Both the position numbers and the translations under genes were made by a program. Shown here piece by piece: positions 1 to 64,000 of a stretch of DNA of 64,000 nucleotides; within the stretch, counting starts at the first letter, position 1; each line of letters starts with the position of its first letter. This DNA comes from an uncultured Gemmatimonadaceae bacterium (lineage in GTDB: Bacteria; Gemmatimonadota; Gemmatimonadetes; Gemmatimonadales; Gemmatimonadaceae). The notes under the pieces were generated by a model that saw only the letters and a list, made by a program, of their open reading frames with translations, was not told the origin of the DNA and searched no databases. Location: assembly GCA_963822945.1 (NCBI GenBank), contig CAWGJO010000036.1, positions 60,897 through 124,896 on the forward strand, given 5' to 3'.

Positions 1-1979
1 CCACGGGTACTTCTTCGCCACGGCCTTGTGCCAGAGTATGCGGTCGGGGAAGCCGGCGTCCTTCAGATCGTGCCACGCGGTGTTGTGGAAGGCCTTCGAC
101 CGGTTCGCCGTGCCCATGCCGTCGATCTGCACCACGATGAACCCCAGCTCGGCGATGTTGCGCATGCCGTTCAGCACCTGGAAGCTCTTGGGCACGAACG
201 AGCCCTGCGGCCCGGCGTAGATGTTCTCGACCACCGGGTACTTCTTGCGGGGATCGAAGTTGGTCGGCTTGAAGATGAGGCCGTAGATCTCGGTCGAATC
301 GTCGCGCCCCCTGGCCACGAACACCTCGGGGGGCTTCCAGCCGGCCTTCGCCAGCGCCGAGATGTCCCCCTTCTCCAGCGGCATGACCAGCGACTGGTCG
401 CTGGTGCGGCGCAGTTCGCCCACCGGCGGCAGGTCCACGCGCGAGTAGACGTCGGTGTAGTACTGGTGGTCGTCCGACCAGGACACCACGTGGTTGGCGA
501 GGGCCGGCGTGTACTTCACCAGTCCGGTGCCGTCGAAGTCGATGCGGTAGTAGTGGAGGAAGTACGGGTCCTCACCCGGGTTCATGCCGCCGGCGCTGAA
601 GTAGATCTGCTTGGCGGCGGTGTCCACGTACTCGACGTTGCGCACCAGCCAGGGCCCCTTGGTGATCTGGCGGATCACCTGCCCCGTGGCGTCGTCGTAG
701 AGATACAGGTGGTCCCACCCGTCGCGCTCCGAGGCCCAGATCATCTGCCGGCCGTCGTCGAGGTCGTAGCGGAACTGCCGGCCCGAGTCGGTGATGTTGC
801 CGCTCATGCGCCGGTAGTCGATGAAGGTGTCGGAGTGTTCGTCCACGAGGGCGCGCGCCCTGCCCGTGGCGGCGTCCACCTCGATCACGCGGTAGACCTG
901 GTGTCCGCGCTGGTTGTACTCGAAGGTGAACGCCCGGCTGTCCTTCCACCACTCGGCGCCGGTGATGCGCGTAGGCGTTGGGAAAGAGCGCGTCGTCCAC
1001 CTGAATCTGCTGGCTGCGTCGCGAGGTTGAAGAGCACCGGGCGCCGCGTATCGAGCACGTCGCCCGGCTTGCGATAGAAACGCACCGAATCGCGCGGTTG
1101 CAGCCGGTCGGGCGGTGTGGAGACGACGTAGTGCACGTAGCGCATGTAGCCGGGCACGACGCGATAGGCGACGAGGTGCTTCGAGTCGGGCGACCACGCG
1201 ATGGAGGCGAACGAGTAGTAGTTGCCCTCGGATCCGTCGTAGCTGAGTTCGGTGCCCGACGACGCGCCCACCGGGCGGACGTACACGTTGTAGTTCCAGA
1301 TGTAGGCCTCGGACTTTCCGTCGGGCGCGCGCTTGGCGGTGGGCGACTCGCGGATCGTCGGCGCCTGCAGGGCGGCGGCGTGCTCCTCGGCGTCCCACTC
1401 GGTGGGCCAGGGCCCCTCGTTCGGGGTCGAGTCGGCGGCGGCGAGACCGGCGTCGTCGCTGACCCAGGGAGACACGTACGGCGCGGGTCCGCGACCCCGG
1501 CCGCGCCCGCCGCGTCCGAACCGCGCCGGCCCCGTGTCGCGGCAGGAGTAGTCGTCGAGGCTGCACCGCCAGGTGTGGCCGGCGCGGTAGAACTCGATGC
1601 CCTGCTGGCCGTCCACGAACACGAAGCGACTGAAGGGAAGCGTCACTGCGGTGACGGCGGTGTCGAGCGACACGGAGAGCGTGGCGGCAAGGCGTGCGTG
1701 GTCGAAGGCGGGGCGCCTGGTTCTGGTGTCGGCGTCCACGAGTTCGAATTCGTACCCGCCCTTCACGGTCTTTCTATAGAACAGGCGGTGGGTGCCCTCG
1801 ATCCACTGCGGGGGATCCATGAGGTCGGTGGCGAGTCCCTCGTAGTGCTTGTCGAGCGCGGCGGCCCGGGCGTAGTCGGCCGCGGTGCCCTGCGCGCGGG
1901 CGCCGGAGGCCGTAAGGATGAGGGCGGCGGCGGCGGCGATGGCGATGGAGAGGGATCGGCGGGCGAACGGGCGTCGCAT
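1..1979 (-). CDS. S9/DPP IV-like peptidase with signal peptide; 3'-truncated by the window edge; frameshifts near 1015 and 965
   Basis: ORF 885..1979 gives the signal peptide and N-terminal region. Manual translation of the next frames gives [44 protein letters not shown] and [22 protein letters not shown], typical of DPP IV-like S9 peptidases. Confidence 0.88.
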
Positions 1980-2099
1980 GGGACGGGTTCCGGGCGAGGC
2001 GGGCAGGCGGATATTGTATACGGAGTCCGGCCCCTATCATGCCACCGGGGACACTGCTCCCGCTAGGGCGCCCCGTGAGCCCACCCCAGTCCATCGCAG

Positions 2100-2265
2100 C
2101 CCCCAATTCCATTCCGTTCCAGTCCGTTGCCATCCGTTCAACTCCGTATCCAATTCGTGGATGCCCGTGCGATCGAGTTCCATGTGCTGCGCGCGGAACT
2201 CAATCTGTCGGGCTTCTACGCTGCTGGACGCGGACCCAACGGATTGGAACGGACTGGCACGGATA
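2100..2265. repeat. Degenerate ~10-nt tandem units (TCCGTTCCAG-like) and an inverted array (CGGATTGGAA-like) flanking a short core
   Basis: ccgttccagtccgttg (2114-2129) is the reverse complement of caacggattggaacgg (2237-2252) with 1 mismatch. Confidence 0.6.
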
Positions 2266-2289
2266 GAAGCTGAAGAGAAGGAACGCCCC

Positions 2290-3966
2290 CTACCCCAGCG
2301 TGATCTCGAGCCTGGTCACCGAGGCAGGTGCAAAGCTGTACACCAGCGGCGAGGCGCCCACCTGAACGTCGCGCGGGGCCGACGGCCGCACCGTGTCGGG
2401 GTGGGCGAAGCTGTTCACGTCGTGCACGCTGTGCGCCGCGAGCGTCGTCGCGCGCACCGAGCGCACGTTCGCGCCGCCGCGCACGGCGATCTCCGTCTCG
2501 CGCGGCTCGGTCATCGAACTGTTCGTGACCGTCAGGGTCACCATGTTGCCCCGCACCGACGCCGACCCGTTGAGTCCCCAGAGCGTGGACCGCGTCCCGT
2601 CCTTCTCCGTCCAGGCCACCGGGGGCGCCGAGACCTCGGTGCGCAGCGACTGCGCGCCCTGGTGCGCCGCGTACATCGCGAACACGTGGTACACCGGCGT
2701 CACCACGAACTGATCGTCGTGCGCCAGAAACACCGACTGGATGCAGTTGATGAGCTGGGCGACGTTGGCCATCGCCACCTTGTCGGCGTGCCGCTGGAAG
2801 ATGTCGAGCGTGAGCCCGGCCAGCACGGCGTCCCGAATGGTGGACTGCGACTCGAACAGGTGGCTCGCATCGGCGATCGGTGCGCTGGCGTGCCACGCCC
2901 CCCATTCGTCGATCACCAGCTTCACGTGGTGCCGGCGGTCGGTGTCGGCCAGGATGTCCCACGTGGTGTCGATCACCGTCTCCATGTAGTTCGCCCGCGC
3001 CAGCAGGTCGTACCACCCGCGCTCGTCGAAATTCACCGCATCGGCGCCGGCGTCGGGCGCGCCCGAGTAGTGGTGCACCGAGAGCCCCCAGACGCTGTCC
3101 ACGGCGCCGCGCTTGCGCAGCGCCTCGAACATGTTCCAGGTCCACTCGCGGTCGGTGCCGCTGGGGCCCGACGCCACGTAGCGCAGGTCGAGGCCGTAGC
3201 GCGGCACTCCGCCGGCCGTGAACCGGCGGAACTCCTCGGCGTACTCCTCGGGAGTGAAGTTCCCGCCGCACCCCCACGCTTCGTTTCCCACGCCCCAGTA
3301 CCGCACGTCGTACGGATCGCGATCGCCCGCCGCGGCGCGCATGGTGGAATACGTGGTCGCATCGGCCGGGGCATTGCAGTACTCCACCCACTCGTCGAAG
3401 GCGCGTGCAGGCAGCGAACGCACGTTCGCGGCGAGGTACGGCTGCGCGCCCACCAGGCGGCAGAAGTGCATGAACTCCGTGGTCCCGAAAGCGTTGGGGT
3501 CGTACTTGGCGGGCCCGCCCGCCACGTTCTTCAATCCCGGGTCGTCGGCCCAGAAGTTCGTCCGGGTGGGCCGCTTGCCGCGCGGACCGATCCCATCGCG
3601 CCAGTCGTACGAGTCGGCAAAGCATCCCCCCGGCCAGCGGATGACACTCGGCTTGATGACGCGCAGTGCGTCCACCAATGCTTTCCGGATACCGCCGACG
3701 TTCGGGATCTTCGAATCCTCCCCCACCCACACCCCGTCGTAGATCACCCCGCCCAGGTGTTCGGTGAACTGCCCGTATATCTCGGGCGCGATGACGCCGA
3801 TGGGCTCATCGAGGCGAACCTCGATATGCGAGTCGGCGAGGAGCGATCGGGCACCCCCGCCGAACAGACCGGCCATCGGCGTGAAGCGAGGCAGGGCAAG
3901 CGCGGCGCCGCCGGCGAGGGCGGAGCGGAGGAACTCGCGGCGGGAGTGGCGGGAGTCGCGGGGCAT
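2290..3966 (-). CDS. Alpha-L-arabinofuranosidase (GH51), Tat-exported
   Basis: SRREFL Tat motif; YGQFTEHLG, RWPGGCFAD, YWGVGNEAWGCGG, IDEWGAW and ANVAQLIN motifs. The ORF extension to 4110 is only the octamer repeat. Confidence 0.93.
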   Translation of the reverse strand: MPRDSRHSRREFLRSALAGGAALALPRFTPMAGLFGGGARSLLADSHIEVRLDEPIGVIAPEIYGQFTEHLGGVIYDGVWVGEDSKIPNVGGIRKALVDALRVIKPSVIRWPGGCFADSYDWRDGIGPRGKRPTRTNFWADDPGLKNVAGGPAKYDPNAFGTTEFMHFCRLVGAQPYLAANVRSLPARAFDEWVEYCNAPADATTYSTMRAAAGDRDPYDVRYWGVGNEAWGCGGNFTPEEYAEEFRRFTAGGVPRYGLDLRYVASGPSGTDREWTWNMFEALRKRGAVDSVWGLSVHHYSGAPDAGADAVNFDERGWYDLLARANYMETVIDTTWDILADTDRRHHVKLVIDEWGAWHASAPIADASHLFESQSTIRDAVLAGLTLDIFQRHADKVAMANVAQLINCIQSVFLAHDDQFVVTPVYHVFAMYAAHQGAQSLRTEVSAPPVAWTEKDGTRSTLWGLNGSASVRGNMVTLTVTNSSMTEPRETEIAVRGGANVRSVRATTLAAHSVHDVNSFAHPDTVRPSAPRDVQVGASPLVYSFAPASVTRLEITLG

Positions 3967-4004
3967 GGGATCAGGGGCCGGGAAGGGCGTGAAGCTGGCC
4001 GAAG

Positions 4005-4083
4005 GTCGGACAGTCGGACAGTCGGACAGTCGGACAGTCGGACAGTCGGACAGTCGGACAGTCGGACAGTCGGACAGTCGGAC
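4005..4083 (+). repeat. Perfect octamer tandem repeat (GTCGGACA), about 9.9 copies
   Basis: Read directly. Confidence 0.97.
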
Positions 4084-4309
4084 CGCGAACGACGTTTCCA
4101 ATGCTGACATTCCCGCTCCGCGGGGGCAAGGCCGATCGCGCCGTCGCAGGCGGCCGCGACCGACGACGATGTGAAATCCGCGGGCGTTCGCGTAGCTGTC
4201 AGTAGCATGACGCGCCGGCTGTCACCGCTCCGACAGCTTGCCACTCTAGCTTTCGCGGAGCGTCGTGGATGGGCCACGCAGCGATTCACCGTTTCATGAG
4301 GAGAACCAG

Positions 4310-4693
4310 ATGACCCGCACCACCACCGCCACACTGTTCGCCCTGTTCGTCACGGCATTCGGGACTGCCGGCGCGCAGAAGCCCACCTACAAGCGCGACA
4401 TGCCGGCCAGACTCGTGAAGGAAGCCAAGGTCAAGGAAGCCGACGCCGTCGCCATGGCGCGCCGGATTCTTCCCAAAGCCGACATCGCCTCGGCCGAGTT
4501 GGAACGCGAGGGCGGGAAGCTGATCTACTCGTTCGATATGAAGACGCCGGGCAAAGACGGCATCGACGAGATCAACATCAACGCCATCACCGGCAAGCAG
4601 GTCGGCAAGGTGCAGCACGAGTCGGGCGCGGACGAGCGAAAGGAAGCTGCCGAGGAGAAGGCGGCGAGCAAGAAGAAAGGCGGCGGGCGGTAG
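4310..4693 (+). CDS. Secreted PepSY-domain protein
   Basis: Signal peptide; AELEREGGKLIYSFDM...EININAITGK PepSY pattern; GAGGAG RBS upstream. Confidence 0.85.
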   Translation: MTRTTTATLFALFVTAFGTAGAQKPTYKRDMPARLVKEAKVKEADAVAMARRILPKADIASAELEREGGKLIYSFDMKTPGKDGIDEININAITGKQVGKVQHESGADERKEAAEEKAASKKKGGGR

Positions 4694-4760
4694 GCCGGTA
4701 GGTCGGGAAGTCGGTAGGTCGGTAGGTCGGTAGGTCGGTAAGTCGGTAGCGGTAGGTCGG
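4689..4760 (+). repeat. Degenerate octamer array (GGTAGGTC)n
   Basis: Read directly, immediately after the PepSY stop codon. Confidence 0.85.
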
Positions 4761-4806
4761 GGCACGGGCGAGATCGTCGCGGAGACGGGGCGGGTTTCGT
4801 AGTTTG

Positions 4807-4841
4807 ACTGTCCGACTGTCCGACTGTCCGACTGTCCGACT
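4807..4841 (-). repeat. Inverted (GTCGGACA) array, about 4 copies
   Basis: gactgtcc units are the reverse complement of the 4005-4083 array. Confidence 0.9.
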
Positions 4842-4875
4842 GCCCCACCGCCCCACCGTTCCACTTCCCGCCCCG

Positions 4876-5970
4876 ATGACCACCCCCGTCACGCAATTCC
4901 CCTGCCCCCACTGCGGCGCCGACGTCACCTGGGATCCCGCCGCCGGCGCACAACGCTGCACGAACTGCGGCGCCACGATCGCACCGCCGGCCGCCACGTC
5001 GGCCATCCGGGAGCTGGACTACCAGAAGTGGTCGCGCGGTGTATCCGAGGACGGTGATCTCACCGAGCAACTCGTGGTGCACTGCGGCCGGTGCGGCGCC
5101 GAGACGACCTTCGGGCCCAACGTCACGGCGGGACACTGCGCTTTCTGCGGTGCCGCCATCTCGGCGGAGGGCGAATCGAAGAAGCTCATCAAGCCGCAGG
5201 CCCTGCTTCCCTTCCGGGTGCCCCGCACGCGGTCGCTCGAGCTGTTCAGCCAGTGGATCCGGAAGCTCTGGTTCGCGCCGAACGCGCTGAAGCACATGGC
5301 CAAGCCCGACGCGCAGCGGCTGCGCGGCGTCTACCTCCCATTCTGGACCTACGACGCCGACACCACCACCGACTACACCGGCCAGCGCGGCGACGACTAC
5401 ACCACCACCGAGACCTACACGACGCGGGAGAACGGACGCACCGTGACGCGCACGCGCACGGTGACGCACACGCGATGGCGATCGGCGGCTGGACGGGTCT
5501 CCGACCGGTTCGACGACGTGCTGATCCCCGCGGGCGGGGCGATGCCGCGCACCATCGTCGATCGCCTGCAGCCGTGGGATCTGAACGACCTCGTCCCCTT
5601 TGCCGACGGCTACCTGGCCGGCTTCGAGAGCGAGAGCTACCGCATCGACCTCGTGGCCGGGTTCGGCCTCGCCAAGGAAGCCATGCAGCCGACCATCGAC
5701 GCGACGATCCGCGCCGATATCGGCGGCGATCACCAGCGCATCGGCCAGAAAGACACGGCGTACGCGGACGTCACCTTCAAGCACCTACTGCTGCCGATGT
5801 GGGTGTGCTCGTACCGGTTCCGCGACAAGGTCTACCGGTTCGTGGTCAACGCGCGCACCGGCGAGGTGCAGGGCGAGCGCCCGTGGAGCTGGATCAAGAT
5901 CACCCTGGCCGTGCTCGCGGTCGCCGCCGCCTTCGCGCTCGTCGTGTATATCAACAACAACATCCAGTAG
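4876..5970 (+). CDS. Zinc-ribbon-containing protein with C-terminal membrane anchor
   Basis: Four CxxCG motifs; YLPFWTYD and VNARTGEVQGERPWSWIKI motifs; C-terminal TM helix. Confidence 0.8.
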   Translation: MTTPVTQFPCPHCGADVTWDPAAGAQRCTNCGATIAPPAATSAIRELDYQKWSRGVSEDGDLTEQLVVHCGRCGAETTFGPNVTAGHCAFCGAAISAEGESKKLIKPQALLPFRVPRTRSLELFSQWIRKLWFAPNALKHMAKPDAQRLRGVYLPFWTYDADTTTDYTGQRGDDYTTTETYTTRENGRTVTRTRTVTHTRWRSAAGRVSDRFDDVLIPAGGAMPRTIVDRLQPWDLNDLVPFADGYLAGFESESYRIDLVAGFGLAKEAMQPTIDATIRADIGGDHQRIGQKDTAYADVTFKHLLLPMWVCSYRFRDKVYRFVVNARTGEVQGERPWSWIKITLAVLAVAAAFALVVYINNNIQ

Positions 5971-6038
5971 GTCGGTAGGTCGGAGAACGGCGCTCGCGGT
6001 TTCCCGACCTACCGACCTACCGTCCTACCGACCTACCG
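5967..6038. repeat. Convergent GGTAGGTC / GACCTACC octamer arrays between convergent genes (possible terminator hairpin)
   Basis: gtaggtcggtaggtcgg versus ccgacctaccgacctac. Confidence 0.75.
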
Positions 6039-6513
6039 CAGTATTGGCCATCGTGTCCGGAATCCGCACCGCCACCACCTCCCCCTTCGCCGTGACCACA
6101 CCGCGCGCGGACACCGTCGCGTCGACGATCACTTTGCGGTCGCCGACCTCGCGCGCCCGGGCGCGGACTTCGAGCTGCGCGTCGGCAGGGGTCGGCTTCA
6201 GGTAATCCACCTTGAGCGAGGCGGTCACGAACCGTGGCGCCGGCCCGTCGCCGATGGCACGCCCGGCCGAGCGTTCGGCCGCCGCCGCCGCCGTCCCCAT
6301 GGCGTGGCAGTCGATGAGTGAGGCAATCAGCCCACCGTACGTAAACCCGGGCACACCGACCTGGTCCTCTCGCGGCGTGTAGAACGCCACCATGTCCGGC
6401 CCGTCGCCGTCCCATCGCGACTTGATCTGCATGCCGTGCGCGTTCAACCGGCCGCAACCGTAGCAGTGGGCGAAGTCGGCGGGGTAGAAATCCTGGATAG
6501 CAAGGGAGGTCAT
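6025..6513 (-). CDS. PaaI-family (hot-dog fold) thioesterase
   Basis: HCYGCG, YGGLIASLIDCH and VTASLKVDYLKPTP motifs. Confidence 0.88.
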   Translation of the reverse strand: MTSLAIQDFYPADFAHCYGCGRLNAHGMQIKSRWDGDGPDMVAFYTPREDQVGVPGFTYGGLIASLIDCHAMGTAAAAAERSAGRAIGDGPAPRFVTASLKVDYLKPTPADAQLEVRARAREVGDRKVIVDATVSARGVVTAKGEVVAVRIPDTMANTAVGR

Positions 6514-6745
6514 GATCGTCCCGGCAATTGGTGTCGGTTCCAGTGCCCGCTGACGGCTGAGCACTGAACACTCACAGCGCCAGTCAGCAGTCGGCAATTA
6601 GCGGTCGGCAGCCGGTAGTTCACCGTCTGCCACTGTTTTGAAAATGTCATCGAATGCACGGACTCTGTAAGTCCGGTATTCCCCGTGTTCCCCTTGCGGG
6701 CCGCATGCTGTCGATTTGCTGGCAGGTTCCCCCCACGAGGCCAGC

Positions 6746-8554
6746 ATGCTTCCGGTCCGCCTTCCGCTCTGCGCTGCCTGCACTGCTCTGCTCGCCCTCG
6801 CCCCCATCCCCGCCGTCGCGCAGACGGCGATGTTTCGCGGCGACGCGGCGCATACCGGCGTCTACCACGGCGGCGGGGCGACCCTCGTGGGCCTCGCGTG
6901 GCGCGCCGAAACCGGAGGCGACGTGGATTCGTCGCCGGTGATTGCCGGCAACGCGGTCTACGTCGGCAGCAACGACGGCCGGCTCTGGTCGTTCGATCTG
7001 GCCACCGGAGCCACCCGCTGGAGCCGTGACCTCGGCGCGCCCGTGAATGCGTCTCCGGCCGTCGCCGACGGCCGCGTCTTCGTGCAGACGCGCGCCGGCG
7101 TGCTCTGCGCCGTGAGCGCGGCCACCGGGGTCGTCGAATGGCGCGTACCGACGGGCCGGATTCTGCCGCTCCCCTGGGGACACGAGAGCGGCGACTACTA
7201 CACGTCGTCACCGGTGATCGCGGGCGGGATGGTGATCTTCGGTGCCGGCGACGGCGGTGTCTACGCACTCGACGGCGCCACCGGCACGCGGCGGTGGCGC
7301 GCCGAGACGGGCGGGCGCGTTCGCGGTACGCCCGCCGTGGCCGACGGCACCGTGTTCGTGGGCGCCTACGACGGACGCGTCTACGCCTTCGCACTCGCCA
7401 CCGGGCGGCAGCGGTGGGTGTACGAAACCCAGGGCACGACGTTCAATTCCGGCGACTGGGGATTCGACCGACGCAGCATTCAGTCGTCGCCCGCGGTGGT
7501 GGGCGGCACGGTCTACGTGGGGGCGCGCGACGGGTTCCTGTACGCGCTCGACGCCGCCACCGGCGCGCGGCGCTGGCGCTTCGATCACGACGTCTCGTGG
7601 GTGATCACCTCACCCGCCGTGGTGGACGGGACGATCTACGCGGGCAGCTCCGACGGTCACTTCGTGCAGGCCCTCGACGCCGGCGGTCGGGAGCAATGGC
7701 GCGCCAAGGTCTCGAGCGTGGTCTGGAGTTCGCCGGCGGTCGCCGATTCGGTGGTGTACTTCGGCGACGGCGCGGGCGCGCTCACGGCTGTCGATCGCCG
7801 CACGGGCGCCGTGCGCTGGAGCTTCCGCACCGGCTCGCAGATCTATTCCTCACCCGCCGTCTCCGGCCGGTACGTCGTGGTCGGGAGCACCGACGGCGCC
7901 GTCTATGCACTGCGCGCCGGGAACGATCCGGCCGTCCGCCGCGCCGTGTTCTACGACTCCACACTCCGCAAGCGCGCGCACGTGGCCAACCCGGCGCTCG
8001 TGGGATATCTGGCCGACCGCGGCTACACGCCGCTCGACTCGGCGGCGCTCGATCGGTTCCTCGCCGATCGGACGGAAGACCGGACACCGAGCGTGGTGGT
8101 GTTCGCCATGGATTACGTGCCCGCGTCGGTGGCCGCCGTGCCGTTGGACCGGTCGGTGCTGCGGCGCTATCTGCGCGCGGGCGGGAAGGTCGTCTGGACG
8201 GGGCTTCCGCCCATGATCATTCCCGATCGAATGCCCGCCGGGAAGCTCGCCTTCAACTGGGACGCGCCGGCGCAACTCACGGGCGTTCCCTTCGACTCGG
8301 CGCTCTTCGACCGGCACGGTGTGCGGGCCACGGCCGAAGGGCGTCGCTGGGGGCTGCCCGAGCGCTGGCGCAGTGCCTGGGCGGTGGGCACCGCCGGCGT
8401 CTCACGCGTGCTCGCGCTGGACGACGAGGGGCACGCGGCGGCGTGGGTCAGGAACTACGGCGGCCCGGACGGCACCGGCTGGGTCGTGGTGCCGGTTGAC
8501 GACCCGATGGCGGTGTATCTGGTGGCGGAACATCGCGGCGCGGGGGGACGTTGA
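6746..8554 (+). CDS. PQQ-binding-like (BamB-type) beta-propeller repeat protein
   Basis: Signal peptide, MFRGDAAHTG, repeated SSPAV..G.VY.G..DG..YALDA.TG...W units. Confidence 0.9.
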   Translation: MLPVRLPLCAACTALLALAPIPAVAQTAMFRGDAAHTGVYHGGGATLVGLAWRAETGGDVDSSPVIAGNAVYVGSNDGRLWSFDLATGATRWSRDLGAPVNASPAVADGRVFVQTRAGVLCAVSAATGVVEWRVPTGRILPLPWGHESGDYYTSSPVIAGGMVIFGAGDGGVYALDGATGTRRWRAETGGRVRGTPAVADGTVFVGAYDGRVYAFALATGRQRWVYETQGTTFNSGDWGFDRRSIQSSPAVVGGTVYVGARDGFLYALDAATGARRWRFDHDVSWVITSPAVVDGTIYAGSSDGHFVQALDAGGREQWRAKVSSVVWSSPAVADSVVYFGDGAGALTAVDRRTGAVRWSFRTGSQIYSSPAVSGRYVVVGSTDGAVYALRAGNDPAVRRAVFYDSTLRKRAHVANPALVGYLADRGYTPLDSAALDRFLADRTEDRTPSVVVFAMDYVPASVAAVPLDRSVLRRYLRAGGKVVWTGLPPMIIPDRMPAGKLAFNWDAPAQLTGVPFDSALFDRHGVRATAEGRRWGLPERWRSAWAVGTAGVSRVLALDDEGHAAAWVRNYGGPDGTGWVVVPVDDPMAVYLVAEHRGAGGR

Positions 8555-8673
8555 CCGGCCGCTGAGTGCCGGCCGCCGAACCTTCGGAACTGCAGTCGGG
8601 CATCGCCAGTCGTCAGTCTTCAGCCGTCAGTCGACAGCCGGTAGTCGTCTGCGGACCGTCCACCGCCGACGCT

Positions 8674-9300
8674 CTACTTGATGAACGCGTCCCGGATGCC
8701 CGTCAGAATGAACTGCGTCGCCACCGCGGCGAGCAGCAGCCCCATGATACGGGTCATGACCTTGATTCCCGTCTGCCCCATGATTTCCACGAGCCGCTCG
8801 CCCAGGCGCAGCGTGATGTACGAGATGACCGCGGTGACGAGTATCGCGCCGTAGACCACGACGCCGTGGCTCACCGAGCGGATCTCGCCGGCAAGCACCA
8901 TCACGGTGGAGATGGCGCCGGGACCGGCCAGGATCGGAATCGCCAGCGGAGTGACGGCGACGTCCTCCTTGGCCTGGCCCTCGCTCAATTCCTCGCTGCC
9001 TTCCTGCGTGCTGCGCTTGGCGCGCACCATGTCGAGGGCCACCAGCCAGAGGATCAGTCCGCCCGCGATGCGGAAGGCCGGCAACGTGATGCCGAACGCC
9101 TGGAAGATGAACCGCCCCGCCGCCGCGAAGACGACGAGCATGAGGCCCATGGCCGTGCACGCGCGGAGCGCGGTGCGCCTCCGCTCGGCCGCCGTCTCGT
9201 TCTGCGTGACCACCAGATACGACGGCACGGCCGCAATCGGATCCACGATGAAGAGGACCGACGTGACGGTAATGAGGCCGAATTGGAGGAGTTGAACCAT
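8674..9300 (-). CDS. marC: MarC-family membrane protein
   Basis: LFIVDPIAAVP, FRIAGG, PLAIPILAGPGAI and TRIMGLLL motifs. Confidence 0.92.
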   Translation of the reverse strand: MVQLLQFGLITVTSVLFIVDPIAAVPSYLVVTQNETAAERRRTALRACTAMGLMLVVFAAAGRFIFQAFGITLPAFRIAGGLILWLVALDMVRAKRSTQEGSEELSEGQAKEDVAVTPLAIPILAGPGAISTVMVLAGEIRSVSHGVVVYGAILVTAVISYITLRLGERLVEIMGQTGIKVMTRIMGLLLAAVATQFILTGIRDAFIK

Positions 9301-9453
9301 GAGCGCGGGCGGTGGACGCTCATCAAGATAGCCGCCCCTGAACGGGGCGCCACCGGCGACCGTCCACGAAACAACGACGACTCCGAACGGCAGTCCGGAG
9401 TCGTCTTTGGACGGTCAGCAGTGCTCAGTCACCGACGATCGTGCGCGCCGCCG

Positions 9454-9894
9454 TCAGTCGCCTGCTTCCACCGGCGCCGACGCGTAGACGTATCCGACCA
9501 CGCCGCCGTAGACGAGGTGGCCCAGCAAGCCGCCGATCAGCAACTGGAAGTCGCCGCGCGAGAAGAAACCGCTCCCCGTAATCGGCGCGAAGGTCAACTG
9601 CGCGAACACGAAGAGCAGGCACCCGAACAGCAGCCCCCGCGTGAACCCGCCGCCCGGCAGGCGGCGATCGAAGTAGCCGGCATACACCATCGCGAACACG
9701 ATGCCGACGATGAGATCGATGACCCAACCGCCCGCGGGTCCGACGGCCGTCCGCGACGACACGGCCGACATCGTGCTGCTCACGATCTGCCCGATCGCGA
9801 TCTGCGGCAGCCCGATGGAAGGTTCGACCAGCAGGAGCGCGGTCATCGAGGCCGTGGCGATCGCTCCCGCTGCCATAGCGCGCTTCGCGTTCAT
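9454..9894 (-). CDS. Small multi-pass membrane protein of unknown function
   Basis: GGAGGAG RBS; hydrophobic helices ending LLGHLVYGGVVG. Confidence 0.7.
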   Translation of the reverse strand: MNAKRAMAAGAIATASMTALLLVEPSIGLPQIAIGQIVSSTMSAVSSRTAVGPAGGWVIDLIVGIVFAMVYAGYFDRRLPGGGFTRGLLFGCLLFVFAQLTFAPITGSGFFSRGDFQLLIGGLLGHLVYGGVVGYVYASAPVEAGD

Positions 9895-10175
9895 TTCTCC
9901 TCCACAGGTGGGGGGGTCACTCGACCCATCGGCGGGATCATATGCCGAGTTCGGAATTTCGACGCAAGCAAACGCGGCCGATCTTTGTAACAAGCCAATA
10001 GGGAGGGATTCCGTTGGCGAGGCCGGAGGCGACCCGGTCCGACGATGCCGGATCCCACGCGCTGCCGCCCCGCTGAAACACCGGCCGCCACCGTCCGTAC
10101 GCAATGGCACCGGTTCACTCGCTGCCGTTCCGATCGCCCGTTACGCCACCCCACCGCCTGCGCCGACTACCGCCG

Positions 10176-12618
10176 ATGACCGCACTGCTGCAGGACCTGC
10201 GCTACGCGCGCCGAATCCTCACCAAGAGTCCCCTCTTCACCGCCGTCGTGGTCGTCACGCTGGCCATCGGCATCGGGCTCAATACGGCAGTCTTCTCCGC
10301 CATCGATACTCTGCTGCTCAAGCCGCTGCCCGGCGTACGCGCCCCCAAGCAGCTCGTGCAGCTCTATCGGAGCTGGCCCGGCGGCATGAACTACGGATCG
10401 AACTCGATTCCCCACTATCAGGATCTCCGCGACCGGTCGTCGGACGTCTACTCGGGCGTCGCGGCCTGGGGCTTCGTGCAGACCAGCCTCGCCTGGAATG
10501 GGCGGGCGCAGACGGCGTTCGGCATGGCGGTGTCCGCCAACTTCTTCAACGTGCTCGGCGTGTCACCGCTGCGCGGCCGCACGTTCGTGCCCGCGGAGGC
10601 CCAGGGTCCGAATGCCCACCCGGTGGTCGTCCTGAGCTACGATGGGTGGAACCAGTTGTTCGGCGGGGACTCGTCCGTGATCGGCCGGTCGGTGATCCTC
10701 GACGGGCGCGACTACACCATCGTCGGGGTCACGCCCAGGGACTTCCGCGGGCCGATGCCGATCGTCACCCCGGAACTGTTCGTTCCGCTGATGCAGATCA
10801 ACCAACTGCGGCCCGGCGAGGGCGATATCCTGAAGGCCCGCGGCTCGAATTCGTTCAACGTCGTGGCGCGGTTGAAGCCCGGCATCACGGTGGCGCAGGC
10901 CAAGGACCGGATGACGGCCCTCGTGACGGCACTGCGTCAGGAATTTCCCGACCAGTACAAGGACAACGGCATCACGGTCATTCCTCAGACCGAGGCCGGC
11001 ATTCATCCCATGCTCAAGAACGCCGAGGTCGGCCTGTCGTCGGTGGTCATGGGTGTCGTGGCCATTCTCCTGCTCATCGCGTGCGTCAATGTGGCCAACC
11101 TCTTCCTGGCCCGGGCACGCGACCGCGCCCGCGAGATGGCCATCCGTTTGAGCCTCGGCGCCAAGCGGCGCGCGCTCATCCGACAGCTGCTGGTGGAGAG
11201 CTTCCTGTTCGCCCTCGTGTCGGGCGTCGCCGGACTCGCCGTCGCGTGGTGGACCATCGGCATCGCGAACCGCGTCTCGATTCCGATGGACGTCACCTTC
11301 CGGCCCGGGCTCTCGGTGAGTCCCGCCGTGCTGGCGTTCAGTCTCGGCGTCACCGTGGTCACCGGCTTCCTGTTCGGGCTGGCGCCGGCGCTGCAGGCCA
11401 CGCGCCCGTCGCTGGTCCCGGCGCTCAAGGGCGAGGAAGCGGCAGGCGAATCGCGGTCGCGGCTCACGCGCACGCTCGTCGTCGCGCAGGTGGCCCTGTC
11501 GATCGTGCTCCTCGTCTCGGCCGGGCTGTTCCTTCGCAACCTCTCGGCGGCCACGCAGATCGACAAGGGATTCAACGCCGACAATCTGTTGATTGCCACG
11601 CTCGATCCGGGATTGCAGGGATATACCCGCGCCCGCGCCGATGCCTTCTACCGCCAGCTCGACCGAACGGCTCACGGCGAACCCCGACGTGGTGGCCGTC
11701 GGCTACACGACCACCCTGCCGCTCTCCCTGAACGAGAACGACAGCGGCGTGCAGATTCCCGGGTACACGCCGGGGAAGAACGAGAACATGTCGATCCAGA
11801 ACTCGTCGGTGACGCCCGGCTATTTCAAGGCCATGGGGATCCCGCTCCGCGAGGGCCGCGCCTTCCGGACGCAGGACGACAGCGGCGCCGTGCACGTGCT
11901 CATCGTCAACGAGCAGTTCGTACACCGGTTCTGGCCGGGCCAGGATGCGCTCGGGAAGACGGTCCACACGCACGGACGGGACTGGACCGTGGTCGGAGTC
12001 GTGCCCACCGGCAAGTACTTCAGCCTCGGGGAGGAGCCGACCGCGTTTTATTACACGCCGGAGGCCCAGCAGTGGTCGTACGGACTGCAACTCGCCATCC
12101 GGACGCGCGGCGATCCGCTGGCCGAGGTGGGTGCCCTCCGGAGCGCGGTGGCGGCGCTGGACCCCAACATGCCACTCAGCGACGTGCGGACGATGGAGAA
12201 CCACCTCGGCATCGCCCTGCTGCCGGCGCGGGTGACCGGCTGGGCACTTGGCGTCTTCGGGCTGCTGGGGTTGCTGCTGGCGTCGCTGGGGATCTATGGG
12301 GTTATGGCGTATTCCGTATCGCAGCGGACCCGGGAAATCGGGATCCGGATGGCCATCGGCGCCGGGAGCGCGGCGGTTATCCGACTTCTCATGCGTCAGG
12401 GACTTACGCTTGTACTGGTGGGTACGGGGGTGGGCCTGGCCGGCGCGGTGGTGGCCGCGCGCCTGATTCAGGGGCAGTTGTACGGCGGCCACGGGCTCGA
12501 CCCCATCACCTTCGTGGCGGTGCCGGTGGTGCTGGTCATGGTGGCAATGGGCGCGATCTGGATTCCGGCGCGTCGGGCGGCGGGCCTCGATCCGGTATCG
12601 GCACTGCGGCAGGAATAG
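10176..12618 (+). CDS. ADOP-type duplicated MacB/FtsX ABC permease; frameshift near 11661
   Basis: LLQDLRYA, LAIGIGLNTAVFS and LLIACVNVANL; the second frame gives GIYGVMAYSVSQRTREIGIRMAIGA...DPVSALRQE. Confidence 0.9.
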
Positions 12619-12790
12619 CGCGCCTCAAAAAAAAAATCGGGCGGACAGTTGCCCTCGGGATTAAAAAATTCTAACTTCGAGGCTCGATGAACGCTGCCGA
12701 CCGTCGGCGAGTCCGCCCACGAGGGCACATCGTCCGGCGCCGGCCAGCACCTTTCTCGTATCCTCACCCCGAGTCATCGCCCACCGAAAC

Positions 12791-13138
12791 GTGCCACCAC
12801 GCAAACGGAGTACGTCCAAGAAAGCCCGCGCGCACTCGGAGAACGAAGTCGTCTCCAAGGCCCGCCTGGCGGACGAGATCAAGAAGGTGATCGCCGAGAA
12901 GGGGCTCACCCAGACCGCGGCCGCCGCGGTCGCCCGGGAAGCCCAGTCCCAGATGTCACTCGTGATGTCGGGTCACCTACAGGGCTTTTCGGCGAACCGG
13001 CTGATTCGCATTCTTCTTCGGCTCGGTCGCGACGTGGAGATCATCATTCGCCGTGCCGGCGTGCCGCGCCGTGGCGGACGCGTGAAGATCACCGGTACCG
13101 GGGCGGCCCCCCGCGGCAGCACCGCCCGTCGGCGATAG
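12791..13138 (+). CDS. XRE-family HTH regulator (HigA-like)
   Basis: GLTQTAAAAV...QSQMSLVMSGHLQGFSANRLIRILLRLGRDVEI. Confidence 0.8.
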   Translation: MPPRKRSTSKKARAHSENEVVSKARLADEIKKVIAEKGLTQTAAAAVAREAQSQMSLVMSGHLQGFSANRLIRILLRLGRDVEIIIRRAGVPRRGGRVKITGTGAAPRGSTARRR

Positions 13139-13894
13139 CGGGCGAGCAGGCGCCCAGTATTCTCCGGGCGCCTGGAAGCTGTAGCCCGCACCCTTCACGG
13201 TCCGGAGTGCGTGCGCGAGCCCAACCTTGATGAGCTTGCGCCGGAGGTAGAGCACGTATACGCCCACGATACCGGGCGTGGACGGGCCGTCCTCGGTATT
13301 TCCCCACACCCGCCGCAGGATCTCCTCGCGCGACAACGTCGTTCCGCCACTCTCGGTGAGGCAGCGAAACACGTTGAACTCCGTCGTCGTGAGCGTCACG
13401 CTCCGGCCATTGGCGGTGACCGTGCGCCGCGCCGCGTCGAGCTGCATCCCGTCGGGCCCCATGGTCATCGGCATCGCCAACGGAGACACACGACGGAGCT
13501 GCCGGCGGAGCCGGATGATCACCTCCGGGCCCGCGTCGTCGGTGGCCACGAAGTCGTCCACCCCCACCGCCAACAGGCTGGTGAGCACCGAGGGGCTGGC
13601 GCCGGGGGCGATGACGATCTGGGGCGCGTGTTCCCATCGATCACGCACGCGGTGCAGGACCTCGATGTATTCGGCGGTCACCGGCGGCGGGGCGTCGAGC
13701 ACCACCGCGTTCGGCGGGTGGGCCGCCATCCGCCACAGTCCCGACGACGAGGCGCGCCATCCCAGCGTGCGCGTCGTAATCCCGTACCGCTCCAGGGCCC
13801 GCGTCAGCGCCGTCACCCGTGTACGCACGCGCCCGAGCACCAGGACGGTCGGAGCCTGGATCTGGGCGGGAGAGGGTTTGCGCTTGCGACTCAT
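12977..13894 (-). CDS. OmpR-like winged-helix regulator with degenerate receiver; 3' end uncertain (overlaps the XRE gene)
   Basis: LTTTEFNVF...LSREEILRRVWG...VYVLYLRRKL...LRTVKGAGY winged-helix domain. Confidence 0.8.
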   Translation of the reverse strand: MSRKRKPSPAQIQAPTVLVLGRVRTRVTALTRALERYGITTRTLGWRASSSGLWRMAAHPPNAVVLDAPPPVTAEYIEVLHRVRDRWEHAPQIVIAPGASPSVLTSLLAVGVDDFVATDDAGPEVIIRLRRQLRRVSPLAMPMTMGPDGMQLDAARRTVTANGRSVTLTTTEFNVFRCLTESGGTTLSREEILRRVWGNTEDGPSTPGIVGVYVLYLRRKLIKVGLAHALRTVKGAGYSFQAPGEYWAPARPLSPTGGAAAGGRPGTGDLHASATARHAGTANDDLHVATEPKKNANQPVRRKAL

Positions 13895-14054
13895 CTGCGG
13901 GGATCGGACCTGGCCCCGTAGCGAACGGGGGATCGCGTGGGTGGGAATGCGATAATTAGTCCGAATCTAGGGGTGGCGCCGGGGGTCGGGGTTACACCAT
14001 GGGCAATCGTCCGAGGCTGGCCCGCCCCTCGGGGCCCAGGGGCTTGGCGAACCC

Positions 14055-14852
14055 TCAGGCGCCCGTCTTGAGCCGCCGCTTGAACGCCCGCACCACGCGC
14101 GAGAGCCCGCCGTGGCGCGTCACTTCGCCGGCCCGAAGCCCCGTGTAGCGCTTCATCGCGTTGCGCAGGGCCGTGGCCGACGGGTACTCCAACTCCAGGG
14201 CCACCCATTCCACCGTCTGACCCGTGGTCGCCAACAGGTGCGCGGCGAGCATCAGCCGGGACCAGCCAATCAACTCGGCCGGCGTCGGACCGCCGTCGCG
14301 CGCGCAGTGGTTCAGCAGCGTTCTCCGATGGATGCCGAGCAGGTCGGCCAGGCCCGAAACCGTTCGCGCCCGCACCGGATGTTGGAGGCACGCCGTCGCG
14401 ATCTCGCCCAGGCGTTCGGGCAGCAGGGGCCGCACCACCTGGACCACGCGTTCGGCCGAACAGACGCGCTGCGCCGAGGCGATCACCGATCGCACGCCGA
14501 TCCCGGTGTCGTCCACTCCGACGAACAGGAATTCGTGGACGCCCGCTTCCGCCATGTGCCGGATGTCCGCCGCCTGCTCCACGCCGGTGTGGCAGTGCGC
14601 AATCACCGGCATGTCGGGCACCAGCGCTTCGAGTTGCCGCACCACGGCCGCGCCGTCGTTGCCAAGGGGATCGCGGGGCGCGACGATCGCCGCCGCTGGC
14701 GGCGCTTCGGCGTCCCGCACGAAGTCCGGAAGGTCCCCGAGCGAACTCACCCACAGCACCAGCGCCCACCCGCGCAGAGCCCCCGTGATCCGGGCACGCT
14801 CCTTCTGACTCGCCACATACCCGATGATCTGGGGGTCCGCCGGATTCCCCAT
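14055..14852 (-). CDS. AraC-like HTH regulator with N-terminal receiver-like domain
   Basis: TVSGLADLLGIHRRTL and TVEWVALELEYPSATALRNAMKRYTG double HTH. Confidence 0.8.
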   Translation of the reverse strand: MGNPADPQIIGYVASQKERARITGALRGWALVLWVSSLGDLPDFVRDAEAPPAAAIVAPRDPLGNDGAAVVRQLEALVPDMPVIAHCHTGVEQAADIRHMAEAGVHEFLFVGVDDTGIGVRSVIASAQRVCSAERVVQVVRPLLPERLGEIATACLQHPVRARTVSGLADLLGIHRRTLLNHCARDGGPTPAELIGWSRLMLAAHLLATTGQTVEWVALELEYPSATALRNAMKRYTGLRAGEVTRHGGLSRVVRAFKRRLKTGA

Positions 14853-14913
14853 CGGACATCATCCGCGAAATCTGATCCGTGAACTTGCATGAGCCCCCGG
14901 GGCCGGCACAAGG

Positions 14914-15891
14914 TCAGCGGTGCACGGCAAAGAAGATTGCGACGCCCGTGGCCACGAGGGCGACCACCCACGGCACCCAGCCCGGGATCGCCGACATCGG
15001 ACCGGCTCCGCGCGTCCCGGTGACGCCAGCGGCCGGCGCCCCTCGCAGCGCCTGCACGATCTCGCTCGCCCGTTGAGGCCGCTGCTCGGGTTGCTTCTCC
15101 AGGCACTGCATCACGATCCGGGCCAGCGGGGCCGGCACCCCCGGCCGGCGCTGCGCGATCGGGTCGGGCGCCTGGTGCGCATGCGCCGCCATCACCACCG
15201 CGGCGTTCCGCCCCGCGAACGGCGGATGCCCGGTCAGCATTTCGTATGCCACCACACCCAGCGAATACAGGTCGGCGCGGTGATCCAGATTCGGGTCGCC
15301 CGCCGCCTGCTCGGGCGGGATGTACGTCGGCGTGCCCAGAGTCGTGCCGCTGCGGGTGATGCGGGCCGCGGCCGGATCCTCGGTCTCCACGCTCGCCACC
15401 GAGATCGCCTTGCCGATGCCGAAATCCAGCACCACCGCGTGATCGTGAAAGAACATCACGTTCTCGGGCTTGATGTCGCGGTGCACGATCCCGAGTTCGT
15501 GCGCGTAGTCGAGCGCGCTCGCCACTTCTTCGAGAATCCGAGCCACGTTCTCGATGCTCATCGGCCGCTCGCGGCTCATCCGCTCGCGCAGCGATTCGCC
15601 GTCCACCAGCGGCATGGTGTAGTACACCGAATTGGCCGCCGGACCCGACGTGAGCAGCGGAACGATGTTCGGGTGCTGCAGCCGCGCCGCGAGCGCGATC
15701 TCGCGCTTGAACCGCTCCGCCGACAACCCCGCCACCAACTCGGGGGAGAGGACCTTGATCACGACGGTACGCCCGAGGGCTAATTCCCGCGCCGCGAACA
15801 CGCGGGACATCCCGCCCTTGGGCAGTTCACGCTCGATCGTGTAGGTGGCGCCGAGGGCGGCCTGGAGTTCGTCGCGAAGCGAGGTGGACAT
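14914..15891 (-). CDS. Hanks-type Ser/Thr protein kinase with C-terminal TM helix
   Basis: VVIK, HRDIKPEN, DFG, GTPTYIPPEQ and DLYSLG motifs. Confidence 0.95.
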   Translation of the reverse strand: MSTSLRDELQAALGATYTIERELPKGGMSRVFAARELALGRTVVIKVLSPELVAGLSAERFKREIALAARLQHPNIVPLLTSGPAANSVYYTMPLVDGESLRERMSRERPMSIENVARILEEVASALDYAHELGIVHRDIKPENVMFFHDHAVVLDFGIGKAISVASVETEDPAAARITRSGTTLGTPTYIPPEQAAGDPNLDHRADLYSLGVVAYEMLTGHPPFAGRNAAVVMAAHAHQAPDPIAQRRPGVPAPLARIVMQCLEKQPEQRPQRASEIVQALRGAPAAGVTGTRGAGPMSAIPGWVPWVVALVATGVAIFFAVHR

Positions 15892-15989
15892 AAAAATCCG
15901 GCGTCGGATGTGGATTGGTGACACCACACGATGGGTAAAATGTGGCGTAGGCGCAACCAAAACCTCCCGTAACGACGTGACCGAGAAGG

Positions 15990-16258
15990 GGCGCAGGACC
16001 GAAACCGCGCAGGGCCGGTACGGCGCAGGGCCGAAACGGCGCAGGGCATGAGAGGCGCAGGGCCGATACGGCGGGGAAACGGTAGATCTTCAACAGCGAA
16101 TGGGGTGACTCCGCCGCGCCCGCGCCCCCCGGTTCGCCGTTTCGAGGGCCGGAGGCCCCCTCCGGTTCCCCGCTGTATCGGCCCTGCGTGGTTTCGGTCC
16201 TGCGTGGTCTCGGCCCTGCGTAGTTTCGGCCCTGCGTAGTTTCGGCCCTGCGCCGTCT
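15990..16258. repeat. 16-nt tandem units (CGCAGGGCCGAAACGG-like) and an inverted array flanking a ~85-nt core
   Basis: Direct units at about 15990-16080; inverted gtttcggccctgcgta units at about 16165-16258. Confidence 0.8.
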
Positions 16259-16259
16259 C

Positions 16260-16772
16260 TCAGTTCCGTCGTTTCGTTCGGTACATCACATGCTTCATCC
16301 CCGCATGCCTCACCTCGCGCTCGTATCTCATCCCCACCTTCTCCATCACATGCCGCGATCCGGCGTTGGTGGGCAGCGTGATCGCCACCAGTGACTCGAG
16401 CCCCAACTCGCCCTGCCCGATGGCCAGGCACTCGTTGGCGATCTCCGTTGCCAACCCCTGCCCCCACCACGGCGCGTAGAGCGCATAGCCGATCTCCACC
16501 TCGGCGACCCCTTCGATGTCCAGGTGCCGCACCACCGCGCGCCCGATGACCTCGTCGCCCGAGGCGGCGCGCACGATCCACAGCCCGAAGCCGTAGCGGT
16601 CCCAGTGCTCGAGATTGGTCCGCAGGTACGCCTGCGTCTGCTCCTCGCTGCGCACACCGCCCAGCGTGGCCATCACGCGCTCGTCGGCATGCATCCGCCG
16701 GATCTCGTCCAGGTGATCGGGACGCAGCCGCTCGGCGTGCAGGCGGGGGGTGGCGAAGGCATCGAGGTTCAT
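16260..16772 (-). CDS. GNAT (RimJ/RimL-like) N-acetyltransferase
   Basis: EIGYAL...WGQGLATE...NAGSRHVMEKVGM. Confidence 0.92.
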   Translation of the reverse strand: MNLDAFATPRLHAERLRPDHLDEIRRMHADERVMATLGGVRSEEQTQAYLRTNLEHWDRYGFGLWIVRAASGDEVIGRAVVRHLDIEGVAEVEIGYALYAPWWGQGLATEIANECLAIGQGELGLESLVAITLPTNAGSRHVMEKVGMRYEREVRHAGMKHVMYRTKRRN

Positions 16773-16928
16773 CGGGCGGCATCCATCCCGTCGGTCGGTG
16801 TGGCAGGACGCGTGATGATGTCGCGTGGCTCGGCCGCGGTCAATGCCGGCGTCGCGGAGGCGGTCGGGTATACGGACGCGTGGTTGGAGTCCAGATCGGT
16901 ACGTCGGGCGGGCGGTGGGGAAACGGGA

Positions 16929-16960
16929 AACGCCGGGGGACCATTCGGCCCCCCGGCGTT
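16929..16960 (-). terminator. Probable intrinsic terminator of the S10 peptidase gene
   Basis: aacgccggggg / cccccggcgtt stem. Confidence 0.65.
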
Positions 16961-17004
16961 CGCATTGCCACTGGCGTTGGCCGGTGGCCCGGCCCCGCCG
17001 CCGC

Positions 17005-18558
17005 CTAGTGCATCTGCGACGCGGCGGTCTTGGTGGAATTGATGAACTTCTCGATGTTCTGCTGGAGTTGCTTGGCCGAAGCCTGGTTGAGGTAGGCCAT
17101 GTGGCCGCTCTCGTAGTAGTCGAACTTCACCCGGTTCCTGTACGTCTGGTCGAAGCCCAGATGCCGGAAGGTGTACTCGGCGTTCGCGAACGGCGTGGCC
17201 GAGTCGTAGTAGCCGGCGCCCACCAGCACGTGCAGGTACGGATCCTTGGCCATGGCCAGGCGCAGGTCCTCGCTCGTGCTCGGGTAGCCGGCGTAGCCGC
17301 CCGGGCCCCAGTCCCAACGACCGGCGTGTCCGCCCATGTAGTACTGCAGGTCGGTGTGGTAGTCGAGGTCGTTGTGCAGGTAGCGCATGAACGCCGACAT
17401 GAAGGCCCCCGACGGCGCCACGTCGCTCGGGTCGTAGTCCTGGTACTGGTTGGCGGCGTTGCCGTTGATGCCGATGAGGCGGGTATCGTAGCGGCCGAGC
17501 ATCTCGCGCTGGTCGCGCAGCAGCTCGGTGCGGAAATCGCCCGCGCTGATGCGCAGGTTGGTGTTGAGAATGAACTTCTGCGAAAGGCCGGTGAGCCGGG
17601 CCAGCTTCTCGGCGGCCGCGGTCTTCTCGGCCGTGGTCAGTTCATTGCCCTTGGCGAGGGTGGTCAGGTAGTCGCCGAACGCGTAGTCGCGCGACTGCTG
17701 CACCACCTGCTCCAGCGTCATCTTCTGCAGGTCGGCGGGCAGCTTCTTGTGGTACCACGCCGTGGCCGTGTAGGTGGGCAGGAACATCGCGTACGCGTTG
17801 TCGTTGGTCGGGTTGGGCGCGATGTTGCCGAGGTCGAGCACGGTGCCCAGCAGCATGACGCCGTTGAGGTAGATGCCCTCGTTTTCCTGCAGCTCATTGG
17901 CCAGCCCCGCCGACCGGAAGGTGCCGTAGCTCTCGCCGAACAGGTACTTGGGGCTCGCCCAGCGCTGGTACTTGTCCAGGTAGTCGCGAATGAACTGGCC
18001 GAACATCGAGATGTCGTTGCGCGTGCCGGTGAAGTCGGACACGGGCACGCCCGGTGCCGGCCGCGAATACCCGGTGTTCATGGCGTCGATCTGCACCAGG
18101 TCGGTGGTGGCGAGCGGCGTGTACGGATTGGGCACGAGATCGTACGGGGGCGCCGGCTGCGAGCCGTTGGGGCCCATGTTCGGGTGCATCGGGCTCATGA
18201 TGCCCATGTCCAGCCAGATGGACGAAGAGCCCGGCCCGCCGTTGAAGAAGAAAGTCACCGGGCGCGTGGTGGAATCGACGCCGTCCTTGGTGTACGAGAT
18301 GTAGAACACCGTCCCGTTCGCCTTCCCGTTGGCGTCGTGCAGCACCATGGTGCCGGCGCGCGCCGTGTAGGCGATTTTCTCGCCGTCCACCGTCACCGTA
18401 TGGTGCGTGGTCGAGACCTTCTCGACCGCGGGGATGCCCGCGGAGTCGGAGCGCGAGGCGGAGGGTGGGCCGCCGCGCCCGCGGCCCTGGGCCTGCGCGT
18501 TCGGGACGACGGCGAGAGACGTGGCGGCAATGCCGAGCAGCAGCAGCCGAAGACGCAT
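17005..18558 (-). CDS. Peptidase S10 (serine carboxypeptidase)
   Basis: FNGGPGSSS, GESYG nucleophile, GYYDSATP and ESGHMAY motifs. Confidence 0.93.
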   Translation of the reverse strand: MRLRLLLLGIAATSLAVVPNAQAQGRGRGGPPSASRSDSAGIPAVEKVSTTHHTVTVDGEKIAYTARAGTMVLHDANGKANGTVFYISYTKDGVDSTTRPVTFFFNGGPGSSSIWLDMGIMSPMHPNMGPNGSQPAPPYDLVPNPYTPLATTDLVQIDAMNTGYSRPAPGVPVSDFTGTRNDISMFGQFIRDYLDKYQRWASPKYLFGESYGTFRSAGLANELQENEGIYLNGVMLLGTVLDLGNIAPNPTNDNAYAMFLPTYTATAWYHKKLPADLQKMTLEQVVQQSRDYAFGDYLTTLAKGNELTTAEKTAAAEKLARLTGLSQKFILNTNLRISAGDFRTELLRDQREMLGRYDTRLIGINGNAANQYQDYDPSDVAPSGAFMSAFMRYLHNDLDYHTDLQYYMGGHAGRWDWGPGGYAGYPSTSEDLRLAMAKDPYLHVLVGAGYYDSATPFANAEYTFRHLGFDQTYRNRVKFDYYESGHMAYLNQASAKQLQQNIEKFINSTKTAASQMH

Positions 18559-18824
18559 GACGGATCCTCCAGTGTGCGGACGCCGGGAATTGCGGGCCCG
18601 CGAACGGATGAAGTGGATACACCTGGCACAAGCCAGAGACTGCCGGGGGACGGCGCGACCGGGCCTGCAATGGGCTGGGGGAGCCTATAATGTACAACGC
18701 GGAACGGAATCGAGCGTTTCCACGCCCAGCGCAGAGGGACCATGCAGCCGTCCAGTAGCGTCATCTATTTCCTCACCGGCGGGGCGCGCGCCGCGCTCGG
18801 CCGGCATGCCGGGTCGGAGCGCGG

Positions 18825-20080
18825 ATGAACACCCTCGTACCCGCCTCCGCCCTGCAGGTCGCGCTCGTCCTCCTGCTCTCGTTCCTCATCGGGCTCGAGC
18901 GCGAGGAGCGCAAGCAGGCGGAGGGCAAGTGGATGTTCGGGGGCGTACGCACCTTCCCGCTCATCGGGCTGGTGAGCTACTCGCTCGCCCTCCTCTCGGG
19001 CGCCGACCTGCTCCCGTGGACGCTCGGCTTCGCCGTGGTGGGCGGGTTCATGCTGCTCTCGTACAACCGGAAGCTGGCGTCCGCCGAGTCCGCCGGCATC
19101 ACCACCGAGATGAGCGGCCTGGCCACCTATCTCGTGGCCGGGCTCGTCTATCGCGAGTTGTACTGGATGGCGGCGACGATCGCGGTGCTCAGCGTGCTGC
19201 TGCTCGAGTTGAAGAAGTGGCTCGAGGGACTCACGCGCCACGTCGCCTCGGGCGAGATCGCCACGGTCGCCCAGTTCCTGGTGCTCACCGTCGTCATCCT
19301 GCCCATCGTTCCCAACCGCGACTTCACGCACTTCGACCTCAATCCGTTCCGCACCTGGCTCGTGGTGGTGGCGGTGAGCGGCGTGTCGTTCGGCAGCTAC
19401 GTCGTGCAGCGCCTGCTCAAGGGCCGCGGCGGCGTGCTCGTCTCGGCGCTGCTCGGCGGCGCCTACTCGTCGACCGTGGCCACCGTGGTGCTGCTCGCGC
19501 GGCACGCCAAGGCCCGGCAGCAGCCGAACCTGTTCGCGGGCAGCATCTCGGCCGCGTCCGGCGTGATGTACGTGCGGCTGCTCGTGCTCATCGCGTTCTT
19601 CAACGCGTCGGTGGCCGCCCGCTGCTGCCCGGCTTCGCGATCGCGGCCCTGGCCGGCATCGGCGGCGGCTGGTACGTATCGCGCCGCGCCGACGGGCCCG
19701 CCGCGGCCACCGACGCCGAGCAGCCCGCCGTCAATCCGCTGGAGCTCAAGGCCGCGTTCCTGTTTGCCGCCGTGTTCGTGGCCGTGCTCGTCGCCACCAC
19801 TCTGGTGCGCGAGTACCTCGGCCACGCCGGTCTCTACACGCTGGCCGGGATCATGGGGGTGACCGACGTCGATCCCTTCATCCTCGGTGTTTCGCAGTCG
19901 CGCGGCGCCGCGCTGCCGCTGGCCGTGGCCGCCACGGCGATCGTGATCGCGGCGTCGAGCAACAACGTGGTGAAGGCGATCTACGCGCACACGTTCTCCG
20001 ACCGTGAGACGGGACGGCGCAGCGCGGCGCTGCTCGTGGCGCTCGCCGCGGTGGGGCTCGTGGCGCTCGTGTGGGTGTGA
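18825..20080 (+). CDS. MgtC/SapB plus DUF4010 membrane protein; frameshift near 19620
   Basis: LIGLERE, GGVRTFPLI, GITTE and GGAYSSTVAT; the second frame gives NPLELKAA and GVTDVDPF. Confidence 0.88.
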
Positions 20081-20235
20081 CGGGGCCGGCGGGCCCCGCG
20101 GCGTCGGCTACACCACCCGGAGTTCCACGCGCGGCGGTTGAACCCGGCAACCTTGCGGGCCGGCCCCCGGTTCCGATCGCGCGGTCGGGCGCCCCGGTTC
20201 GCACATCGGCCGTGTTTCGTGGTATACCTGATGCC

Positions 20236-21033
20236 ATGCAAAGACACGCCCCGGGAGGGCGCATTCGGATCGCCGCCATACTGCTCGCGGCGGGGCTCGC
20301 TGCCGCTGCGACCGCCTGCGGGCGCCGCGACGCAACGGGCTACACGGTGGTGCATCGCTACCCTCACGACACCTCGGCGTTCACAGAAGGGCTGCTCTAC
20401 AGCGGCGGCGTGCTGTACGAGAGCGTCGGACTGTACGGCCGGTCGGAGGTGCGCCGCGAAGCACTGGCCACAGGGCGCGTGCTCGCTTCCACTCCGCTGG
20501 CACCGGATCGCTTCGGCGAGGGGCTGGCGCTGCTCGGCGGGCGCCTGTATCAACTCACCTGGAAGAGCCACGTGGGGTACGTGTACGACGCCGCCACGCT
20601 CGCCCGCGTCGATTCGTTCGCCTTTCCCGGCCAGGGGTGGGGGATGACCACCGACGGGACTGCGCTCATCATGAGCGACGGTTCGGACAGCCTGCGCTTC
20701 TTCGATCCCCACACGTTCGCAACGCTGCGCGAACTCCATGTACGGAGCGGCGGACTGCCCCTGAAGGCGCTGAACGAGTTGGAGTACGTGGACGGCGCGC
20801 TCTACGCCAACGTGTATCAGAGTAACTTCATCGTCCGCATCGACCCCGCGAGCGGCGACGTGACGCGGTGGCTCGACCTCGGCGCGCTGGTGCCCGCGCA
20901 CGACCCCGACCTCGCGGACGACGTGCTCAACGGCATTGCGTACGACGCCGCCACCGGCGACCTGCTGGTGACCGGGAAGAGGTGGCCCGTGCTATTCGCC
21001 ATTCGCCCGGATCCGGTGGGCGTCCCCCGGTGA
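20236..21033 (+). CDS. Glutaminyl-peptide cyclotransferase (lipoprotein)
   Basis: YPHDTSAFTEGL, FGEGL, GWGMT, LNELEYV, VLNGIAYD and TGKRWP motifs. Confidence 0.93.
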   Translation: MQRHAPGGRIRIAAILLAAGLAAAATACGRRDATGYTVVHRYPHDTSAFTEGLLYSGGVLYESVGLYGRSEVRREALATGRVLASTPLAPDRFGEGLALLGGRLYQLTWKSHVGYVYDAATLARVDSFAFPGQGWGMTTDGTALIMSDGSDSLRFFDPHTFATLRELHVRSGGLPLKALNELEYVDGALYANVYQSNFIVRIDPASGDVTRWLDLGALVPAHDPDLADDVLNGIAYDAATGDLLVTGKRWPVLFAIRPDPVGVPR

Positions 21034-22308
21034 CCACATCCGCGCCCCCGCGCTCCCGCGGCCACCTGGGACGTGCGCTGGCGCGCACCTTCCAGTCCCT
21101 CCGCACGCGCAACTTCCGGCTCTTCTTCATCGGCCAGTTGATCTCGAACACGGGCAACTGGCTCACCAACGTCGCGCTCATCCTGCTCGTCCTGCAGCTC
21201 ACCCGGAGCGGACTCGCCGTGGGGCTGCTCGCGGCCTGTCAGTTCGGCCCGATGTTCTTCCTCGGCGCCTGGGCAGGCGCCGTGGCCGACCGATCCGACA
21301 AGCGCGCATCTGCTGCTCTGGACGCAGAGTCTCGAGATGGCGCAGTCGGTGGGGCTCGCCGTGCTCGCCTTCCGCCCGCACCCGTCGCTCGTCGCGCTGT
21401 ATCTCATCGCGCTCGGCGGGGGGATCCTGCTGGCGTTCGACAACCCCCTGCGCCGCTCCTTCGTCCCGAGATGGTGGACGCGGACGACATCCCGAATGCC
21501 GTGGTGCTGTACAGCGCGATCGTGAACATCTCCCGGGTGTTCGGGCCGGCCCTTGCCGGACTGCTCGCGGTCACGCTCGGCTTCGGCTGGTGCTTCACGC
21601 TCGACGCGGCATCGTATCTCGCCGTCCTGGCCTGCATCGTGATGATGCGCGCCGCCGAGCTGCACCGTGTGCCGCACCCGGCGCGCACCGGGCGCGAGGT
21701 GCGCGAGGGACTGGAGTACGTGGCCTCCGTGCCCTACCTCTGGATCAGCTTCGCGATGTTCGCCGCGGTCGGGCTCTTCTCCTTCAACTTCCGGGTCACC
21801 CTCCCCCTGTTCGTGTCCGATTCGCTGCACCGCTCCGACGCGGTGTTCACCATTCTCTATTCGGTGTTCAGCGTCGGCGCGGTGGTGAGCGCGTTGATCG
21901 TGGCGCACCGGAAGCTCGTGCAGCTCCGCCACGTCGTGCTCGGCGCGGCGTCGATGGGCATTGCCATGCTGCTGCTCTCGGCGGTGCCGAATCTGGCGAG
22001 CGCCGTGGCGGCGGTGTTTCTCGTGGGAATTGCGAGCGTGCTGTACATGACCCCCACCGCCGCGCATTGCGCAGGTGGACACGCGCCGCGACATGCACGG
22101 CCGCGTGCTGGCGCTGCAGACCGTGCTCATGGGTGGGACCTCGCTGGCGGGCGGCCCGCTGCTCGGCCGGTTCGCCGATCTGGCCGGCGGGCGGGCACCG
22201 CTGGCGCTGGGTGGGGTGGTCTGTCTCGGCGCGGCGGGGTTCGGCTACGCCGCCGGCCGGCGGTACGGGGTGCTCGCGCCCCCCGCACCGCCACCCGATA
22301 TCGCCTGA
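21030..22308 (+). CDS. MFS transporter; frameshifts near 21308, 21465 and 22065
   Basis: RNFRLFFIGQLISNTGNW, AGAVADR, AFDNPLRRSFV and SRVFGPALAG spread across frames. Confidence 0.85.
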
Positions 22309-22431
22309 CTCGCTATGGCGCCAGCACCGCCGCGATCAACTGATGGTTCTCGCGCGTGGTGCCTTCGTAGCAGAATGACGTACAGCGCAACAGTCTCTGC
22401 GCACGAGGCCGCAGTTCAAACGGCGGGATCT

Positions 22432-22869
22432 CTAGCGGCCGGGTTCGTGCGGCTTGCCGTCGCGCCGGAGCACCGGCTTCACATCCAGCACCGGCGTGCC
22501 ATCCACCGCCTCGATGGGCCCCACCAGCAGGCGCGTCCCCGAAATCTCCCGGATCGTCACCGGATGCAGCCCGATCGGATTCGGCCGGTCGGGTGAGCGG
22601 GTGGCGAAGACTCCGCGCAGAGGCTTCGACGCATCGCGTCCCGGGTGGACCTGCAGCACGGCGCGGTCCGCGAGGTGGAGCCAGGTGAAGACGAAGATCT
22701 CGTCGCCCACGGTGAGTCCGTGCAGCGCCTCGGCGAACCGGGGCAGGATCTCCAGCCACGCATCGGGGGCGCCGCGGTAGCCCTGCCGGGGAGCGTCCGT
22801 CCGGTTGCGCAGCGGCGAGGCGAGATATCCGATCGGTTCCAGGCGCGTCGATTCGGGTGCGGTGGTCAT
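22432..22869 (-). CDS. tsaA: TsaA/TrmO-family SAM-dependent methyltransferase
   Basis: APRQG, GVFATRSPDRPNPIGL and DGTPVLDVKP motifs. Confidence 0.92.
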   Translation of the reverse strand: MTTAPESTRLEPIGYLASPLRNRTDAPRQGYRGAPDAWLEILPRFAEALHGLTVGDEIFVFTWLHLADRAVLQVHPGRDASKPLRGVFATRSPDRPNPIGLHPVTIREISGTRLLVGPIEAVDGTPVLDVKPVLRRDGKPHEPGR

Positions 22870-23079
22870 GGCGCTGGTGAAGATGGAGTGGCGCGTTGGG
22901 GCAACCATTGGGCCCGAACCCGCCTCTAACGGAAGACCGGCGACTGGTCACTGACGACTCTCGACAATGTAGTTGCCGACAGCACCCAACTACCAGCCGA
23001 GAGTCATCGGTCGCCCGTGATCCGTCGACCGAGTTTCGATCCGCGGAAACTCCACCGCCCCTCGACCCGTATCACCCCC

Positions 23080-25542
23080 ATGCTAGAAACCTTCGCGCAG
23101 GACCTCAGACACGCCGCCCGGATGTTCAACAAGAGCCGCGGCTTCGTGTTCGCCGCCGTGGCCGCGCTCGCGCTCGGCATCGGCGCCAACACCGCGATCT
23201 TCTCCGTGGTCGACGCCGTGCTCCTGCGCCCCCTGCCCTTTCCGGCGCCAGACCGCATGGTGGTGGTGGGTGTGAAGTCACCGCAGGGGCGCAATCTGTC
23301 CGGGTCGCCGGCCAAGTTCGAGCACTGGCGCCGACAGACCTCGGTGCTGCAGGACGTGGCGGCGTTCACCATCGGGTACATGAACTACACCGGCGGCGAA
23401 CTGCCCGAGCAGGTACGGTCGGCGCAGGTCTCGTCGGATTTCTTCCGCCTGTTCGGTGCGCGAACGCGGCTCGGCGGCCCCATTACGAGCCAGGAGGACA
23501 CTCCGCACGCCGGTCACTTCGTGGTCATCAGCAACGCGTTCTGGAAGGAGCGGTTCAACAGCGACCCGCAGATGGTGGGCAAGTCCATCTCGCTGGGCGG
23601 CGATCCGTACACCGTGGTCGGCGTACTCGATGACTTCGACTTCAGCGACTTCGGCGCCACGCCCGACGTGCTCGTGCCCTTCCAGTTCGACCCCACGACC
23701 ACCGACCAGGGGCACTACTTCAACGTGGCCGCGCGGCTCAAGCCCGGCGTGACGCTGGCCGGCGCGAACGCCGAGCTGGCCCATTCCACCGATGCCTACG
23801 CGTCGGCGTTTCCGAATGCGATCCCGAAGGATGGCGCGTTCTTCGCGGTGCCGTTGGGCGACGCGCTGGTGGCGAACGCGCGCACCTCGCTGTACGTGCT
23901 GCTGGGCGCGGTGGGATTCGTGTTGCTCATTGCCTGCGCCAACGTGGCCAACCTGCTGCTCGCCCAGGCCACGGGCCGGAAGCGGGAGATCGCCATCCGC
24001 GCCGCGCTGGGCGGCTCGCGTGCGCGAATCGTGCGCCAGCTCCTCACCGAGAGCGTGCTCCTGTCGATGACCGGCGGTGTGCTCGGCCTCGTGCTCGGCG
24101 CCGTCGGCATCAGGGCCCTGCTCTCCGTGAACACGGCGGGACTGCCGCGCATCGGACCCAACGGCGCCGGCGTGCACATGGACTGGCGGGTGCTCGTGTT
24201 CACGCTCGCCGTGGCGCTCGGCACCGGGATCATCTTCGGCCTCATTCCGGCGCTCACGAGCTCGCGCACCGACCTCGCGGCCACGTTCAAGGAAGGCGCA
24301 TCGCGCAGCGGGTCCGGGTTCCGGCAGAACAAGGCGCGGTCGGTATTCATCGTCACGGAGATCGCCCTCGCACTGATCCTCCTCGTGGGATCGGCGCTGC
24401 TCATCCGTACCGATCTGGCGCTGGCCGGCGTGGACCCCGGCTTCGACGCGCACAACGTGCTCACCATGCGCATGTCGCTCACCGGCCAGCGGTGGGCCAG
24501 CACGGCATCGGTGGCGCAGGCCATCCGCGACGGCGTGCAGCGCGTGCAGGCGATTCCCGGGGTGGAGGTCGCCGGCACCACCTGCTGCGTGCCGCTGCAG
24601 GGCGGCTACGGGTTGCCGTTCACGATCGCCGGCCGCCCACTCACCAATGGGCCGTACACCGGCGGCGCCGCGTGGGTCACCGTATCACCCGGCTACTTCG
24701 AGGTGTTCAAGATCCCCGTCAAGCGGGGCCGCACGTTCACCGACCGCGACGACGCCCACGGCACGCCGGTAGTGGTGATCAACGAAGCGATGGCCAAGCA
24801 GTTCTGGCCCAAGGAGAATCCCATCGGCGCGCACATCACCATCGGCAGGGGCGTGATGAAGGAGTTCGCCGACGAGCCCGAACGCCAGGTGATCGGCGTG
24901 GTGGGCGACAGTCGCGACAACGGGCTCAACAGCGACCCCGCGCCACGGATGTTCTCGCCGCAGGCGCAGAGCCCCGACGCCGTGAATGCGCTCAATTCCG
25001 GACTGGCGCCGCTGGCCTGGGTGGTGCGCACGCGGACACCGCCGATGGCGCTGAGCAGCAAGATCGAGGCGGCCCTGCGCGCCGCCACCGGACTCCCCGT
25101 GTCGAGAATCGAGCCCATGGATCAGGTGGTGCGCAGTTCCACGTCGCGCCAGCGATTCAACATGTGGCTGATGACGGTGTTCGGCGCGAGCGCGTTGGTG
25201 CTCGCCGCCATCGGGATCTACGGGCTCATGGCGTACACCGTGGAGCAGCGCACGCCGGAGATCGGCATCCGCCTCGCGCTGGGAGCCGAGGGGGGACGCG
25301 TGAAGAACATGGTCGTCGCCCAGGGCATGCGGTTGGCGGTGGTCGGTGTGTTGGTGGGCCTGGCCGCGTCGTTCGGACTGACGCGGCTGATCGCGAGTTT
25401 CCTGTTCGGAGTGAATCCCTACGACCCGCTGGTGTTCGTGACCGTGCCGCTGGTGCTCGCCGGCGTCGCGCTGGCCGCCGTGTGGTGGCCGGCGCGACGG
25501 GCGAGCCGCGTGGATCCGCTGACCGCGCTGCGATACGAATAG
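23080..25542 (+). CDS. ADOP-type duplicated MacB/FtsX ABC permease
   Basis: QDLRHA, LALGIGANTAIFS, LLIACANVANLLL, EIGIRLALGA and DPLTALRYE motifs. Confidence 0.93.
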   Translation: MLETFAQDLRHAARMFNKSRGFVFAAVAALALGIGANTAIFSVVDAVLLRPLPFPAPDRMVVVGVKSPQGRNLSGSPAKFEHWRRQTSVLQDVAAFTIGYMNYTGGELPEQVRSAQVSSDFFRLFGARTRLGGPITSQEDTPHAGHFVVISNAFWKERFNSDPQMVGKSISLGGDPYTVVGVLDDFDFSDFGATPDVLVPFQFDPTTTDQGHYFNVAARLKPGVTLAGANAELAHSTDAYASAFPNAIPKDGAFFAVPLGDALVANARTSLYVLLGAVGFVLLIACANVANLLLAQATGRKREIAIRAALGGSRARIVRQLLTESVLLSMTGGVLGLVLGAVGIRALLSVNTAGLPRIGPNGAGVHMDWRVLVFTLAVALGTGIIFGLIPALTSSRTDLAATFKEGASRSGSGFRQNKARSVFIVTEIALALILLVGSALLIRTDLALAGVDPGFDAHNVLTMRMSLTGQRWASTASVAQAIRDGVQRVQAIPGVEVAGTTCCVPLQGGYGLPFTIAGRPLTNGPYTGGAAWVTVSPGYFEVFKIPVKRGRTFTDRDDAHGTPVVVINEAMAKQFWPKENPIGAHITIGRGVMKEFADEPERQVIGVVGDSRDNGLNSDPAPRMFSPQAQSPDAVNALNSGLAPLAWVVRTRTPPMALSSKIEAALRAATGLPVSRIEPMDQVVRSSTSRQRFNMWLMTVFGASALVLAAIGIYGLMAYTVEQRTPEIGIRLALGAEGGRVKNMVVAQGMRLAVVGVLVGLAASFGLTRLIASFLFGVNPYDPLVFVTVPLVLAGVALAAVWWPARRASRVDPLTALRYE

Positions 25543-25546
25543 GGCG

Positions 25547-25993
25547 TCACCGCCCGCCACCGCCGTGGCCGCGCCCCCGCTCGTGCGCCTGGCGGTGGTC
25601 CGCCCTGGCGTCGTCGTGGTGCTTGCGCCCGCGCTTCCAGTCGTCGCGGTCGGGCTCATGCCTGTAGTCGAAGCGCCGATCGAAGCCCACCCACGCAGAG
25701 ACGTGCGGCGGCAGGAAGTACTCGTCGTGGTAGCGGTAGACGGCCACCGCACGGGCGCCGCGGACGCGGCGGGGATAGTAGCGGCCCCGGTACTCATACA
25801 CGATCACCGGCGTCCACCTCACGTACGCGGTCCGCCATCCGCCGTAGCGGCTCGAGGAGTAGGCGAACAACCCGATCTCCGGTCCGAGCCGCGTGCCGAT
25901 TGCGACGCTGACGTTCACCTGCGCCGGCGCGTTCGCCGGCAGAACGGCCAGCATCCCGACCAGGGCCGCGATCATCAACGATGTCTTTCGCAT
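25547..25993 (-). CDS. Small secreted protein (Tyr/Trp/Arg-rich)
   Basis: GGGAGG RBS; signal peptide ending AQVNVSV; aromatic-rich body. Confidence 0.65.
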   Translation of the reverse strand: MRKTSLMIAALVGMLAVLPANAPAQVNVSVAIGTRLGPEIGLFAYSSSRYGGWRTAYVRWTPVIVYEYRGRYYPRRVRGARAVAVYRYHDEYFLPPHVSAWVGFDRRFDYRHEPDRDDWKRGRKHHDDARADHRQAHERGRGHGGGGR

Positions 25994-26210
25994 ATCGACC
26001 TCCCGTTCAGTGCCGTACCCGGGCTGGTACCCGTGTGCTTGTATGACGTACCTCACCGGCCATTCGTTAGGTCCAAATCTCGCCATACGACGATCACGCC
26101 GCGCAATGTGCGCCAGATCACAGACCGCAATTCGCGTTCGTAAATGCGTGACCGGCGCGCGCTCCCGTCCGTCACTTCACCAGATGACGGACACACATTT
26201 CGGGGGAGCG

Positions 26211-27542
26211 ATGACTTGGAAATCCTGGCTTCAGAGCGCCACGGCAGCGGGGCTGATCATGTTCAGCTCGGCGTGCACGGCGCACTGGGTGGTGGCCTCA
26301 CAGCCTGAACCGCAGCCGAGCGGCTACGCGGTGGGCGATCCGCCGCCGGCACCGGTGGAAGTGATTCCTCCGCGGCCGGGCGTGCACTACGTCTGGATCA
26401 AGGGCCACTGGACATGGCGGGCCCCCGTGCAGGAGTACGAGTGGGCGCCGGGCCACTGGCAGTACACCGGCCAGGATGAGTATGCACGGCACGAGCATGC
26501 CCGCGACGACGACGATGACGCGCGCCGTGGCGACCGCGACCACGACATGGAGAACGTCCATGTCTACGGGCGTCCGCCCCGCGATCGTGCGGAGCGCGTT
26601 CCGCCCGCCCCCGGCCGCGACTACGAGTGGGTCAAGGGCCGCTGGGTGTGGCACCAGAACGTGCGCGAATACGAGTGGGAGCGCGGGCGTTGGGAGCGGC
26701 CCGCGCGCGTCGGTCGCACCGACGAGCCGGGACGCACAGCACACGAACGCCCGGCCAATGAGCCCGGCCGTGGCGCCAACGACCACGAGAGCGAACACAA
26801 CGGCAACGGCCGCGGTGCGCAAGGCCAGCCGGGCGACAACAACGGTCGCGGCGCGCAGGGGCACGAGGGCGACAACAACGGCAATGGCCGCGGTGCGCAA
26901 GGGCAGCCGGGCGACAGCAACGGCCGCGGTGCTCAGGGGCACCAGGGCGACAACAACGGCAATGGCCGCGGCGCTCAGGGACATCAGGGCGATAACAACG
27001 GCAACGGCCGCGGCGCGCAGGGACATCAGGGCGACAACAACGGCAACGGCCGTGGTGCGCAGGGACAGCCGGGCGACAGCAACGGTCGCGGCGCTCAGGG
27101 GCATCAGGGCGACAACAACGGCAACGGCCGTGGTGCGCAGAACCACCCGACGGAGCCGCAGGGCCACGCGGTGGACACGCACCCGATGATCCGTCCGGTG
27201 CATCCGGTGGAGACGCCTCCGGTGAACCCGTCGGTTCGAGGGACCAAGCCGGTGATCGACAACGGCGATCCGACGCCGATTGCCAAGCATCCGCCCAACG
27301 CGCGTGGCAACGTGGTGGTGTACGCCACCCGGCAGCCGCCGCACGACCGGCTCGAGAAGATGCCGCAGCGCCCCGCGCCGGACTTCGTCTGGATCGGCGG
27401 GCATTGGGCGTGGCAGAACAGCAAGTACGTGTGGATTGCCGGCAGTTGGAACAAGCCGCAGGCCGGGTTCCACAGCTGGGCCCCCGGACACTGGGCGCAT
27501 GAAGCGAGGGGGTGGTACTACGTCGAGGGGCATTGGCGTTAG
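26211..27542 (+). CDS. YXWGXW-repeat lipoprotein with long Gly/Asn/Gln repeat linker
   Basis: Lipobox-like FSSAC; YVWIKGHW, YEWAPGHW and FVWIGGHW repeats; (GDNNGNGRGAQGHQ)-type tandem units. Confidence 0.85.
   Translation: MTWKSWLQSATAAGLIMFSSACTAHWVVASQPEPQPSGYAVGDPPPAPVEVIPPRPGVHYVWIKGHWTWRAPVQEYEWAPGHWQYTGQDEYARHEHARDDDDDARRGDRDHDMENVHVYGRPPRDRAERVPPAPGRDYEWVKGRWVWHQNVREYEWERGRWERPARVGRTDEPGRTAHERPANEPGRGANDHESEHNGNGRGAQGQPGDNNGRGAQGHEGDNNGNGRGAQGQPGDSNGRGAQGHQGDNNGNGRGAQGHQGDNNGNGRGAQGHQGDNNGNGRGAQGQPGDSNGRGAQGHQGDNNGNGRGAQNHPTEPQGHAVDTHPMIRPVHPVETPPVNPSVRGTKPVIDNGDPTPIAKHPPNARGNVVVYATRQPPHDRLEKMPQRPAPDFVWIGGHWAWQNSKYVWIAGSWNKPQAGFHSWAPGHWAHEARGWYYVEGHWR
26797..27140 (+). repeat. In-frame coding tandem repeat of mixed unit lengths, about 8 units
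   Basis: Repeated caacggcaacggccgcggtgcgcagggacatcagggcga-like units. Confidence 0.9.
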
Positions 27543-27577
27543 GGCGCCGATGGGGACGACGGAGTACCGCTGACACG

Positions 27578-27607
27578 ACGGCTCGGCTGGGAAACCAGTC
27601 GAGCCGT
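27578..27607 (+). terminator. Hairpin after the YXWGXW gene
   Basis: acggctcggctgg / ccagtcgagccgt stem with a GAAA loop. Confidence 0.7.
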
Positions 27608-27769
27608 TGTGCATCAGGACCTCGACCGGCCGGCACGCTCGGCCACCAGTAGCCGCGCGTCGAGCAACTTGGCCAGGTGCGCGCTGGCCGGACGAACCAT
27701 GTCTGGCCGGCGAGGCGCTATCGTGCGTCCGATGCTCCGACACCCTGCCCTTCACCAGCGGAAACCTCC

Positions 27770-28081
27770 ACGCCCGTCACCTGCCTCATCCGGTATCGGA
27801 TCGACCCGTATCAGCGAAACGCCTTTGCGGAGTACGCCGCCGCGTGGACACGCATCATCCCCCGGTGCGGCGGCGAATTGCTCGGCTACTTCCTGCCGCT
27901 CGAAGGGACGAACGACGTGGCGTGGGCGCTCATCGGGTTCAAATCGCTCGCCGCGTACGAAGTCTACCGCGTCATGTTGAAGGACGACCCGGAGGGCAGG
28001 GCGAACTTCGCATTCGCGCGGGAGAAGCGTTTCATCCTGCGGGAGGAGCGGACCTTTCTGCAGCCCGTGCCCACGACATGA
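27770..28081 (+). CDS. NIPSNAP-family protein (start uncertain; ACG at the expected start)
   Basis: [11 protein letters not shown]...[20 protein letters not shown]...[10 protein letters not shown]. Confidence 0.88.
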
Positions 28082-28237
28082 CGGCACCGACGGCCGCCGG
28101 TAAACCCGCCGAGCCGTCATTTCTCCTGTGCGCGGCATCACACGCGAACGACCGACGTGACGCGCGCCCGTGCGCGTCCGTCTCCCTTCGAGTACGGTGG
28201 TCGGCAGCAAACGCGGCAGCAGCACGCAGGAGGCGGA

Positions 28238-28633
28238 ATGAATCGAAGGGTGTGGCTCACCGGCGCCATCGCGGGGTTGAGCCTCGGAGTCATGGCGGGC
28301 GCGAACGGGCCGTTGCGCGAGCGCACCGCGTTCGGACGCTCCGGGGGCGTCTCGGCATCTGCTCCCGTCGTGCGGTCCGCGCGTACGCCGGCCCAGTCCG
28401 CCGACAGTGCACGGCCGCGCACCGACACCACCGCCTCCGTTCCGGAACCACCCGATACGCGCGCCGCGCCGCGCGACACGGTGCCCCCACCACCCGGACC
28501 CAACTACGTGTGGGTCGAGGGCCGTTGGGTCTGGCATGCCGAGAAGCAGAAGTACGATTGGGAACCCGGCTTCTGGCGCCCCGCGCCCCCGGTCTACCTC
28601 GCCGCGGTGCGCGTCATCGGCACACGGACCTGA
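28238..28633 (+). CDS. YXWGXW-repeat exported protein
   Basis: GGAGG RBS; N-terminal hydrophobic segment; YVWVEGRW and YDWEPGFW repeats. Confidence 0.75.
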   Translation: MNRRVWLTGAIAGLSLGVMAGANGPLRERTAFGRSGGVSASAPVVRSARTPAQSADSARPRTDTTASVPEPPDTRAAPRDTVPPPPGPNYVWVEGRWVWHAEKQKYDWEPGFWRPAPPVYLAAVRVIGTRT

Positions 28634-28651
28634 GCCGCTCGGTCGGCCCGG

Positions 28652-29470
28652 TCAGTGCGTCAACGCGTAGATCAGATAGTTGACGCCCAGCTCGTACGCC
28701 TCGTTCGACTCCGCCATCGGGTACCAGCCCTCCGCCGAGAACTCCCAGAAGTTCGAGACGTCGGTGTTGAAGTTGATCATCACCATGAGGCGCTTGGCGG
28801 GATCGTTGTCCTCGTAGATCCCGCGGAACAGCGGCGGCCCGCGATCGTAGTACTGCGGCACGATCCCGAACGAATTGATGTCGAAGAAGGAGTGGAAGAT
28901 CGGATCGCTGGGCTGGAGATCGACGATCTGCGCCTCGGGCAGCACGCGGTGCATCTGCATGGCGAAGTTCGCCCACCCCTGGTAGTCGTCCCGGAAGTCG
29001 TCGCGGAAGTCGTCGAAGATCACGAACCCGCCCTTGAGCAGATACGCGCGGAGATTCGCCGCCTCGGCGTCGGTCATCCCCCAGAAGTCCGCCTCGGTCA
29101 TGTAGCTGACGGGGTACTTGAACAACAGTGGGCTGCCCAGCCGGACCACCACCGTGCTCTCGGGATGCGTATCGAGCAACGACACCGTCTGCATGATGTG
29201 CATCAGGTTGTGCTCGGCGTGCGGGTAGCCGTGCGCCCACGCCGGCAGGCCCATGTAGTAGTAGCCGGCCAGCGAGTTGGTGGTGAACGCGATACGCGCG
29301 AAGGTGAAGCGCCCGTCGTAGGGCGGGTTGTGCACCGTGGTGTCGGGGCGCTCGCGCCGGCGGAAGAACCCGCGCCCGGGACGCTGGGCGCTCGCGTGGC
29401 GGAGCGGCAGGGTGGTCGCAACCAGCGCCGCCGCCAGGACTGCGAGACTCCGGGCACGCGTGGTGGGCAC
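28652..29470 (-). CDS. DUF4159 protein
   Basis: YDGRFTFARI, LRAYLLKGGFVIFDDF, PIFHSFF and GVNYLIYALTH motifs. Confidence 0.88.
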   Translation of the reverse strand: MPTTRARSLAVLAAALVATTLPLRHASAQRPGRGFFRRRERPDTTVHNPPYDGRFTFARIAFTTNSLAGYYYMGLPAWAHGYPHAEHNLMHIMQTVSLLDTHPESTVVVRLGSPLLFKYPVSYMTEADFWGMTDAEAANLRAYLLKGGFVIFDDFRDDFRDDYQGWANFAMQMHRVLPEAQIVDLQPSDPIFHSFFDINSFGIVPQYYDRGPPLFRGIYEDNDPAKRLMVMINFNTDVSNFWEFSAEGWYPMAESNEAYELGVNYLIYALTH

Positions 29471-29480
29471 ACATGGAAAT

Positions 29481-29523
29481 ATCCCGGACGCACGCCTGCT
29501 GACGAGGGGCGTGCGTCCGGGAT
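29481..29523 (-). terminator. 16-bp hairpin downstream of the NmrA-family gene
   Basis: atcccggacgcacgcc / ggcgtgcgtccgggat. Confidence 0.7.
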
Positions 29524-29546
29524 TTGTGCCTTCTTAACCGGGCGCG

Positions 29547-30497
29547 CTACCCGATGGCAATCTTCGCCACGTTGGCGGCCAGCCAGGCGTCGAAGTCCTG
29601 CAGCGCCGGGTTCAGCTCGCGCGAGCGCTTGGGGTCGCGGTAGCGCAGGAACTCGTCGCCGAGCAGCTGCTGGAACTGGAACATGTTGCCCAGGTCCTCG
29701 GCGCCCGGGAAGCCCAACTTGCGATAGGCGTCGAACGGCATGTCGTAGAAGTTGATCGTCTTGCCCATTGCCTTGCCCATTTTCGCCGCCATCTCCGGCC
29801 CGGTGAGCGACTCGCCGGCCACGCCGATGCGCTGGCCCACCGTCTTCACGCCTTCCTTGAAGATGCCGTACGCGCAGCGGCCGATGTCCTCGGTGCCGAT
29901 GCCGGGGAGCTTGGCGCCGCCCAGCGGAAGCGCGAGTACGAGCTTGCCGTCCTCGGCCTTGCGCGGCCCCATGCCGAAGTGGATGAAGTTGTCCCAGTAG
30001 AACGCGGCCAGCAGATACGTGGTGGGCGCGGCCTCCTTGGCAAACACGTCGTCCATCGATCCCTTGGAATCGAAGTGCGGCACCTTGTACTTGCCGAAGA
30101 GCGTCGGCAGGCGATCGTCGGAAAGCGGCACCCACTTGCGAGTATCCTCGAGCGTGGACCAGACGACGTGCTGCAGGCCCGCCTGGCGCGTGGCGCGCGC
30201 CATGCCCGCCGCCTGCCTGCCTTCGCGATCGGCGTCCAGGATCTCCCAATAGTTGGTCACGCAGTACGCGCCGTAGGCGCCGGCCAGCGCGGCCGGCAGC
30301 GTGGACGCGTCGTCCAGATCGGCGGCGACGACCTCGATGCCGAGCGCGGCCAGTGCCCTGGCCTTCTCGGAGTCGGGCTTGCGAGTGATGGCGCGCGCCG
30401 CGAAGGGGCCGCTCCTGTCGGCGGCAATGGCGCGGGCGAGCCCGCCCCCCTGGGCGCCGGTGGCGCCGAATACGGCGATGATCTTCTTGTCGGACAT
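29547..30497 (-). CDS. NmrA/HSCARG-family NAD(P)-binding protein
   Basis: GATGAQGG, HVVWSTLED and VPHFDSKG motifs. Confidence 0.93.
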   Translation of the reverse strand: MSDKKIIAVFGATGAQGGGLARAIAADRSGPFAARAITRKPDSEKARALAALGIEVVAADLDDASTLPAALAGAYGAYCVTNYWEILDADREGRQAAGMARATRQAGLQHVVWSTLEDTRKWVPLSDDRLPTLFGKYKVPHFDSKGSMDDVFAKEAAPTTYLLAAFYWDNFIHFGMGPRKAEDGKLVLALPLGGAKLPGIGTEDIGRCAYGIFKEGVKTVGQRIGVAGESLTGPEMAAKMGKAMGKTINFYDMPFDAYRKLGFPGAEDLGNMFQFQQLLGDEFLRYRDPKRSRELNPALQDFDAWLAANVAKIAIG

Positions 30498-30569
30498 CGG
30501 GACTCTCCCTGGAGTTGGATGCGAGTGAACGTCGGTCCGTCGCGGAAGAAGACCGGCGGAAATGGGCGG

Positions 30570-31058
30570 TTACGTCTTGGGCGGCGGGGACAGGTCGCCC
30601 CGCAGCCGTTCCAGCACGGCCACGAGGACGGTTGCCTCCTCGTCGCTCACGCGGCTGGTGAAGACACGGCGCACCACGCCCCGGTGGTGCTTGGTGGCTT
30701 CGGCAAACCGTTGCTCGCCGAGCGGCGTGAGCACGATGCGCGTGACGCGCCGGTCGTCCGGGTCGGGCCGACGTTCGAGGAGGCCGTTGGCTTCCATGCG
30801 GTCCACCAGCGAGGTGAGCCCGCTCTTGCTCTGCACCACGGCGTCGGCGAGATCGGTCATGCGGCACCCGCCCGGGGCTTCGGAGACGTGGAGCATCACG
30901 TCGTACCGCTGGAAGTCGACCTCGGTGTGCTCCCGGAACTCCCGGTCGAGATACGGGAAGAGGTCCCGCGGGGTCTCGACGAGCAGCCGCCAGGCCCGGC
31001 CCTGAATCGTGGGGCCGCGGGGGCGGGACGAATTCGGTGGTTGCGCGCGCTTGCCCAT
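30570..31058 (-). CDS. MarR-family regulator
   Basis: MTDLAD...SGLTSLVDRME..GLLERRPDPDDRR....LTPLG. Confidence 0.92.
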   Translation of the reverse strand: MGKRAQPPNSSRPRGPTIQGRAWRLLVETPRDLFPYLDREFREHTEVDFQRYDVMLHVSEAPGGCRMTDLADAVVQSKSGLTSLVDRMEANGLLERRPDPDDRRVTRIVLTPLGEQRFAEATKHHRGVVRRVFTSRVSDEEATVLVAVLERLRGDLSPPPKT

Positions 31059-31063
31059 TTTAT

Positions 31064-31112
31064 TACGATGACGAATAGTTCACTATCGTACTATCCCATG
31101 CCGAACTAATTT
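31064..31112. promoter_or_regulatory. AT-rich MarR promoter/operator with imperfect palindromes
   Basis: acgatgacgaa-tag-ttcactatcgt; TAGTTC and GAACTA half-sites just upstream of the MarR start. Confidence 0.5.
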
Positions 31113-31310
31113 AACCTGCCCCCCACGGAAGTCCAGCCCGGATGGGGCGCCAGTGCCCGGCCCCGTCCCCGTTCCGGCGGGATCGACCCGGCCGTCACCG
31201 GCTCGTGACGACGACGAGGGACGCCGGCGTGGCCGGGCCGCCGCGATTCGAGTTGTACGAAGAGGTGGAAGCCGTGCAGGCCTGAGGGGAGCGGCGGCCG
31301 GCTATCGGGC

Positions 31311-34091
31311 CTACCCGGGAGCCGGGGACGTGAACCGGTAGCTCCCCGACCCCACGTCCACCACGACGTCCGCCCCGCGCTGGCGGACCGAGCGCACGCC
31401 GGCGTCGCCCGCCAACGGCCGGCCGCTCTCGCGCACGCGGTCCGCGGTCGTCCCGCGCAGCGTAACCGTGGACCACGTGTTCGGCGGCACCGTCGCGTCG
31501 AGTGTGAAGGTGCCGCCGTCCAGCTTCCACGACGAAGCCAGCGTGCCGTACCGGGTGACGATCGACGTGCGCGCACTGGTGAGCCCACCGCCGGGCCTGG
31601 GCGCGATGATCGAATGCGCGTACCCCGGCGCGGCCGGGTCCACGTCGATGCCGCCGATGGTCCGGTACATCCAGTCGCCCACCGCGCCGAAGGCGTAGTG
31701 GTTGAAGGAATTCATGCTCGGGTCCTCGAACGTGCCATCGGGCTCGATTCCGTCCCACCGTTCCCACATCGTGGTCGCGCCGCGCGTGATGGGATAGAGC
31801 CACGACGGATAGGTGCGCTGCAGCAGCAGCGCGTACGCCACGTCGAGGTGTCCGGTGTTGGTCAACGCGTCGAGCAGGTTGGGCGTGCCCAGGAACCCCG
31901 TGGTGAGGTGCATCCCGTGCGCGTGCACGTCGGCGGCCAGCCGCGCGCCAGCGGTGGCCAGCAGCGAGTCGGGAAGCAGATCGAACTGCAGGGCCAGCGC
32001 GTACGCGGTCTGTGTGCTCGAGCCCACCCGACCGGCCGGCGTCACGAACTCGTGGTCGAACGCCGCGCGTTCGCGGCGGAAGAGCGCATCGTACTTCGCG
32101 GCATCCGCCGAGCGGCCCAGCACCCGCGCCGCGCGCGCCACCAGATGGGCCGAATGCGCCAGGTACGCCGTACCGATGAGATCGGTGCCCGTGGTCGCGC
32201 CCGGATAGCCGGCGTCGGTGCTGTGGTAGGCCAGCCAGTCGCCGAACCGCCACCCGGGCCGCCACACGCCGTCGCCGCCCGTCTGCCGCTGCTCGAAGTC
32301 CACCCAGCCGCGCATGCTCGCGAACTGGCGCGCCAGCAGTGCGCTATCGCCGTACGCGAGATACATGGTCCACGGAACGATCACCGAGGCGTCGCCCCAC
32401 CCCGCGGTGCCCGCCTTGTCGGTGCTGTCGCCGCCCATCGGGTTGGGAATCACCCACGGCACGCTGCCGTCGGGATGCTGATCGATGGCGAGGTCGGCGA
32501 GCCAGTTGGCGAAGAAGCCATCCACACCCATGTTGAACGCTGCCGTGCGCGCGAACACCTGCGCGTCGCCCGTCCACCCCAGCCGCTCGTCGCGCTGCGG
32601 GCAGTCGGTGGGCACGCCCAGGAAGTTGCTGCGCTGTCCCCACACGATGTTGTGCTGGAGCGCGTTCAGCATCGTGTCGGACGTGACGAAGGTGCCCGTC
32701 TGCTCCAGGTCGGACGAGAGCGCGATGCCGGTGATCGTAGTGCTGTCCGGCGCGTCCGGCAGCCCCGACACCGCGACGTAGCGGAAGCCATGGTAGGTGA
32801 AGTGGGGCTCGTACGTCTCCGGCCCACCGCCCCTGGCTATGTAGCGGTCGGTCTGTTTGGCCAGCCGGAGGTTGCCGGTGTAGATGTTCCCGTCGTGGTC
32901 CAACACCTCGGCGAAGCGCATCCGGATCTCCGTGCCCGCCGGTGCGTTCACGCGCAGCCGCGCCCACCCGGTGAAGTTCTGGCCGAGATCGAACAGCGTC
33001 TCGCCGTTCGGCGCGCGGGTGATCGACACGGGTTTCAGCTCACGCACGGGGCGCACGGGCGGCGCTACCGGGGCCACGAGCGTTGCGGACGGCGCCGGGA
33101 GCAGCGCCACCGGCGTCCAGCCGGCATCGTCGAAGCCCGGCGACATCCAGCCCGCGCGATCGAGCCGCGCGTCGTACGTCTCGCCGTTGTAGATGTCGGA
33201 GTAGCGCACCGGGCCGTCGATGGTCTTCCACGAACCATCCGACACGATGCGCTGCCTGTGGCCGTCGGCGTAGCGCACGTCGAGCTGCAGCAGCAGCGCC
33301 CGGTGCTCGCCGTACAGGTTGCGATCGTGATCGAAGCCCAGGTACCCGCGGTACCAGCCGTCGCCGAGCATCGCGCCCACGGCGTTGTCGCCGTCGCGGA
33401 GCATCGTGGTGACGTCGTACGTCTCGTACTGCAGCCGGTGGTGGTACGAGGTCCAACCGGGCGTGAACTCGGCGTCGGTCACACGCCGGCCGTTGAGGTA
33501 CACCTGGTCGAGCCCCAGACTGGTCACGTAGAGGCGGGCCGAGCGCACGCGCCCGTGGAGCCGGAACTCGCGCCGCAGCAATGGGGAAGGCGTGGCGCCG
33601 CTGTCGCCCGGCACGGGCGCGGTGCCGATCCACCGCGCCGTCCAGTCGCCCGGCTTCAGCAATCCCGTCTCCCAGTAGGCGGGCGCACTCCACGCCGATG
33701 CGTCGCCCGCGGCGGTCCAGACGCGCACGCGCCAGAAGTACCGCGTGGCCGACGCCGGCGCGGGAAGCGCATCGGCGGCGAACACCGAGGCGCTCGATGC
33801 GACGCGTTTCGAGTCCCAGAGCAGATGCGCGCCGCGCGCGAGATCCGCCGCGCTCCCGGCCACCTGCACCTGGTACGCCGCCTGCATCGTGTTGCGGACG
33901 TCGCTCTCCAGTCGCCAGCTCAGCCTCGGGTGCTGCGCGTCGATGCCCACCGGGTTGCGCAGGTACTCGGCGCGGAGCCCGGTGACGGCCACGTGGGCCG
34001 GTGCCGGCGGGTGACCGGTGGGCGGCGCAGCGGCCGCGGTGACGAGCGCCAGCAGCAGCGCACCGATGAAGAGCGTCGACCGATGCCGCAC
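31311..34091 (-). CDS. Alpha-L-rhamnosidase (GH78)
   Basis: DLGQNFTG, FTYHGFRYV, PTDCPQRDERLGWTGD, TTMWERW and SFNHYAFG motifs. Confidence 0.95.
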   Translation of the reverse strand: MRHRSTLFIGALLLALVTAAAAPPTGHPPAPAHVAVTGLRAEYLRNPVGIDAQHPRLSWRLESDVRNTMQAAYQVQVAGSAADLARGAHLLWDSKRVASSASVFAADALPAPASATRYFWRVRVWTAAGDASAWSAPAYWETGLLKPGDWTARWIGTAPVPGDSGATPSPLLRREFRLHGRVRSARLYVTSLGLDQVYLNGRRVTDAEFTPGWTSYHHRLQYETYDVTTMLRDGDNAVGAMLGDGWYRGYLGFDHDRNLYGEHRALLLQLDVRYADGHRQRIVSDGSWKTIDGPVRYSDIYNGETYDARLDRAGWMSPGFDDAGWTPVALLPAPSATLVAPVAPPVRPVRELKPVSITRAPNGETLFDLGQNFTGWARLRVNAPAGTEIRMRFAEVLDHDGNIYTGNLRLAKQTDRYIARGGGPETYEPHFTYHGFRYVAVSGLPDAPDSTTITGIALSSDLEQTGTFVTSDTMLNALQHNIVWGQRSNFLGVPTDCPQRDERLGWTGDAQVFARTAAFNMGVDGFFANWLADLAIDQHPDGSVPWVIPNPMGGDSTDKAGTAGWGDASVIVPWTMYLAYGDSALLARQFASMRGWVDFEQRQTGGDGVWRPGWRFGDWLAYHSTDAGYPGATTGTDLIGTAYLAHSAHLVARAARVLGRSADAAKYDALFRRERAAFDHEFVTPAGRVGSSTQTAYALALQFDLLPDSLLATAGARLAADVHAHGMHLTTGFLGTPNLLDALTNTGHLDVAYALLLQRTYPSWLYPITRGATTMWERWDGIEPDGTFEDPSMNSFNHYAFGAVGDWMYRTIGGIDVDPAAPGYAHSIIAPRPGGGLTSARTSIVTRYGTLASSWKLDGGTFTLDATVPPNTWSTVTLRGTTADRVRESGRPLAGDAGVRSVRQRGADVVVDVGSGSYRFTSPAPG

Positions 34092-34092
34092 G

Positions 34093-34416
34093 TCAGGCGG
34101 CCGGCTCGATCACCACAGCGGTGCCGTAGGCCACGATCTCGCTCATCGTCTGCCCGATTTCCGAGGAATCGAAGCGCATCATGACGATGGCGTTGGCGCC
34201 CATAGCCGTGGCGTTCTGCACCATCCGGTCCACCGCATGGCGCCGCGCTTCCTCGAGCAGCTGCGTGTACTCGGTGATCTCACCACCCACGATGGAGCGC
34301 AGTCCGGCCATGATGTTGCCGCCCAGTCCGCGGCTGCGAACCACGACCCCGAACGCCTGTCCCTTGGATTCCCTGACGCGGTATCCCGCGACGTATTCCG
34401 ACGTGACGACTATCAT
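34093..34416 (-). CDS. ybjQ: YbjQ/UPF0145-family protein
   Basis: MIVVTSE.VAGY, GEITEYT and GANAIV.MRFD...EIVAYGTAV motifs. Confidence 0.92.
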   Translation of the reverse strand: MIVVTSEYVAGYRVRESKGQAFGVVVRSRGLGGNIMAGLRSIVGGEITEYTQLLEEARRHAVDRMVQNATAMGANAIVMMRFDSSEIGQTMSEIVAYGTAVVIEPAA

Positions 34417-34587
34417 GAGCGACATTTCCTCCCGCAGGACCGGATGGTGAACGAGCCGGCGATCGACGACCCCTCCGAAACTATCTCCCGAGCGGCCGGG
34501 GGCCAGGAGGGGCCGCGATAAGAGAACGCTTGACCCCGCGTTCGGGATGGGCCAGTATGGGCGGACCTCCGACGCCGGAATCCCTCC

Positions 34588-35709
34588 ATGCACGGTTCCC
34601 GCCCCCTCGCACGGTTCGCCGCGCTCCTCGCGCTCCCCATCGCCACCGCCTGCGCCCATCGCCCACCGGGCCGGCACGTGTCACCCACCGGCGAGGACGC
34701 CGGCTCCTGTCTCCGCAGTCCGTGCGCGACCATCGCGTTCGCGGTCCACCAGGCGCACCCGGGCGACACCATCTCCGTGGACAGCGGCACGTATCACGAA
34801 GCGGTGCTGATCACCAAGCGGGTGACGCTCCTCGGGCACCAGGCCACGATCGACGTCGCGGGCCAGACATCGCCGCCCAACGGCGTCATGATCTCGGGCG
34901 ACAGCGCGGCCGGCACGCGCGTGGCGGGGTTCACGATTCAAAACGCAGGGCTGGAGGGCATCTACGTCCTCGGCACATCGAACGTGACCATCGAGCACAA
35001 CACCCTCCTGCACAACGACACGTACGGCCCGGAGAATCCGGTGTGCTCCAAGCACCAGAGCGACTGCGGCGAGGCCATCCACCTGCAGGCGGTGCACGGG
35101 TCGACGGTTCGCGGCAACACCATCCGCAACAACTACGGCGGCATTCTGCTCACCGACGAGACGGGCCCCACGCACGACAACACCATCGACGGCAACACGC
35201 TCGCCGACAACCCGAAGGACTGCGGCATCACGCTGGCCTCGCACTGGATCGACACCACGGCCGCGGCCGCGCCGGGGGTGGCGGGCATCTACCACAACAC
35301 CGTCACGAACAATACGGTGTCGGGGAGCGGCGGGGCCGGCATCGGGATCTTCGCCGCCGGGCCCGGTGGGGCCGCGTGGGAGAACGTGGTCGAGGGCAAC
35401 ACGTCGACGAAGAACCTGTTCGCCGGTCTCATGATCCACGCCCACGCTCCACACCAGAACGTGGACGGGAACGTGTTCCGGAACAACACGCTGGCCGACA
35501 ACGGCACCGACGTCCTCAACCCGGCCGACAAGCACCCCGCCGGGATCAGTCTGTTCAGCGCCGTGGTCCCGATCCGGGGAACCGTGATCACCGGCAACCG
35601 GGTGCGCAACGAGCACTACGGCGTGATCGGCCAGAACGTCGACTCGCTCAGCAATTTCGAGAGCAACACCATCGACGGTTCGGTGACCGTGGCGAAGTCG
35701 ATCCGCTGA
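34588..35709 (+). CDS. Right-handed parallel beta-helix (NosD/pectin-lyase-like) lipoprotein
   Basis: Lipobox-like IATAC; PCATIAFAV...PGDTI.V.SGTY; repeated N.I..N..GI units. Confidence 0.85.
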   Translation: MHGSRPLARFAALLALPIATACAHRPPGRHVSPTGEDAGSCLRSPCATIAFAVHQAHPGDTISVDSGTYHEAVLITKRVTLLGHQATIDVAGQTSPPNGVMISGDSAAGTRVAGFTIQNAGLEGIYVLGTSNVTIEHNTLLHNDTYGPENPVCSKHQSDCGEAIHLQAVHGSTVRGNTIRNNYGGILLTDETGPTHDNTIDGNTLADNPKDCGITLASHWIDTTAAAAPGVAGIYHNTVTNNTVSGSGGAGIGIFAAGPGGAAWENVVEGNTSTKNLFAGLMIHAHAPHQNVDGNVFRNNTLADNGTDVLNPADKHPAGISLFSAVVPIRGTVITGNRVRNEHYGVIGQNVDSLSNFESNTIDGSVTVAKSIR

Positions 35710-35908
35710 CGACCGACACGCGCTCCGAACCGTGCGGGCCGCCGCTTCAGGTCTTCACCGGACCGGTCCAGCGGCGGCCCGGTCCGGCGCGTACTTTAGG
35801 TGCTGCCGAGCCCCCCGGGGCCCGCAGCCGCCGTCTCCTTCCCTCTCCCCTTCCCAACCGCGCGACCACCCGTCCCCCTCGGATGCGCCGCCCCTGATTC
35901 CGACCGAC

Positions 35909-38905
35909 ATGAGACACCGTTTCGCGCAGGCCGTCATGTGTGCCGCGGCCGCCCTCGCCCTCGCCGCGTCCACCGTGGCCGCCCAGCAATCCGTCCTCCA
36001 AACGCGCGACCCGCACCAGCAGCAGGACCCCGGGTTCACCACGTTCTACAAGACGTGGACGCACCACGGGAGCCCGCTGGTGGACCACCTGCCGCTCGTC
36101 AAAGGCGTGCCGACGCCCAAGCAGTTCCTGGGCTATTACATCGGCGCGCCGAAGAAGCTCACGTACTACGACGAGATGGTGAAGTACTACCGCGCCCTCG
36201 CCAAGGCGACGCCGCGGGTGAAGGTGGAGACCATCGGCCGTTCGGACGAGGGACGCGAACTGGTGGTCGTGTGGGTGTCGTCCGAGGCGAACCTTCAGCA
36301 TCTGGCGCAGAACCGCGCGAACCTGGCCAAGCTCGCCGACCCGCGCGGGCTCACCTCCGGGCAGATCCACGAGCTGATCGCGAACACGAAGCCGGACTAC
36401 CACCTGATGGGCGGGCTGCACTCGGGCGAGACGGGACCGCCGGAAATGCTGATGGAGCTCGTCTATCGTCTGGCCACCGAGACGTCGCCGCTGGTCACGA
36501 AGATCCGCGACAACGTGATCGTCTCGGTGACGCCGGCCGCCGAGCCCGACGGGCGCGACCGCAACGTCGACTGGTTCTATCACGGGCTCGACATGAAGGC
36601 CAAGTACGGACCGGCCGATTCCGCGGCGCTGGCCGACAGCCTGCGCGCCGACAGCCTGAAGGCCGACAGCGCCGCGTCCGGCGGAGAACGCGGACGCCGG
36701 GGTGGACGCGGTGGCCGCGGCGGCGCCACGCCGGCAGCCGGTGCCCCCGGGCGTGGGGGACGCGGCGGCAGGGGCGGCAGCCTGGAGGGCGGACTCCCCT
36801 ACTGGGGCAAGTACGTCTTCCACGACAACAACCGCGACATCAACCTCTCGCAGGTCGAGATGCGCGCGATCACCGATTGGTACTTCACGGCGCACCCGCC
36901 CATCGTGCACGACATGCACGAGGCGGAGGCGCTGATGTACATCTACAGCGGCGGTCCGCCGCAGAATCCGACGCTCGATCCGATTCTCTTCACCGAACTG
37001 CCCTTCTTCGCCAACTACCAGCTCGAGCAGCTCACCAAGTACGGCATGCCGGGCGTGTACACGCACGCCTTCATGGACGGCTGGTCGCCGGGCTACCTGG
37101 GATCGGTGGCCTACAACCACAACGGCATGATGGAGATGTACGAGACCGAATCGGGCCACGACATTCCGGCCGATTCGATGTCCGACAGCATTGCCAACAC
37201 GCCGCCGCCGGCGCGCGGCGGGGCCCGGGGGCGCGGCGGCTTCGGCGGCCGCGGCGAGAGCCTGCCCACCGGCAAGGGTGACGGCCAGCCGCGCGAGTGG
37301 TATCGCGGCCTGCCCGTTCCGGCCAACGGCGTCGCGACGTTCACCCGGCGCGACAACACCAACTACATGGAAACCGGCGTCCTGTCGGCGCTGCAACTCA
37401 CGTCGATGTTCCCGCAGATGGTACTCGAGAACTTCTTCGTGATGACCGAGCACTCGCTCAACGACGGCCGCACGCAGGCCCCCTACGCCTACGTCATTCC
37501 GGTGGCGCCCGACATGACCAAGCCGGCGGCGCTCGTCAACATCCTGCGCGCCCAGGGCATCGAGGTCGGCATGCTCCGCCAGCGTACCGTGGCCGGCAAG
37601 GACACCTTCCCCGCCGGCTCGTACGTGGTGAAGCTCGACCAGCCGTACGGCCGCCTGGCCAAGAACCTGTTGCAGAAGCAGATCTTCCCCGACGCGCGGC
37701 TCACCACGTACGACGACAGCGGCTGGTCGATGGGCTGGGCGTTCGACGTCACGGTGAAGGAGATCGACGACGCGTCGATCCTCGACGCGGCGGTCACGCC
37801 GGTGAAGAAGGCCGAGGTGGCGGGCACGGTGGCCGGCAGCGGCACGGCCGCGCTCGCCGTGGCGCACTACGGCTCCAACAACATGATCACCTTCCGGTAC
37901 CTGCTGAAGCAGGTGCCCATGCGGGTGGCCGACTCGGCGTTCACCGCCGATGGCGTGCGCTTCCCGGCCGGTTCGTTCCTCGTCACCGGCTCGGCGGCCG
38001 AACTCGCCGCGGCCCAGCGCGCCGTCGATTCGCTGGGTCTCACCGCGGCCGCGCTCTCGTCGCTGCCGAAGGTCGCGTCACACGACGCCAACGTGCCGCG
38101 CGTGGCCATCTACTCCCAGTGGAACGGCACGCAGAACCTCGGCTGGTATCGGTTCACCTTCGACAAGTTCCACGTCCCGTACGACCTGATCTTCAAGGAC
38201 CGCGTCGAGCAGGGGAACCTGAAGCGCGACTACGACGTGATCGTGATGGCGGCGCAGAACGTCAGCCGGTCGGCGGTGTTCGCCCCCAAGGCCAAGCACC
38301 CGCAGCCGTACGAGCAGAGCGCCAAGTACCGGTTCCTCGGCATGTACGGCTCGACGCCGGACATGAGCGGCGGATTCGGGCAGCAGGGCGTCGACGCGAT
38401 CAATGCGTTCCTCGATGCCGGCGGCACGCTGATCGCTGCCGACCAGGCGGTGCACTATCCCATCGAGTTCGGGCTGGCGCGCTCCGTGGAGACCGAGAAC
38501 CCCAGGGGCGTGGTGGCGCAGAAGCCGCTGGTCATGGCCCGGATCACCCGCACCGACAGCCCGATCTTCTACGGCTATGCCGCCGATACGATTCCGGTGA
38601 AGTTCGGCCAGGGGTCGCAGGTGTTCCACATCGGCGCGGCCGATTCGGCCAACGTACTCGCCGAGTACGTGGGCGGCGACTCGTCGGTGCTGAGCGGGTT
38701 GATGACCGGCGCCGACCACCTGGAGCACCAGCCGTTCGTGGTCGACATCCCGAAGGCGCACGATGGGAACGGTCGCGTGATCATGTTCGCCAACAACCCG
38801 ATCTACCGATGGCAGAACCACGGCGAGTTCAACATGGTGTTCAACGCGATCATCAACTGGGACGACCCGACGCCGCCCAAGCGCGGCGGACCATCGGAGA
38901 AGTAG
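35909..38905 (+). CDS. M14-family zinc carboxypeptidase with C-terminal GATase-like domain
   Basis: IGRSDEGR, GGLHSGE, DNNRD and HDMHE motifs. Confidence 0.9.
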   Translation: MRHRFAQAVMCAAAALALAASTVAAQQSVLQTRDPHQQQDPGFTTFYKTWTHHGSPLVDHLPLVKGVPTPKQFLGYYIGAPKKLTYYDEMVKYYRALAKATPRVKVETIGRSDEGRELVVVWVSSEANLQHLAQNRANLAKLADPRGLTSGQIHELIANTKPDYHLMGGLHSGETGPPEMLMELVYRLATETSPLVTKIRDNVIVSVTPAAEPDGRDRNVDWFYHGLDMKAKYGPADSAALADSLRADSLKADSAASGGERGRRGGRGGRGGATPAAGAPGRGGRGGRGGSLEGGLPYWGKYVFHDNNRDINLSQVEMRAITDWYFTAHPPIVHDMHEAEALMYIYSGGPPQNPTLDPILFTELPFFANYQLEQLTKYGMPGVYTHAFMDGWSPGYLGSVAYNHNGMMEMYETESGHDIPADSMSDSIANTPPPARGGARGRGGFGGRGESLPTGKGDGQPREWYRGLPVPANGVATFTRRDNTNYMETGVLSALQLTSMFPQMVLENFFVMTEHSLNDGRTQAPYAYVIPVAPDMTKPAALVNILRAQGIEVGMLRQRTVAGKDTFPAGSYVVKLDQPYGRLAKNLLQKQIFPDARLTTYDDSGWSMGWAFDVTVKEIDDASILDAAVTPVKKAEVAGTVAGSGTAALAVAHYGSNNMITFRYLLKQVPMRVADSAFTADGVRFPAGSFLVTGSAAELAAAQRAVDSLGLTAAALSSLPKVASHDANVPRVAIYSQWNGTQNLGWYRFTFDKFHVPYDLIFKDRVEQGNLKRDYDVIVMAAQNVSRSAVFAPKAKHPQPYEQSAKYRFLGMYGSTPDMSGGFGQQGVDAINAFLDAGGTLIAADQAVHYPIEFGLARSVETENPRGVVAQKPLVMARITRTDSPIFYGYAADTIPVKFGQGSQVFHIGAADSANVLAEYVGGDSSVLSGLMTGADHLEHQPFVVDIPKAHDGNGRVIMFANNPIYRWQNHGEFNMVFNAIINWDDPTPPKRGGPSEK

Positions 38906-38992
38906 CAAGCCCGGCACCCGGATGCCCGCGTGGTTCGTCCACGTGGGCACCCGGCGCGCCGCGGGCGCCGTCGTTCCCCGAAGCGCCCGGCG

Positions 38993-39391
38993 TTACAACC
39001 CCTGGATCACCAGGTCCAGCGTGTCGCCCGGGAATGCCTGCATCCGCTGGCTCTCCTCGCGGATGGAGCTGGCGAACCGGTTGGTGATGAACCGGATGGA
39101 GGTCGAACCGTTCACGTAGACCCGCGGAATCGTGAAGTCCGTGGTGGACGCGGCGGTGGCGGTCCCGAGCCGCTGGGTCACGCCGCCCATCGTCACGTAG
39201 ACCGTGCGACCGGAGAGCGCGTTGTTCTGCACCTGGAGCGTGGCCGTCTTGACGGTCGCGGTGTCGCGGGCCGAGGGCGGCGCGACGGTGTTGCGTGGCG
39301 CGAAGGCGGGGCGGCTGGCCGCCGTGAGAAGCGCGACGGTGATGGCGAGCGTCGACAACGCGGCGCCGCGCGAGGTGATGCGATTCAGCAT
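38993..39391 (-). CDS. Small secreted beta-rich protein (paralog 1)
   Basis: Signal peptide; similar to the neighbour (RLGTATAASTT.FTIP...PGDT.D..IQ). Confidence 0.75.
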   Translation of the reverse strand: MLNRITSRGAALSTLAITVALLTAASRPAFAPRNTVAPPSARDTATVKTATLQVQNNALSGRTVYVTMGGVTQRLGTATAASTTDFTIPRVYVNGSTSIRFITNRFASSIREESQRMQAFPGDTLDLVIQGL

Positions 39392-39523
39392 GAGTGTACG
39401 AACTCCGTTGTGATTCTACACGAGTTCGTACACCCCGCCGCAGCCTTTGATCGGCCTCCCCACCTCAAGAATTGTGAAAGATCCGGGCATCGGGGCCGGG
39501 GCCACGATGTCCGGACCCAACGA

Positions 39524-39943
39524 TCAGCCGTTGCCGCTGACGCCGGTGATCTCCAGCGCGCCCAGTCCGGATTGGATCATCATGTCCACGGTGTCGCCGG
39601 GCGCCACGTACGTTTGCGGGCTCCAGTCGTAGTAGAAGCCGGCGAACCGGCGGGCCTGGAACCACACATACGAGTTCGCCTGCACGAACGTCGGCGGGAT
39701 GGTGAACGTGGTGGTCGAGGCAGCGGTCGCGGTGCCGATGCGCTCGCGCATGCCGCCCTCGGTCACGAGGTAGATGATGCGATCCGTGAAGCCGTCGTTC
39801 TCGACTTTGAGGGTCACGGTATCGTGGCGTACGGTATGGTGGGCCGGCGGCGGCGCCGGGCGGAAGGCGGTCGTCGCGGCGAGAAGGCCGGCGAGCGACA
39901 GCGCCCAGAGGGCGCCGGTTCGCATGACAATTCGGGATGACAT
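39524..39943 (-). CDS. Small secreted beta-rich protein (paralog 2)
   Basis: RIGTATAASTTTFTIP...PGDTVDMMIQ. Confidence 0.75.
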   Translation of the reverse strand: MSSRIVMRTGALWALSLAGLLAATTAFRPAPPPAHHTVRHDTVTLKVENDGFTDRIIYLVTEGGMRERIGTATAASTTTFTIPPTFVQANSYVWFQARRFAGFYYDWSPQTYVAPGDTVDMMIQSGLGALEITGVSGNG

Positions 39944-40070
39944 GGCTGTACGACTCCGTTTCGGTTACACGGAGTGGTACCCCATACGATCGCTTTCGGT
40001 CTGCTACCCGATGTCGAGGATCGTGTACGAACCTTTCGCAGGGATTACCGAGTCACCACGCGCCACGCGT

Positions 40071-40361
40071 CTACTCGCGGTCGCTCTCCTCGCGGTAGTG
40101 CCGCTCGCCGGTCTCGCGATTGAAGTACACCTCGACCATCTTGCCGCTCGCCGGATCGAGGAACCGCTCGCCCGTGGCGCGCCAGTTGCCGATGCGCGGG
40201 GGTGGCGGCGTGTACCGCCAGCGCTCGAACAGCACGCCGGCCGAGTAGGCCCCCCCGGTGATGAACAGGTAGAAGGCCGCGCCGTAGGCGTGCAACGCCA
40301 CGGCCACGCCCCCCGCCAACAACAGGCCGACGCCGAGCGCCACGACCAATCGCTTGAGCAC
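40071..40361 (-). CDS. Small membrane protein
   Basis: Two TM helices, then FERWRY...W.ATGERF.DP.SG....VY....TGER.Y. Confidence 0.75.
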   Translation of the reverse strand: MLKRLVVALGVGLLLAGGVAVALHAYGAAFYLFITGGAYSAGVLFERWRYTPPPPRIGNWRATGERFLDPASGKMVEVYFNRETGERHYREESDRE

Positions 40362-40362
40362 G

Positions 40363-40458
40363 TCAGGTGACCCGATCGAGGACCACGGGGCCGAAGGGCC
40401 GCCCCGTGGATTCCTCGACGCGATATCCCGCGACGCACTCCGATGTCACGACGGTCAT
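40363..40458 (-). pseudogene. Truncated ybjQ 5' remnant
   Basis: MTVVTSECVAGYRVEESTGRPFG versus intact YbjQ MIVVTSEYVAGYRVRESKGQAFG, followed by a stop. Confidence 0.75.
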
Positions 40459-40490
40459 GGCGCCCGCTCCTGGGTCGATGGACGGCCCGG

Positions 40491-41646
40491 CTATTTCCCG
40501 ATCTCGAGAATCGTGAACGACCCCGGCACCGCGCGGCGGCGGAAGTACCCGCGGCCGCGGCCGCGCTCTCCACCTCTCCCCTGCCCTGCAGCGGCACCCG
40601 CCGGCCGTTGCGGCATCGGCTCGAACTCCTGGCTCATGGTATAAATGTGCCCGGTGGATTCGTCCAGCGCGATGGTGCGCGCGCCGTTCATCGTCTGGAG
40701 CGTCTGCTCCATGGTGAAGCTCGTAGGGCTGTGCTCTTTCACCACGGCCAGGTAGCCGTTGCCGAGGGTGGCGAACGCCTCCTGCGTATTCGGGTTGAAC
40801 TCCGCGCCGTCCGAGCCGCCGGGCAGCGGCAGCTTGGCGAGGATCTTTCCGTCGGTGGCGCTTGAGGATCACCATCACCGCCTGCCGCGCGTCGGCGCCC
40901 TCACCCGAGCTGGCGCACGCCGCGAACAGCACGTGGTGCGCGTCGTCCAGCGCCAGTCCGTTACACCGGCCGGGGCCGCCCAGCGGGTAGTGCTTCACCG
41001 TCTTCATCGCGTTGACGTTCACCACCGCCACGCTCCCCTGCGCGTCCTGCATGATGTCGTACAGCGTGCCGTGTCCGTCGGCCACGCCCTCTTCGGGCAC
41101 GCCGCCCAGATCGATCGTGCCCACGACGTCGCCGGTCTTGGCGTCGATCACCGTGGCGTTCTTCGTGGGATGGCTGAAGACGTAGACGCGCTCGTTGTAC
41201 GAATCGAAGTGGATGCCGTCCGGCCGGGCGTCACCCACGTCGATCTCCTTGAGCACCTTGAGTGTCCTGGTGTCGAACATCGTGACCTTGGGACCGCTCA
41301 CGAACCCGTGATTGGACTTCGGGTCGATTGCCACGCCGTGCCCGCCCACGTTCGGGATCTCGCCCACCTGCTTGAGCGTGTGCAGATCGTAGACCATCAC
41401 GCGCTCGGCGGCTGCCGGCACGGCTTTGGTGGAGTCGGTGGCCGGCTCGGCGCGCGTGGCGCCGCGCGGGATATACAGCCGGCCGTCGGGGCCGGCGTAG
41501 ATGTAGTCCCAGCCTCCCTCGCCGCCCACGTTGGCGCGCTGGAGGACTTTGTACGGGCCGCTCGCGGCGGCCTGTTGGGCGGAGAGAGCGGCGCCGGGGA
41601 CGACGAGCGCTGCCGCGAGCGCGGATGCCAGGGCGAGATGACGCAT
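40491..41646 (-). CDS. YncE/YVTN-like secreted beta-propeller; frameshift near 40862
   Basis: GGEGGWDY, GHGVAID and TIDLGGVPE; the second frame ends GARTIALD...VPGSFTILEIGK. Confidence 0.85.
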
Positions 41647-41723
41647 GAGGGGACCCTCGGATGTCGGGGCGCGTGCCGGGGGGTGAGCGCAGCCTGAACA
41701 TACCGGCGGGACCTTACGCGGGC

Positions 41724-42275
41724 ATTACGGCGCTCGATGCCCGGGACGGGAGACCTCGCCTAGCGAAACTCGATGGCTCGGATATGCAACCGGTATCCGG
41801 TAGCAGTGCGAACGGCCCACGGCACGTACTGCTCTCGCTGTCCGCCCGCTCCAGCGCCGCTGCGCCAGATGCGAACGTTGAAGAGATAGGAGAGCCGGAC
41901 GTCCGTACGGTGACTTCCCCGCGCGGTGATCGCGATGTCGGCGTAGCGCAGGCCGGGGCGGCCCATCACATCGGTGTACTCCCACCCCTCCACACTGATC
42001 CGTTCGAGCCTGCCGTACCGCAGGACCTTCCGCGCGTCCAGCGGCAATGAGCCTGGTTTGCCGGCGCCGTGGAGCCCCAGGTTGCCGGCCACGCGCGGAT
42101 CGATCACCCCCCAGAGCCCGTCCAGCGACTCGAAGTCGATGGTCGCCCCGTCATCGAGGTGGATGCACCCTGGGCGAGCGATGGGTTTCCGGCGAGCCGC
42201 GAGCACGTCCGGCGCAGCCAGAAGCCCCATGCCGATCAGGGGGACCAATACGGTAATGCCAAGCGTCGTGTCCAT
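41724..42275 (-). CDS. Hypothetical protein (ORF stop at 41760)
   Basis: ORF with an N-terminal hydrophobic segment; no family recognised. Confidence 0.35.
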
Positions 42276-42557
42276 CGGGGGGCGCGGCCTCGTCGCCGCG
42301 GGAGATGGAAGGAAAATGAACACTCTCTAATACATGCCGGCCCCGGCTCCGTCAATGGACAATTCTGGTCTAGTGACGTCGCGAACCTGCAACGCTGCAC
42401 ACGTGCGACGGAACCGGGCCCGGCGGTTCTGACCAGGACGGAGAACCGAACTGTGGGCGCCCGGTGTCAGAGACGTTGTTCCCCTTCGAATCTGCACGAT
42501 TCGCCACCGGCCCCGCCCAGGCCCTATAGTAGGGCACCGAGTCACCCGGAGAATCCG

Positions 42558-43133
42558 ATGAAGCGCCGGCCGTTCGTGCATGCCCTGCTCTGCTCCGCCG
42601 CCCTCGTGCTGGGCGTCGGCCCCCGTCCCCTGCTCGCCCAGACGCGGGCCACCACCGTGATCGTGGTCCGGCACGCCGAGAAGGCCGCGCAGCCGGCGAA
42701 CGATCCCCCGCTCACCGCCCAGGGCCGCTCACGCGCGCGGGCGCTGGCCGCCGCCCTGAAGTCGGCGGACGTGACCGCCGTCGTCACGACGCAGTTCGCG
42801 CGCACCAAGGCGACCGCGGCACCGACCGCCGACGAATTCCACCTGACGCCGACCGTCGTGCCGGCCACCTCGCCCATTTCGGACCATGCGCGCGCCGTGG
42901 CCGCGGCCGTGATGCGCCACGCGGGCGGCACGGTGCTCGTGGTGGGGCACAGCAACACCGTGGCCGCCATCGTCGCCGCGCTCGGCGCTCCCAAACCTGC
43001 AGAGCTGTGCGACGCCGAGTACGACGCGATGTTCGTGGTGACCGTACGGGCAGACGGGAGCGCGAGCGTGATCAAGGCGCGCTACGGAACGGCGACGCCG
43101 GTGGCAGACGGGTGTGGGAATACGATGAAGTGA
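42558..43133 (+). CDS. Histidine phosphatase (SixA/PGM) family protein, exported
   Basis: VVRHAEK, LTAQGRSRA and LVVGHSNT motifs. Confidence 0.9.
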   Translation: MKRRPFVHALLCSAALVLGVGPRPLLAQTRATTVIVVRHAEKAAQPANDPPLTAQGRSRARALAAALKSADVTAVVTTQFARTKATAAPTADEFHLTPTVVPATSPISDHARAVAAAVMRHAGGTVLVVGHSNTVAAIVAALGAPKPAELCDAEYDAMFVVTVRADGSASVIKARYGTATPVADGCGNTMK

Positions 43134-43142
43134 TCGCCCGCC

Positions 43143-44402
43143 CTACGCTCCTCCCAGCCGCTCCGATCGCGCCACGAACACGGCCGCCGTCAGGTCGCCC
43201 GCCACGTTGAGCGTGGTGCGGCACATGTCGAGCAGCCGGTCCACACCCAGGATGATGGCGATGGACTCGGGCGGCGCGCCCACGGAGGCGAGCACCACCA
43301 TGATCAGCGGCAGCGAGCCGCCCGGCACACCGGCCGCTCCGATGGCCGTGATCACCGACAGCATGATCACCACCAACTGCTGGCCGAGCCCCAGGTGCAG
43401 CCCGAACACCTGGGCCAGGAAGAGCACGGTCACGCCCTCGTAGAGCGCCGTGCCGTTCATGTTCATGGTGGCGCCGAGCGGCAGCACGAATCCGGCGATC
43501 TTGGGCGGCACGCCCAGCTGCTGCTCGGCGACCGCGATGTTGGTGGGCAGCGTGGCGTTGCTGGAACTCGTGGAGAACGCCGTGACCAGGCTGTCCACCG
43601 CGCCGCGCCAGAACTTGGCGGGGCTCATGCCGCCCAGCGTGCGCACGAGGATCGAGAGACTGAACACGGCGTGGATCAGGAGTCCGCCGACCACGACCGC
43701 CACGTAGACCCCGAGCTGGCCCAGCAGCGCCCACCCGAATCGCGACGTGACCACGAAGATGAGCGCGAAGACGCCATACGGCGCGAGCTTCATCGCCATG
43801 TCGATGATCTTGATGATCACGTCGCCCAGCGCTTCCAGCACCTTGGTCATGGGCTCGGCGCGCTCGCGGGGAATCATCGTCAGCGCGGCCCCGAACACCA
43901 GCGCAAAGAAGATCACGCCGAGCATGTCCATGCGGGCCGCCGCGTCCACCGGGTTGCGCGGCACGATGTTCACGAACGTGTTCACGCCGAACGTGCCGGC
44001 CGCTCCCGCGGACTGCACACCGGCCATCTGCGAGCCGTACGTGTCGAGGAGCTGCTGCCGCATGGCGGGATCGAGCCCGCCGCCCGGATGGAACACGTTC
44101 ACCAGCGTCAATCCGATGACCACGGAGATGCCGCTGGAGAGCACGAAGTAGCCGAGCGTCTTGCCACCGAGCTTTCCCACTTTGCGGATGTCGCCGATGC
44201 CGGCCACGCCGAGCGTGATCGAGGCGAACACCAGCGGCACCACCGTCATGAGCAGCATGCGGAGGAATATCTGGCCGACGGGGCCGGCCACGTTGTCGCC
44301 GATCCAGCGCACCCAACTGGCGCCCGGCGCAAAGGTGTCGGCGGCGATGCCGGCCGCGGCCCCGAGCACGAGCCCGAGGACGATCTTGGTATGGAGTTTC
44401 AC
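43143..44402 (-). CDS. Dicarboxylate/amino acid:cation symporter (GltP-like)
   Basis: AFSTSSSNATLP, PLGATMNMNGTAL, GAAGVPGG and DMCRTTLNVAGD motifs. Confidence 0.95.
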   Translation of the reverse strand: MKLHTKIVLGLVLGAAAGIAADTFAPGASWVRWIGDNVAGPVGQIFLRMLLMTVVPLVFASITLGVAGIGDIRKVGKLGGKTLGYFVLSSGISVVIGLTLVNVFHPGGGLDPAMRQQLLDTYGSQMAGVQSAGAAGTFGVNTFVNIVPRNPVDAAARMDMLGVIFFALVFGAALTMIPRERAEPMTKVLEALGDVIIKIIDMAMKLAPYGVFALIFVVTSRFGWALLGQLGVYVAVVVGGLLIHAVFSLSILVRTLGGMSPAKFWRGAVDSLVTAFSTSSSNATLPTNIAVAEQQLGVPPKIAGFVLPLGATMNMNGTALYEGVTVLFLAQVFGLHLGLGQQLVVIMLSVITAIGAAGVPGGSLPLIMVVLASVGAPPESIAIILGVDRLLDMCRTTLNVAGDLTAAVFVARSERLGGA

Positions 44403-44556
44403 GTGACGGCGGTTGGGGGGAACCTCGTCAGGCGTCGTGATCGCGAGATCGCGGCGCGAAGTCCCGAACTCTCGCCGGCGGCCCGCGGGAATTCAAGCCC
44501 GACGGGCGACGTCGGATTCCATTCCACCGGCCCGATGGACGGGTCGTCCAGGTACT

Positions 44557-44982
44557 TCAGGAATCCAGTGTCCTCCGCAACCTCAACGCGTCCCGAACCT
44601 CCCTAGCCGCGGCAACCAGGTCGTCCACCACACGCTGATCGACCTCCATCACGCCCTCGTATTCTGCCTGATTACGCAACCCGTGACATTTGGCGAGGAC
44701 GCGCCAGGTCCGCGGCGCCAGGCCAAGCGTGTGCGGCAAGCACTGGAATACGATGTACCGCTTCTCCGCACGATACCCCGCGATTCGGAGCGCGGCGAGC
44801 GAGAGCGCGTGCGCGCCGTTGTACGCCAGATCGAAGCGACTCTCCAGCGTCAGATCCGCGTTAGCGGCGTCGGCCAGACGCGCCTCACCCGACCGGCGCA
44901 GCCCGTCGATCTCCGCTGGGGACGGCGGCTCCGGTTTGAGCTGCCCCGAGCGCACCAGATTATCAAGCTCAGTCGAGGTCAC
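44557..44982 (-). CDS. HEPN-like protein
   Basis: SRFDLAYN.AH.L.L.ALR..GYR and C-terminal RNQAEYEG; overlaps the upstream MNT gene. Confidence 0.78.
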   Translation of the reverse strand: MTSTELDNLVRSGQLKPEPPSPAEIDGLRRSGEARLADAANADLTLESRFDLAYNGAHALSLAALRIAGYRAEKRYIVFQCLPHTLGLAPRTWRVLAKCHGLRNQAEYEGVMEVDQRVVDDLVAAAREVRDALRLRRTLDS

Positions 44983-45577
44983 GCTCCGCCCCGATGACGA
45001 ACAGGTGGCCGCCTGCGGCCACCCGGGCCACGAAGGATCCCTTGGCCGTCTTCTTGGCGCGCCAGCTCTTGACGGATAGCAGGGTCGGGTTCACCGCTCG
45101 GCCGAGCGTCGATTCAACCTCAGCCAGCGCTTCGAACACCTCGTCGTGGCGGACGGTGTCCGAGAGAATGAGCAGATCGATGTCGCTTCCCGCGCGATCG
45201 GTCCCCTTCGCCACCGAGCCGTACACGAACGCTGCGCGAATGCGATTGGCAAGCGGAGCGAGCGCCCCGCGCAGCGGCTCCACGAGGCCGACGCTCTTGA
45301 CCACCAATCCGTGCAACTCGTGGAATACCGGCGAATCGGCGTTCGCCTGATAGTGCTTCTGGTTGCCGATGCGGGTAACCGTGACCAACCCGGCATCGGC
45401 AAGACGCGCGAGCTGGCGGTGGACCGCGCCTGTGCCACCCTCGACCATGCGAATCAACTCGGAACTCTGGTAGCGCCGATCCGGCTGGCCGAACAGAAGC
45501 GCCAACACCCTGGCCTGAACCGGGGTGAAGAGCGCCGTCGATAAGCCTGAGGGGCGACTCGCCTTTGGCGTTCCCAT
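44969..45577 (-). CDS. HTH plus minimal nucleotidyltransferase (MNT)
   Basis: N-terminal winged HTH; AFVYGSVAKG...SDIDLL motif. Confidence 0.88.
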   Translation of the reverse strand: MGTPKASRPSGLSTALFTPVQARVLALLFGQPDRRYQSSELIRMVEGGTGAVHRQLARLADAGLVTVTRIGNQKHYQANADSPVFHELHGLVVKSVGLVEPLRGALAPLANRIRAAFVYGSVAKGTDRAGSDIDLLILSDTVRHDEVFEALAEVESTLGRAVNPTLLSVKSWRAKKTAKGSFVARVAAGGHLFVIGAERDLD

Positions 45578-45606
45578 AATGGGAATGATTACACCCATTC
45601 TGGGAA
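45571..45606. promoter_or_regulatory. Tandem palindromic operator sites at the MNT start
   Basis: ttcccataatgggaa (45571-45585) and cccattctggg (45594-45604). Confidence 0.6.
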
Positions 45607-45769
45607 TTGTGCAAGCCAGAGCGTTCTGTGCCATGCAGGCCACCTTGGCCCCTCGCCTCCGGCGTCATGTCACCATTCGAACGCCGGCCGAAGCATACCT
45701 CGCACAGTGACCGAACCGGTAGGAAATGGGCGCCTGCGACCGCAACGGCGCGGACGATTGCGTTGGGAG

Positions 45770-47913
45770 TTACACGAGCTTCCCAATCGGCAGCTTCCGC
45801 ACCCGCTTCCCCGTAAGCGCGAAGATCGCATTCCCCACCGCCGGCGCGATGGGCGGCGTGGCCGGCTCACCTGCCCCGCCCTGCGCATCGGTGCTCGGCA
45901 CGATGTGCACCTCCACCACCGGCATCTCGGCCATGCGCAGCATGCGGTACTTGTCGAAGTTCCCCTCGACGATCCGCCCGTTCTCCACGTGCACCTCGCC
46001 CCAAAGCGCCGCCGTCAGTCCGTACACGATGGCGCTCTGCATCTGCGACTCGACGATGGCCGGATTCACCACCGGCCCGCAGTCGATGGCGCACACCACC
46101 TTGTGCACGCGCACGCTGCCGTCGCCCGCCACACTCACCTCGGCCACCTCGGCCACGTAACTCTGGAAGCTCAGGTGCACGGCGATCCCCCGCGCGTGGC
46201 CCGTGGGGAGCGGCGTGCCCCACCCCGCCTTCTCGGCGGCCAGTTCCAGCACGCGCTTGTGCCGCGGCGAGTCGCCCAGCAGGCCGCGGCGGAACTCGTA
46301 GGGATCCTTTCCGCGGCGTGCGCCAGCTCGTCCACGAACGTCTCCACCGCGAAGCCGTTGTACGAATTGTTCACGGAGCGCCAGAAGCCCACGGGGATTC
46401 CCGTGTCCACGTTGTGCGAATCGACGAGCACGTTGGGAATGGCGTACGGCATCGCCATCGCGCCCTCCACCAATTCCGGGTCGTAGCCGTGGTCCAGCGT
46501 CTCTGGCCAGAAGCGCACCATCGAACTCTGCGCCGTCACGCGATGCGTCCAGAGCACCGGCTTGCCGCCGGCCTCGATTCCACCCCGGAACTGGTGGCGC
46601 GAGGCGCATCTATAGAAGTCGTGCTGCGTGTCGTCCTCGCGCGAGTAGATCACCTTCACCGGCGCCTTCATCGCCTTGCTCGCCTCCAGCGCGTCGGTGA
46701 CGAAGTCGAGTTCCACGCGCCGCCCGAAGCCGCCGCCCAGGTAGGTGGTGTGCACGTTCACCTTGCTCTGCGGCACGCCGCCGATCCTTGCGCCGAGCTG
46801 CTGCACCCAGGTCTGGAGCTGCGTGGGCGCCCAGATGTCCACACCGTCGGCGCGCACGTGGGCCGTGCAGTTCATCGGCTCCATGGTGGAGTGCGCGAGC
46901 AACGGAAGCTCGTACACCGCCTCCACCGTCTTCGCGGCGCGCGCCGATTCGGGATGTCCCTTCTTCAGCGCCGTGTGCCCCGGCTTCTTGGACCGCTCGG
47001 CGTACAGCGCCCAGATGCTCTCGGTGCTGGCGTGGGCGTTGGGGCCGTCGTCGAACTCGACGCTCAGCGCGGCGCGGCCCTTGTGGGCGGGCCAGTAGCC
47101 GTCGGCCACCACGGCCACCCCGTTGGAGATCTGCACCACGTCGCGCACGCCGGGCACCGCCCTGGCCTTCGCGGCGTCGAAGCTCTTCACCTTGCCGCCG
47201 AACACCGCCGGCCGCGCGACCAGCGCCACGAGCATGCCCGGCACCTTGACGTCGATGCCGAACTCCGCGCTCCCGTCCACCTTGGCCGGCGTGTCGAGCC
47301 GCTTGGCCGGCGTGCCGACGATCTTCCAGTCCTTGGCGGGCTTGAGCGGCACGGCTGTTGGAAGCGGCAGCTTCGAAGCGGCTGCCGCCAGGTTGCCGTA
47401 GCTGACCTTCCGGTTGGTCGGCGTGTGGATCACCGCGCCCAACTCGGCGCGGCATTCGGAGGCGTCCACCTTCCAGCGCGCGGCGGCTGCCGCAATGAGC
47501 ACCTCGCGGGCCGCGGCGCCGGCCTGGCGCAGCGGCGTGAAGGCGACGCGCACGCTGCTGCTGCCCCCCGTGCCCTGCGCGCCGAAGTCCGGGTTGTAGT
47601 ACACCTCGGCGGCGGGGGCAAACTCGATGCCGATGTCGTTCCAGTCGGCCTCGAGTTCCTCGGCCAGGAGCATGGGAAGCGCGGTGGCCACGCCCTGTCC
47701 CATCTCACTGCGGTCCACGAGCAGCGTGATGCTGTCGTCGGTGCCGATGCGGATCCAGGCGTCGAGCGGTACGGACGGACCGGAGTGGCCGATGATCGTC
47801 GGTTCGCACCCGGTGGCGCTGAACGAGAATCCGATGAGCAGGCCGGCGCTGACCACGGCCGAGGCTTTGACGAAATCGCGGCGCGAGACCTCGCGCGAAC
47901 GGGGAGTGGTCAT
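45770..47913 (-). CDS. Xanthine dehydrogenase-family molybdopterin-binding subunit (IorB-like), Tat signal; frameshift near 46310
   Basis: [26 protein letters not shown] and GFWRSV; the second frame gives [13 protein letters not shown]. Confidence 0.92.
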
Positions 47914-47914
47914 G

Positions 47915-48376
47915 TCACACCTCCCCGGCGGCGGCCACGCGGTGGATCGCGGCGCGGATGCGCTGGTAGGTGCCGCAGCGGCAGATGTTCGTCATCGCGG
48001 CGTCGATCTCGTCGTCGGTGGGCTCGTTTCGCTTGTCGAGCAGCGCGACGGCAGCCATGATCTGCCCCGACTGGCAGTAGCCGCACTGCGGCACGTCCTC
48101 GGCGATCCAGGCCTTCTGCACGGCGTGCGTGCGATCGGGCGACAGGCCCTCGATGGTGGTGATCTTCTTGCCGGCCACGGCGCTCACCGGCAGCGAGCAC
48201 GACCTGGTGGGATGGCCGTCGAGGTGGACCGTGCAGGCGCCGCACTCGCCGATGCCGCAGCCGAACTTGGTGCCGGTGAGCCCGAGGTCGTCGCGGAGCA
48301 CCCAGAGGAGCGGGGTGTCGGGGGCGACGTCGACGGTGTGCGACTTGCCGTTGACGGTGAGCGAGGTGCGGGACAT
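47915..48376 (-). CDS. (2Fe-2S)-binding subunit (IorA-like)
   Basis: [22 protein letters not shown] and CRCGTY motifs. Confidence 0.95.
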
Positions 48377-48743
48377 GTGGGACTCGCAGGTGGGAGGGGG
48401 AACCGCGCGAGAGAAGATACCGGCAGCGGACGCCCTAGGAAAGGAAGCTACCAGCTACGAGTCAGCATCCCGGCGGCATTCCCGAGGTGAGCGTGCGGAG
48501 TATATCACGTGCGGACGCCAGTGCTTGCCCTCGTCGTTCAGGTACTGCTGCCTGGACACCATGGCAGAGCGATCTCGGCCTCGGTACTGGGGCTCGGGCA
48601 TTCCTCGAGCGACCCCTTCGTTCGCGGGAGCGTAAGGAATGTGTTTGGCTGCGAGGCGAACCCCGGGTTGATGGTTCCCGGCTTCGGAGCCGAGCCGTAG
48701 GTTCTCGCCCATCCACTCGACGGAATGCACCGGAGGCGCACTC

Positions 48744-49520
48744 GTGACTCGGTACCGGCAGCTCGCGCGATCGACGTTCGCGGTGGGGATGATGGGCACC
48801 GGCGTCCTGCCGCTCGTGTACGGATACAAGGTGCTCCTGTTCCAGCCGGTGCCGGCGTGGGTTCCGTCGCCGCAGACGCTCGGGCTCGTTGCCGGCGTCC
48901 TGATGATCGCCACGGGCGCCGGGTTGCTGTTCGAGCGAACGGTGCGCGTGTCCGTTCGCGTGCTGCTCCCCTTCCTGCTGCTCTGGACGCTCACCCGGGT
49001 GCCGGCGGTGTTCGCGCAGCCGCTGCGCGAGATCAGCTGGTTCGCCATCGGTGAGGTGGCGGTGCTCGCCGCCGGGGCGCTGGTGATCTTCGTGCAGTTC
49101 GCGGGGCTGCGGGAGGGGTCGGGGCTGCAGGTGGCGATGGCGAAGCACGGCCTGCGCACCGCATGCGTTCTGCTGGGCCTCTCGCTCGTGACCTACGGTC
49201 TCTCGCACTTCTTCGAGTTCAGACTCCGGACCATTTCGCTTGTGCCCGCGTGGCTGCCCTTCCGCGCGGAGTGGGCCTACCTGGCCGGCGCCGGACAGGT
49301 GGCGTGCGGACTCGGCCTGGTGTTCGGGGTGTATCCGCGTCTCGCGGCGGCCACCGAAGCGGCGATGTTGAGCCTGTTCACCGTTCTCGTATGGGTGCCG
49401 GCGGTGGTCAGCAAGCCGGGGGTGACCTCCAACTGGGTGGAGGGTGTCGTCACGGCGGCGCTGGCGGGGGCGGTGTGGGTGGTGGCGGAGGGGATGCCGG
49501 CTGCGCGACAGGGGCACTGA
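48744..49520 (+). CDS. DoxX-like multi-pass membrane protein
   Basis: Duplicated VPAW.P...AYLAG...G pattern; about 8 TM helices. Confidence 0.75.
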   Translation: MTRYRQLARSTFAVGMMGTGVLPLVYGYKVLLFQPVPAWVPSPQTLGLVAGVLMIATGAGLLFERTVRVSVRVLLPFLLLWTLTRVPAVFAQPLREISWFAIGEVAVLAAGALVIFVQFAGLREGSGLQVAMAKHGLRTACVLLGLSLVTYGLSHFFEFRLRTISLVPAWLPFRAEWAYLAGAGQVACGLGLVFGVYPRLAAATEAAMLSLFTVLVWVPAVVSKPGVTSNWVEGVVTAALAGAVWVVAEGMPAARQGH

Positions 49521-49583
49521 CAAACGAAACGCCCGCCGCAGTTTCGCGGCGGGCGTTCGCAGTAGAGCATGCACCCAGCAAGT
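49520..49583 (-). ncRNA. Predicted anti-tRNA small RNA, module 1
   Basis: Starts ACTTGCTGGGTGC (49583-49571), perfectly complementary to the anticodon arm of tRNA 49634-49717. Ends in a terminator (stem 49528-49539 / 49546-49557, then a T-rich tail). Confidence 0.75.
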
Positions 49584-49589
49584 ACTTGG

Positions 49590-49618
49590 AGAGTATCGCG
49601 TCCACGGTGCCGAGTCAA
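49590..49618 (-). promoter_or_regulatory. Sigma70-like promoter TTGACT-N17-TACTCT for anti-tRNA 1
   Basis: Same -35, spacing and 6-nt distance to the antisense start in all four modules. Confidence 0.75.
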
Positions 49619-49633
49619 TGACTTTGGCGGCCG

Positions 49634-49717
49634 TGCCCGGAGCGGGATTTGAACCCGCACGCCCTTTCGGGCACACACTTGCTGGGTGCGCGTGTCTACC
49701 ATTTCCACCATCCGGGC
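49634..49717 (-). tRNA. Leu-type (class II) tRNA body with AGC (Ala) anticodon and C33; no encoded CCA
   Basis: GCCCGGA-TG-GTGG AAATGGTAG ACAC-G-CGCAC CCAGCAA GTGTG-TGCCCGAAAGGGCGT-GCGGG TTCAAAT CCCGC-TCCGGGC-A. Confidence 0.88.
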
Positions 49718-49983
49718 ACGTGAACGAGGATGGCGGAAGAGGGTCGACCACCCGGCAAGTCACTCCTCGCTACCCGGCGGAACCTTACCGCGTAAGAGGA
49801 GTGACATCGTCGCCGTAAGAACCCCAGGGGGAGCAGAATGTCGCATTCCACTCCACCGCGACCTCAAGGCCCGGCGGAGTGGTGCGGGTAGAAGATGAAA
49901 CTGACTCCGAGGCCGATCAATCCGCCGGCAGTTGCGCCCACGGCGATGGTGAACGGCACGACGAATGCAATCCGGCTCGGCAT

Positions 49984-50523
49984 TCAGCCGAAGATCTCGC
50001 GCACCGCGATCGTCAGCGCTTCGCGTGCGCCCGCCGGGTGCCACACCACCGCGTCGTCCACCGTCCGGTCCTCGTGGCCCGGCCGCACCACGGTGACGGC
50101 CTCGCGTTCCGGATCCACGATCCAGTATTCCGGAACTGCCTGCGCCAGGTAGAAGTCGCGCTTGTGCTGGCGATCGCGACGTCGGGTGGACGGAGACAGC
50201 ACTTCGACGATCAGGCTGGGGAGCGGCATGTCGCTCCATTCCGTGCCCTTCTGTGGCGGAGGCCGGCGCACCATCAGGTCGGGCTCCACCTCGGACCCGG
50301 CAATCCGCAGCACCGCGCGCGGATGGTAGACGAAGCCGAGCCCCTGGGCGGCGACGAACGGTTCGAGCAGTCGAGTGAGCCGGGCGAGAACCGTCTCGTG
50401 ATCCACGTTCGGCGGCGGCGTCACGAACAGTTCGCCGTCGATGAGCTCGTACTTGTTGCCGTCGTCCGGCAGGCTGTGGAGCTCCTCGAGCGTCCACTGT
50501 TTGGTGGTTGGCGCCATCGGCAT
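49984..50523 (-). CDS. Uma2-family (PD-(D/E)XK) endonuclease-like protein
   Basis: YELIDGEL, VEPDL, VEVLSPST...D...K..FY and VPEYWIVDP motifs. Confidence 0.92.
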   Translation of the reverse strand: MPMAPTTKQWTLEELHSLPDDGNKYELIDGELFVTPPPNVDHETVLARLTRLLEPFVAAQGLGFVYHPRAVLRIAGSEVEPDLMVRRPPPQKGTEWSDMPLPSLIVEVLSPSTRRRDRQHKRDFYLAQAVPEYWIVDPEREAVTVVRPGHEDRTVDDAVVWHPAGAREALTIAVREIFG

Positions 50524-50723
50524 GGCCGGTCCTTCCTCGGCAAAGGGTGTCTCGCGAGCATGCGCCGAGCATACACGCCGCGAGCGGAACGCCCTCACCG
50601 TTGTGTTGCGCTCCGCGTCATCCCGTCGCATCGCGGGAGACAGCCGAGCATATGCTCGGCTAGGCGGCCGAGTCAATGGGAAGGCGCTGCGGTGCCGTGT
50701 CCGGAGCGGATCGAACCCACCCC

Positions 50724-53700
50724 CTACGGCTGGATCGCCACCTCCACCCCCTGCGCCTTGAGCCGCGCGTTGAACGCGGGCACGGTCTTGCTCGTGAACT
50801 CATCGAGCGACTTCCGCGACGACGCCATCCACGTCTTGAAATAGTCGTTGACCGCGACCTCGCCGGCCGTGGGTCCCAGGTCGGCCTCGTCCTTGTCGTA
50901 GAGCGCGGTCAGCTTCTGGTAGAGCTGGCTGGGAAAGCGGTTCAGATCCTCGTTGCCGTCGGTGAGATGCACGTCGATCAGCTTGCCCTCGATGGCGATG
51001 GCCTCGTCGGCCAGCTTGCGCGACTCGGCCACCACGCCGCGGTGCGCCGCGTCGCCGCGGTAGCGCATGCTCGAGGTCGGCGAGCTGCTTCCGCACCCAC
51101 TCCAGCTGCTCGATCATGTTCGACACGCTGTCGATCTCGCGCTCCAGCCCCAGCTTGAACTGCAGCTGCGCCCGCATGCTGGCCGCGGTGCCGAGCGACG
51201 CAGGGTCGGCCAGCACCCGGAGCGGCTGCGACTCGGTCGCGCCGCCGGCGTCGAGCTTCACCGTGTAACTGCCGGGCGTCACGCGGGGACCGGTCACGGT
51301 GCCGGGAATCATGATGCCGGTGAGGATGTGGTAGCCCCCGGGACCGTTGGGCACCCAGGGCGCGTCGGGGGGCGGCACCAGCATGTGCGGCATGGCGCCG
51401 TTGGGATAGCGCAGGTCCCACCACGCGCGGTTGAGCCCCTCCGCGCCGCGCACGTGCAACGTGTTGATGGTCCTGCCGTCGGCACCGGCGATGGTGATGG
51501 TGGCCGGGCCGGCGTGCGCGAGATAGAAGTTGATGTCGGCGCCGTACGGCGGGTCCTGCCCCACCACGCGCGCGCCGGGCTCGGCGAGCCGCCGGTCGCT
51601 CTTCTGCCGGAAGCGGTACGCCGCCCGCAGCGGGATAGAGCGCCGCCGCCTTCGCGCCGGGGTCGTAGTGCCGCAGGGCGGTGATGTCGTCCATGATCCA
51701 GTCGCCGCGCCCGTAGGTGGCGATCACCAGATCGTTGAAGCGCGGCTGGACGGTGATCCAGTAGACCGGCGCCGGTGGCAGGTTCTGGTTGAGCTTTGTC
51801 CAGTTGCCGCCGTCGTTCCAGCTCACGTATATCGCGTTGTCGGTGCCCAGGTAGAGCATCCCCTTGCGCACGGGATCTTCGACGATGCAGTGCGCCGAGC
51901 TGTTGTACCCCTTGGGCACGCCCGCGCTGATCATCGTCCAACTCCGGCCGTAGTCGGCGGTCTTGTAGACGTAGGCGTCGTAGTCGCCCATCTGCTCCAG
52001 GTTCACCGTGATGTAGGCGGTGCCGGCGTCGAAGGGCGACGGATCGATGTTCCAGATCGTGCCCATGGGCTTGAGGTCCGGGAATGTTCTTCGTGACGTT
52101 GGTCCAGTGCGCGCCGCCGTCGCGGGTGAGGCTCACCTGCCCGTCGTTGGTGCCCGCCCAGATGACGCCCTGCTTCACCGGCGACTCGGCGATGGAGAAG
52201 ATCAGTGCCGCGTCGTAGGTGTAGAGGTTGTCGTGCGTGATGCCGCCGGAGTTCCCCTCGTGCGCCTTGTCGTCGAGCGTGAGGTCGGGGCTGATCGTCT
52301 TCCAGCTCTGCCCGCCGTCGGTGGTCTCGTGCACGTACTGGCTGCCCACGTACACGCGGTTGTGGTCGAAGGGGGAGATGGCGAGCGGGATCGTCCAGTC
52401 CCACCGGTACTTCACGTCGCGCGGCGCCCAGCCATCGTCCACGTCGGGCCACACGCTCACGTCGCGCGCCTGCCCGTCCTTCATGTTCATGCGGCTGATC
52501 ACACCCTCGTAGCACCCCGACCAGACGATGTCGGGATCGGTGGGGTCGGGCGTCGCGAACCCGCTCTCGCACCCGCCCACCGCCTTGAAGTCGCCGGCGG
52601 TGATGCCGCCGCCAAAGCCGCCGCGCCCCGCGAGGTTGTTGCTGGGACCCACGAAACTCGACGCGTCCTGCAGGTTGCCGTAGATGTCGTAGGGAATCCG
52701 GTCGTCGGTGCTGACGTGATAGACCTGCGCGATGGGCAGCCGGATGTGCTCGAAGGTGCGGCTGCCGTCGAGACTCACCGAGAGCCCGGCGTCGTTGGCC
52801 ACGAGAATGCGGTTCGCATTGTCGGGATCGATCCAGATGTCGTGGTTGTCGCCGCCGGCGGAGCCGAAGCCGTTCCCTCGGCCGGGGCGCAGGAAGGTCT
52901 TGCCGCCGTCGAGCGAGATGGTGTAGTTAGGGCTCACGAAGTACAGGCGGTCGGGATCCGTGGTGGAGACGCCGAAGTTCGTGTAGTACGAGTCGCGCTG
53001 CAGCATCATGTGGTCGTGGCTGACCATCGTCCAACTGGCGCCCGCGTCGTCGGAGCGGTAGAGCGTGGGCTGGCTGTCCTGCACCAGGGCGTACCAGCGC
53101 GTGGGGAGGCTGTGCGCGATGGCGACCGCGACCTTGCCCACCACGTGCGGGGCCGCGGGCAGCCCGTGCCCCGAGAGCTGCGTCCACGTGTCGCCGCCGT
53201 CGCGGCTCACGTACATGCCGCCGTCGGGCCCGCCGCTGTCGAGATTCCAGGGATACACGCGCACCTGCCACATGCCGGCGAACAGCGTGTTGGGGTCGGC
53301 CGGGTCCATGGCCAGGTCGTTGCAGCCGGTGTCGCCGTTGGGGCCGAGCACCAGCTTCCACGTCTTGCCGCCGTCGAGCGTGCGGTAGACGCCGCGCTCG
53401 GGCTGTGCCTTGAAGAGCTGGCCCAGCGCGCAGACGAACACGCGCTGCGGGTCGTGCGGGTCGATCACGATGTGGCCGATGTGGCCGGTGGCGTCGAGGC
53501 CCATGTGCTCCCAGTGCTCGCCGCCGTCCATGGACTTGTAGACGCCGTCGCCCATGGGATAGTAGGGACGGATGAGCCAGGTCTCGCCCGTGCCGGCCCA
53601 CACCACGTTGGGGCTGGACTGCGACACCGCGAGCGCGCCCACGGCCGAGACGTCTTCGTGATCGAACACGGGCCGCCAGTCGACGCCGCCGTTCTCGGTT

Positions 53701-53966
53701 TTCCAGATGCCGCCCGAGGCGGCGCCGACGTACATCACGGCCGGGTCGCCCGCCACGCCCGCCGCCGCGGCAGCGCGGTTGCCGTACGGGCCCACGAAGC
53801 GCCAGCTCATCTCACCGAGCGGTCCGAGTGACGCGGCGGCTGCTCCGCGTCCAATGCCGCGCTGGGCGCGTGCAGGGGCCGGCGCCAGCGCCAGCGATGC
53901 AAGGATGAACGGCGCGAGGACCAGCGCGGTGCCCCTCGACGCGAATCGCGACTGCGGCGTGCTCAT
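50724..53966 (-). CDS. VPS10/sortilin-like BNR-repeat (sialidase-fold) secreted protein; frameshifts near 52075, 51635 and 51068
   Basis: Many S.DGG.TW Asp-box repeats; GAASGGIWKT, DNHDIWID, IATYGRG and GLNRAWWDLRY across frames. Confidence 0.9.
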
Positions 53967-54170
53967 GCGGATGTCTCCTGGATCGGCGCGCGGGCGGGGG
54001 GCCGTGACGACGGTGCCGATGGGAGCGAGGGATGTCAAGGCGGGAGGAGATGATCCGGCCAGCGGGGAATCGGTCCCGGGACTTCAATTCACTGAGCGTA
54101 CGCTTCCCCGCGAGGTAGCGGAGAGCGTCTTGTCAGGCTGTCGATCCAGTTCCGGCACATCTGCGCACGT

Positions 54171-54254
54171 GCCCGGGTGGCGGAACTGGTAGACGCGTGT
54201 GTCTGGTAAGCACATGCTCGCAAGAGCGTGCGGGTTCGAATCCCGCTCCGGGCA
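54171..54254 (+). tRNA. Leu-type tRNA body with GGT (Thr) anticodon; no encoded CCA
   Basis: GCCCGGG-TG-GCGG AACTGGTAG ACGC-G-TGTGT CTGGTAA GCACA-TGCTCGCAAGAGCGT-GCGGG TTCGAAT CCCGC-TCCGGGC-A. Confidence 0.9.
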
Positions 54255-54270
54255 CGGCCTCACCAATCTG

Positions 54271-54300
54271 TTGACTCGGCGAGGCTGGCCGGCTATCAAT
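54271..54300 (+). promoter_or_regulatory. Sigma70-like promoter TTGACT-N17-TATCAA(T) for anti-tRNA 2
   Basis: Same position as in the other modules; weaker -10. Confidence 0.6.
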
Positions 54301-54304
54301 CAGA

Positions 54305-54370
54305 TGCTTGCCAGACACACCAGTTCCGCCAAACCGCCCGCAGCCTTCCTGGCCGCGGGCGGTTTCTCTT
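54305..54370 (+). ncRNA. Predicted anti-tRNA small RNA, module 2 (targets anticodon arm and D-arm)
   Basis: 54305-54320 pairs with 54197-54212 (16 nt, one G.U); 54319-54330 pairs with 54179-54190; terminator stem 54331-54341 / 54355-54365. Confidence 0.75.
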
Positions 54371-54417
54371 CGACGCCCACCTTGCCGCTCGGGCGACCGG
54401 CATCCATAATCGGGGCC

Positions 54418-55998
54418 ATGAATTCCAACATTCGCCACTGGATGCGCCTGCCCTCGGCTTCGCTTGCGATGCTGTTGCTGGCGGCGATGCCGTTGGCCGC
54501 GCAGGGGCGCGGTCGCGGCGGCCCGGGCCCGCAAGGGCACCCCTACGATTCGAGCACCACCGACGCACCGCCGGTGGTCACCCATCATACCATTCAGGTG
54601 GGCGGCAAGACCTACGCCTACACGGCCACGGCGGGACGACTGCCGGTGCCCGATGCGACGGGCAAGACCGAGGCCCACATCTTCTTCGTGGCGTACACGC
54701 TGGACGGGCAGAAGGACGCGAGCCAGCGTCCGCTGTCGTTCATCTACAATGGCGGGCCGGGCGAGCCGGCCATCTGGGTGCACGTGGGCGGGTTCGGTCC
54801 CAAGCGCATCGTACTGCAGAGCAACGGCGCGCTGCCCCCGCCGCCCTACAAGATGGTGGACAACCAGGAGACCTGGCTGCCGTTCACCGACATGGTGTTC
54901 ATCGACCCCGACGGCACCGGCTACAGCCGCGCCGTGTCGGAGAAGGCGCTCTCCGCAACCTCTGGGGTGGCGGGCGACCTGCAGTCGCTGGGCGAGTTCA
55001 TCCGCCTGTACCTCACCAAGTACGATCGGTACAGCTCGCCGCTCTATCTGGCGGGCGAGAGCTACGGCACGTTCCGGTCGGCGGGGCTGGCGGGATACCT
55101 GGCGCAGCGCGGCATCGCGCTGAACGGCGTGATGCTGCTGTCGAGCGTGCTCGACATGCAGACGCTCAGCGAGTCCACCGACAACGACCTGCCGAACGTG
55201 CTGTTCCTGCCCACGTACACGGCCACCGCCTGGTACCACAAAAAGCTGCCGCCCGACCTGCAGAAGCTCTCGCTCAAGGAGGCGGTGGCGCAGTCGGAGC
55301 ACTGGGCGACCACGGAGTACATGCACGACCTCTATGAGGGTGACGCGCTGCAGGGCGCCGAGCGGCAGCAGGCCGTTGCCCAGATGGCGCGCTATACCGG
55401 CCTGCCGGCCAAGCTGATCGACGACTACAACCTGCGCGTCAGCTCGTCGCTGTTCGACGCGACGCTGCTGCAGGGGCAGAAGGAATCCGTCGGGCGGCTG
55501 GACGGCCGCATGGTGAGCTTCAACCGCACGCCCGGCACGCAGCGCAACGACTTCGACCCCAGTTGGGTGCAGCGCCCGGTGTACACGCAGATGTTCACGC
55601 AGTACGTGCGCGACGACCTGGGCTACAAGACCGACGACGTGTACGGGGGCGGCATCGCGGGGTGGAACTTCGACGGCTACGGCAACAACATGAGCCAGTT
55701 GCTGGAGAGCGCCTTCGCCAAGAACCCGTACATGAAGCTGCTGCTGGCCACGGGCTACTACGACTTCGCCTGTCCGTTCTTCGAGGCGGAATACAGCATG
55801 CACCATCTCTTCCTGCCGCCGGATCTCCAGAAGAACATCACGGTGACGCATTACGAGGTGGGGCACATGATCTACCAGGACGACATCGCGCGCAAAGCGC
55901 TGGAGAGCGACGTGCGGACTTCATCGCCAACTCCGATCACGCGAAGGCGATGGATCTCGAGCCGAGATAGAGGAGCCGGGCGAGCCGCTGCTGAATAA
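54418..55998 (+). CDS. Peptidase S10 (paralog of 17005..18558); possible frameshift near 55915 with true stop at 55970
   Basis: YNGGPG, GESYG, GYYDFACP and GHMIY motifs. Confidence 0.92.
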   Translation: MNSNIRHWMRLPSASLAMLLLAAMPLAAQGRGRGGPGPQGHPYDSSTTDAPPVVTHHTIQVGGKTYAYTATAGRLPVPDATGKTEAHIFFVAYTLDGQKDASQRPLSFIYNGGPGEPAIWVHVGGFGPKRIVLQSNGALPPPPYKMVDNQETWLPFTDMVFIDPDGTGYSRAVSEKALSATSGVAGDLQSLGEFIRLYLTKYDRYSSPLYLAGESYGTFRSAGLAGYLAQRGIALNGVMLLSSVLDMQTLSESTDNDLPNVLFLPTYTATAWYHKKLPPDLQKLSLKEAVAQSEHWATTEYMHDLYEGDALQGAERQQAVAQMARYTGLPAKLIDDYNLRVSSSLFDATLLQGQKESVGRLDGRMVSFNRTPGTQRNDFDPSWVQRPVYTQMFTQYVRDDLGYKTDDVYGGGIAGWNFDGYGNNMSQLLESAFAKNPYMKLLLATGYYDFACPFFEAEYSMHHLFLPPDLQKNITVTHYEVGHMIYQDDIARKALESDVRTSSPTPITRRRWISSRDRGAGRAAAE

Positions 55999-56055
55999 GA
56001 GAACGCCCGCCGCGAGAAGCGGCGGGCGTTCGTACTACGGGTGCACCTGGTAAGT
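55994..56055 (-). ncRNA. Predicted anti-tRNA small RNA, module 3
   Basis: Starts ACTTACCAGGTGCAC (56055-56041), a perfect 15-nt complement of the anticodon arm of tRNA 56107-56190; terminator stem 56001-56013 / 56019-56031. Confidence 0.78.
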
Positions 56056-56061
56056 AAATGA

Positions 56062-56090
56062 AGGATACGGCGACCAAGACGCCGAGTCAA
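56062..56090 (-). promoter_or_regulatory. Sigma70-like promoter TTGACT-N17-TATCCT for anti-tRNA 3
   Basis: Read directly; conserved spacing. Confidence 0.78.
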
Positions 56091-56106
56091 CGAATTGATG
56101 AGGCCG

Positions 56107-56190
56107 TGCCCGGAGCGGGATTCGAACCCGCACGCTCTTCCGAGCATGCACTTACCAGGTGCACGTGTCTACCAGTTCCACCATCCGGGC
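56107..56190 (-). tRNA. Leu-type tRNA body with GGT (Thr) anticodon; no encoded CCA
   Basis: GCCCGGA-TG-GTGG AACTGGTAG ACAC-G-TGCAC CTGGTAA GTGCA-TGCTCGGAAGAGCGT-GCGGG TTCGAAT CCCGC-TCCGGGC-A. Confidence 0.9.
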
Positions 56191-56316
56191 ACGTGAACGA
56201 GGATGGTGGAAGCGGCCAGAAGGCGATTCTACTCCGGCCCGAGCGCCACGCCCCGAAGTACCTCGGCGACAGCGCGCCGTGGGCTCACGGGATCATATCC
56301 CGGCCCGGAATGCTCC

Positions 56317-57435
56317 CTAGCGGCGATCGCCCGAGGTCGGACGCGCCAGCGGGCGCACGTGCTGCACCAGATCGAGCAGCACCACGCCTGGCGCTTCGTT
56401 CACCACGTAGTGCGCCGCGTGGTCGATCTCGAAAAAGGTCTTGGCCGGGGCGTGGATGCGGTCGAAATAGGCCTTCGCCTCGCTCTCGGGCGTGGTGCGA
56501 TCTTCCTTGCCCGCGAAGATGAACACCGGCGTGCGAAATACCGTATCCGCGTCGAAGTCGGTGGCGGCCATCGCCGGCAGCAGTGCCTTGACCGAAATCC
56601 CAATGCCGAGAATCGCCGACGTGTCGTCATACGCGGTGTAGTCGGGACTCAACTGCCAGGCGTCCGAACTCTGGTCCCGCGACTTGCCGTAGAGCATGCC
56701 GCCGAGCGCCACGTCCCACCGCCGCTCGATGATGATCTTGTCCATCGAGAGCGGCCGGCCGGGGTCCGGATAGGGCGCGAGCGCCTCGAGCGCCCGCACG
56801 GCCGAGTCGTTCCCCACGCGCCGGGCCTCGGCCAGCGTCTGCCGGTAGCCGACGACCTCGTTGCGCATTCCGTTGACCACCTGGCCCACGCCGATGTAGG
56901 CGTACAACCATTCGGGGCGGGCCTGCGCCACGCGGAGCCCCAGGATGCTCCCCCACGAATGACCCATCAGGAAGATCTTCTGCTTGCCGTACCGGTGCCG
57001 GAGCGAGTCCACCAGGGCTTCGGCGTCGGCCTGCATCCGATCGATGGTCAGATGCGGGTCGGGCTTGCGACCGGCGGCCGAGAAGGTCTTGCCGGCGTTG
57101 CGCTGGTCCCACTGCACCACGGTGAAGAAGTCCTCCCACGGCCGCTCGAAGGTCCAACTCTCGGGCATCATCGGAGACCCCGGCCCACCGTGGATGAACA
57201 GGAGAATCGGATTGGACGGGTTCGCTCCGCGAACGCTGATCCACTGCTTGATTCCGCCGATCTCCAGCGCCATCAGCGTGTCGATGCCGCCCGGCGGAAG
57301 CGCGAGCGCGCGCGCGATGATCGTCCGCGGGTCGTTGGGCCGCCCGGTGGCGGCCGCGGCGCGTTGGGCGCCCAGAGCGACGGGAAGGGAAAGTGCCGCA
57401 ACGAACGCGGCGACCGTCTGCCGACAACCGCGCAT
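56317..57435 (-). CDS. Alpha/beta hydrolase (proline iminopeptidase-like)
   Basis: HGGPG, WDQRNAGK, GHSWG, GKED and AAHY motifs. Confidence 0.92.
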   Translation of the reverse strand: MRGCRQTVAAFVAALSLPVALGAQRAAAATGRPNDPRTIIARALALPPGGIDTLMALEIGGIKQWISVRGANPSNPILLFIHGGPGSPMMPESWTFERPWEDFFTVVQWDQRNAGKTFSAAGRKPDPHLTIDRMQADAEALVDSLRHRYGKQKIFLMGHSWGSILGLRVAQARPEWLYAYIGVGQVVNGMRNEVVGYRQTLAEARRVGNDSAVRALEALAPYPDPGRPLSMDKIIIERRWDVALGGMLYGKSRDQSSDAWQLSPDYTAYDDTSAILGIGISVKALLPAMAATDFDADTVFRTPVFIFAGKEDRTTPESEAKAYFDRIHAPAKTFFEIDHAAHYVVNEAPGVVLLDLVQHVRPLARPTSGDRR

Positions 57436-57574
57436 GGTTACTCCCCTCGGGCGATGGGTGGGTTCAGGTCCTTAACCGCGCTCGGCGCACGCGCGGCGGC
57501 AAGGTAATGCCTGCGGACGCTCCAGTCCACGTGACGTGACCCCCGAAGGCTGATCCAGATTGGAGGCGCCGGCC

Positions 57575-57740
57575 AACCACGCGGGGCTGGGTTCGTTGGC
57601 GACGATCGCCCTGCGACGTCCGCGGAATCTGGCGATCGTAGTGCTCGACAACGCGCGCTGCGGCGAGACCGGCATGCAACCGAGCCACACCGCGGGGCCG
57701 GCGAAGCTGGTGGAGAGTGTTGCCGGAGCGGGATGGCGGA
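57575..57740 (+). pseudogene. Fragment of a TPP-dependent enzyme (ComE-like decarboxylase beta subunit)
   Basis: GLGSLATIA...PRNLAIVVLDN...GETGMQPSHT without the upstream GDG motif or N-terminus. Confidence 0.6.
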
Positions 57741-57809
57741 GAAGCTCAAGCAGCGGTTTCGGGCTGGGAATAGCGGCCGGCGTCGACCGCCACCTCGAGG
57801 ATCGGGCCC

Positions 57810-59057
57810 CTAGAACGCCTCCACGTAGGCCACCTCTCCGTGGAGCGCGCTGTCCAGCCCCTCCGTCTCCCCGGCCTCGTCCACCTTGACGGTCGTGACC
57901 CGGTCGATGACCCAGAGCATGCCATATGTGAACACGAACGCCCAGACCGACGACAGGCAGACGGCGCCGAGTTGGACGAGGAAGAAGTGCGCATTCCCGT
58001 GGATGAGGCCGTTGGTGCCCGACGGATTGATGGCGAGCGAGGCGAACACGCCGCACAGGAGAATGCCGATGAATCCGCCCACGCCGTGCACGCCCCACAC
58101 GTCGAGCGCGTCGTCCCAGCGCAGCCGGTTCTTCAGGGCCACGGCGTAGAAGCACACCACGCCGGCCACCAGCCCGATGACCACGGCCGACTTGGGTGAC
58201 ACGTAGCCCGCCGCCGGCGTGATCGTGGCCAGCCCCGCCACGGCGCCCGTGAGCAGGCCCAGGAACTTGGGCTTCCGCGTGGTCATCCAGTCCATGGCCA
58301 GCCAGGCGATGCCGGCAAAGCTGGCCGCGAGGTCGGTGTTGACGAACGCCACCGCCGTCACCGCATCGACGCGGAACTCACTGCCCGCGTTGAAGCCGTA
58401 CCAGCCGAACCAGAGCAGTCCCGTGCCCAGCGCGACCAGGGGAATGGAGTGCGGCCCCCGGTCGACCACCTTGCGGCGTCCCACGTAGAGCACCGACGCC
58501 AGCGCCGCGATGCCGGCGATGTTGTGCACCACGATGCCGCCCGCGAAATCGAGCACGCCCCAGTGCGCCATGATCCCGCCGCCCCAGACCATGTGGACGA
58601 ACGGGAAGTAGACCAGGGTGAGCCAGGCGGTGAGAAAGAGCATGTACGCGGGAAAGCGCACGCGGTTGGCGAACGCGCCCGTGATCAGCGCCGGCGTGAT
58701 GATGGCGAACATCATCTGGTAGCCGAAGAAGACGATGAGCGGAATCGTCGGGTTGGCCGGCGACGCCATGTCGAGCGACACGCCGCGGAGGAACGCCCAG
58801 TGGAAGTTGCCGATGATCCCGGCGAAGTCGGTGCCGCGGCGCATCGTACCGCTGAAGCACATGGAGAAGCCGAAGGCCCACCAGAGCACCGTGGTCCACC
58901 CCATGGACACGAAGCTCTGCATCATGATGGCGAGCACGTTCTTGCGACCCACCAATCCGCCGTAGAAGAAGGCGAGGCCGGGGGTCATGAGCATGACGAG
59001 GCTGGAGCACAACAGCATGAACCCGGTATTGCCGGTGTCGATGGCCAGGTGTTGCAT
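57810..59057 (-). CDS. amt: Ammonium transporter
   Basis: MTPGLAFFYGG, DFAGGIVVH, LWFGWYGFNAGS and DDALDVWGVHG motifs. Confidence 0.96.
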   Translation of the reverse strand: MQHLAIDTGNTGFMLLCSSLVMLMTPGLAFFYGGLVGRKNVLAIMMQSFVSMGWTTVLWWAFGFSMCFSGTMRRGTDFAGIIGNFHWAFLRGVSLDMASPANPTIPLIVFFGYQMMFAIITPALITGAFANRVRFPAYMLFLTAWLTLVYFPFVHMVWGGGIMAHWGVLDFAGGIVVHNIAGIAALASVLYVGRRKVVDRGPHSIPLVALGTGLLWFGWYGFNAGSEFRVDAVTAVAFVNTDLAASFAGIAWLAMDWMTTRKPKFLGLLTGAVAGLATITPAAGYVSPKSAVVIGLVAGVVCFYAVALKNRLRWDDALDVWGVHGVGGFIGILLCGVFASLAINPSGTNGLIHGNAHFFLVQLGAVCLSSVWAFVFTYGMLWVIDRVTTVKVDEAGETEGLDSALHGEVAYVEAF

Positions 59058-59179
59058 CAGGGGCGCTCCTGAAGGCGGGATGGTCGCGCGGAATCGCGAC
59101 TAACGTGGAGCCGGGGCCAGGGGGGCGCAATGGAGGGGCGGCGCGGCCGGCCTGATGGAGGTCCAGCCAGACTCCATGG

Positions 59180-59244
59180 CCGAAACCCAGAACGCCCGCC
59201 GCGGTAGGCGGCGGGCGTTCTGGGTTACAGCGCACTCGACAAGT
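59180..59244 (-). ncRNA. Predicted anti-tRNA small RNA, module 4
   Basis: Starts ACTTGTCGAGTGCG (59244-59231), a perfect 14-nt complement of the anticodon arm at 59338-59351; 19-bp terminator stem 59184-59202 / 59208-59226. Confidence 0.75.
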
Positions 59245-59250
59245 AAGAAG

Positions 59251-59279
59251 ACGCTATTTCGAACTCGGCGCCGAGTCAA
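59251..59279 (-). promoter_or_regulatory. Sigma70-like promoter TTGACT-N17-TAGCGT for anti-tRNA 4
   Basis: Read directly; conserved spacing. Confidence 0.75.
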
Positions 59280-59294
59280 GCGGTATGGAGGCCG

Positions 59295-59371
59295 TGCCCG
59301 GAGCGGGAATTGAACCCGCACACTCTTTCGAGCGCGCACTTGTCGAGTGCGTGTGTCGACCAGTTCCAACA
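59295..59371 (-). pseudogene. 5'-damaged Leu-type tRNA with GAC (Val) anticodon and C33
   Basis: TG-TTGG AACTGGTCG ACAC-A-CGCAC TCGACAA GTGCG-CGCTCGAAAGAGTGT-GCGGG TTCAATT CCCGC-TCCGGGC-A. The 5' acceptor strand is replaced by TAACCGC, which includes the addA stop codon. Confidence 0.82.
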
Positions 59372-59375
59372 GCGG

Positions 59376-62300
59376 TTAAGTACGCGCGAAGTAACGCGCG
59401 GCCACATACGCACGCCACCCCCGCAACCTCCCCACCAACGCCTCGACATCCCCCTCGGCCCCCACCTCAACCCCCACCCCCGCCGGCACCGTCAGCAACG
59501 TGAACGACACCTCCCCCCCGCCCCCAATCGCCCGCACGGCATCCGTGTACGTCGCCGCCTGCACCGCATAGCGCTCCGCAAGCACGTCGGCATCGGCCCC
59601 GCTGGTCTTCACGTCCAACACCCGCACGGCGTCGCCATCCCTCGCCACCAGGTCCAGCGCGCCGTTGATGGTGGTGCCATCCGCGAACAGGCGCGTGAAC
59701 GGCAGCTCCCGCCGCGCCGACGGCAGGTTGGCGACGGACTGCCATACAGGCGACGCGGTGGCCGCGTCGATCCGCGCCCGCACATAGGCGCGATACGCGA
59801 TGCCCGCGGGATCATCCGGCTCTGGCGCGTCGCTGTCGTGGTCGGCAATGGCATCCTCTATCAATTGCGCGAGATCCACCCCCTCGGCTTCGAGCCGCTC
59901 CAGCACCTCGTGCACGATGAGGCCGGTGGCGATCGCGTTGGCCCCCGCGCGGCTCAACCCGCCGGGAGCCGCGCCGTCGAACCGAAGGACGTACTGGTCC
60001 CACCACCGCGCGGGGTCGTGGTCGAACGCCATCAACTGCGACGCCGACAGCCGCAGACTCCCGGTGGGCACATCGACCGGCGTCGGCGGCAACGGAAGTT
60101 CCAGTTCGGCCACCTGGCCCGCGTCCGCCTGGGCCGCGCGCCCATCACAGAGGGTGACCGCGGCGTGGTACACGGTGCCCGCATGACTCTGGTACTCCAC
60201 GTCGGCGCCTGCCTCGATGCTCGGGAACGCCTCGCGCAACATCGTCGCGGGCGACCGGTTGCCGCGGCCCTGCGTGCCCAGCGGAATACCGCTGAGCACC
60301 AGGCGATGCTTGGCCCGCGTGGCCGCCACGTACCAGAGCCGGTACGACTCGGCGCGCTGCTCCAGCGCCAATGCATCCGCCAACTCCCTGTGGCCGGCGT
60401 CGGCCGGCTTTCCATCCTCGTCGACCAGTGACTCGTCCTGCACAGAGAACCGGTCGCGGCCAACCAGGTACTTGCCGCTGGTGAACGTGACATCACGCAC
60501 CAGGTCACACCAGAACACGGTGGACCACTCCAGCCCCTTGGCACTGTGAATGGAGGTGATGGTCACGACATCCGAACGCTCCCGATACAGGCGCTCGGGC
60601 GCCACACGGTCCTCCCGGTCGCGCTGGGCGGCAATCTCCCGCAGGAACTCGCCCAACGACTGATCGGGCGCCGCAGCAGCCATGCGCACGAGCTTGCGCA
60701 CATTGGCCACGTGCTGCTGCCCGTCGTCACCGTCGAGCGCGATGGCCGCCACGAACCCCGACTCGTGAAGCAGGCGGCCGAGCAGTTCGTGCACGCTCAC
60801 GCGATCGCGCAGCGCGCCGAGTGTCGTCAGCAACTGCTGCGCGCGGTCCAGCAGATCCCGCTCGCGCTGGACCCGTCCGAGCCCGTCCGCGAGGCCGGCG
60901 CCATGGCTCTCGAGGGCCAGGGCCAGCAGCGTGTCGTCGCGCACGCCGACGAACGGACTCTTCAGGAACCCGGCCATCGCCACGTCGTCCCGCGGATCGC
61001 GAATGGCGCGCAACGCGAGCACGCAGTCGAGCACCTCACGGGCCTGCCAGAACCCCTCGGAGCGCAGCACGTAACTCGGAATCCCCGCCTGCTTGAGCGC
61101 GGCTTCGTACTTGGCAACCGCGCCCCAACCGGCGAGCAGGATCGCCATGTCGCCGTACGCCACGCCCTCGTCATGCAATTCGGTCATCCGCCGGGCCACG
61201 CCCGCCGCTTCCAGATCCCGCACTTCCTCCGCCTTGCGCGTCTTTCCGTCGTCCGCAGCGGGGACCACCAGGAACTCCACGGCGTGGTCGCCCTCGGCGC
61301 CATCGGCTCGCGCATCGAGAGGCGCATAGCCCACCTCGAAGGGACGCCGCTGGCCGTCGTCCGCTACCGGCTCGTCGAGCTTCCTGCCCACGGTCGCGTC
61401 CACCATTCCCAGAATCGCGGCCTTGCTGCGGAAGTTCTCCCCGAGCGGCAGCACCTTGCCCTGCCCGTCGTCGAACTGCCCGGCCACCTCGTTCCACAGC
61501 GTGACGTCGGCTCGGCGGAACCCATAGATGCTCTGCTTGGGATCGCCCACGAGTATGATGCGGGTGGGCTCGGGGTCGGACGCCCCGATGCCGGCCAACA
61601 GATAGGCGATATCCCGCTGCACCGGATCCACATCCTGAAACTCGTCGAGCACCAGCAGGCGCACGCGGTGCTGCACGGCCCTGCGAACCGCGTCGTTGCG
61701 CAACAGCTCGCGCGTTGCCGCGATCATGAGATCGAAGTCGAGCACGCCCTCGCGGTCCAGCCGTTCGCGCCGCAGCGCCGCGGCCCGCGTGGCGACGGTC
61801 AGCAGCGCCAGCTCGTGGGGGCGCAGCGCGCCTGAGCCGGCCGCCAACCGCGCCAGCCGGTCGGTGTCTTCCGACGCGCTCGCCACCCACTGGGTGATGT
61901 CTTTGAGCCTGCGCCCGCTCAGCAGTTCGTCCAACCCGGGCACGTCGCCGGCGTCGATGGCGTTGCGCAGTGCTTCGTGCGCGCTCTCGACGGCCAACTC
62001 CGCGCCCTCGCCCTCTTCCACCACCCGGCGTCCCGGCGCCGTTCCCGCGCGCAGCGCGAAGTCGCGCAGCAGGTCGCCGCAGAATCCGTGGATGGTGCCG
62101 ATGCGCGCCGAGTCCACCTCGGCGGCGAGTTCACGGCGCTCGCCCGCACGCAGCGCGGCTCGCAGCTTGCGCTTGAGATCGGCCGCCGCCTGGTTGGTGA
62201 AGGTGATGGCCGCAACCTGATCGAACGACAGCGGCGCGGGCACGGGAGACAGCGCAACCCCGTCGACGATCACGGGAACGCCGAGATAGTGGCAGAGTGC

Positions 62301-62405
62301 CTGCACCACGGTGGTCGTCTTTCCCGAACCGGCGCCGGCGTGTACCAGCAGATGGTTGCCCTGGTCGGTGACCACCGCCACCTGGGCATCGGTAAGCCGA
62401 GTCAT
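59376..62405 (-). CDS. addA: AddA-like UvrD helicase with PD-(D/E)XK nuclease
   Basis: AGAGSGKTT, ITFTN.AA, LDEFQD, VGDPKQSIYGFR, SIHSAKGLE, YVAATRA and GALDLV...LDVKT motifs. Confidence 0.92.
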   Translation of the reverse strand: MTRLTDAQVAVVTDQGNHLLVHAGAGSGKTTTVVQALCHYLGVPVIVDGVALSPVPAPLSFDQVAAITFTNQAAADLKRKLRAALRAGERRELAAEVDSARIGTIHGFCGDLLRDFALRAGTAPGRRVVEEGEGAELAVESAHEALRNAIDAGDVPGLDELLSGRRLKDITQWVASASEDTDRLARLAAGSGALRPHELALLTVATRAAALRRERLDREGVLDFDLMIAATRELLRNDAVRRAVQHRVRLLVLDEFQDVDPVQRDIAYLLAGIGASDPEPTRIILVGDPKQSIYGFRRADVTLWNEVAGQFDDGQGKVLPLGENFRSKAAILGMVDATVGRKLDEPVADDGQRRPFEVGYAPLDARADGAEGDHAVEFLVVPAADDGKTRKAEEVRDLEAAGVARRMTELHDEGVAYGDMAILLAGWGAVAKYEAALKQAGIPSYVLRSEGFWQAREVLDCVLALRAIRDPRDDVAMAGFLKSPFVGVRDDTLLALALESHGAGLADGLGRVQRERDLLDRAQQLLTTLGALRDRVSVHELLGRLLHESGFVAAIALDGDDGQQHVANVRKLVRMAAAAPDQSLGEFLREIAAQRDREDRVAPERLYRERSDVVTITSIHSAKGLEWSTVFWCDLVRDVTFTSGKYLVGRDRFSVQDESLVDEDGKPADAGHRELADALALEQRAESYRLWYVAATRAKHRLVLSGIPLGTQGRGNRSPATMLREAFPSIEAGADVEYQSHAGTVYHAAVTLCDGRAAQADAGQVAELELPLPPTPVDVPTGSLRLSASQLMAFDHDPARWWDQYVLRFDGAAPGGLSRAGANAIATGLIVHEVLERLEAEGVDLAQLIEDAIADHDSDAPEPDDPAGIAYRAYVRARIDAATASPVWQSVANLPSARRELPFTRLFADGTTINGALDLVARDGDAVRVLDVKTSGADADVLAERYAVQAATYTDAVRAIGGGGEVSFTLLTVPAGVGVEVGAEGDVEALVGRLRGWRAYVAARYFART

Positions 62406-64000
62406 CGGCCCACCTCCACCGGACCGCCGGGTATGCGGCATACGTCGCGCGCCGGACAGTAGGGCGAGCAGCCGCACGACGGCGCGGGATCGGCGGGCAG
62501 CGTGCCGGCTCGCACCTGGGCTATGCGCCGGCCGGCCGCGTCGAGCGCCGCCGCCAACTTCTCCTCGGCGTCGGGCGCATCCTGCACCTCGCCCTTCTTC
62601 AGCGGCGCGAGCGAGAGCGAATGGACCGATTCCGGCTTGCGAATGGTGCGGTACTCCATGCGCGCCAGCAGGTCGTCGGGACGCAGTTGCTGCAGCGCGG
62701 CGGCGTACAGCGGCACCTGCAGCACCACGCCGTCGTCCCACCCCTTCTTGCTGCCCGCGGCGGGCGTGGAGTACTTGGTGCTCTTGTAGTCGATGGCCGC
62801 GATGTACCGCTCGGCGCCCTCCACCCGCTCGTCGACGCCGCGGTCCACACGGTCAATGGAGCCCCGCAAACGGAAATCGACGCCGTCGCCAGTCAGGCGG
62901 ACGTCGTTGAAGGCGTACTCGCCCTCCACGGCGCCGGTGCGGATCTGCTTCGACGCGTTGGTCCGATTGTTGAACGACTTCTCGTTCCACTCCACCTCGA
63001 AGTCCAGGTACCCCTGGAGTTCCGTGGCCAGCTCCCCGAGCGCCACATCGTACAGGGCAACCGGGCCCAGCCACTGCTGGTCGGCCACGGCCGCCTCCCA
63101 TGCGGCACGCAGCGACGCGGACATGAGTTCGCGTGCCCACGCGAGATCCGTTTCCCGCAGGAACGCCGGCCCTCCCATCCTGTCGCGCGCCGCCGAGAAG
63201 AAGCGATCGAGCACGTCGTGCACCAACGACCCGCGCACCGTCGGCTCCATCAGGTCATCGGCGTCGGCCTGCGGATCGAGATGCAGCAGCCGCTGCGCGA
63301 ACCAGTGCCACCGGCACTTGGCCACCAGCTCCAACTGCGTGGCCGACCAGACGAAGCTCTCGCCGTAGCGCTCGGCGAGCCATTCCTGCAGCGCGGGGTC
63401 CTCGATCTCGCCGTTCCACGGGCTCGGCTCCAGTGTGCGCTGCTTCTCGCGTTCGGCCACCTGCCGCGCATGCGACACGGCCGCCGCGTCGCGTGCCACG
63501 GGAAATCCGGGCACGAGCGCCTGGTTCGTCGGCATGCGTTCGAGCACGCCGGCCGTGACGAGTTCGTCGTCATCGTCTTCGACGCCATGCGCGCGCGCCA
63601 GAGCTGCCGCGGCTTCGTCGGCGAATGCCGACCGGGCCACGTCGCGGCCACCGGCGTCCATCACCGGCCAGCTCAGCGTGAGCACCTCTCGCGCCCCTGC
63701 GCACACCACGCGGAACAGCTCGCTTTCGCGGCCGCGCCAGGCGTCGGGGGCATCGAGCGGGAGGCCGGCGGCGATCAGCGCGCGCCGGTCGTCCGCATCC
63801 AGAATGCCGCCGGCCACCGAGCGTTGGGGAAACTCCCCGGCCGCGAGGCCGATCACGAATACGTGGTCGAACGCCCGCCAGCCGAGCGACAGCGCTTCGC
63901 CCACCGCCACGCCGAAGTCCGTCTCGGGCGGGGTGATGAGGTCTTCGTCCAGCAGCAGCCCGAACCGGCCCGCGAATGCGGCCGCGTCAACGGGCGCGGC
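62402..64000 (-). CDS. addB: AddB-like nuclease subunit, 5'-truncated by the window edge
   Basis: SATQLE...C, RGSIDRVD, IDYKS, QVPLY and terminal C.C.P.CP....CR Fe-S motif; its stop overlaps the addA start. Confidence 0.88.
   Translation of the reverse strand, partial: AAPVDAAAFAGRFGLLLDEDLITPPETDFGVAVGEALSLGWRAFDHVFVIGLAAGEFPQRSVAGGILDADDRRALIAAGLPLDAPDAWRGRESELFRVVCAGAREVLTLSWPVMDAGGRDVARSAFADEAAAALARAHGVEDDDDELVTAGVLERMPTNQALVPGFPVARDAAAVSHARQVAEREKQRTLEPSPWNGEIEDPALQEWLAERYGESFVWSATQLELVAKCRWHWFAQRLLHLDPQADADDLMEPTVRGSLVHDVLDRFFSAARDRMGGPAFLRETDLAWARELMSASLRAAWEAAVADQQWLGPVALYDVALGELATELQGYLDFEVEWNEKSFNNRTNASKQIRTGAVEGEYAFNDVRLTGDGVDFRLRGSIDRVDRGVDERVEGAERYIAAIDYKSTKYSTPAAGSKKGWDDGVVLQVPLYAAALQQLRPDDLLARMEYRTIRKPESVHSLSLAPLKKGEVQDAPDAEEKLAAALDAAGRRIAQVRAGTLPADPAPSCGCSPYCPARDVCRIPGGPVEVGR

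What the first reader, a model, noticed from the sequence alone, without database searches (positions are those of the whole stretch)
49520..59378. Four-copy RNA-only module: anticodon-swapped Leu-type tRNA plus a cognate anti-tRNA small RNA (candidate mistranslation toxin-antitoxin system)
Seen in sequence: four dispersed modules (about 49520-49774 -, 54114-54370 +, 55994-56231 -, 59180-59378 -) share one layout. It runs tRNA-like gene, CGGCC, TTGACT-N17-TAnnnT (TATCAA in module 2), 6 nt, a 13-16 nt segment antisense to that copy's own anticodon arm, then a GC-rich terminator hairpin. The anticodon arms differ between copies and the antisense changes with them each time, so the pairing looks selected and the odd anticodons are not read errors. 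Established: bacterial LeuRS recognises A73 and the tertiary core rather than the anticodon, so anticodon-swapped tRNA-Leu can act as a missense tRNA; RNA-RNA (type VIII) toxin-antitoxin systems exist. Inference: these tRNAs would insert Leu at Thr, Ala or Val codons and are neutralised by a separately transcribed ~60-nt antisense RNA. Possible roles are an addiction module, abortive-infection defence released when host transcription stops, or controlled mistranslation. No protein gene is common to the modules.
Basis: partly seen in the sequence, partly recalled or inferred. Interest (0 to 1): 0.97.

Follow-up and report, generated by a model that had tools for sequence, protein, structure and literature searches.

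The report
Odd tRNAs with matching antisense RNAs
A Gemmatimonadaceae genome carries several leucine-type tRNA genes whose anticodons read other amino acids' codons, each wrapped by a complementary leader and followed by its own small-RNA gene that exactly matches that tRNA's anticodon arm, an arrangement not found in print that looks like an all-RNA poison-and-antidote pair.

Summary
The window holds four modules and a fifth remnant. Each has a type-II, Leu-like tRNA (A73, anticodons AGC, GGT, GGT, GAC), an invariant TTGACTCGGC-N13-TAnnnT promoter, a small RNA of about 60 nt whose 5' end is antisense to that copy's anticodon arm, and a GC-rich terminator.

In 30 unique modules from related genomes, cognate pairing is far stronger than non-cognate (-34.1 vs -19.2 kcal/mol; 0 of 10000 permutations reach it). 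Of 38 metagenomic family members, 37 show cognate complementarity. 13 of 16 arm:seed pairs show compensatory changes. Internal mismatches are U:G wobbles (7) rather than A:C (1), which points to RNA-level pairing.

New here: each tRNA also has a conserved leader of about 65 nt that pairs with its nt 5-14 and its anticodon arm.

None of 57 distinct arms carries a Leu anticodon; five of the ten anticodon types read five of the six most-used codons (all five most-used non-Leu codons). Decay is one-sided: 19 units keep the small RNA but lost the tRNA, and none is the reverse.

Best reading (about 0.5): a missense tRNA held in check by cis and trans antisense RNA, like a toxin-antitoxin pair. Toxicity, charging and expression are untested. 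No protein partner was found, and nothing like it turned up in 7 literature searches.

The parts
49782..49787 (-). M1: -10-like hexamer TAAGGT of the presumed weak upstream promoter (P1)
   Evidence: A TAnnnT-type hexamer at the same place in most of the modules listed, about 75 nt before the tRNA, preceded by a (G/A)TGACG-like box about 19 nt upstream (read by eye). Not found by the consensus scan. Inferred.
49718..49776 (-). M1: leader, with an anti-arm segment (GACTTGCCGGGTG, 49749-49761) and an anti-5' segment (TTCCGCCATCC, 49728-49738)
   Evidence: Covariation on alignment A2. Leader:tRNA nt 5-14 is 96.5% paired, with 4 of 9 pairs compensatory. Leader:anticodon arm is 84.7% paired, with 10 of 12 pairs changed on both sides. 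The predicted fold of leader plus tRNA uses both pairings. Coordinates.
49634..49717 (-). M1: Leu-type (type II) tRNA, anticodon AGC, loop CCAGCAA (C33), A73, no encoded CCA
   Evidence: ARAGORN; Rfam tRNA 46.7 bits; nearest relatives in the genome are tRNA-Leu genes.
49590..49618 (-). M1: small-RNA promoter P2, TTGACTCGGC (49609-49618), 17-nt spacer, TACTCT (49590-49595)
   Evidence: TTGACTCGG and the TA of the -10 hexamer are invariant in 22 of 22 aligned modules, while the spacer varies. Coordinates.
49521..49584 (-). M1: small RNA, with seed ACTTGCTGGGTGC (49571-49583) antisense to the tRNA's arm and a terminator hairpin at about 49526-49559
   Evidence: Sequence. The fold has a free 5' end and a 14-bp hairpin, z = -4.4. 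Arm:seed covariation in 13 of 16 pairs.
50640..50735 (-). Fifth, degenerate unit: T-arm remnant (50701-50718), TTGACTCGGC (50667-50676), 18-nt spacer, TATGCT (50647-50652). No recognisable seed or terminator. It sits at the start of the Uma2-family gene.
   Evidence: nhmmer hit, sequence, promoter scan, coordinates.
54099..54104 (+). M2: -10-like hexamer TACGCT of the presumed P1
   Evidence: Inferred from conservation.
54110..54170 (+). M2: leader, with anti-arm GTCTTGTCAGGCTG (54127-54140) and anti-5' TTCCGGCAC (54150-54158)
   Evidence: Identical to the leader of the orthologous module in G012 (0 of 62 differences), although the arms differ at 7 of 18 positions.
54171..54254 (+). M2: Leu-type tRNA, anticodon GGT
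   Evidence: ARAGORN; Rfam 54.8 bits.
54271..54299 (+). M2: P2, TTGACTCGGC, 17-nt spacer, TATCAA (the usual final T of the -10 hexamer is missing)
   Evidence: This is the only window module that fails the TAnnnT rule.
54306..54370 (+). M2: small RNA, with seed 54306-54321 antisense to the anticodon arm (one U:G), 54319-54331 antisense to the D arm, and a terminator at about 54331-54367
   Evidence: (a 13-nt exact match to TGGCGGAACTGGT).
56191..56211 (-). M3: remaining 3' part of the leader, with anti-5' segment TTCCACCATCC (56201-56211). The 5' half of the leader and P1 are replaced by unrelated sequence.
   Evidence: Alignment A2. The ortholog in G001 (L002) has the full leader.
56107..56190 (-). 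M3: Leu-type tRNA, anticodon GGT
   Evidence: ARAGORN; Rfam 56.5 bits.
56062..56090 (-). M3: P2, TTGACTCGGC, 17-nt spacer, TATCCT
   Evidence: Consensus scan hit, 9 of 12.
55995..56055 (-). M3: small RNA, with seed ACTTACCAGGTGCAC (56041-56055) and terminator 56001-56031
   Evidence: In the read-through transcript the predicted fold pairs the seed with the arm in cis.
59295..59368 (-). M4: 5'-truncated tRNA remnant (arm CGCAC TCGACAA GTGCG, anticodon GAC). The 5' acceptor strand is replaced.
   Evidence: Not called by ARAGORN or Rfam. The ortholog in G001 (L035) is intact; the one in G006 (L047) is truncated in the same way.
59251..59279 (-). M4: P2, TTGACTCGGC, 17-nt spacer, TAGCGT
59181..59244 (-). 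M4: small RNA, with seed ACTTGTCGAGTGCG (59231-59244) and a terminator at about 59186-59224
   Evidence: (z = -6.8).

Best explanation
Each module is a self-contained, RNA-only gene pair that behaves like a toxin-antitoxin system.

The effector is a leucine-type tRNA whose anticodon reads a frequent Ala, Val, Thr, Asp, Gly or Pro codon.

Proposed sequence of events (all inferred):
1. The tRNA is transcribed from a weak promoter as a precursor.
2. The precursor's leader of about 65 nt pairs with tRNA nt 5-14 and with the anticodon arm. This prevents the cloverleaf and RNase P processing.
3. With no terminator before it, the transcript runs on through the small-RNA gene, so it also carries the perfect antisense in cis.
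4. A strong consensus promoter just after the tRNA makes a small RNA of about 60 nt. Its single-stranded 5' end pairs with nt 26-41 of the cognate tRNA, and in one subfamily with the D arm too. This unfolds the anticodon arm and blocks decoding or marks the duplex for cleavage.
5. If small-RNA supply falls (loss of the locus, or transcription shut-off as in phage infection), matured tRNA escapes. It is charged by LeuRS, which ignores the anticodon, and inserts Leu at very common codons.

Shown here: the parts, their conservation, and base-pair covariation for the cloverleaf, the arm:seed duplex and the leader:tRNA duplexes. Also shown: one-sided decay, the anticodon repertoire, and the lack of any protein partner.

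Inferred: both promoters, separate transcription, leucylation, decoding, toxicity, relative stabilities and the trigger.
For: 1. Specific pairing.
- In 30 unique modules from 14 genomes (G000 and 13 relatives), cognate tRNA-arm:small-RNA duplexes average -34.1 kcal/mol against -19.2 for non-cognate. 0 of 10000 permutations reach this, and the cognate small RNA ranks 1st to 3rd for every tRNA.
- On 22 aligned full modules, the arm:seed helix has 13 of 16 pairs with changes on both sides and 97.4% of cells paired. Slid controls give 31-42%.
- Independent replication in metagenomes: 37 of 38 family members have a cognate run of 11-21 nt.

2. RNA-level selection. Inside the duplex cores there are 451 Watson-Crick pairs, 7 tRNA-U:sRNA-G wobbles and 1 A:C-type position.

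3. A real tRNA.
- Cloverleaf plus terminator is 98.4% paired, with 17 pairs compensatory and 0 of 500 shuffles reaching this.
- Anticodon stems pair in 277 of 285 positions, and A37 is present in 57 of 57 arms.
- Rfam tRNA scores are 46.7-56.5 bits.
- The closest relatives in the genome are tRNA-Leu genes.

4. Non-Leu anticodons.
- 0 of 57 distinct arms carry a Leu anticodon. The counts are GAC 12, GGC 9, CGC 9, GGT 8, GTC 6, GCC 6, AGC 2, GGG 2, CAC 2, AGG 1.
- Their codons rank 1, 2, 3, 4, 6, 15, 18, 24, 42 and 52 of 61 in this genome.

5. One-sided decay.
- Of 51 units in genomes, 28 are complete, plus M2, whose small-RNA gene is otherwise whole (cognate seed and terminator) and which fails only my -10 rule.
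- 19 keep the promoter, seed and terminator but have no detectable tRNA (1 of these lies at a contig edge), and 3 have neither.
- None has an intact tRNA without a cognate small RNA.
- Truncation points differ between copies.
- Two orphan seeds of G010 (99% complete) have no target elsewhere in that genome.

6. Cis lock.
- Leader:tRNA nt 5-14 has 4 of 9 pairs compensatory. The same test on 42 metagenomic modules gives 0 of 10000 permutations.
- Leader:arm has 10 of 12 pairs changed on both sides; on the metagenomic set, 67 of 10000 permutations reach the observed value.
- The predicted precursor fold uses these pairings in 3 of 3 modules folded.

7. Promoter asymmetry. TTGACTCGG and the TA of the -10 hexamer are invariant with a variable 17-18-nt spacer, whereas the upstream promoter is poor.

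8. Fast, concerted change of specificity. For M2 against its G012 ortholog, differences are leader 0 of 62, tRNA body 3 of 66, arm 7 of 18 and seed 5 of 17.

9. Missense tRNAs can be lethal. Allo-tRNA expression arrested and killed E. coli (PMC5389517, passages read). LeuRS does not read the anticodon (PMC11028032, start of abstract in the listing).
Against: - No expression data: no RNA run was listed.
- Nothing here shows charging, decoding or toxicity.
- M2 has an intact tRNA, but its small-RNA promoter has TATCAA, lacking the key final T. This is awkward if the free tRNA is lethal.
- 12 of 57 arms have C33 instead of the near-universal U33, and 3 have A34. Decoding may therefore be weak in some copies, including M1.
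- One metagenomic module (L286) has an intact-looking tRNA with a non-cognate small RNA.
- Synthetases that read the anticodon (ValRS, ThrRS, AspRS, GlyRS, ProRS; recalled knowledge) might charge some of these tRNAs with the amino acid that matches the anticodon, which would remove toxicity.
- GC-rich anticodons could reflect base composition or duplex stability rather than targeting of common codons.
- The census of units was seeded on the small-RNA promoter box, so tRNA-only copies could be under-counted. The whole-module BLAST saw none, apart from one at a contig edge.
- All the genomes appear to be assemblies of uncultured organisms.
Confidence: 0.5

Rival explanations
1. Regulated missense decoding rather than a poison. 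The same RNA parts form a switch that lets the cell release small, useful amounts of a Leu-inserting (or otherwise charged) tRNA under some condition. The leader and the small RNA act as tuning devices, with no addiction or abortive-infection role.
For: - The same structural evidence as for the best explanation.
- Attenuating features fit a mild effector: C33 in 12 of 57 arms, A34 in 3 of 57, and M2's weak -10 hexamer.
- Natural mistranslating tRNAs without a known toxic role exist (tRNAProX, PMC11415595 section 17 passage).
- The modules sit in a conserved chromosomal region of the genus.
Against: - Copies are patchy and fast-changing: 14 of 401 genomes of the family, and 9 of 15 in the genus beyond G000.
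- The tRNA is repeatedly lost while its small RNA is kept.
- Orthologs switch target amino acid (Thr, Asp, Val) over short distances.
- The anticodons aim at the most-used codons.
- All four points fit a selfish or defensive element better than a housekeeping regulator.
Confidence: 0.2
2. The small RNAs are the functional genes, acting as trans-acting regulators of mRNAs. The tRNA-shaped RNA is a stable decoy or sponge that titrates its own small RNA, as the 3' spacer of the leuZ tRNA precursor does for RyhB and RybB in E. coli (recalled).
For: - Orphan small-RNA units persist with intact promoter, seed and terminator.
- One orphan seed is conserved in three species (G003, G006, G010) without a tRNA target in G010.
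Against: - A decoy needs neither A73, a perfect acceptor stem (100% paired), a D loop identical to tRNA-Leu, A37 in 57 of 57 arms, nor a paired anticodon stem.
- Keeping a chargeable missense tRNA as a mere sponge would be costly.
- No other site within one mismatch of the seeds exists in the genome, except three one-mismatch sites on C20, C27 and C4.
- The leader that masks the tRNA's own 5' end has no role in a sponge.
Confidence: 0.12
3. A tRNA-like RNA with a job outside translation, kept off by antisense RNA. It might be a bait for anticodon nucleases or other tRNA-targeting toxins of phages or competitors, or an aminoacyl donor for a non-ribosomal reaction.
For: - The anticodon loops copy those of abundant cellular tRNAs only in the anticodon and its neighbours, while the stems are unrelated.
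- The region in relatives collects defence-type and toxin-antitoxin-type genes: an Xre/MbcA/ParS antitoxin-like gene, a DUF4143 ATPase, a Schlafen-like helicase and Uma2.
Against: - No enzyme gene travels with the modules.
- A bait would not need to be neutralised by two antisense elements.
- It would not need arm:seed specificity that diversifies.
Confidence: 0.08
4. No function. The elements are decaying tRNA-Leu pseudogene repeats, and their inverted repeat is kept perfect by DNA-level template switching or gene conversion.
For: - Inverted repeats can be homogenised by quasi-palindrome correction (recalled).
- Many copies are degenerate.
Against: - The mismatches are strand-asymmetric: 7 U:G against 1 A:C.
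- Compensatory changes keep the cloverleaf, including stem positions outside the repeat.
- Promoter hexamers are invariant amid variable spacers.
- Three separate complementarities covary.
- The architecture is conserved across three families.
Confidence: 0.03

Closest known systems
hok/sok-type (type I) toxin-antitoxin systems (details recalled, not from a call)
   Same: - The toxin transcript is weakly expressed and held inert by fold-back pairing until it is processed.
- The antidote is a short antisense RNA from a strong promoter, with a single-stranded 5' seed and a terminator hairpin.
- Orphan and decayed copies occur on chromosomes.
   Different: - The toxin here would be a tRNA, not an mRNA for a membrane peptide.
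- The antisense gene lies downstream on the same strand and is not overlapping on the opposite strand.
- The antisense also sits in cis on the read-through precursor.
- No open reading frame is involved.
Type VIII (RNA toxin, RNA antitoxin) systems: SdsR/RyeA and CreTA (names recalled; reviews seen only as search listings)
   Same: Both partners are RNAs, and neutralisation works through RNA.
   Different: - Known RNA toxins act by base-pairing with mRNAs or by sequestering a rare tRNA. Here the toxin would itself be a decoding tRNA.
- CreA works with Cascade on DNA. Here there is no protein partner, and the pairing is direct, between arm and seed.
Natural mistranslating tRNAs: allo-tRNAs (PMC5389517, passages read) and tRNAProX (PMC11415595, sections 17-18 read)
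   Same: - The tRNA body of one identity carries anticodons of others.
- Anticodons are diverse within one family.
- Allo-tRNAs are toxic when expressed in E. coli and lie near toxin-antitoxin genes.
   Different: - Those have Ser or Pro identity, with 8/4 or 9/3 acceptor/T arms or a dedicated ProRSx.
- None is reported with a cognate antisense RNA or a masking leader. The word 'antisense' occurs 0 times in both papers.
- Here the cloverleaf is a canonical 7/5 type II.
T-box leader RNAs (recalled)
   Same: An RNA element reads a tRNA by pairing with its anticodon and with a second site.
   Different: - A T-box pairs with 3 nt of a folded tRNA and with its NCCA end, to control a downstream gene.
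- Here 13-21 nt pair and must unfold the arm.
- The element flanks the tRNA gene itself.
- Rfam finds no T-box or other family.
3'ETS-leuZ sponge (recalled)
   Same: An RNA from a tRNA-Leu transcription unit base-pairs with small RNAs.
   Different: - There the spacer, not the tRNA, pairs with the small RNA.
- The tRNA is a normal one, and the small RNAs have mRNA regulons.

Membership tests
tRNA (Rfam RF00005) | Cloverleaf scoring above the family's gathering score | tested here: met
   M3 56.5, M2 54.8 and M1 46.7 bits against a cut-off of 29. M4 is not detected. The cloverleaf is 98.4% paired with 17 covarying pairs across 22 modules.
tRNA-Leu | Type II body: long variable arm, A73, Leu-type D loop; nearest relatives are tRNA-Leu | tested here: met
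   Identity to the genome's four tRNA-Leu genes is 0.71-0.80, against at most 0.66 for any other tRNA. A73 and the variable-arm helix are kept in the alignment.
tRNA-Leu | Leu anticodon (NAG, YAA) | tested here: not met
   0 of 57 distinct arms. Window copies carry AGC, GGT, GGT and GAC.
tRNA-Leu | Aminoacylation by LeuRS | not testable with these tools
   Needs an aminoacylation assay. An isotype-specific tRNAscan-SE model was not available.
Toxin-antitoxin system (RNA antitoxin types I, III, VIII) | Adjacent toxin and antitoxin genes with a specific molecular interaction | tested here: met
   The genes are adjacent in every complete module. Cognate-specific complementarity holds with covariation.
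Toxin-antitoxin system (RNA antitoxin types I, III, VIII) | The toxin arrests growth when expressed without the antitoxin, and the cognate antitoxin rescues | not testable with these tools
   Only indirect support: there is no intact tRNA without a cognate small RNA in 51 genome units, while 19 units are small-RNA-only.
Toxin-antitoxin system (RNA antitoxin types I, III, VIII) | Labile antitoxin and stable toxin | not testable with these tools
   Needs half-life measurements. The only pointer is promoter asymmetry.
allo-tRNA | 8/4 or 9/3 acceptor/T-stem geometry and Ser identity | tested here: not met
   Seven acceptor pairs and five T-stem pairs are all kept. The body is Leu-like.
T-box riboswitch | Match to the Rfam T-box model, in the leader of an amino-acid-related gene | tested here: not met
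   No such hit, even at E up to 1, in 49300-59600. The modules end in terminators and are not leaders of such genes.
Phage- or prophage-borne tRNA | Located in viral DNA | tested here: not met
   The pattern scan of viral contigs gave 0 matches. The neighbours are chromosomal housekeeping genes.

The most novel reading that the evidence does not exclude
An all-RNA, programmable poison-antidote system. The poison is a leucine-charged missense tRNA aimed at the host's most-used codons. It is kept inert by a self-masking leader and by a cognate anti-anticodon small RNA. Specificity lies entirely in the anticodon-arm/seed pair, which diversifies quickly, so neighbouring modules are mutually orthogonal. 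The system would act as an addiction or abortive-infection device, with orphan small RNAs serving as immunity against incoming modules.
Probability: 0.4. Interest if true: 0.97.

Novelty: categorically new. Interest (0 to 1): 0.9.

Why it matters
If the reading holds, several things would follow:
- This would be the first case in which a tRNA itself is the toxic effector of a toxin-antitoxin-like module.
- It would be the first natural small RNA whose dedicated target is a tRNA's anticodon arm.
- It would show that genome-encoded missense tRNAs can be kept safely by RNA-only control.
- It would give a natural, sequence-programmable way to switch a tRNA on and off, of interest for genetic-code engineering.
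- It would add a protein-free class to the toxin-antitoxin and defence repertoire, one that annotation pipelines cannot see. These genes are currently called tRNA-Thr, tRNA-Ala or tRNA-Val.

Even if toxicity fails, the three-way covarying architecture of leader, tRNA and small RNA is a new RNA element. It occurs in one order of Gemmatimonadota and offers clear, testable base-pairing rules.

Tried and rejected
- The genome-contig scan with CGGGCACN{5,25}TTGACTCGGC was too loose. Its only use was the record titles naming Gemmatimonadaceae.
- Expression: no RNA holder was listed for window 49450-59449.
- A leader hairpin pairing alignment columns 40-44 with 57-61 was tested and is not supported. 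It is 72.7% paired, the same as shuffles.
- A small ORF in the leader (GGAG, then TTG, ending at the TAA of the GGT-type anticodon loop) was considered. I dropped it because the TTG is CTG or absent in several modules, and the stop exists only in some loops (by eye).
- I considered reading the T-arm remnants as island attachment sites. I rejected this because the truncation points differ from copy to copy: acceptor, anticodon loop, variable arm, T stem.
- The real tRNA-Thr, tRNA-Ala and tRNA-Val of the genome as targets of the seeds: their anticodon stems are unrelated.
- Rfam at E up to 1 gave only sub-threshold noise for the small RNA and leader.
- The viral-contig scan gave 0 matches.
- Earlier notes of this scan by place and by sequence returned nothing.
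- Literature: seven full-text searches found no paper describing a tRNA gene with a cognate antisense small RNA. Subscription journals are outside that library.
- My per-region entropy figures for the promoter columns used column ranges that were off by about 6. They are not used. The tRNA-body, arm and seed ranges were correct.

Full report
**1. The observation**

I read the four places directly and checked coordinates by script. Each module holds four parts on its own strand:
- a type-II tRNA-like gene ending in A73 without an encoded CCA;
- the box TTGACTCGGC, followed 17 nt after the TTGACT by a TAnnnT-type hexamer (TACTCT, TATCAA, TATCCT, TAGCGT);
- 5-6 nt later, a stretch antisense to that copy's own anticodon arm, of 13 nt (M1), 16 nt with one U:G (M2), 15 nt (M3) or 14 nt (M4);
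- a GC-rich hairpin with a U-rich tail.

ARAGORN calls M1-M3 as tRNA-Ala(agc), tRNA-Thr(ggt) and tRNA-Thr(ggt). Rfam's tRNA model scores them 46.7-56.5 bits against a cut-off of 29.

M4 has lost its 5' acceptor strand and neither tool calls it. It is a dead tRNA with an intact small-RNA unit.

A fifth, degenerate unit lies at about 50640-50735 (-). It has a T-arm remnant and the box with an 18-nt spacer and TATGCT.

By blastn these are the only copies in the 3.97-Mb assembly of 45 contigs. The genome also has ordinary tRNA-Thr, tRNA-Ala, tRNA-Val and four tRNA-Leu genes. Their anticodon stems are unrelated to those of the modules. Apart from the tRNA arm and the small-RNA gene itself, only three one-mismatch sites match the seed targets: one for the M1 seed target on each of C20 and C27, and one for the M3 seed target on C4.

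**2. The modules are larger than described**

I aligned the DNA upstream of the tRNAs from relatives. This shows a conserved leader of about 65 nt with consensus GAGGTAGCGAGGAGnGACTTGYCAGGTGGTCGACCCnCTTCCRCCATCCTCGTTCACGT. It is preceded, about 75 nt before the tRNA, by a TAnnnT-type hexamer and, about 19 nt further up, a (G/A)TGACG-like box.

I read that as a weak promoter (P1). This rests on conservation only, and the consensus scan does not find it.

No terminator separates the tRNA from the small-RNA gene. A P1 transcript should therefore run through to the shared terminator.

In the window:
- M1 and M2 have the full leader.
- M3 keeps only its last 21 nt or so.
- M4 keeps none that is recognisable.

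**3. Relatives**

A BLAST of one whole module against 41 related genomes found many copies, clustered in the same chromosomal region, in the window's genus.

A specific pattern (T arm, 8-38 nt, TTGACNCGGC) gave these counts:
- It matched 14 of 401 genomes sampled from the family, in 4 of 77 genera. The reversed-pattern control gave 0 matches.
- It matched 4 of 151 genomes sampled across the phylum, counting G000. By family, without G000, this was f1 1/31, f2 1/71 and f3 1/2. The nine other families searched gave 0 of 46.
- It matched nothing in viral contigs.

Record titles of matching relatives name Gemmatimonadaceae. The element is therefore sporadic and confined, as far as searched, to one order.

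**4. Pairing is selected, and at the RNA level**

From fetched loci I extracted 30 unique complete modules.
- Cognate arm:small-RNA duplexes average -34.1 kcal/mol (sd 4.9).
- Non-cognate duplexes average -19.2 (sd 6.2).
- No permutation of 10000 reaches the cognate mean.
- The cognate partner ranks first to third for every tRNA. The ties are orthologs.

Within the duplex cores I counted 451 Watson-Crick positions, 7 tRNA-U:sRNA-G wobbles and 1 A:C-type position. That asymmetry is expected if these two strands pair as RNA. It is not expected for a DNA-level inverted repeat.

On an alignment of 22 full modules (A2), RNAalifold itself pairs the arm with the seed. Counting pairs on this alignment gives:

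| Structure | Cells paired | Pairs changed on both sides | Control |
|---|---|---|---|
| Arm:seed | 97.4% | 13 of 16 | slid controls 31-42% paired |
| Cloverleaf plus terminator | 98.4% | 17 | 0 of 500 shuffles reach it |

The cloverleaf covariation includes all five anticodon-stem pairs. Two of these lie outside the small-RNA duplex, so the tRNA fold itself is under selection.

The metagenomic loci replicate the pairing independently. Of the 121 pattern matches, 42 unique ones could be parsed. The rest lacked flank, lacked the D-arm anchor or were duplicates. Of the 42:
- 38 have the -10 hexamer.
- 37 of those 38 show a cognate run of 11-21 nt.
- The exception is L286 (run of 5).
- The 4 without a -10 hexamer have runs of 5-6 and look like chance matches.

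A module in a third family (G027) has a different acceptor stem but the same plan. It has an 18-nt seed with one U:G and a 10-nt match to the D loop.

**5. The leader is a second, cis-acting anti-tRNA**

On A2:

| Pairing | Cells paired | Pairs changed on both sides |
|---|---|---|
| UUCCRCCAUCC with tRNA nt 5-14 | 96.5% | 4 of 9 |
| Leader segment ACUUGYCAGGUG with the anticodon arm | 84.7% | 10 of 12 |
| Leader-internal helix (columns 23-28 with 63-68), which competes with the first pairing | 89.4% | 4 of 6 |
| Candidate hairpin (columns 40-44 with 57-61) | 72.7%, not supported | - |

For example, the leader changes A to G where the D stem changes U to C.

On 42 metagenomic modules:
- The anti-5' pairing beats 10000 of 10000 permutations.
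- The anti-arm pairing is weaker: 67 of 10000 permutations reach it.

The minimum-energy fold of leader plus tRNA uses both pairings instead of the cloverleaf in all three modules folded (M1, M2 and L002). The read-through transcript of M3 folds with the arm paired to the downstream seed in cis.

The small RNAs alone fold with a free 5' end and a strong hairpin (z from -4.4 to -6.8).

In one subfamily (M2, L006, L013 and many metagenomic copies) the small RNA also carries an anti-D-arm stretch.

**6. Which tRNA, and what it would read**

Apart from each other, the module tRNAs are closest to the genome's four tRNA-Leu genes (0.71-0.80 identity). The next best tRNA is at 0.66 or below.

Most tRNAs of this genome lack an encoded CCA: only 8 of 57 have one. 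Its absence here is therefore normal.

Across 57 distinct arms:

| Anticodon | GAC | GGC | CGC | GGT | GTC | GCC | AGC | GGG | CAC | AGG |
|---|---|---|---|---|---|---|---|---|---|---|
| Arms | 12 | 9 | 9 | 8 | 6 | 6 | 2 | 2 | 2 | 1 |

- By amino acid this is Ala 20, Val 14, Thr 8, Asp 6, Gly 6, Pro 3 and Leu 0.
- Position 37 is A in all 57 arms.
- Position 33 is U in 45 arms and C in 12.

In 1037 long ORFs of this genome, the codons read rank 1 (GCC), 2 (GCG), 3 (GTG), 4 (GGC), 6 (GAC), 15, 18, 24, 42 and 52 of 61.

That LeuRS ignores the anticodon comes from the start of the abstract of PMC11028032, seen in the listing, and from my own recall. That missense tRNAs can kill E. coli comes from passages of PMC5389517.

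**7. Decay is one-sided**

Of 51 unique units in genome-derived loci:
- 28 are complete.
- M2 has an intact tRNA and an otherwise whole small-RNA gene (cognate seed and terminator). It fails only my -10 rule, because its hexamer is TATCAA.
- 19 keep the promoter, seed and terminator but have no detectable tRNA. One of these lies at a contig edge.
- 3 have neither.
- None has an intact tRNA without a cognate small RNA.

The truncation points differ between copies (acceptor, anticodon loop, variable arm, T stem). This argues for deletions around a retained small-RNA gene rather than a site-specific event.

M4 illustrates this. Its ortholog is intact in G001 and truncated in the same way in G006.

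Two orphan seeds of G010 (99% complete, 4 contigs) have no target elsewhere in that genome. Only the small-RNA gene itself matches with 0 mismatches. Sites with 3 mismatches are about as many as the control gives, except one that lies in another small-RNA unit of the cluster.

One orphan seed is conserved in three species. Complete modules with the matching GGG arm exist in metagenomes (L184, L185).

One caveat applies. The census was seeded on the promoter box. The whole-module BLAST showed no tRNA-like copy without the box, except one at a contig edge.

**8. Fast, concerted change of specificity**

M2 and its ortholog in G012 compare as follows:

| Region | Differences |
|---|---|
| Leader | 0 of 62 |
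| tRNA body | 3 of 66 |
| Anticodon arm | 7 of 18 |
| Seed | 5 of 17 |
| Terminator | 2 of 33 |

The anticodon changes from Thr to Asp. Other members of this orthologous group read Val.

Mean column entropy is 0.23 bits in the tRNA body, 0.81 in the arm and 0.86 in the seed.

**9. Neighbours**

The window's modules sit between ordinary genes: DoxX, a Uma2-family nuclease, a sortilin/BNR protein, an S10 peptidase, an alpha/beta hydrolase, an ammonium transporter, and AddA/AddB-like helicase-nucleases.

The same region in the genus also holds variable accessory genes: an Xre/MbcA/ParS antitoxin-like gene, a DUF4143 ATPase, a Schlafen-like helicase and a GNAT. In other genera the neighbours are unrelated. 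No protein gene is common to the modules.

**10. Mechanism, rivals and caveats**

The parts fit a design like hok/sok (recalled):
- an effector transcript that is born inert through fold-back pairing;
- a strongly expressed short antisense RNA;
- decay that removes the effector first.

I put about 0.5 on a missense tRNA restrained in cis and in trans, acting as an addiction or abortive-infection module. The rivals:

| Rival reading | Weight |
|---|---|
| Milder, regulatory use of the same switch | 0.2 |
| Small-RNA regulators with a tRNA-shaped sponge | 0.12 |
| A job for the tRNA outside translation | 0.08 |
| No function | 0.03 |

Against the toxin reading:
- M2's poor -10 hexamer beside an intact tRNA.
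- C33 in 12 of 57 arms, including M1.
- The L286 exception.
- Possible charging by anticodon-reading synthetases (recalled).
- The complete lack of expression or biochemical data. No RNA run was listed.

**11. What is known**

Seven full-text searches were run. I also read passages or sections of PMC11415595 and PMC5389517.

These found natural mistranslating tRNAs (allo-tRNA, tRNAProX) and RNA-RNA toxin-antitoxin systems. They found no tRNA gene with a cognate antisense small RNA or a masking leader. The library lacks most subscription journals, and supplements were not consulted.

Rfam holds no family for the leader or the small RNA.

I rate the element as categorically new in anatomy. Its proposed function is closest in logic to type I and type VIII toxin-antitoxin systems.

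Noticed in passing
window 50640-50735 (-) and Uma2-family ORF 49984-50676 (-): The degenerate fifth unit keeps a consensus-like promoter (TTGACT, 18-nt spacer, TATGCT) that now lies directly in front of, or overlaps the listed start of, the Uma2-family nuclease gene. A former small-RNA promoter may have been taken over to drive a protein gene.
   Followed up: partly
window 54294-54299 (+): M2's small-RNA promoter has TATCAA where 28 of the other units have TAnnnT. Its G012 ortholog has TAGCGT. So an intact GGT tRNA sits beside a possibly weakened antisense promoter.
   Followed up: partly
window 45770-47913 (-): The molybdopterin-binding subunit gene appears split into two overlapping frames: 46171-47913 carries MoCoBD_1 and the start of MoCoBD_2, and 45770-46609 carries the end of MoCoBD_2. 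In G010 it is a single 712-aa ORF (L033:5070-7208). This is a possible frameshift or assembly error.
   Followed up: partly
G000 contigs C11:13312-13409 and C42:2857-2954: ARAGORN calls two identical 98-nt 'tRNA-Arg(gcg)' sequences on two contigs. It also makes several other over-long calls (C24:9779, C28:6525, C1:18644, C22:57288). These look like GC-rich false positives or a repeat shared by two contigs.
   Followed up: no
L286 (metagenome contig, whole locus): A family member has an intact-looking GGT tRNA and leader, but its small-RNA seed matches a different arm type (CAC). It is the only non-cognate pair among the 38 metagenomic members, and may be a recombinant.
   Followed up: partly
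L031, L034, L046 (G012, G006, G011; same syntenic region): The region that holds the modules also collects accessory genes in relatives: an Xre/MbcA/ParS antitoxin-like gene, a DUF4143/AAA_14 ATPase, a Schlafen group-3-like helicase and a GNAT. It looks like a variable hotspot for toxin-antitoxin and defence-type genes.
   Followed up: partly
window 54382-54410 (+): A promoter-like site (TTGCCG, 17-nt spacer, CATAAT) lies just after M2's terminator and before the S10 peptidase gene.
   Followed up: no
window 44969-45643 (-): An ORF with a Polbeta/NTP_transf_2 nucleotidyltransferase domain (MNT-like) lies about 4 kb from M1. No link to the modules was seen.
   Followed up: no

Follow-up and report, generated by a model that had tools for sequence, protein, structure and literature searches.

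Leucine-type tRNAs with threonine and alanine anticodons, predicted to be auto-inhibited by antisense 5′ leaders, in a Gemmatimonadaceae genome

We identified three modules in a 64,000-nucleotide stretch of DNA (the window) from an uncultured Gemmatimonadaceae bacterium, each encoding a leucine-type tRNA that carries the anticodon of another amino acid and is preceded by a leader complementary to the 5′ half of that same tRNA. On balance, we favour the reading that these tRNAs are auto-inhibited precursors, the leader likely pairing with the 5′ half of its own tRNA and thereby delaying maturation. We infer leader transcription, slowed maturation, and toxicity alike from the DNA. No description of such a system was found in print.

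Results

The tRNA genes lie at 49634..49717 (− strand, module 1), 54171..54254 (+ strand, module 2), and 56107..56190 (− strand, module 3). Module 1 has a Leu-type body with anticodon AGC (Ala), C33, and A73, without CCA (ARAGORN; Rfam tRNA, 46.7 bits), and modules 2 and 3 have tRNA-Leu-type bodies with anticodon GGT (Thr), as judged by ARAGORN, Rfam, and similarity to the genome's own tRNA-Leu. ARAGORN calls all three, and their Rfam scores range from 46.7 to 56.5 bits against a threshold of 29. They resemble the genome's own tRNA-Leu in A73, the long variable arm, and acceptor, D, and T arms of almost the same sequence. LeuRS is encoded once in the genome.

For comparison we used two sets, one of 31 modules from Gemmatimonadaceae genomes and one of 50 modules, 22 of them from metagenomes. 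On the Leu-type body, the anticodons are those of Thr or Ala in the window and of Val, Asp, or Pro in relatives, and orthologous modules can differ in anticodon. Cloverleaf pairing across modules is 99.6%, with compensatory changes in every stem, which indicates that the module tRNAs are working tRNA folds. The anticodon loop has 7 nt in all cases except one, A37 is found in 30/30 loops, and C33 takes the place of U33 in 9/30. The anticodon set is narrow, 6 of 8 reading top-20 codons (usage ranks of 61: GCC 1, GCG 2, GTG 3, GAC 6, ACC 15, GTC 20); the rare targets are GCT (rank 43, read by module 1) and CCT (rank 54). Given the C33 loops and the reading of rare GCT by module 1, not every copy need be toxic. 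The genes flanking the modules include neither a tRNA-dependent transferase nor any other conserved protein partner, and no conserved ORF was found in the modules.

Downstream of each tRNA, a predicted strong promoter would drive an sRNA complementary to the anticodon arm of that tRNA. The putative sRNA genes, each with a terminator, lie at 49525..49618 (module 1, − strand; TTGACT, 17 nt, TACTCT; 13-nt seed against the anticodon arm), 54271..54375 (module 2, + strand; TTGACT, 17 nt, TATCAA; seed against the anticodon arm and D-arm), and 56001..56090 (module 3, − strand; TTGACT, 17 nt, TATCCT; 15-nt seed against the anticodon arm). Duplexes between an sRNA and its own anticodon arm reach −28 to −40 kcal/mol in most modules, and in 26/31 the own arm is preferred over every arm with a different anticodon; for module 2, the energies are −30.6 (own) versus −13.4 kcal/mol (others). 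The window also holds two remnants. A fourth module (59192..59368, − strand) has a Val-GAC tRNA without 5′ acceptor strand and leader, next to an intact sRNA gene, and a fifth (50647..50718, − strand) consists of the 3′-terminal ~25 nt of a tRNA and the TTGACTCGGC promoter. This TTGACTCGGC promoter now points at a Uma2-family gene (Pfam).

An inverted-repeat search found all three leaders complementary to nt 5–15 of their own tRNA (nt 7–19 in module 2), and recovered every arm of the preliminary description at the same position. In module 1, arm H3 (−21..−11; 49728..49738, − strand) pairs with tRNA nt 5–15 (49703–49713) over 11 nt at 91%, its sole non-Watson-Crick pair being one G·U, and arm H1 (−43..−32; 49749..49760, − strand) pairs with the anticodon stem-loop (49677–49688) over 12 nt at 92%. 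The module 2 arm (54146..54158, + strand) pairs with tRNA nt 7–19 (54177–54189) over 13 nt at 92%, and the H3 arm of module 3 (56201..56211, − strand) pairs with tRNA nt 5–15 (56176–56186) over 11 nt at 100%. The preliminary description had placed this lock on the D-arm side; that pairing stands, but its extent was drawn too small. In most modules, positions −45..−22 of the leader are complementary to the D-loop and anticodon stem-loop as well, so that −45..−11 is antisense to tRNA 5–41 including the anticodon; the three leader:tRNA helices together form an imperfect duplex of ~29 bp. Module 3 is without the distal leader (H1), and both it and module L005 retain only the short H3 arm. In module-2-type leaders, the anticodon-masking arm does not follow the anticodon (the own arm ranks 20 of 26), and module 2 and its counterpart in genome G012 have an identical 45-nt leader yet different anticodon arms.

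The comparative evidence is the decisive case for the predicted lock beyond chance. By duplex energies alone (−23.4 to −28.0 kcal/mol, against a mean of −16.7, sd 5.5, for canonical tRNAs) the three modules are not clear outliers, and 4/45 canonical tRNAs also pair positions 5–15 with upstream DNA in MFE folds, a chance-level counterpart. Among the 31 modules, the 11-bp lock core is 92.7% paired and slid registers just 31–47%; 5 of the 11 pairs have changed on both sides, with 30 double-change cells versus 4.2 in shuffles (reached by 0/500). Among the 50 modules, the paired fraction is 93.1% for H3, 85.4% for H2, and 81.3% for H1, compared with 32–43% in slid registers. Double changes occur in 11 of the 12 H1 pairs, and double-change cells number 101 versus 42.5 in shuffles, none of 500 being as high. 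Because the modules are mutually related, the shuffle statistics for both sets overstate independence. Three core pairs are intact in all 50 sequences, and tRNA positions 6 and 11 covary three ways, each with the base it pairs with in the cloverleaf and with the base it faces in the leader. The pairing reported for three modules is thus conserved and covarying in 31–50. Leader mismatches are G·U in 114 cases and A·C in 22, where 58% G·U would be expected if leader transitions were free; this excess points to a helix formed in RNA of the tRNA strand.

All three modules also have C−3 G−2 U−1 opposite A73 C74 G75, giving the 10-bp acceptor helix that had been proposed from CGT before position 1 and ACG at 73–75. 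In module 1, C−3 G−2 U−1 (49718..49720, − strand) pairs with 49632–49634, and the extended acceptor found by inverted-repeat search is 49632–49641/49711–49720 (10 nt, 100%). The equivalents are 54168..54170 (+ strand) with 54254–54256 in module 2, extended acceptor 54168–54176/54248–54256 (9 nt, 100%, plus G7·U), and 56191..56193 (− strand) with 56105–56107 in module 3, extended acceptor 56105–56114/56184–56193 (10 nt, 100%). The extension is kept in 30–31 of the 31 modules; being invariant, it gives conservation but no covariation signal, and the pairing is inseparable from any other constraint on the CACGT|G motif. A leader-trailer extension of at least 3 bp is present in 3/3 modules versus 1/46 canonical tRNAs. 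That the three tRNAs encode no CCA is true, but it is the genome's norm rather than a special feature, since CCA is encoded at 74–76 in 1 of 46 tRNA genes by script (two end in CCA by eye). Pairing of the sort seen in the 3-bp extension slows RNase P in E. coli, where two or more leader-to-3′-end pairs lower kcat/KM (PMC9433436).

With a 58-nt leader, at least 8 of the 11 lock pairs are present in the MFE structure of 20/31 modules, and 2/31 retain a complete acceptor stem, counts from a fold script that mis-indexed three modules with indels. The mean lock-minus-cloverleaf energy over the 31 modules is −5.4 kcal/mol, in nearest-neighbour energies that leave out tRNA tertiary structure; in several modules the margin is slight or has the opposite sign, and the cloverleaf is favoured in L005, L012, and L038. 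With a 28-nt leader, the acceptor is retained in the MFE of 7/31. Co-transcriptional folding, suggested earlier as a check, was predicted: the lock would form at tRNA nt 16, all 11 core pairs being in the MFE from there on in modules 1 and 3, and 5 of 11 in module 2 (register 7–19). Heuristic refolding barriers amount to 33–48 kcal/mol. The RNAalifold consensus, however, does not show the lock: it combines a cloverleaf carrying the 10-bp acceptor with a helix inside the leader (GCGAGG : CCUCGU). This suggests that the precursor is bistable rather than simply locked. The proposal of a precursor held in a non-cloverleaf fold is partly supported.

Predicted −10 boxes sit upstream of the lock arm, that of module 3 included. 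They are TAAGGT in module 1 (49782..49787, − strand; 64 nt upstream of the tRNA +1, with no good −35), TACGCT in module 2 (54099..54104, + strand; 66 nt upstream), and TAGAAT in module 3 (56226..56231, − strand; 35 nt upstream). In 26/31 modules the scan selected a conserved TAnnnT or CAnnnT box 63–69 nt ahead of +1; no −35 was found at sigma-70 spacing from the predicted −10 box.

Discussion

We propose that transcription would start at a weak promoter upstream of the leader and that the leader hairpin would close once tRNA nt 5–15 emerge, depriving the acceptor and D stems of their 5′ strands, so that the precursor would be no RNase P substrate. In molecules that reach the cloverleaf, the acceptor helix would be 10 bp long and would have to be unwound before RNase P and 3′ trimming could act. 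The leader would thus be a cis throttle on a tRNA that LeuRS may charge with leucine and that may misread abundant codons for Thr, Ala, Val, or Asp. Such a miscoding tRNA is probably harmful, and once mature it would be neutralised in trans by the neighbouring, strongly promoted sRNA, whose seed is complementary to the anticodon arm.

It is possible, if unlikely, that the leader acts after or through cleavage, the duplex being an RNase III substrate or the ~60-nt leader, once released by RNase P, a one-to-one antisense inhibitor. The leader shares polarity and a near-identical seed with the trans sRNA (in module 1, ACTTGCCGGGTG versus ACTTGCTGGGTG in the sRNA), the summed helices make a long imperfect duplex, and the leader is free in the cloverleaf favoured by RNAalifold. 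The H3 arm left in module 3 and L005 is nevertheless shorter than the duplexes that RNase III typically cleaves, and released leaders are usually short-lived.

We consider it improbable that the tRNA is a leucine carrier for non-ribosomal use rather than a toxin, with leader and sRNA keeping its anticodon off the ribosome while the anticodon drifts and its antisense partners follow. Anticodon differences between orthologous modules, the C33 loops, and the rare codons GCT and CCT among those read would fit such a carrier. The conserved 7-nt loop and A37, the narrow anticodon set, and the lack of a transferase or other conserved protein partner beside the modules do not, and a remnant that has lost its intact tRNA and still has the sRNA fits a pair in which the harm comes from the tRNA.

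More doubtful is a role at the DNA level, in which the arms would make up an operator or promoter of inverted-repeat type and the transcript would not include the leader arm. TTGYCA in the distal arm does resemble a −35 hexamer, and since one arm lies within constrained tRNA sequence, a symmetric site would make the other arm follow; but the strand-specific G·U bias is not predicted by a DNA palindrome, no −10 stands at sigma-70 spacing downstream of TTGYCA (alignment read by eye), and the conserved TAnnnT-like boxes precede the entire leader. That the leader arose by inverted duplication of the tRNA 5′ half and has been decaying without a function is barely credible: it does resemble a degenerate reverse complement of tRNA 5–41 with a 5-nt deletion, but compensatory changes keep the pairing in diverged clades, the three core pairs are never unpaired in 50 copies, the G·U bias disfavours neutral decay, and H3 is retained in modules that lost the distal leader.

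The auto-inhibited precursor that we favour has parallels among known systems. The toxin mRNAs of type I systems (hok/sok and similar) are held in an inert fold-back by long-range intramolecular pairing, and a strongly expressed antisense RNA comes from a neighbouring promoter. We propose the same combination here, a potentially harmful transcript in an inert fold with an antisense RNA from the adjacent promoter. The guarded RNA is, however, a tRNA instead of the mRNA of a small membrane peptide (the modules have no conserved ORF), masking would fall to a 5′ leader complementary to the first half of its own tRNA, and activation would occur by processing. Type VIII toxin-antitoxin systems (CreTA, SdsR/RyeA) pair an RNA toxin with an RNA antitoxin; both partners would likewise be non-coding RNAs here, the antitoxin acting by base pairing, but the presumed toxin is a chargeable miscoding tRNA with an additional cis lock in its precursor. 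In E. coli, the 3′ETS-leuZ sponge is a pre-tRNA spacer that pairs with other sRNAs in trans; the module leader would also be a transcribed precursor spacer with a base-pairing function, directed at its own tRNA body instead.

Other tRNAs whose identity and anticodon disagree include allo-tRNAs and the Leu-type nev-tRNAs of nematodes. In the available portions of the reports on Streptomyces tRNAProA and ProRSx, identity elements disagree with the anticodon and a sense codon is misread, as would be the case here (PMC10404621, PMC11415595); a term search of those portions gave 0 matches for an antisense RNA or a Gemmatimonad. The modules differ from these mistranslating tRNAs in their Leu body with a standard 7/5 cloverleaf, in having one LeuRS and no dedicated synthetase, and in the co-varying cis and trans antisense RNAs of each gene. 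The acceptor extension resembles that of E. coli pre-tRNAs whose acceptor helix runs on past the cleavage site by at least 2 bp; G−2 G−1 pairing cuts RNase P kcat/KM 13-fold there because the helix must be unwound (PMC9433436). The modules differ in having three pairs, including U−1:A73, that are invariant in 30–31 of 31, in using the genomic trailer C74 G75 rather than RCCA because no CCA is encoded, and in adding a far longer leader:body duplex.

Leader arms and acceptor extension of the window modules

Each of the three window modules consists of a tRNA gene with an upstream leader and a predicted downstream small RNA (sRNA) gene. Complementarity between each leader and the D-arm region of its own tRNA had been reported in the preliminary description, and an inverted-repeat tool recovered all of the arms: 49703-49713 with 49728-49738 in module 1 (11 nt, one G.U), 54146-54158 with 54177-54189 in module 2 (12/13), and 56176-56186 with 56201-56211 in module 3 (11/11). 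In module 1, the tool also returned 12-nt arms at 49677-49688 and 49749-49760, which correspond to helix H1 described below. We term this pairing the lock; counting leader positions negatively from tRNA +1, its core joins -21..-11 to tRNA nucleotides 5-15.

The lengthening of the acceptor helix by the flanks was likewise recovered. All three modules show a 9-10-nt perfect helix, in which C-3 G-2 U-1 and the acceptor 5' strand face the acceptor 3' strand and A73 C74 G75. A leader-trailer extension of at least 3 bp occurs in 3/3 window modules versus one of 46 canonical tRNAs (no extension in 35, a single bp in 9, 2 bp in one, and 4 bp in one), a set that contains one probable false ARAGORN call. 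Among 31 related modules, C-3:G75 is kept in 30 and both G-2:C74 and U-1:A73 in 31; these pairs are invariant, so they are conserved but are unable to show covariation. The lack of an encoded CCA is true of all three tRNAs but is the norm in this genome, where CCA was found in 1/46 canonical tRNAs by script and in two by eye, and therefore it carries no weight.

Duplex energies of the leaders (-23.4 to -28.0 kcal/mol, versus a canonical mean of -16.7, sd 5.5) do not make them outliers, and we rejected duplex energy alone as proof of significance. In MFE folds of the canonical controls, 4 of 45 tRNAs pair at least 8 of positions 5-15 with upstream DNA. Because single-sequence energetics are unremarkable, the case rests on comparison with relatives.

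Related modules and covariation of the lock

A DNA search of 41 related genomes, 20 retrieved stretches, and a junction-pattern scan of genome contigs yielded 31 distinct modules. A metagenome scan gave 24 new regex candidates, of which two (L168 and L279) were false matches in coding regions, leaving 22 modules. Of 401 genomes sampled from the phylum, 4 contained the junction pattern, all belonging to one family and two genera; the 41-genome and 401-genome tallies take in an unpublished genome (G022) without a module, on which none of our conclusions depends. The common layout is a leader with an ACGT end, a Leu-type tRNA, and ACG(N)CC, followed by TTGACTCGG, a variable spacer of 17-18 nt, TAnnnT, a stretch antisense to the module's own anticodon arm, and a strong terminator. 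Neighboring genes encode DoxX, Uma2, BNR/sortilin, S10 peptidase, alpha/beta hydrolase, Amt, and AddA-like helicase proteins. A conserved protein partner was rejected, as the recurring neighbors are explained by synteny within the genus.

Window module 2 has apparent syntenic counterparts in a related genome (L002/L031, G012:C9, about 5097-5181), with a BNR-repeat gene and an S10 peptidase gene on either side. The 45-nt leaders are identical and the tRNA bodies nearly so, whereas about 9 of 19 anticodon-arm positions differ (Thr GGT versus Asp GTC), each arm being matched by its own sRNA. In the G012 counterpart, G replaces the conserved T-loop C56.

In an alignment of the 31 modules (A2), 92.7% of the cells of the 11-bp core are paired and both sides have changed at 5 of 11 pairs, compared with 31-47% pairing in slid registers. 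Double-change cells number 30, against 4.2 in shuffles (0/500 shuffles reach 30); this figure and the other shuffle and binomial figures overstate independence, since the modules are related. Positions 6 and 11 of the tRNA change jointly with their cloverleaf partner and with their leader partner, the signature of two alternative structures.

Two further alignments, A3 (28 modules) and A5 (50 modules), exclude window module 3, L005, and L022, in which the distal leader is missing. In both, leader positions -45..-11 are antisense to tRNA nucleotides 5-41 as three helices: H1 with the anticodon stem-loop, spanning the anticodon, H2 with the D-loop, and H3, the core. Pairing in A5 reaches 81.3% for H1, 85.4% for H2, and 93.1% for H3, and A3 agrees. 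Double changes occur at 11 of 12 H1 pairs, and A5 holds 101 double-change cells versus 42.5 in shuffles, none of 500 reaching 101, with 32-43% pairing in slid registers. The cells of A3 that are not Watson-Crick comprise 114 G.U and 22 A.C, against a G.U share of 58% expected for unconstrained leader transitions; this strand-specific bias favors an RNA helix on the tRNA-sense strand and speaks against a DNA palindrome.

Thus the core pairing first described is real, but the lock is larger than was claimed, reaching the D-loop and anticodon stem-loop through H2 and H1. H1 is not universal: in module-2-type leaders the module's own anticodon arm ranks 20/26, and the module 3 leader has H3 only. 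The distal leader arm as a strict anti-anticodon was rejected, as this is true on average but fails in module-2-type leaders.

Predicted promoter and folding of the precursor

In 26 of 31 modules, a predicted -10 element, a TAnnnT-like (sometimes CAnnnT) box, precedes tRNA +1 by 63-69 nt. No -35 at sigma-70 spacing was found for this box; the conserved ATGACG was rejected as a -35 because it is too far away, at 20 nt. Module 3 and the relative L005 have predicted -10 elements of their own, TAGAAT at 35 nt and TAAGGT at 25 nt upstream of +1, respectively. The H3 arm is downstream of the predicted -10 in all these modules. A leader peptide, with ribosome-driven unlocking, was rejected despite a conserved RBS-like GAGGAG followed by TTG. 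The TTG-to-tRNA frame is unconserved (distance modulo 3 of 2, 0, and 1 in 23, 14, and 13 of 50 modules), a stop follows after one codon in 6/50 (after six in L094), and 20/50 have no TTG.

Given a 58-nt leader, 20 of the 31 modules have at least 8 of 11 lock pairs in their MFE structure, and 2 have a full acceptor stem in it. Constraining the fold to the lock rather than to the cloverleaf gains 5.4 kcal/mol of stability on average, with several modules preferring the cloverleaf, in a comparison where three modules with indels were mis-indexed. Co-transcriptional folding was predicted for the window modules: modules 1 and 3 have the complete 11-pair core lock in the MFE from 16 tRNA nucleotides onward, whereas module 2 (register 7-19) places 5 of 11 there from 16 nt and not the rest. 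Direct-path barriers from lock to cloverleaf are 33-48 kcal/mol, values that are heuristic upper bounds.

The RNAalifold consensus is not the lock but a cloverleaf with a 10-bp acceptor and a 6-bp leader-internal helix, GCGAGG : CCUCGU (-53..-48 : -12..-7; 49765-49770 : 49724-49729 on the minus strand in module 1), GCGAGG being near the predicted 5' end. Within this helix, one pair covaries (A-U 19, G-C 5, U-A 2). CCUCGU overlaps the 3' end of the H3 arm by two bases (-12 and -11), so it competes with the last H3 pairs, and in these models the helix may define an unlocked conformer. The covarying leader:body helices and the MFE lock favor the proposed non-cloverleaf precursor fold, but RNAalifold prefers the cloverleaf; modeled in this way, the precursor looks bistable.

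tRNA bodies, anticodons, and predicted charging

ARAGORN identified Ala-AGC in module 1 (49633-49717, minus strand), Thr-GGT in module 2 (54171-54255, plus strand), and Thr-GGT in module 3 (56106-56190, minus strand), and the three tRNAs score 46.7-56.5 bits with Rfam RF00005 (tRNA; gathering threshold 29). They are class II tRNAs of 84 nt with A73, a base found in 31/31 modules. Bacterial tRNA-Leu identity involves the A73 discriminator and a class II body with a long variable arm and tRNA-Leu-type D and T arms. When the anticodon and variable arms are set aside, the window tRNAs match the genome's tRNA-Leu(CAA) at 21-25 of the 27 5'-terminal nt and at 24-25 of the 27 3'-terminal nt; the corresponding counts are 13-16 and 17-18 with tRNA-Ser, and 7-11 and 16-17 with tRNA-Tyr. 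The anticodons over all modules are GGT, GGC, AGC, CGC, GAC, CAC, GTC, AGG, and GGG, the window having AGC and GGT (twice) and the relatives GGC, CGC, GAC, CAC, GTC, AGG, and GGG; a leucine anticodon (NAG or YAA) is absent from this set. Being close to tRNA-Leu(CAA) and far from tRNA-Ser and tRNA-Tyr, these are leucine-type bodies with non-leucine anticodons. Cloverleaf pairs are kept at 99.6% in the 31 modules, with double changes at 16/27 pairs and compensatory changes in all stems, indicating that the tRNA folds are maintained and that these genes are not pseudogenes.

A single LeuRS gene is present in the assembly (3.97 Mb, 45 contigs, 88% complete); we found no second, dedicated LeuRS there and no synthetase gene among the module neighbors scanned. 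We infer that LeuRS charges the module tRNAs. Several target codons are abundant, ranking 1 (GCC), 2 (GCG), 3 (GTG), 6 (GAC), 15 (ACC), and 20 (GTC) of 61 in the genome, and others are rarer (GCT, rank 43; CCT, rank 54). A leucine body bearing anticodons for abundant codons suggests toxicity.

The anticodon loops have some unusual features. U is near-universal at tRNA position 33, and C33 takes its place in 9/30 modules. Window module 1 is one of these; it carries A34 as well and decodes GCT, a rare codon. All 30 loops have A37. The loop of one relative (L166) has 8 nt, and ARAGORN gave it no assignment. In one module, L011/L034 (G010:C4, about 550.4 kb), C8 replaces the universally conserved U8; it faces a leader G, so the lock pair stays G-C.

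Downstream antisense sRNA genes and remnant modules

The putative sRNA gene of each module has a consensus-like promoter and a terminator, as read from its sequence. Its antisense stretch is predicted to bind the module's own anticodon arm with -28 to -40 kcal/mol in most modules, and prefers this arm over every arm with a different anticodon in 26/31. In module 2 (at 54306-54330, plus strand) and its relatives, the sRNA is antisense not only to the anticodon arm but also, on the far side of a skipped D-loop, to the 5' strand of the D-arm through CCAGTTCCGCC, the same box as in the leader; the sRNAs of modules 1 and 3 cover the anticodon arm only. Besides tRNA, no Rfam family passes for the sRNA or leader, the best other match, ar14, being at chance level (23.3 bits versus 58.8, E 0.5).

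A fourth module (59192-59368, minus strand), absent from the preliminary description, is a remnant with a Val-GAC Leu-type tRNA in which unrelated sequence replaces the 5' acceptor strand and the leader, and GGTAGAC is altered to GGTCGAC. Its sRNA gene is intact: a TTGACT/TAGCGT promoter precedes an antisense seed that matches, and a terminator. Judged by its sequence, the locus would in effect be an orphan "antitoxin" beside a disabled tRNA; loss of the tRNA 5' end and leader with retention of the sRNA fits the tRNA as the harmful partner.

A fifth, also a remnant (50647-50718, minus strand), retains the T arm, the acceptor 3' strand, and ACGGC, about 25 nt from the 3' end of a tRNA. A TTGACTCGGC...TATGCT promoter comes next; it is now directed into a gene of the Uma2 family (putative endonuclease, 49984-50676) and looks like a re-used sRNA promoter. 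The TTGACTCGGC...TAnnnT context also occurs at two other sites of the genome (C21:48787-48815 and C26:54527-54556), with no obvious tRNA remnant; these may reflect a general strong-promoter consensus of the lineage or may be more orphan sRNAs.

Proposed mechanism and alternatives

The observed leader complementarity, conserved and covarying, can be joined with the Leu-type body and with the downstream antisense gene, which also covaries, in the following model. A weak promoter would produce a precursor whose leader captures emerging tRNA nucleotides 5-15, often also 16-41. The acceptor and D stems could not then form, so RNase P would have no substrate, and molecules reaching the cloverleaf would still bear the 10-bp acceptor helix. 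Mature tRNA would be charged by LeuRS and miscode, and the strongly promoted sRNA would mask it. The initial interpretation as a slowly maturing precursor is supported in its structural part, the lock being real and under selection; its kinetic and physiological role we only infer.

A bolder reading, which we consider less likely than not, is that of an RNA-only toxin-antitoxin or abortive-infection module. The toxin would be a tRNA that accepts leucine and whose anticodon matches abundant Ala, Val, Thr, or Asp codons. It would be made as a self-masked "pro-tRNA" with the antisense leader over its D-arm and anticodon, and once mature would be checked by the dedicated sRNA. A stop in transcription or decay of the sRNA would free the stable tRNA, causing proteome-wide leucine substitutions, and the anticodon-arm switching between orthologous modules would reflect diversifying selection on specificity.

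A less probable alternative is that RNase III cleavage mediates the effect of the leader, or that the leader is released and acts as a one-to-one antisense RNA; the present evidence does not separate this from the folding-lock model. We consider it rather unlikely that the tRNA carries leucine for a non-ribosomal use and is kept away from the ribosome. A DNA-level operator function of the repeat is more doubtful still, being disfavored by the G.U bias and the compensatory changes, and these also speak against a neutral relic, the least credible of the alternatives.

Comparison with known systems

In type I toxin-antitoxin systems, toxin mRNAs are sequestered by folding back, and this self-sequestration logic resembles that of the module precursor. 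The type I toxin is a small protein made from a regulated mRNA, whereas the antisense target here is a tRNA. The type I antisense RNA is complementary to the toxin transcript; in the modules, complementarity and specificity are computed and the sRNA transcript is predicted. The type I toxin transcript is inert through intramolecular pairing, for which the modules offer covarying helices and fold predictions, with RNAalifold preferring the cloverleaf. Type VIII systems, in which an RNA toxin is neutralized by RNA, would also be comparable, with toxicity here suggested by tRNA identity. Among natural mistranslating bacterial tRNAs, allo-tRNAs are defined by an 8/4 or 9/3 acceptor/T-stem geometry, whereas the module tRNAs keep a standard 7-bp acceptor and 5-bp T stem.

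For Escherichia coli pre-tRNAs, it is reported that at least two leader-3'-end pairs lower RNase P kcat/Km, as the helix needs unwinding (PMC9433436). The modules share such pairing, with 3 bp in 3/3 window modules and 30-31 of 31 modules overall; the slower cleavage measured in E. coli (PMC9433436) is predicted for them by analogy. The natural mistranslating bacterial tRNAProA works with a dedicated ProRSx (PMC10404621, PMC11415595). It differs in having proline identity and a second synthetase, as opposed to the Leu-type body and single LeuRS found here, and term searches of the two papers gave no mention of Gemmatimonad or antisense.

A full-text literature search that covered few of the subscription journals found no description of an antisense leader or sRNA guarding a tRNA, and the module as a whole looks like a new type of RNA-only system. 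If so, the precursor leader would be a built-in antisense inhibitor and thus a new mode of tRNA control. Regulated, genetically encoded bacterial mistranslation could then be tested directly, using a compact module that spans about 300 nt and requires no protein partner. The masked anticodon and D arms, together with the extended acceptor stem, could offer natural rules for designing suppressor or missense tRNAs with conditional activity. It would also be, to our knowledge, the first known case of a tRNA as the dangerous partner in an RNA-RNA pair resembling toxin-antitoxin systems.

Follow-up and report, generated by a model that had tools for sequence, protein, structure and literature searches.

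What does a bacterium do with tRNA genes that join the body of one amino acid's tRNA to the anticodon of another? Two such genes, with a leucine-type body and the threonine anticodon GGU, lie in the 64,000-nucleotide stretch of DNA analysed here (the window), which comes from an uncultured Gemmatimonadaceae bacterium (GCA_963822945.1, CAWGJO010000036.1:60897-124896); positions are counted from its first letter. In an initial annotation they were read as a free-standing pair of missense tRNAs aimed at threonine codons. That both tRNAs are real was borne out by ARAGORN, by Rfam and by alignment with their relatives. ARAGORN predicted 85-nt tRNAs with anticodon GGT at 54171-54255 (+) and 56106-56190 (-), and a third, similarly built, at 49633-49717 (-) with anticodon AGC. 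Against a cut-off of 29 bits, the Rfam tRNA model gave the three 54.8, 56.5 and 46.7. As delimited by the alignment, each GGU tRNA is an intact class II molecule 84 nt long; its variable arm has a 4-bp stem (GCTC/GAGC), its T arm is rich in G-C, and the body of the one at 54171 is 92% identical to the same genome's tRNA-Leu(CAA). They are not ordinary tRNA-Thr genes, as the annotation had recognized: tRNA-Thr is of class I and its variable loop is short, which holds for neither of them. The genome already has class I tRNA-Thr genes for CGU, GGU and UGU (73-74 nt) and four ordinary tRNA-Leu genes, so the GGU tRNAs with leucine-type bodies are supernumerary.

The elements expected of a leucine tRNA were read directly from an alignment of 26 family members, from which one 83-nt member, an exception at G19, was omitted. 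Both GGU tRNAs carry C32, U33, G34 G35 U36, A37 and A38 in the anticodon loop, together with A73, A14, A15, G18 G19, U48 and a G13 facing A22. A14, A15, G18, G19 and U48 (column 59) are invariant in this alignment, and A73 (column 84) is invariant in 26/26 genome members and 38/38 metagenome units. A 7-nt loop, Y33, A37 and all LeuRS identity elements are conserved in 64/64 members. The U33 that had been noted is present in both GGU tRNAs; it does not hold for the family, since C33 replaces it in 8/26 genome members and 8/38 metagenome members elsewhere, which should weaken decoding in about a quarter of the family. The cloverleaf is paired in 99.7% of 624 cells of the alignment, with changes on both sides in 14 of 24 pairs, and its covariation was matched by none of 500 shuffles, so that the structure is under selection and not a product of chance. 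Selection on structure had already been suspected from the differing anticodon stems of the two GGU tRNAs (UGUGU/GCACA and UGCAC/GUGCA), in both of which pairing is kept. The 7-bp acceptor stem fits 100% of cells and the 5-bp T stem 99.2%, the standard 7/5 geometry. An assembly or sequencing error behind the odd anticodon was considered and ruled out, because the genes recur with compensatory changes across many genomes and metagenomes.

No leucine anticodon (NAG or NAA) occurs in the family; its members combine one amino acid's body with another's anticodon under purifying selection, the mark of a hybrid-identity tRNA. According to a review of tRNA identity, bacterial LeuRS does not read the anticodon and recognizes its tRNA by A73 and the A15-U48/G18G19 corner. 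Judged from these elements, leucylation is the most likely charging of the GGU tRNAs. A single LeuRS gene, without paralogue, is present in the genome, and no aminoacyl-tRNA synthetase, Fem-type, L/F-transferase or cyclodipeptide-synthase domain was found among 20 proteins of the window and 66 of related loci. The codons at stake are frequent: across 1925 long ORFs of the genome, ACC, described earlier as a common threonine codon, accounts for 44.7% of threonine codons and 2.59% of codons overall. Of the genome's nine commonest codons, all seven non-leucine ones are read by anticodons of the family.

Neither tRNA stands alone. In place of the free-standing genes first described, each is coupled to a dedicated antisense RNA and to a leader able to mask its 5' half, within a conserved unit of about 280 nt that runs from leader through tRNA, sigma-70-type promoter and antisense segment to terminator. 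The antisense segment has 15-17 nt complementary to the anticodon stem-loop of its own tRNA. The window holds four units (Table 1): B and C with GGU, A with AGC, and D with a truncated tRNA and an intact small RNA. In unit B, 54305-54320 is complementary to the anticodon stem-loop, the GCC of the seed facing GGU with one G.U pair, and 54321-54330 is complementary to tRNA positions 9-18 in the D arm; the -10 box of this unit is weaker than those of the others. The unit C seed forms 17 Watson-Crick pairs and 1 G.U pair over 19 positions. The tRNA remnant of unit D begins 5 nt past the addA stop codon; the same truncation occurs in a second species (L027), and a full tRNA stands at the syntenic place in a third (L021:7551). 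At another locus (L205) a seed GGC faces the anticodon GUC, which like unit B looks like a single-base anticodon switch with G.U tolerated. In one DNA contig of a different sample, 54221 runs into 56139 on the other strand; this join reflects recombination or mis-assembly between the repeated tRNA copies.

Table 1. Features of the four tRNA-antisense units in the window.
Unit	Feature	Position	Strand	Basis or remark
A	Whole unit, same build as B and C	49520-49792	-	
A	Leader	49718-49792	-	
A	Leu-type tRNA, anticodon AGC, C33	49634-49717	-	
A	Promoter	49590-49618	-	
A	Seed, reads GCU	49569-49585	-	
A	Terminator	about 49520-49558	-	
B	Leader; TAnnnT box TACGCT at 54099-54104, ~70 nt 5' of tRNA	54099-54170	+	Conserved across units; promoter assignment uncertain
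B	Leader segment complementary to tRNA positions 5-15	54150-54160	+	Covariation, RNAalifold
B	tRNA, anticodon GGU, A73, class II body of Leu type; CCA not encoded	54171-54254	+	ARAGORN, Rfam, family alignment
B	Internal promoter TTGACT, 17 nt, TATCAA	54271-54299	+	Read from sequence
B	Antisense seed	54305-54330	+	Duplex -46.7 kcal/mol
B	Intrinsic terminator hairpin, U-rich tail	54331-54372	+	
C	Leader; 56200-56212 complementary to tRNA positions 5-15	56191-56265	-	Helix present in MFE fold
C	tRNA, Leu-type class II body, anticodon GGU	56107-56190	-	ARAGORN, Rfam, family alignment
C	Internal promoter TTGACT, 17 nt, TATCCT	56062-56090	-	Promoter scan
C	Antisense seed CAUUUACUUACCAGGUGCAC, complementary to anticodon stem-loop	56041-56060	-	Inverted repeat I20, 20 nt, 90%
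C	Intrinsic terminator, 13-bp stem	56001-56031	-	
D	Whole unit, orphan	59183-59370	-	
D	tRNA remnant, anticodon GAC, first ~9 nt missing	59295-59370	-	
D	Promoter, intact	59251-59279	-	
D	Seed, intact	59230-59247	-	
D	Terminator, intact	59183-59220	-	

The complementarity between seed and anticodon arm recurs throughout the family. All 25 units with downstream DNA form 14-18 Watson-Crick and 0-3 G.U pairs over 19 positions (in the 26th unit a contig end cuts off the downstream part), and a partner is present for 44/44 intact metagenome tRNAs. In 27 whole units 94.8% of 459 seed:arm cells are paired, and 14 of 17 pairs show compensatory change (98 cells), counts that represent non-independent events as the units are mutually related. 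None of 500 shuffles reached this covariation score, and controls in which the seed was slid along paired at 25-46%. In 37 of 38 non-identical metagenome units the seed meets all three anticodon bases with Watson-Crick pairs; in the remaining unit one of these pairs is G.U. Seeds match their own tRNAs better than those of other units, with mean scores of 16.35/19 against 12.31 (sd 1.89) for genome units and 15.61 against 11.36 for metagenome units. The cells that are not Watson-Crick hold G.U more often than A.C (32 versus 13 and 40 versus 6; 72 versus 19 in total), which points to a pairing that acts at the RNA level, on the tRNA-sense strand. Pairwise identity is 0.585 in the anticodon arm versus 0.906 in the body, and unit B differs from its ortholog at 8/19 arm positions and at 2/65 elsewhere. 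By these comparisons the arm is evolving fast, and in step with the seed. Clean orthogonality of the modules within this genome was considered and is not supported by cross-pairing energies between units of the window: for the small RNA of unit A on the unit C tRNA the predicted value is -26.5 kcal/mol, versus -29.5 for the tRNA's own partner.

By its sequence motifs the small RNA would be an independent gene, with its own promoter and terminator. A -35 element TTGAC(T/G)CGGC, a spacer of 17-18 nt and a TAnnnT box are found in 25/25 units, and the seed begins at the expected transcript start of this internal promoter. Across 3.97 Mb there are only 8 copies of the motif TTGACTCGGC, and 5 lie within this island. 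The U-tracts of the terminators are imperfect. The small RNA matches no Rfam family at gathering scores; at E up to 1, it gave only sub-threshold chance matches (for example ar14, 23 bits versus a cut-off of 58.8).

The region upstream of the tRNA is also conserved across units. The promoter scan found no sigma-70 promoter for the tRNA itself; there is a conserved non-canonical G(A/G)TGA(C/T)G about 21 nt 5' of the TAnnnT box. Short ORFs end at the TGA of this motif in 11/19 units, and a leader peptide was considered for them and dropped, because the ORFs have neither a ribosome-binding site nor a consistent start. The helix between leader and tRNA is 90.2% paired, with 3 compensatory pairs, against 27-52% for slid controls. 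RNAalifold, run unguided, recovered both long-range helices (leader:tRNA and seed:arm), and for the unit C read-through transcript the folding energy is -130 kcal/mol (z = -7.76). Logan contigs of the only two RNA runs sharing any sequence with the stretch covered only parts of the relatives' S10 peptidase gene and were uninformative on the tRNA and the small RNA.

Nor are the GGU tRNAs a threonine-specific peculiarity. Intact-tRNA units number 27 in related Gemmatimonadaceae genomes and 44 in metagenomes, and the family comprises at least 65 non-identical units with 13 different non-leucine anticodons, among them GGU, GGC, AGC, CGC, GAC, CAC, GUC, GCC, GAU, GGG, AGG and GCG, all in one phylum, Gemmatimonadota. 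The carriers are labelled Gemmatimonadaceae or Gemmatimonadales MAGs. Strong matches occur in about 10/16 genomes of the genus, and a strict pattern was matched by 16/401 genomes of the phylum; a contig scan with a looser pattern, whose hits were mostly chance, gave a family tRNA in 2/80 loci among the matches listed. Promoter-plus-seed elements without an intact tRNA make up 16/43 elements in genomes and at least 12/58 in metagenomes. In these orphans promoter, seed and terminator survive whole, but the tRNA has lost its 5' end or is absent altogether. The converse, an intact family tRNA lacking its partner RNA, was not found by ARAGORN in one whole genome and the fetched loci; the pattern-based searches required the -35 box and so could not find one. 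The neighbours in relatives include RES-Xre pairs, a Uma2 nuclease, a Schlafen-type helicase and an HsdM fragment, a guilt-by-association argument.

We put at roughly 0.5 the probability that each unit is a toxin-antitoxin-like module, in which a leucine-charged missense tRNA is kept inactive by its cognate antisense RNA. The tRNA keeps every known LeuRS identity element together with a non-leucine anticodon, and a GGU tRNA, if matured and charged, would insert leucine at the threonine codons ACC and ACU. The second half of the module would be a small RNA some 60-65 nt long, with its gene directly 3' of the tRNA, that could be made in two ways, from its own sigma-70-type promoter and, since there is no terminator between them, as the 3' trailer of the tRNA. 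Pairing of the seed is predicted to open the 5-bp anticodon stem and bury the anticodon, so that the tRNA could not decode. A conserved leader segment can pair with tRNA positions 5-15, so that the newly made primary transcript is probably locked in a non-cloverleaf form. With an antisense RNA over the anticodon loop and a masking leader, decoding looks normally blocked or tightly gated. A stable missense tRNA would be the poison and the cognate antisense RNA the antidote, an arrangement for which we infer transcription, processing and suitable relative stabilities of the two RNAs. If the antisense RNA were lost, perhaps because transcription stops, the locus disappears or a phage infects the cell, the tRNA would be freed and proteome-wide, presumably toxic, misincorporation of leucine would follow. 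The module lies in a variable island where other toxin-antitoxin genes and defence genes are plentiful. As in RNA-antitoxin systems, the two genes are adjacent and the candidate antitoxin RNA is complementary to the candidate toxin RNA; its promoter and terminator are both retained in orphans. That the tRNA alone would be harmful and the small RNA would neutralize it is suggested indirectly, by the frequent decay of the tRNA beside a small RNA that is kept. We hold somewhat more tentatively that the units may form a new all-RNA class of toxin-antitoxin or abortive-infection system, in which a leucine-accepting tRNA is re-aimed at one of the commonest host codons, the small RNA zips up the anticodon stem-loop, and specificity resides in a fast-diversifying, co-evolving arm-seed pair, with a contribution from G.U-tolerated switches of one anticodon base such as those in unit B and L205.

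The anatomy of the unit would be the same if mistranslation were beneficial and regulated, diversifying the proteome under stress, with the antisense RNA and leader acting as a rheostat for free tRNA. Such a role has been proposed for tRNAProX of Streptomyces. Dedicated bacterial hybrid-identity tRNAs are described in a review (PMC11415595), and the non-canonical motif upstream of the tRNA, set beside the near-consensus promoter of the small RNA, could mean that the tRNA is expressed conditionally. Against this stand the patchiness even within the genus and across the phylum, the frequent destruction of the tRNA with retention of the small RNA, and the presence of several modules with different anticodons in one island, their specificity segments turning over fast. 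A housekeeping stress response accounts for these features less well than selfish or defence modules do, and we regard the stress explanation as unlikely.

The polarity might also be reversed, the small RNA being an effector that sequesters canonical tRNAs or targets mRNAs and the tRNA a decoy or sponge that never enters the ribosome. About 9 nt of the loop in canonical tRNA-Thr(GGU) would likewise be able to pair with the seed, and the C33 of some members hints that selection on decoding is relaxed. A tRNA-linked spacer RNA, the 3' external transcribed spacer of E. coli glyW-cysT-leuZ (3'ETS-leuZ), is reportedly a sponge for the small RNAs RyhB and RybB. A harmful small RNA, however, predicts that orphans with intact promoters should be rare, and they are common. 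The complementarity also reaches beyond the loop into the partner-specific stem, the anticodons are concentrated on the commonest codons, and the LeuRS elements, 7-nt loop, Y33 and A37 kept in every member would be unneeded by a mere sponge. We consider a reversed polarity or a non-decoding role quite improbable.

Ordinary decoding would require ThrRS to charge the GGU copies through G35/U36 and the first acceptor pairs, making them extra threonine isoacceptors with an odd body. Both tRNAs do open with G1-C72 and C2-G71, which we take to be the bacterial threonine acceptor pairs, and both have G35 and U36. Threonine identity lies in acceptor-stem pairs and the anticodon, according to the identity review. 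Sister units with the same body tell against it: those with alanine anticodons carry C3-G70 and not the G3.U70 needed by AlaRS, and those with aspartate anticodons carry A73 and not G73, so cognate charging cannot explain the whole family. It also leaves the antisense partner unexplained and adds to a genome that already has a canonical tRNA-Thr(GGU), and we judge it very improbable. Hardly credible is the constitutive, broad threonine-to-leucine mistranslation by free-standing tRNAs first proposed; the intact cloverleaf, the leucine identity elements and the frequency of ACC speak for it, but it leaves out the covarying antisense partner and the leader that mask the anticodon and 5' half, and a cell would presumably cope badly with leucine inserted constitutively at 2.6% of its codons. 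Least probable is a phase-variation switch at the DNA level, with arm and seed as inverted repeats around an invertible promoter segment: such repeats do bracket a promoter about 110 bp apart and the contig join described above could be cited for it, yet no recombinase gene was found near the units in the window and related loci, recombinase sites are normally conserved whereas arm and seed vary and covary, and the excess of G.U over A.C matters only for RNA made from one strand.

Leucine-charged class II tRNAs with glycine or isoleucine anticodons, the nev-tRNAs, occur in nematodes. They resemble the units described here in their leucine body, non-leucine anticodons and exploitation of a LeuRS that does not read the anticodon, and differ in being eukaryotic; we know of no antisense partner for them. 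Like 3'ETS-leuZ, which is said to arise from the 3' trailer of a tRNA-Leu transcript and to work by base pairing, the small RNA follows a leucine-type tRNA; unlike that spacer, which soaks up unrelated small RNAs, it is complementary to the anticodon arm of the tRNA preceding it and has a promoter of its own. RNA antitoxins are found in type I systems (hok/sok) and in the all-RNA type VIII (SdsR/RyeA, CreT/CreA), in which the toxin gene adjoins the antisense RNA gene, base pairing neutralizes, the toxin transcript is made folded and inactive, orphan antitoxins are common and the genes lie in variable islands. These traits are seen or predicted here too, whereas the presumed toxin here is a mistranslating tRNA in place of a membrane peptide or a tRNA-sequestering RNA, and the presumed antitoxin targets an anticodon stem-loop from the same strand, downstream.

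Toxin-antitoxin types I to VIII are recognized (PMC11869752). The review PMC11415595 describes tRNAProX (tRNAProA, tRNAProN and tRNAProT) of Streptomyces and Kitasatospora as natural hybrid-identity mistranslating tRNAs, and does not mention 'antisense' or 'nev-tRNA'. On that account they too are supernumerary tRNAs of soil bacteria with patchy distribution that join the body and identity of one amino acid to anticodons of others (Ala, Thr and Asn); they differ in having a proline body, against the leucine class II body here, and three anticodons, against 13. Unlike tRNAProX, every intact copy found here has a cognate antisense RNA and a leader that can mask it. Also of class II type are the allo-tRNAs (Mukai et al. 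2017, PMC5389517), tRNAs of soil and sediment bacteria with many non-cognate anticodons, often beside toxin-antitoxin genes and with many inactive copies. They have serine identity, G73 and an 8/4 or 9/3 acceptor/T-stem, in contrast to leucine identity, A73 and 7/5 here, and the paper does not mention 'antisense', 'tRNALeu' or 'Gemmatimon'. In the literature searched no paper was found in which a tRNA gene has as its partner an antisense RNA directed at the anticodon, and Rfam holds none, which suggests that an all-RNA poison/antidote pair built on deliberate mistranslation is previously undescribed.

Few natural mistranslating tRNAs are known, and how their carriers survive is an open question. 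This family offers an answer at the level of sequence, in that each such tRNA comes with an RNA that could mask its anticodon. If the toxin-antitoxin reading is true, tRNA would join the toxins of toxin-antitoxin and defence modules, and the anticodon loop would serve as an antisense target. The units would amount to a natural, programmable on/off switch for a missense tRNA, useful for controlled mistranslation and genetic-code engineering, and their number and range of anticodons provide ample natural variation to work with. Proteome-wide mistranslation as a bacterial weapon or stress tool would then become directly testable.

Both GGU-anticodon tRNAs described in the initial annotation (here units B and C) were confirmed, and an alignment of 26 family members contained all of the features claimed for them. 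The alignment gives U33, GGU, A37, A38 and A73, together with A14, A15, G18G19, G13 opposite A22 and U48; the variable arm has a 4-bp stem, and the T arm is rich in G-C. ACC was also borne out as a common Thr codon (44.7% of Thr codons). The standard 7/3/5/4/5 cloverleaf fitted 99.7% of 624 cells in this alignment, and 14 of its 24 pairs, including all five of the anticodon stem, had changed on both sides, which was matched by 0 of 500 shuffles. The genome (3.97 Mb, 45 contigs, 88% complete) encodes ordinary class I tRNA-Thr (CGU, GGU, UGU), ordinary tRNA-Ala (CGC, GGC, UGC) and four ordinary tRNA-Leu genes, so the tRNAs of units B and C and of a further unit, A, are extras. With the anticodon and variable arms left out, identity to the ordinary tRNA-Leu(CAA) of this genome is 92% for B and 86% for C. 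A single LeuRS gene is present, and a search for a paralogue was negative. C33 replaces U33 in unit A and is found in a quarter of family members. Besides the two identical 98-nt 'tRNA-Arg(gcg)' calls, about 10 other long ARAGORN calls in G+C-rich DNA of this genome look like false positives.

Features of the window and its genome (window positions unless a contig, C, is given; Rfam tRNA model cut-off, 29 bits)
Feature	Position	Strand	Description
Unit A, whole	49520-49792	-	seed reads GCU
Unit A tRNA Ala(AGC)	49633-49717	-	ARAGORN, 85-nt class II; Rfam tRNA 46.7 bits
Unit A complementary segment			contains CUUGCUGGGUGC; anticodon AGC
Unit B tRNA Thr(GGT)	54171-54255	+	ARAGORN, 85-nt class II; Rfam tRNA 54.8 bits
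Unit B complementary segment			contains CUUGCCAGACACAC; GGU, stem GUGUGU
Unit C tRNA Thr(GGT)	56106-56190	-	ARAGORN, 85-nt class II; Rfam tRNA 56.5 bits
Unit C complementary segment			contains CUUACCAGGUGCAC; GGU, stem GUGCAC
Unit D	59183-59370	-	promoter, anti-GAC seed and terminator retained; tRNA minus first ~9 nt
Uma2-linked promoter	50647-50720	-	TTGACTCGGC motif, TTGACT-18-TATGCT; no seed
Nucleotidyltransferase-domain gene and adjoining ORF	44557-45643	-	NTP_transf_2/Polbeta; 141-aa ORF without Pfam match
G(A/G)TGA(C/T)G motif region	54025-54105		conserved in 18 other units
'tRNA-Arg(gcg)', two identical 98-nt genes	C11:13312-13409; C42:2857-2954		ARAGORN calls
tRNA-SeC	C12:9704-9800

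Repeat finding and alignment of units A, B and C with their flanks showed that conservation reaches well outside the tRNA. Each unit opens with a leader of ~70 nt, which is followed by the tRNA, TTGACTCGGC, a TAnnnT box 17-18 nt further on, directly behind the box a segment complementary to the unit's own anticodon arm (the seed, at the start of a predicted downstream small RNA) and a strong terminator hairpin. In unit C a TTGACT-17-TATCCT promoter and a 13-bp terminator were confirmed by promoter scan. The complementary segment differs between units, tracking each unit's own tRNA. The tRNA remnant of unit D begins 5 nt past the addA stop codon; a second species shares the truncation, and a third has an intact tRNA at the syntenic site. 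No tRNA able to pair with the unit D seed was found in the 88% complete genome.

Pairing between anticodon arm and seed was seen at a fixed offset in all 25 units with downstream DNA, a 26th being cut by a contig end, with 14-18 Watson-Crick and 0-3 G.U pairs over 19 positions. Across 27 aligned whole units, 94.8% of 459 cells were paired in the helix that tRNA positions 26-42 form with the seed, versus 25-46% in slid controls. Both-sided changes occurred in 14 of 17 pairs (98 cells); of 500 shuffles, none reached the covariation score and 7 reached the number of both-sided pairs. Among genome loci the own-partner match was 16.35 versus 12.31 (sd 1.89) for other partners, with the own partner ranked top in 20 of 26 cases; an independent metagenome set gave 15.61 versus 11.36, and there the own partner came first or shared first place in 26 of 38. 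The seed matched the anticodon triplet by Watson-Crick pairing in 37 of these 38 units and through one G.U in the remaining unit. The arm and seed could alternatively be read as an inverted repeat at the DNA level, a lesser candidate, against which the mismatches argue: G.U exceeded A.C among non-Watson-Crick cells (32 versus 13 and 40 versus 6), as expected only if pairing acts in RNA of the tRNA-sense strand. Duplexes of small RNA and own tRNA were predicted at -28 to -47 kcal/mol, and B-type units have a second small-RNA segment complementary to tRNA positions 9-18. Predicted pairing between different units was not cleanly separated from own-partner pairing. The anticodon-loop U-turn is a classic fast-pairing target for antisense RNAs.

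The -35 box and the spacing are conserved, as are only T, A and the final T of the -10 box, a pattern that at the sequence level is promoter-like and not RNA-helix-like. The seed starts 5-8 nt past the -10 box, the expected position of transcription initiation. TTGACTCGGC occurs 8 times in the genome, 5 of them inside this island. No terminator was found between tRNA and seed, so transcripts begun upstream of the tRNA would have to carry the seed as a 3' trailer. Among 47 non-identical promoter-bearing elements in genome loci, 27 lie downstream of an intact tRNA (unit B, with a TATCAA -10 box, is additional), 16 are orphans with promoter, seed and terminator intact and the tRNA truncated or missing, and 4 drive an Uma2 gene (putative restriction endonuclease) instead. 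Of the 58 metagenomic elements, 14 are without a full tRNA, 2 of these being cut by contig ends. A recurrent metagenomic orphan variant (L186, L190, L194, L214, L228, L234) has a GCCGGCCGC-ACG-CGGCCGGAC hairpin in place of the tRNA, fused to ~20 nt from the tRNA's 3' end and followed by intact promoter and seed. In the window, a T-arm/acceptor remnant precedes the promoter that fronts Uma2; this arrangement recurs in three relatives (L023, L031, L037), and a CTCGGC...GCCGAG palindrome inside the spacer may be an operator.

An 11-nt leader segment complements tRNA positions 5-15 (90.2% paired versus 27-52% in slid controls, with 3 compensatory pairs in 15 cells), support that is moderate because the tRNA side is nearly invariant. 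Unguided RNAalifold on 27 units returned this helix and the anticodon-arm:seed helix, with nothing of the cloverleaf left except the hairpins of the variable arm and T arm, and the unit C read-through transcript was predicted to fold similarly (-130 kcal/mol, z = -7.76). Given these long-range helices, the precursor is probably locked in a non-tRNA shape. Promoter scanning and motif comparison upstream identified no promoter for the tRNA itself. Roughly 70 nt ahead of the tRNA, a TAnnnT box follows the conserved G(A/G)TGA(C/T)G motif at a distance of ~21 nt, and an AATGATT-like box precedes the motif by a further ~25 nt. As this spacing does not fit sigma-70, the motif and TAnnnT box may represent a promoter for an alternative sigma factor or a site for a regulator.

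Unit C, used as BLAST query against 40 relatives, matched in 29 of 41 genomes, the window's own counted, with strong matches, often multiple and clustered, in ~10 of 16 other same-genus genomes. ARAGORN identified 23 further 85-nt Leu-type tRNAs in the fetched loci, with GGC, AGC, GGU, GAC, GUC and AGG anticodons; other genera add GCG and CGC. Of 401 genomes from the phylum, 16 matched a strict pattern, single matches being uncertain because the reversed-pattern control matched ~10 times. In another contig scan, carriers among the matches listed were Gemmatimonadaceae or Gemmatimonadales MAGs. A stricter pattern returned 58 metagenomic elements in 55 loci, 44 with full-length tRNA, adding GCC, GAU, CAC and GGG. 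The pattern searches detect only units with the required -35 box, and because the units share ancestry their counts do not represent independent events. Anti-GGG (Pro) seeds in genome loci occur only in orphans (L026:15728(-), L040:6467(+)), and intact GGG tRNAs with anti-GGG partners only in metagenomes (L188, L189, L203). No Leu anticodon was found among family members in genome and metagenome loci. The codons read include GCC, GCG, GUG, GGC, GAC, CGC and AUC, all seven non-Leu codons among the genome's nine commonest, and additionally ACC, GUC and CCC.

The anticodon arm evolves faster than any other part: its mean pairwise identity is 0.585 versus 0.906 for the body. An ortholog of unit B in a second species reads Asp; the two have identical leaders and diverge at 8 of the 19 arm positions, at 2 of the 65 positions elsewhere in the tRNA and at the matching seed positions. 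Unit B (seed GCC opposite GGU) and locus L205 (seed GGC opposite GUC) look like anticodon changes captured in progress, with G.U still pairing. The surrounding region is syntenic yet variable (AddAB, Amt, S10 peptidase, BNR protein, Uma2, DoxX, Mo-oxidoreductase), and relatives add RES-Xre toxin-antitoxin pairs, a Schlafen-type helicase, a DUF4143 ATPase and an HsdM fragment. The window's nucleotidyltransferase gene pair may be an MNT-HEPN-type toxin-antitoxin. A DNA contig from X2, a sequencing run of another sample, joins 54221 to 56139 on opposite strands. This join would mean that the S10 peptidase segment, flanked by tRNA copies B and C in inverted orientation, is itself inverted; it could also be an assembly chimera over 41 shared letters.

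In the part of an identity review that treats LeuRS, the E. coli enzyme relies on A73 and the A15-U48/G18G19 corner and not on anticodon or variable arm; A73, A15-U48 and G18G19 are invariant in the family. GGU members might be charged by ThrRS. On the identity elements covered there, cognate charging fails as a family-wide explanation, since Ala-anticodon members have C3-G70, not G3.U70, and Asp-anticodon members A73, not G73. The most economical reading would be a missense tRNA that accepts Leu, with the cognate small RNA keeping its anticodon covered. The literature searched yielded no case of a tRNA gene paired with an RNA directed at that tRNA's anticodon arm, and Rfam has no family for such a pair. 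The only dedicated bacterial mistranslating tRNA family in the relevant portion of a 2024 review is tRNAProX, described there with no mention of antisense control (PMC11415595), whereas the units here have a predicted cognate antisense RNA. Allo-tRNAs, in the passages describing them, are Ser-type with a different geometry and sometimes lie close to toxin-antitoxin genes, without a described partner RNA (PMC5389517).

The covered missense tRNA could serve regulated, beneficial mistranslation, which appears unlikely; remaining alternatives rank lower still. The tRNA is often destroyed while the small RNA is kept, no lone intact tRNA was found in the loci examined, the commonest codons are targeted, and arm and seed co-evolve rapidly. 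Because of these properties, toxin-antitoxin or defence logic fits better than a housekeeping stress device, and we put the probability that the units constitute a toxin-antitoxin or defence module at roughly one half.
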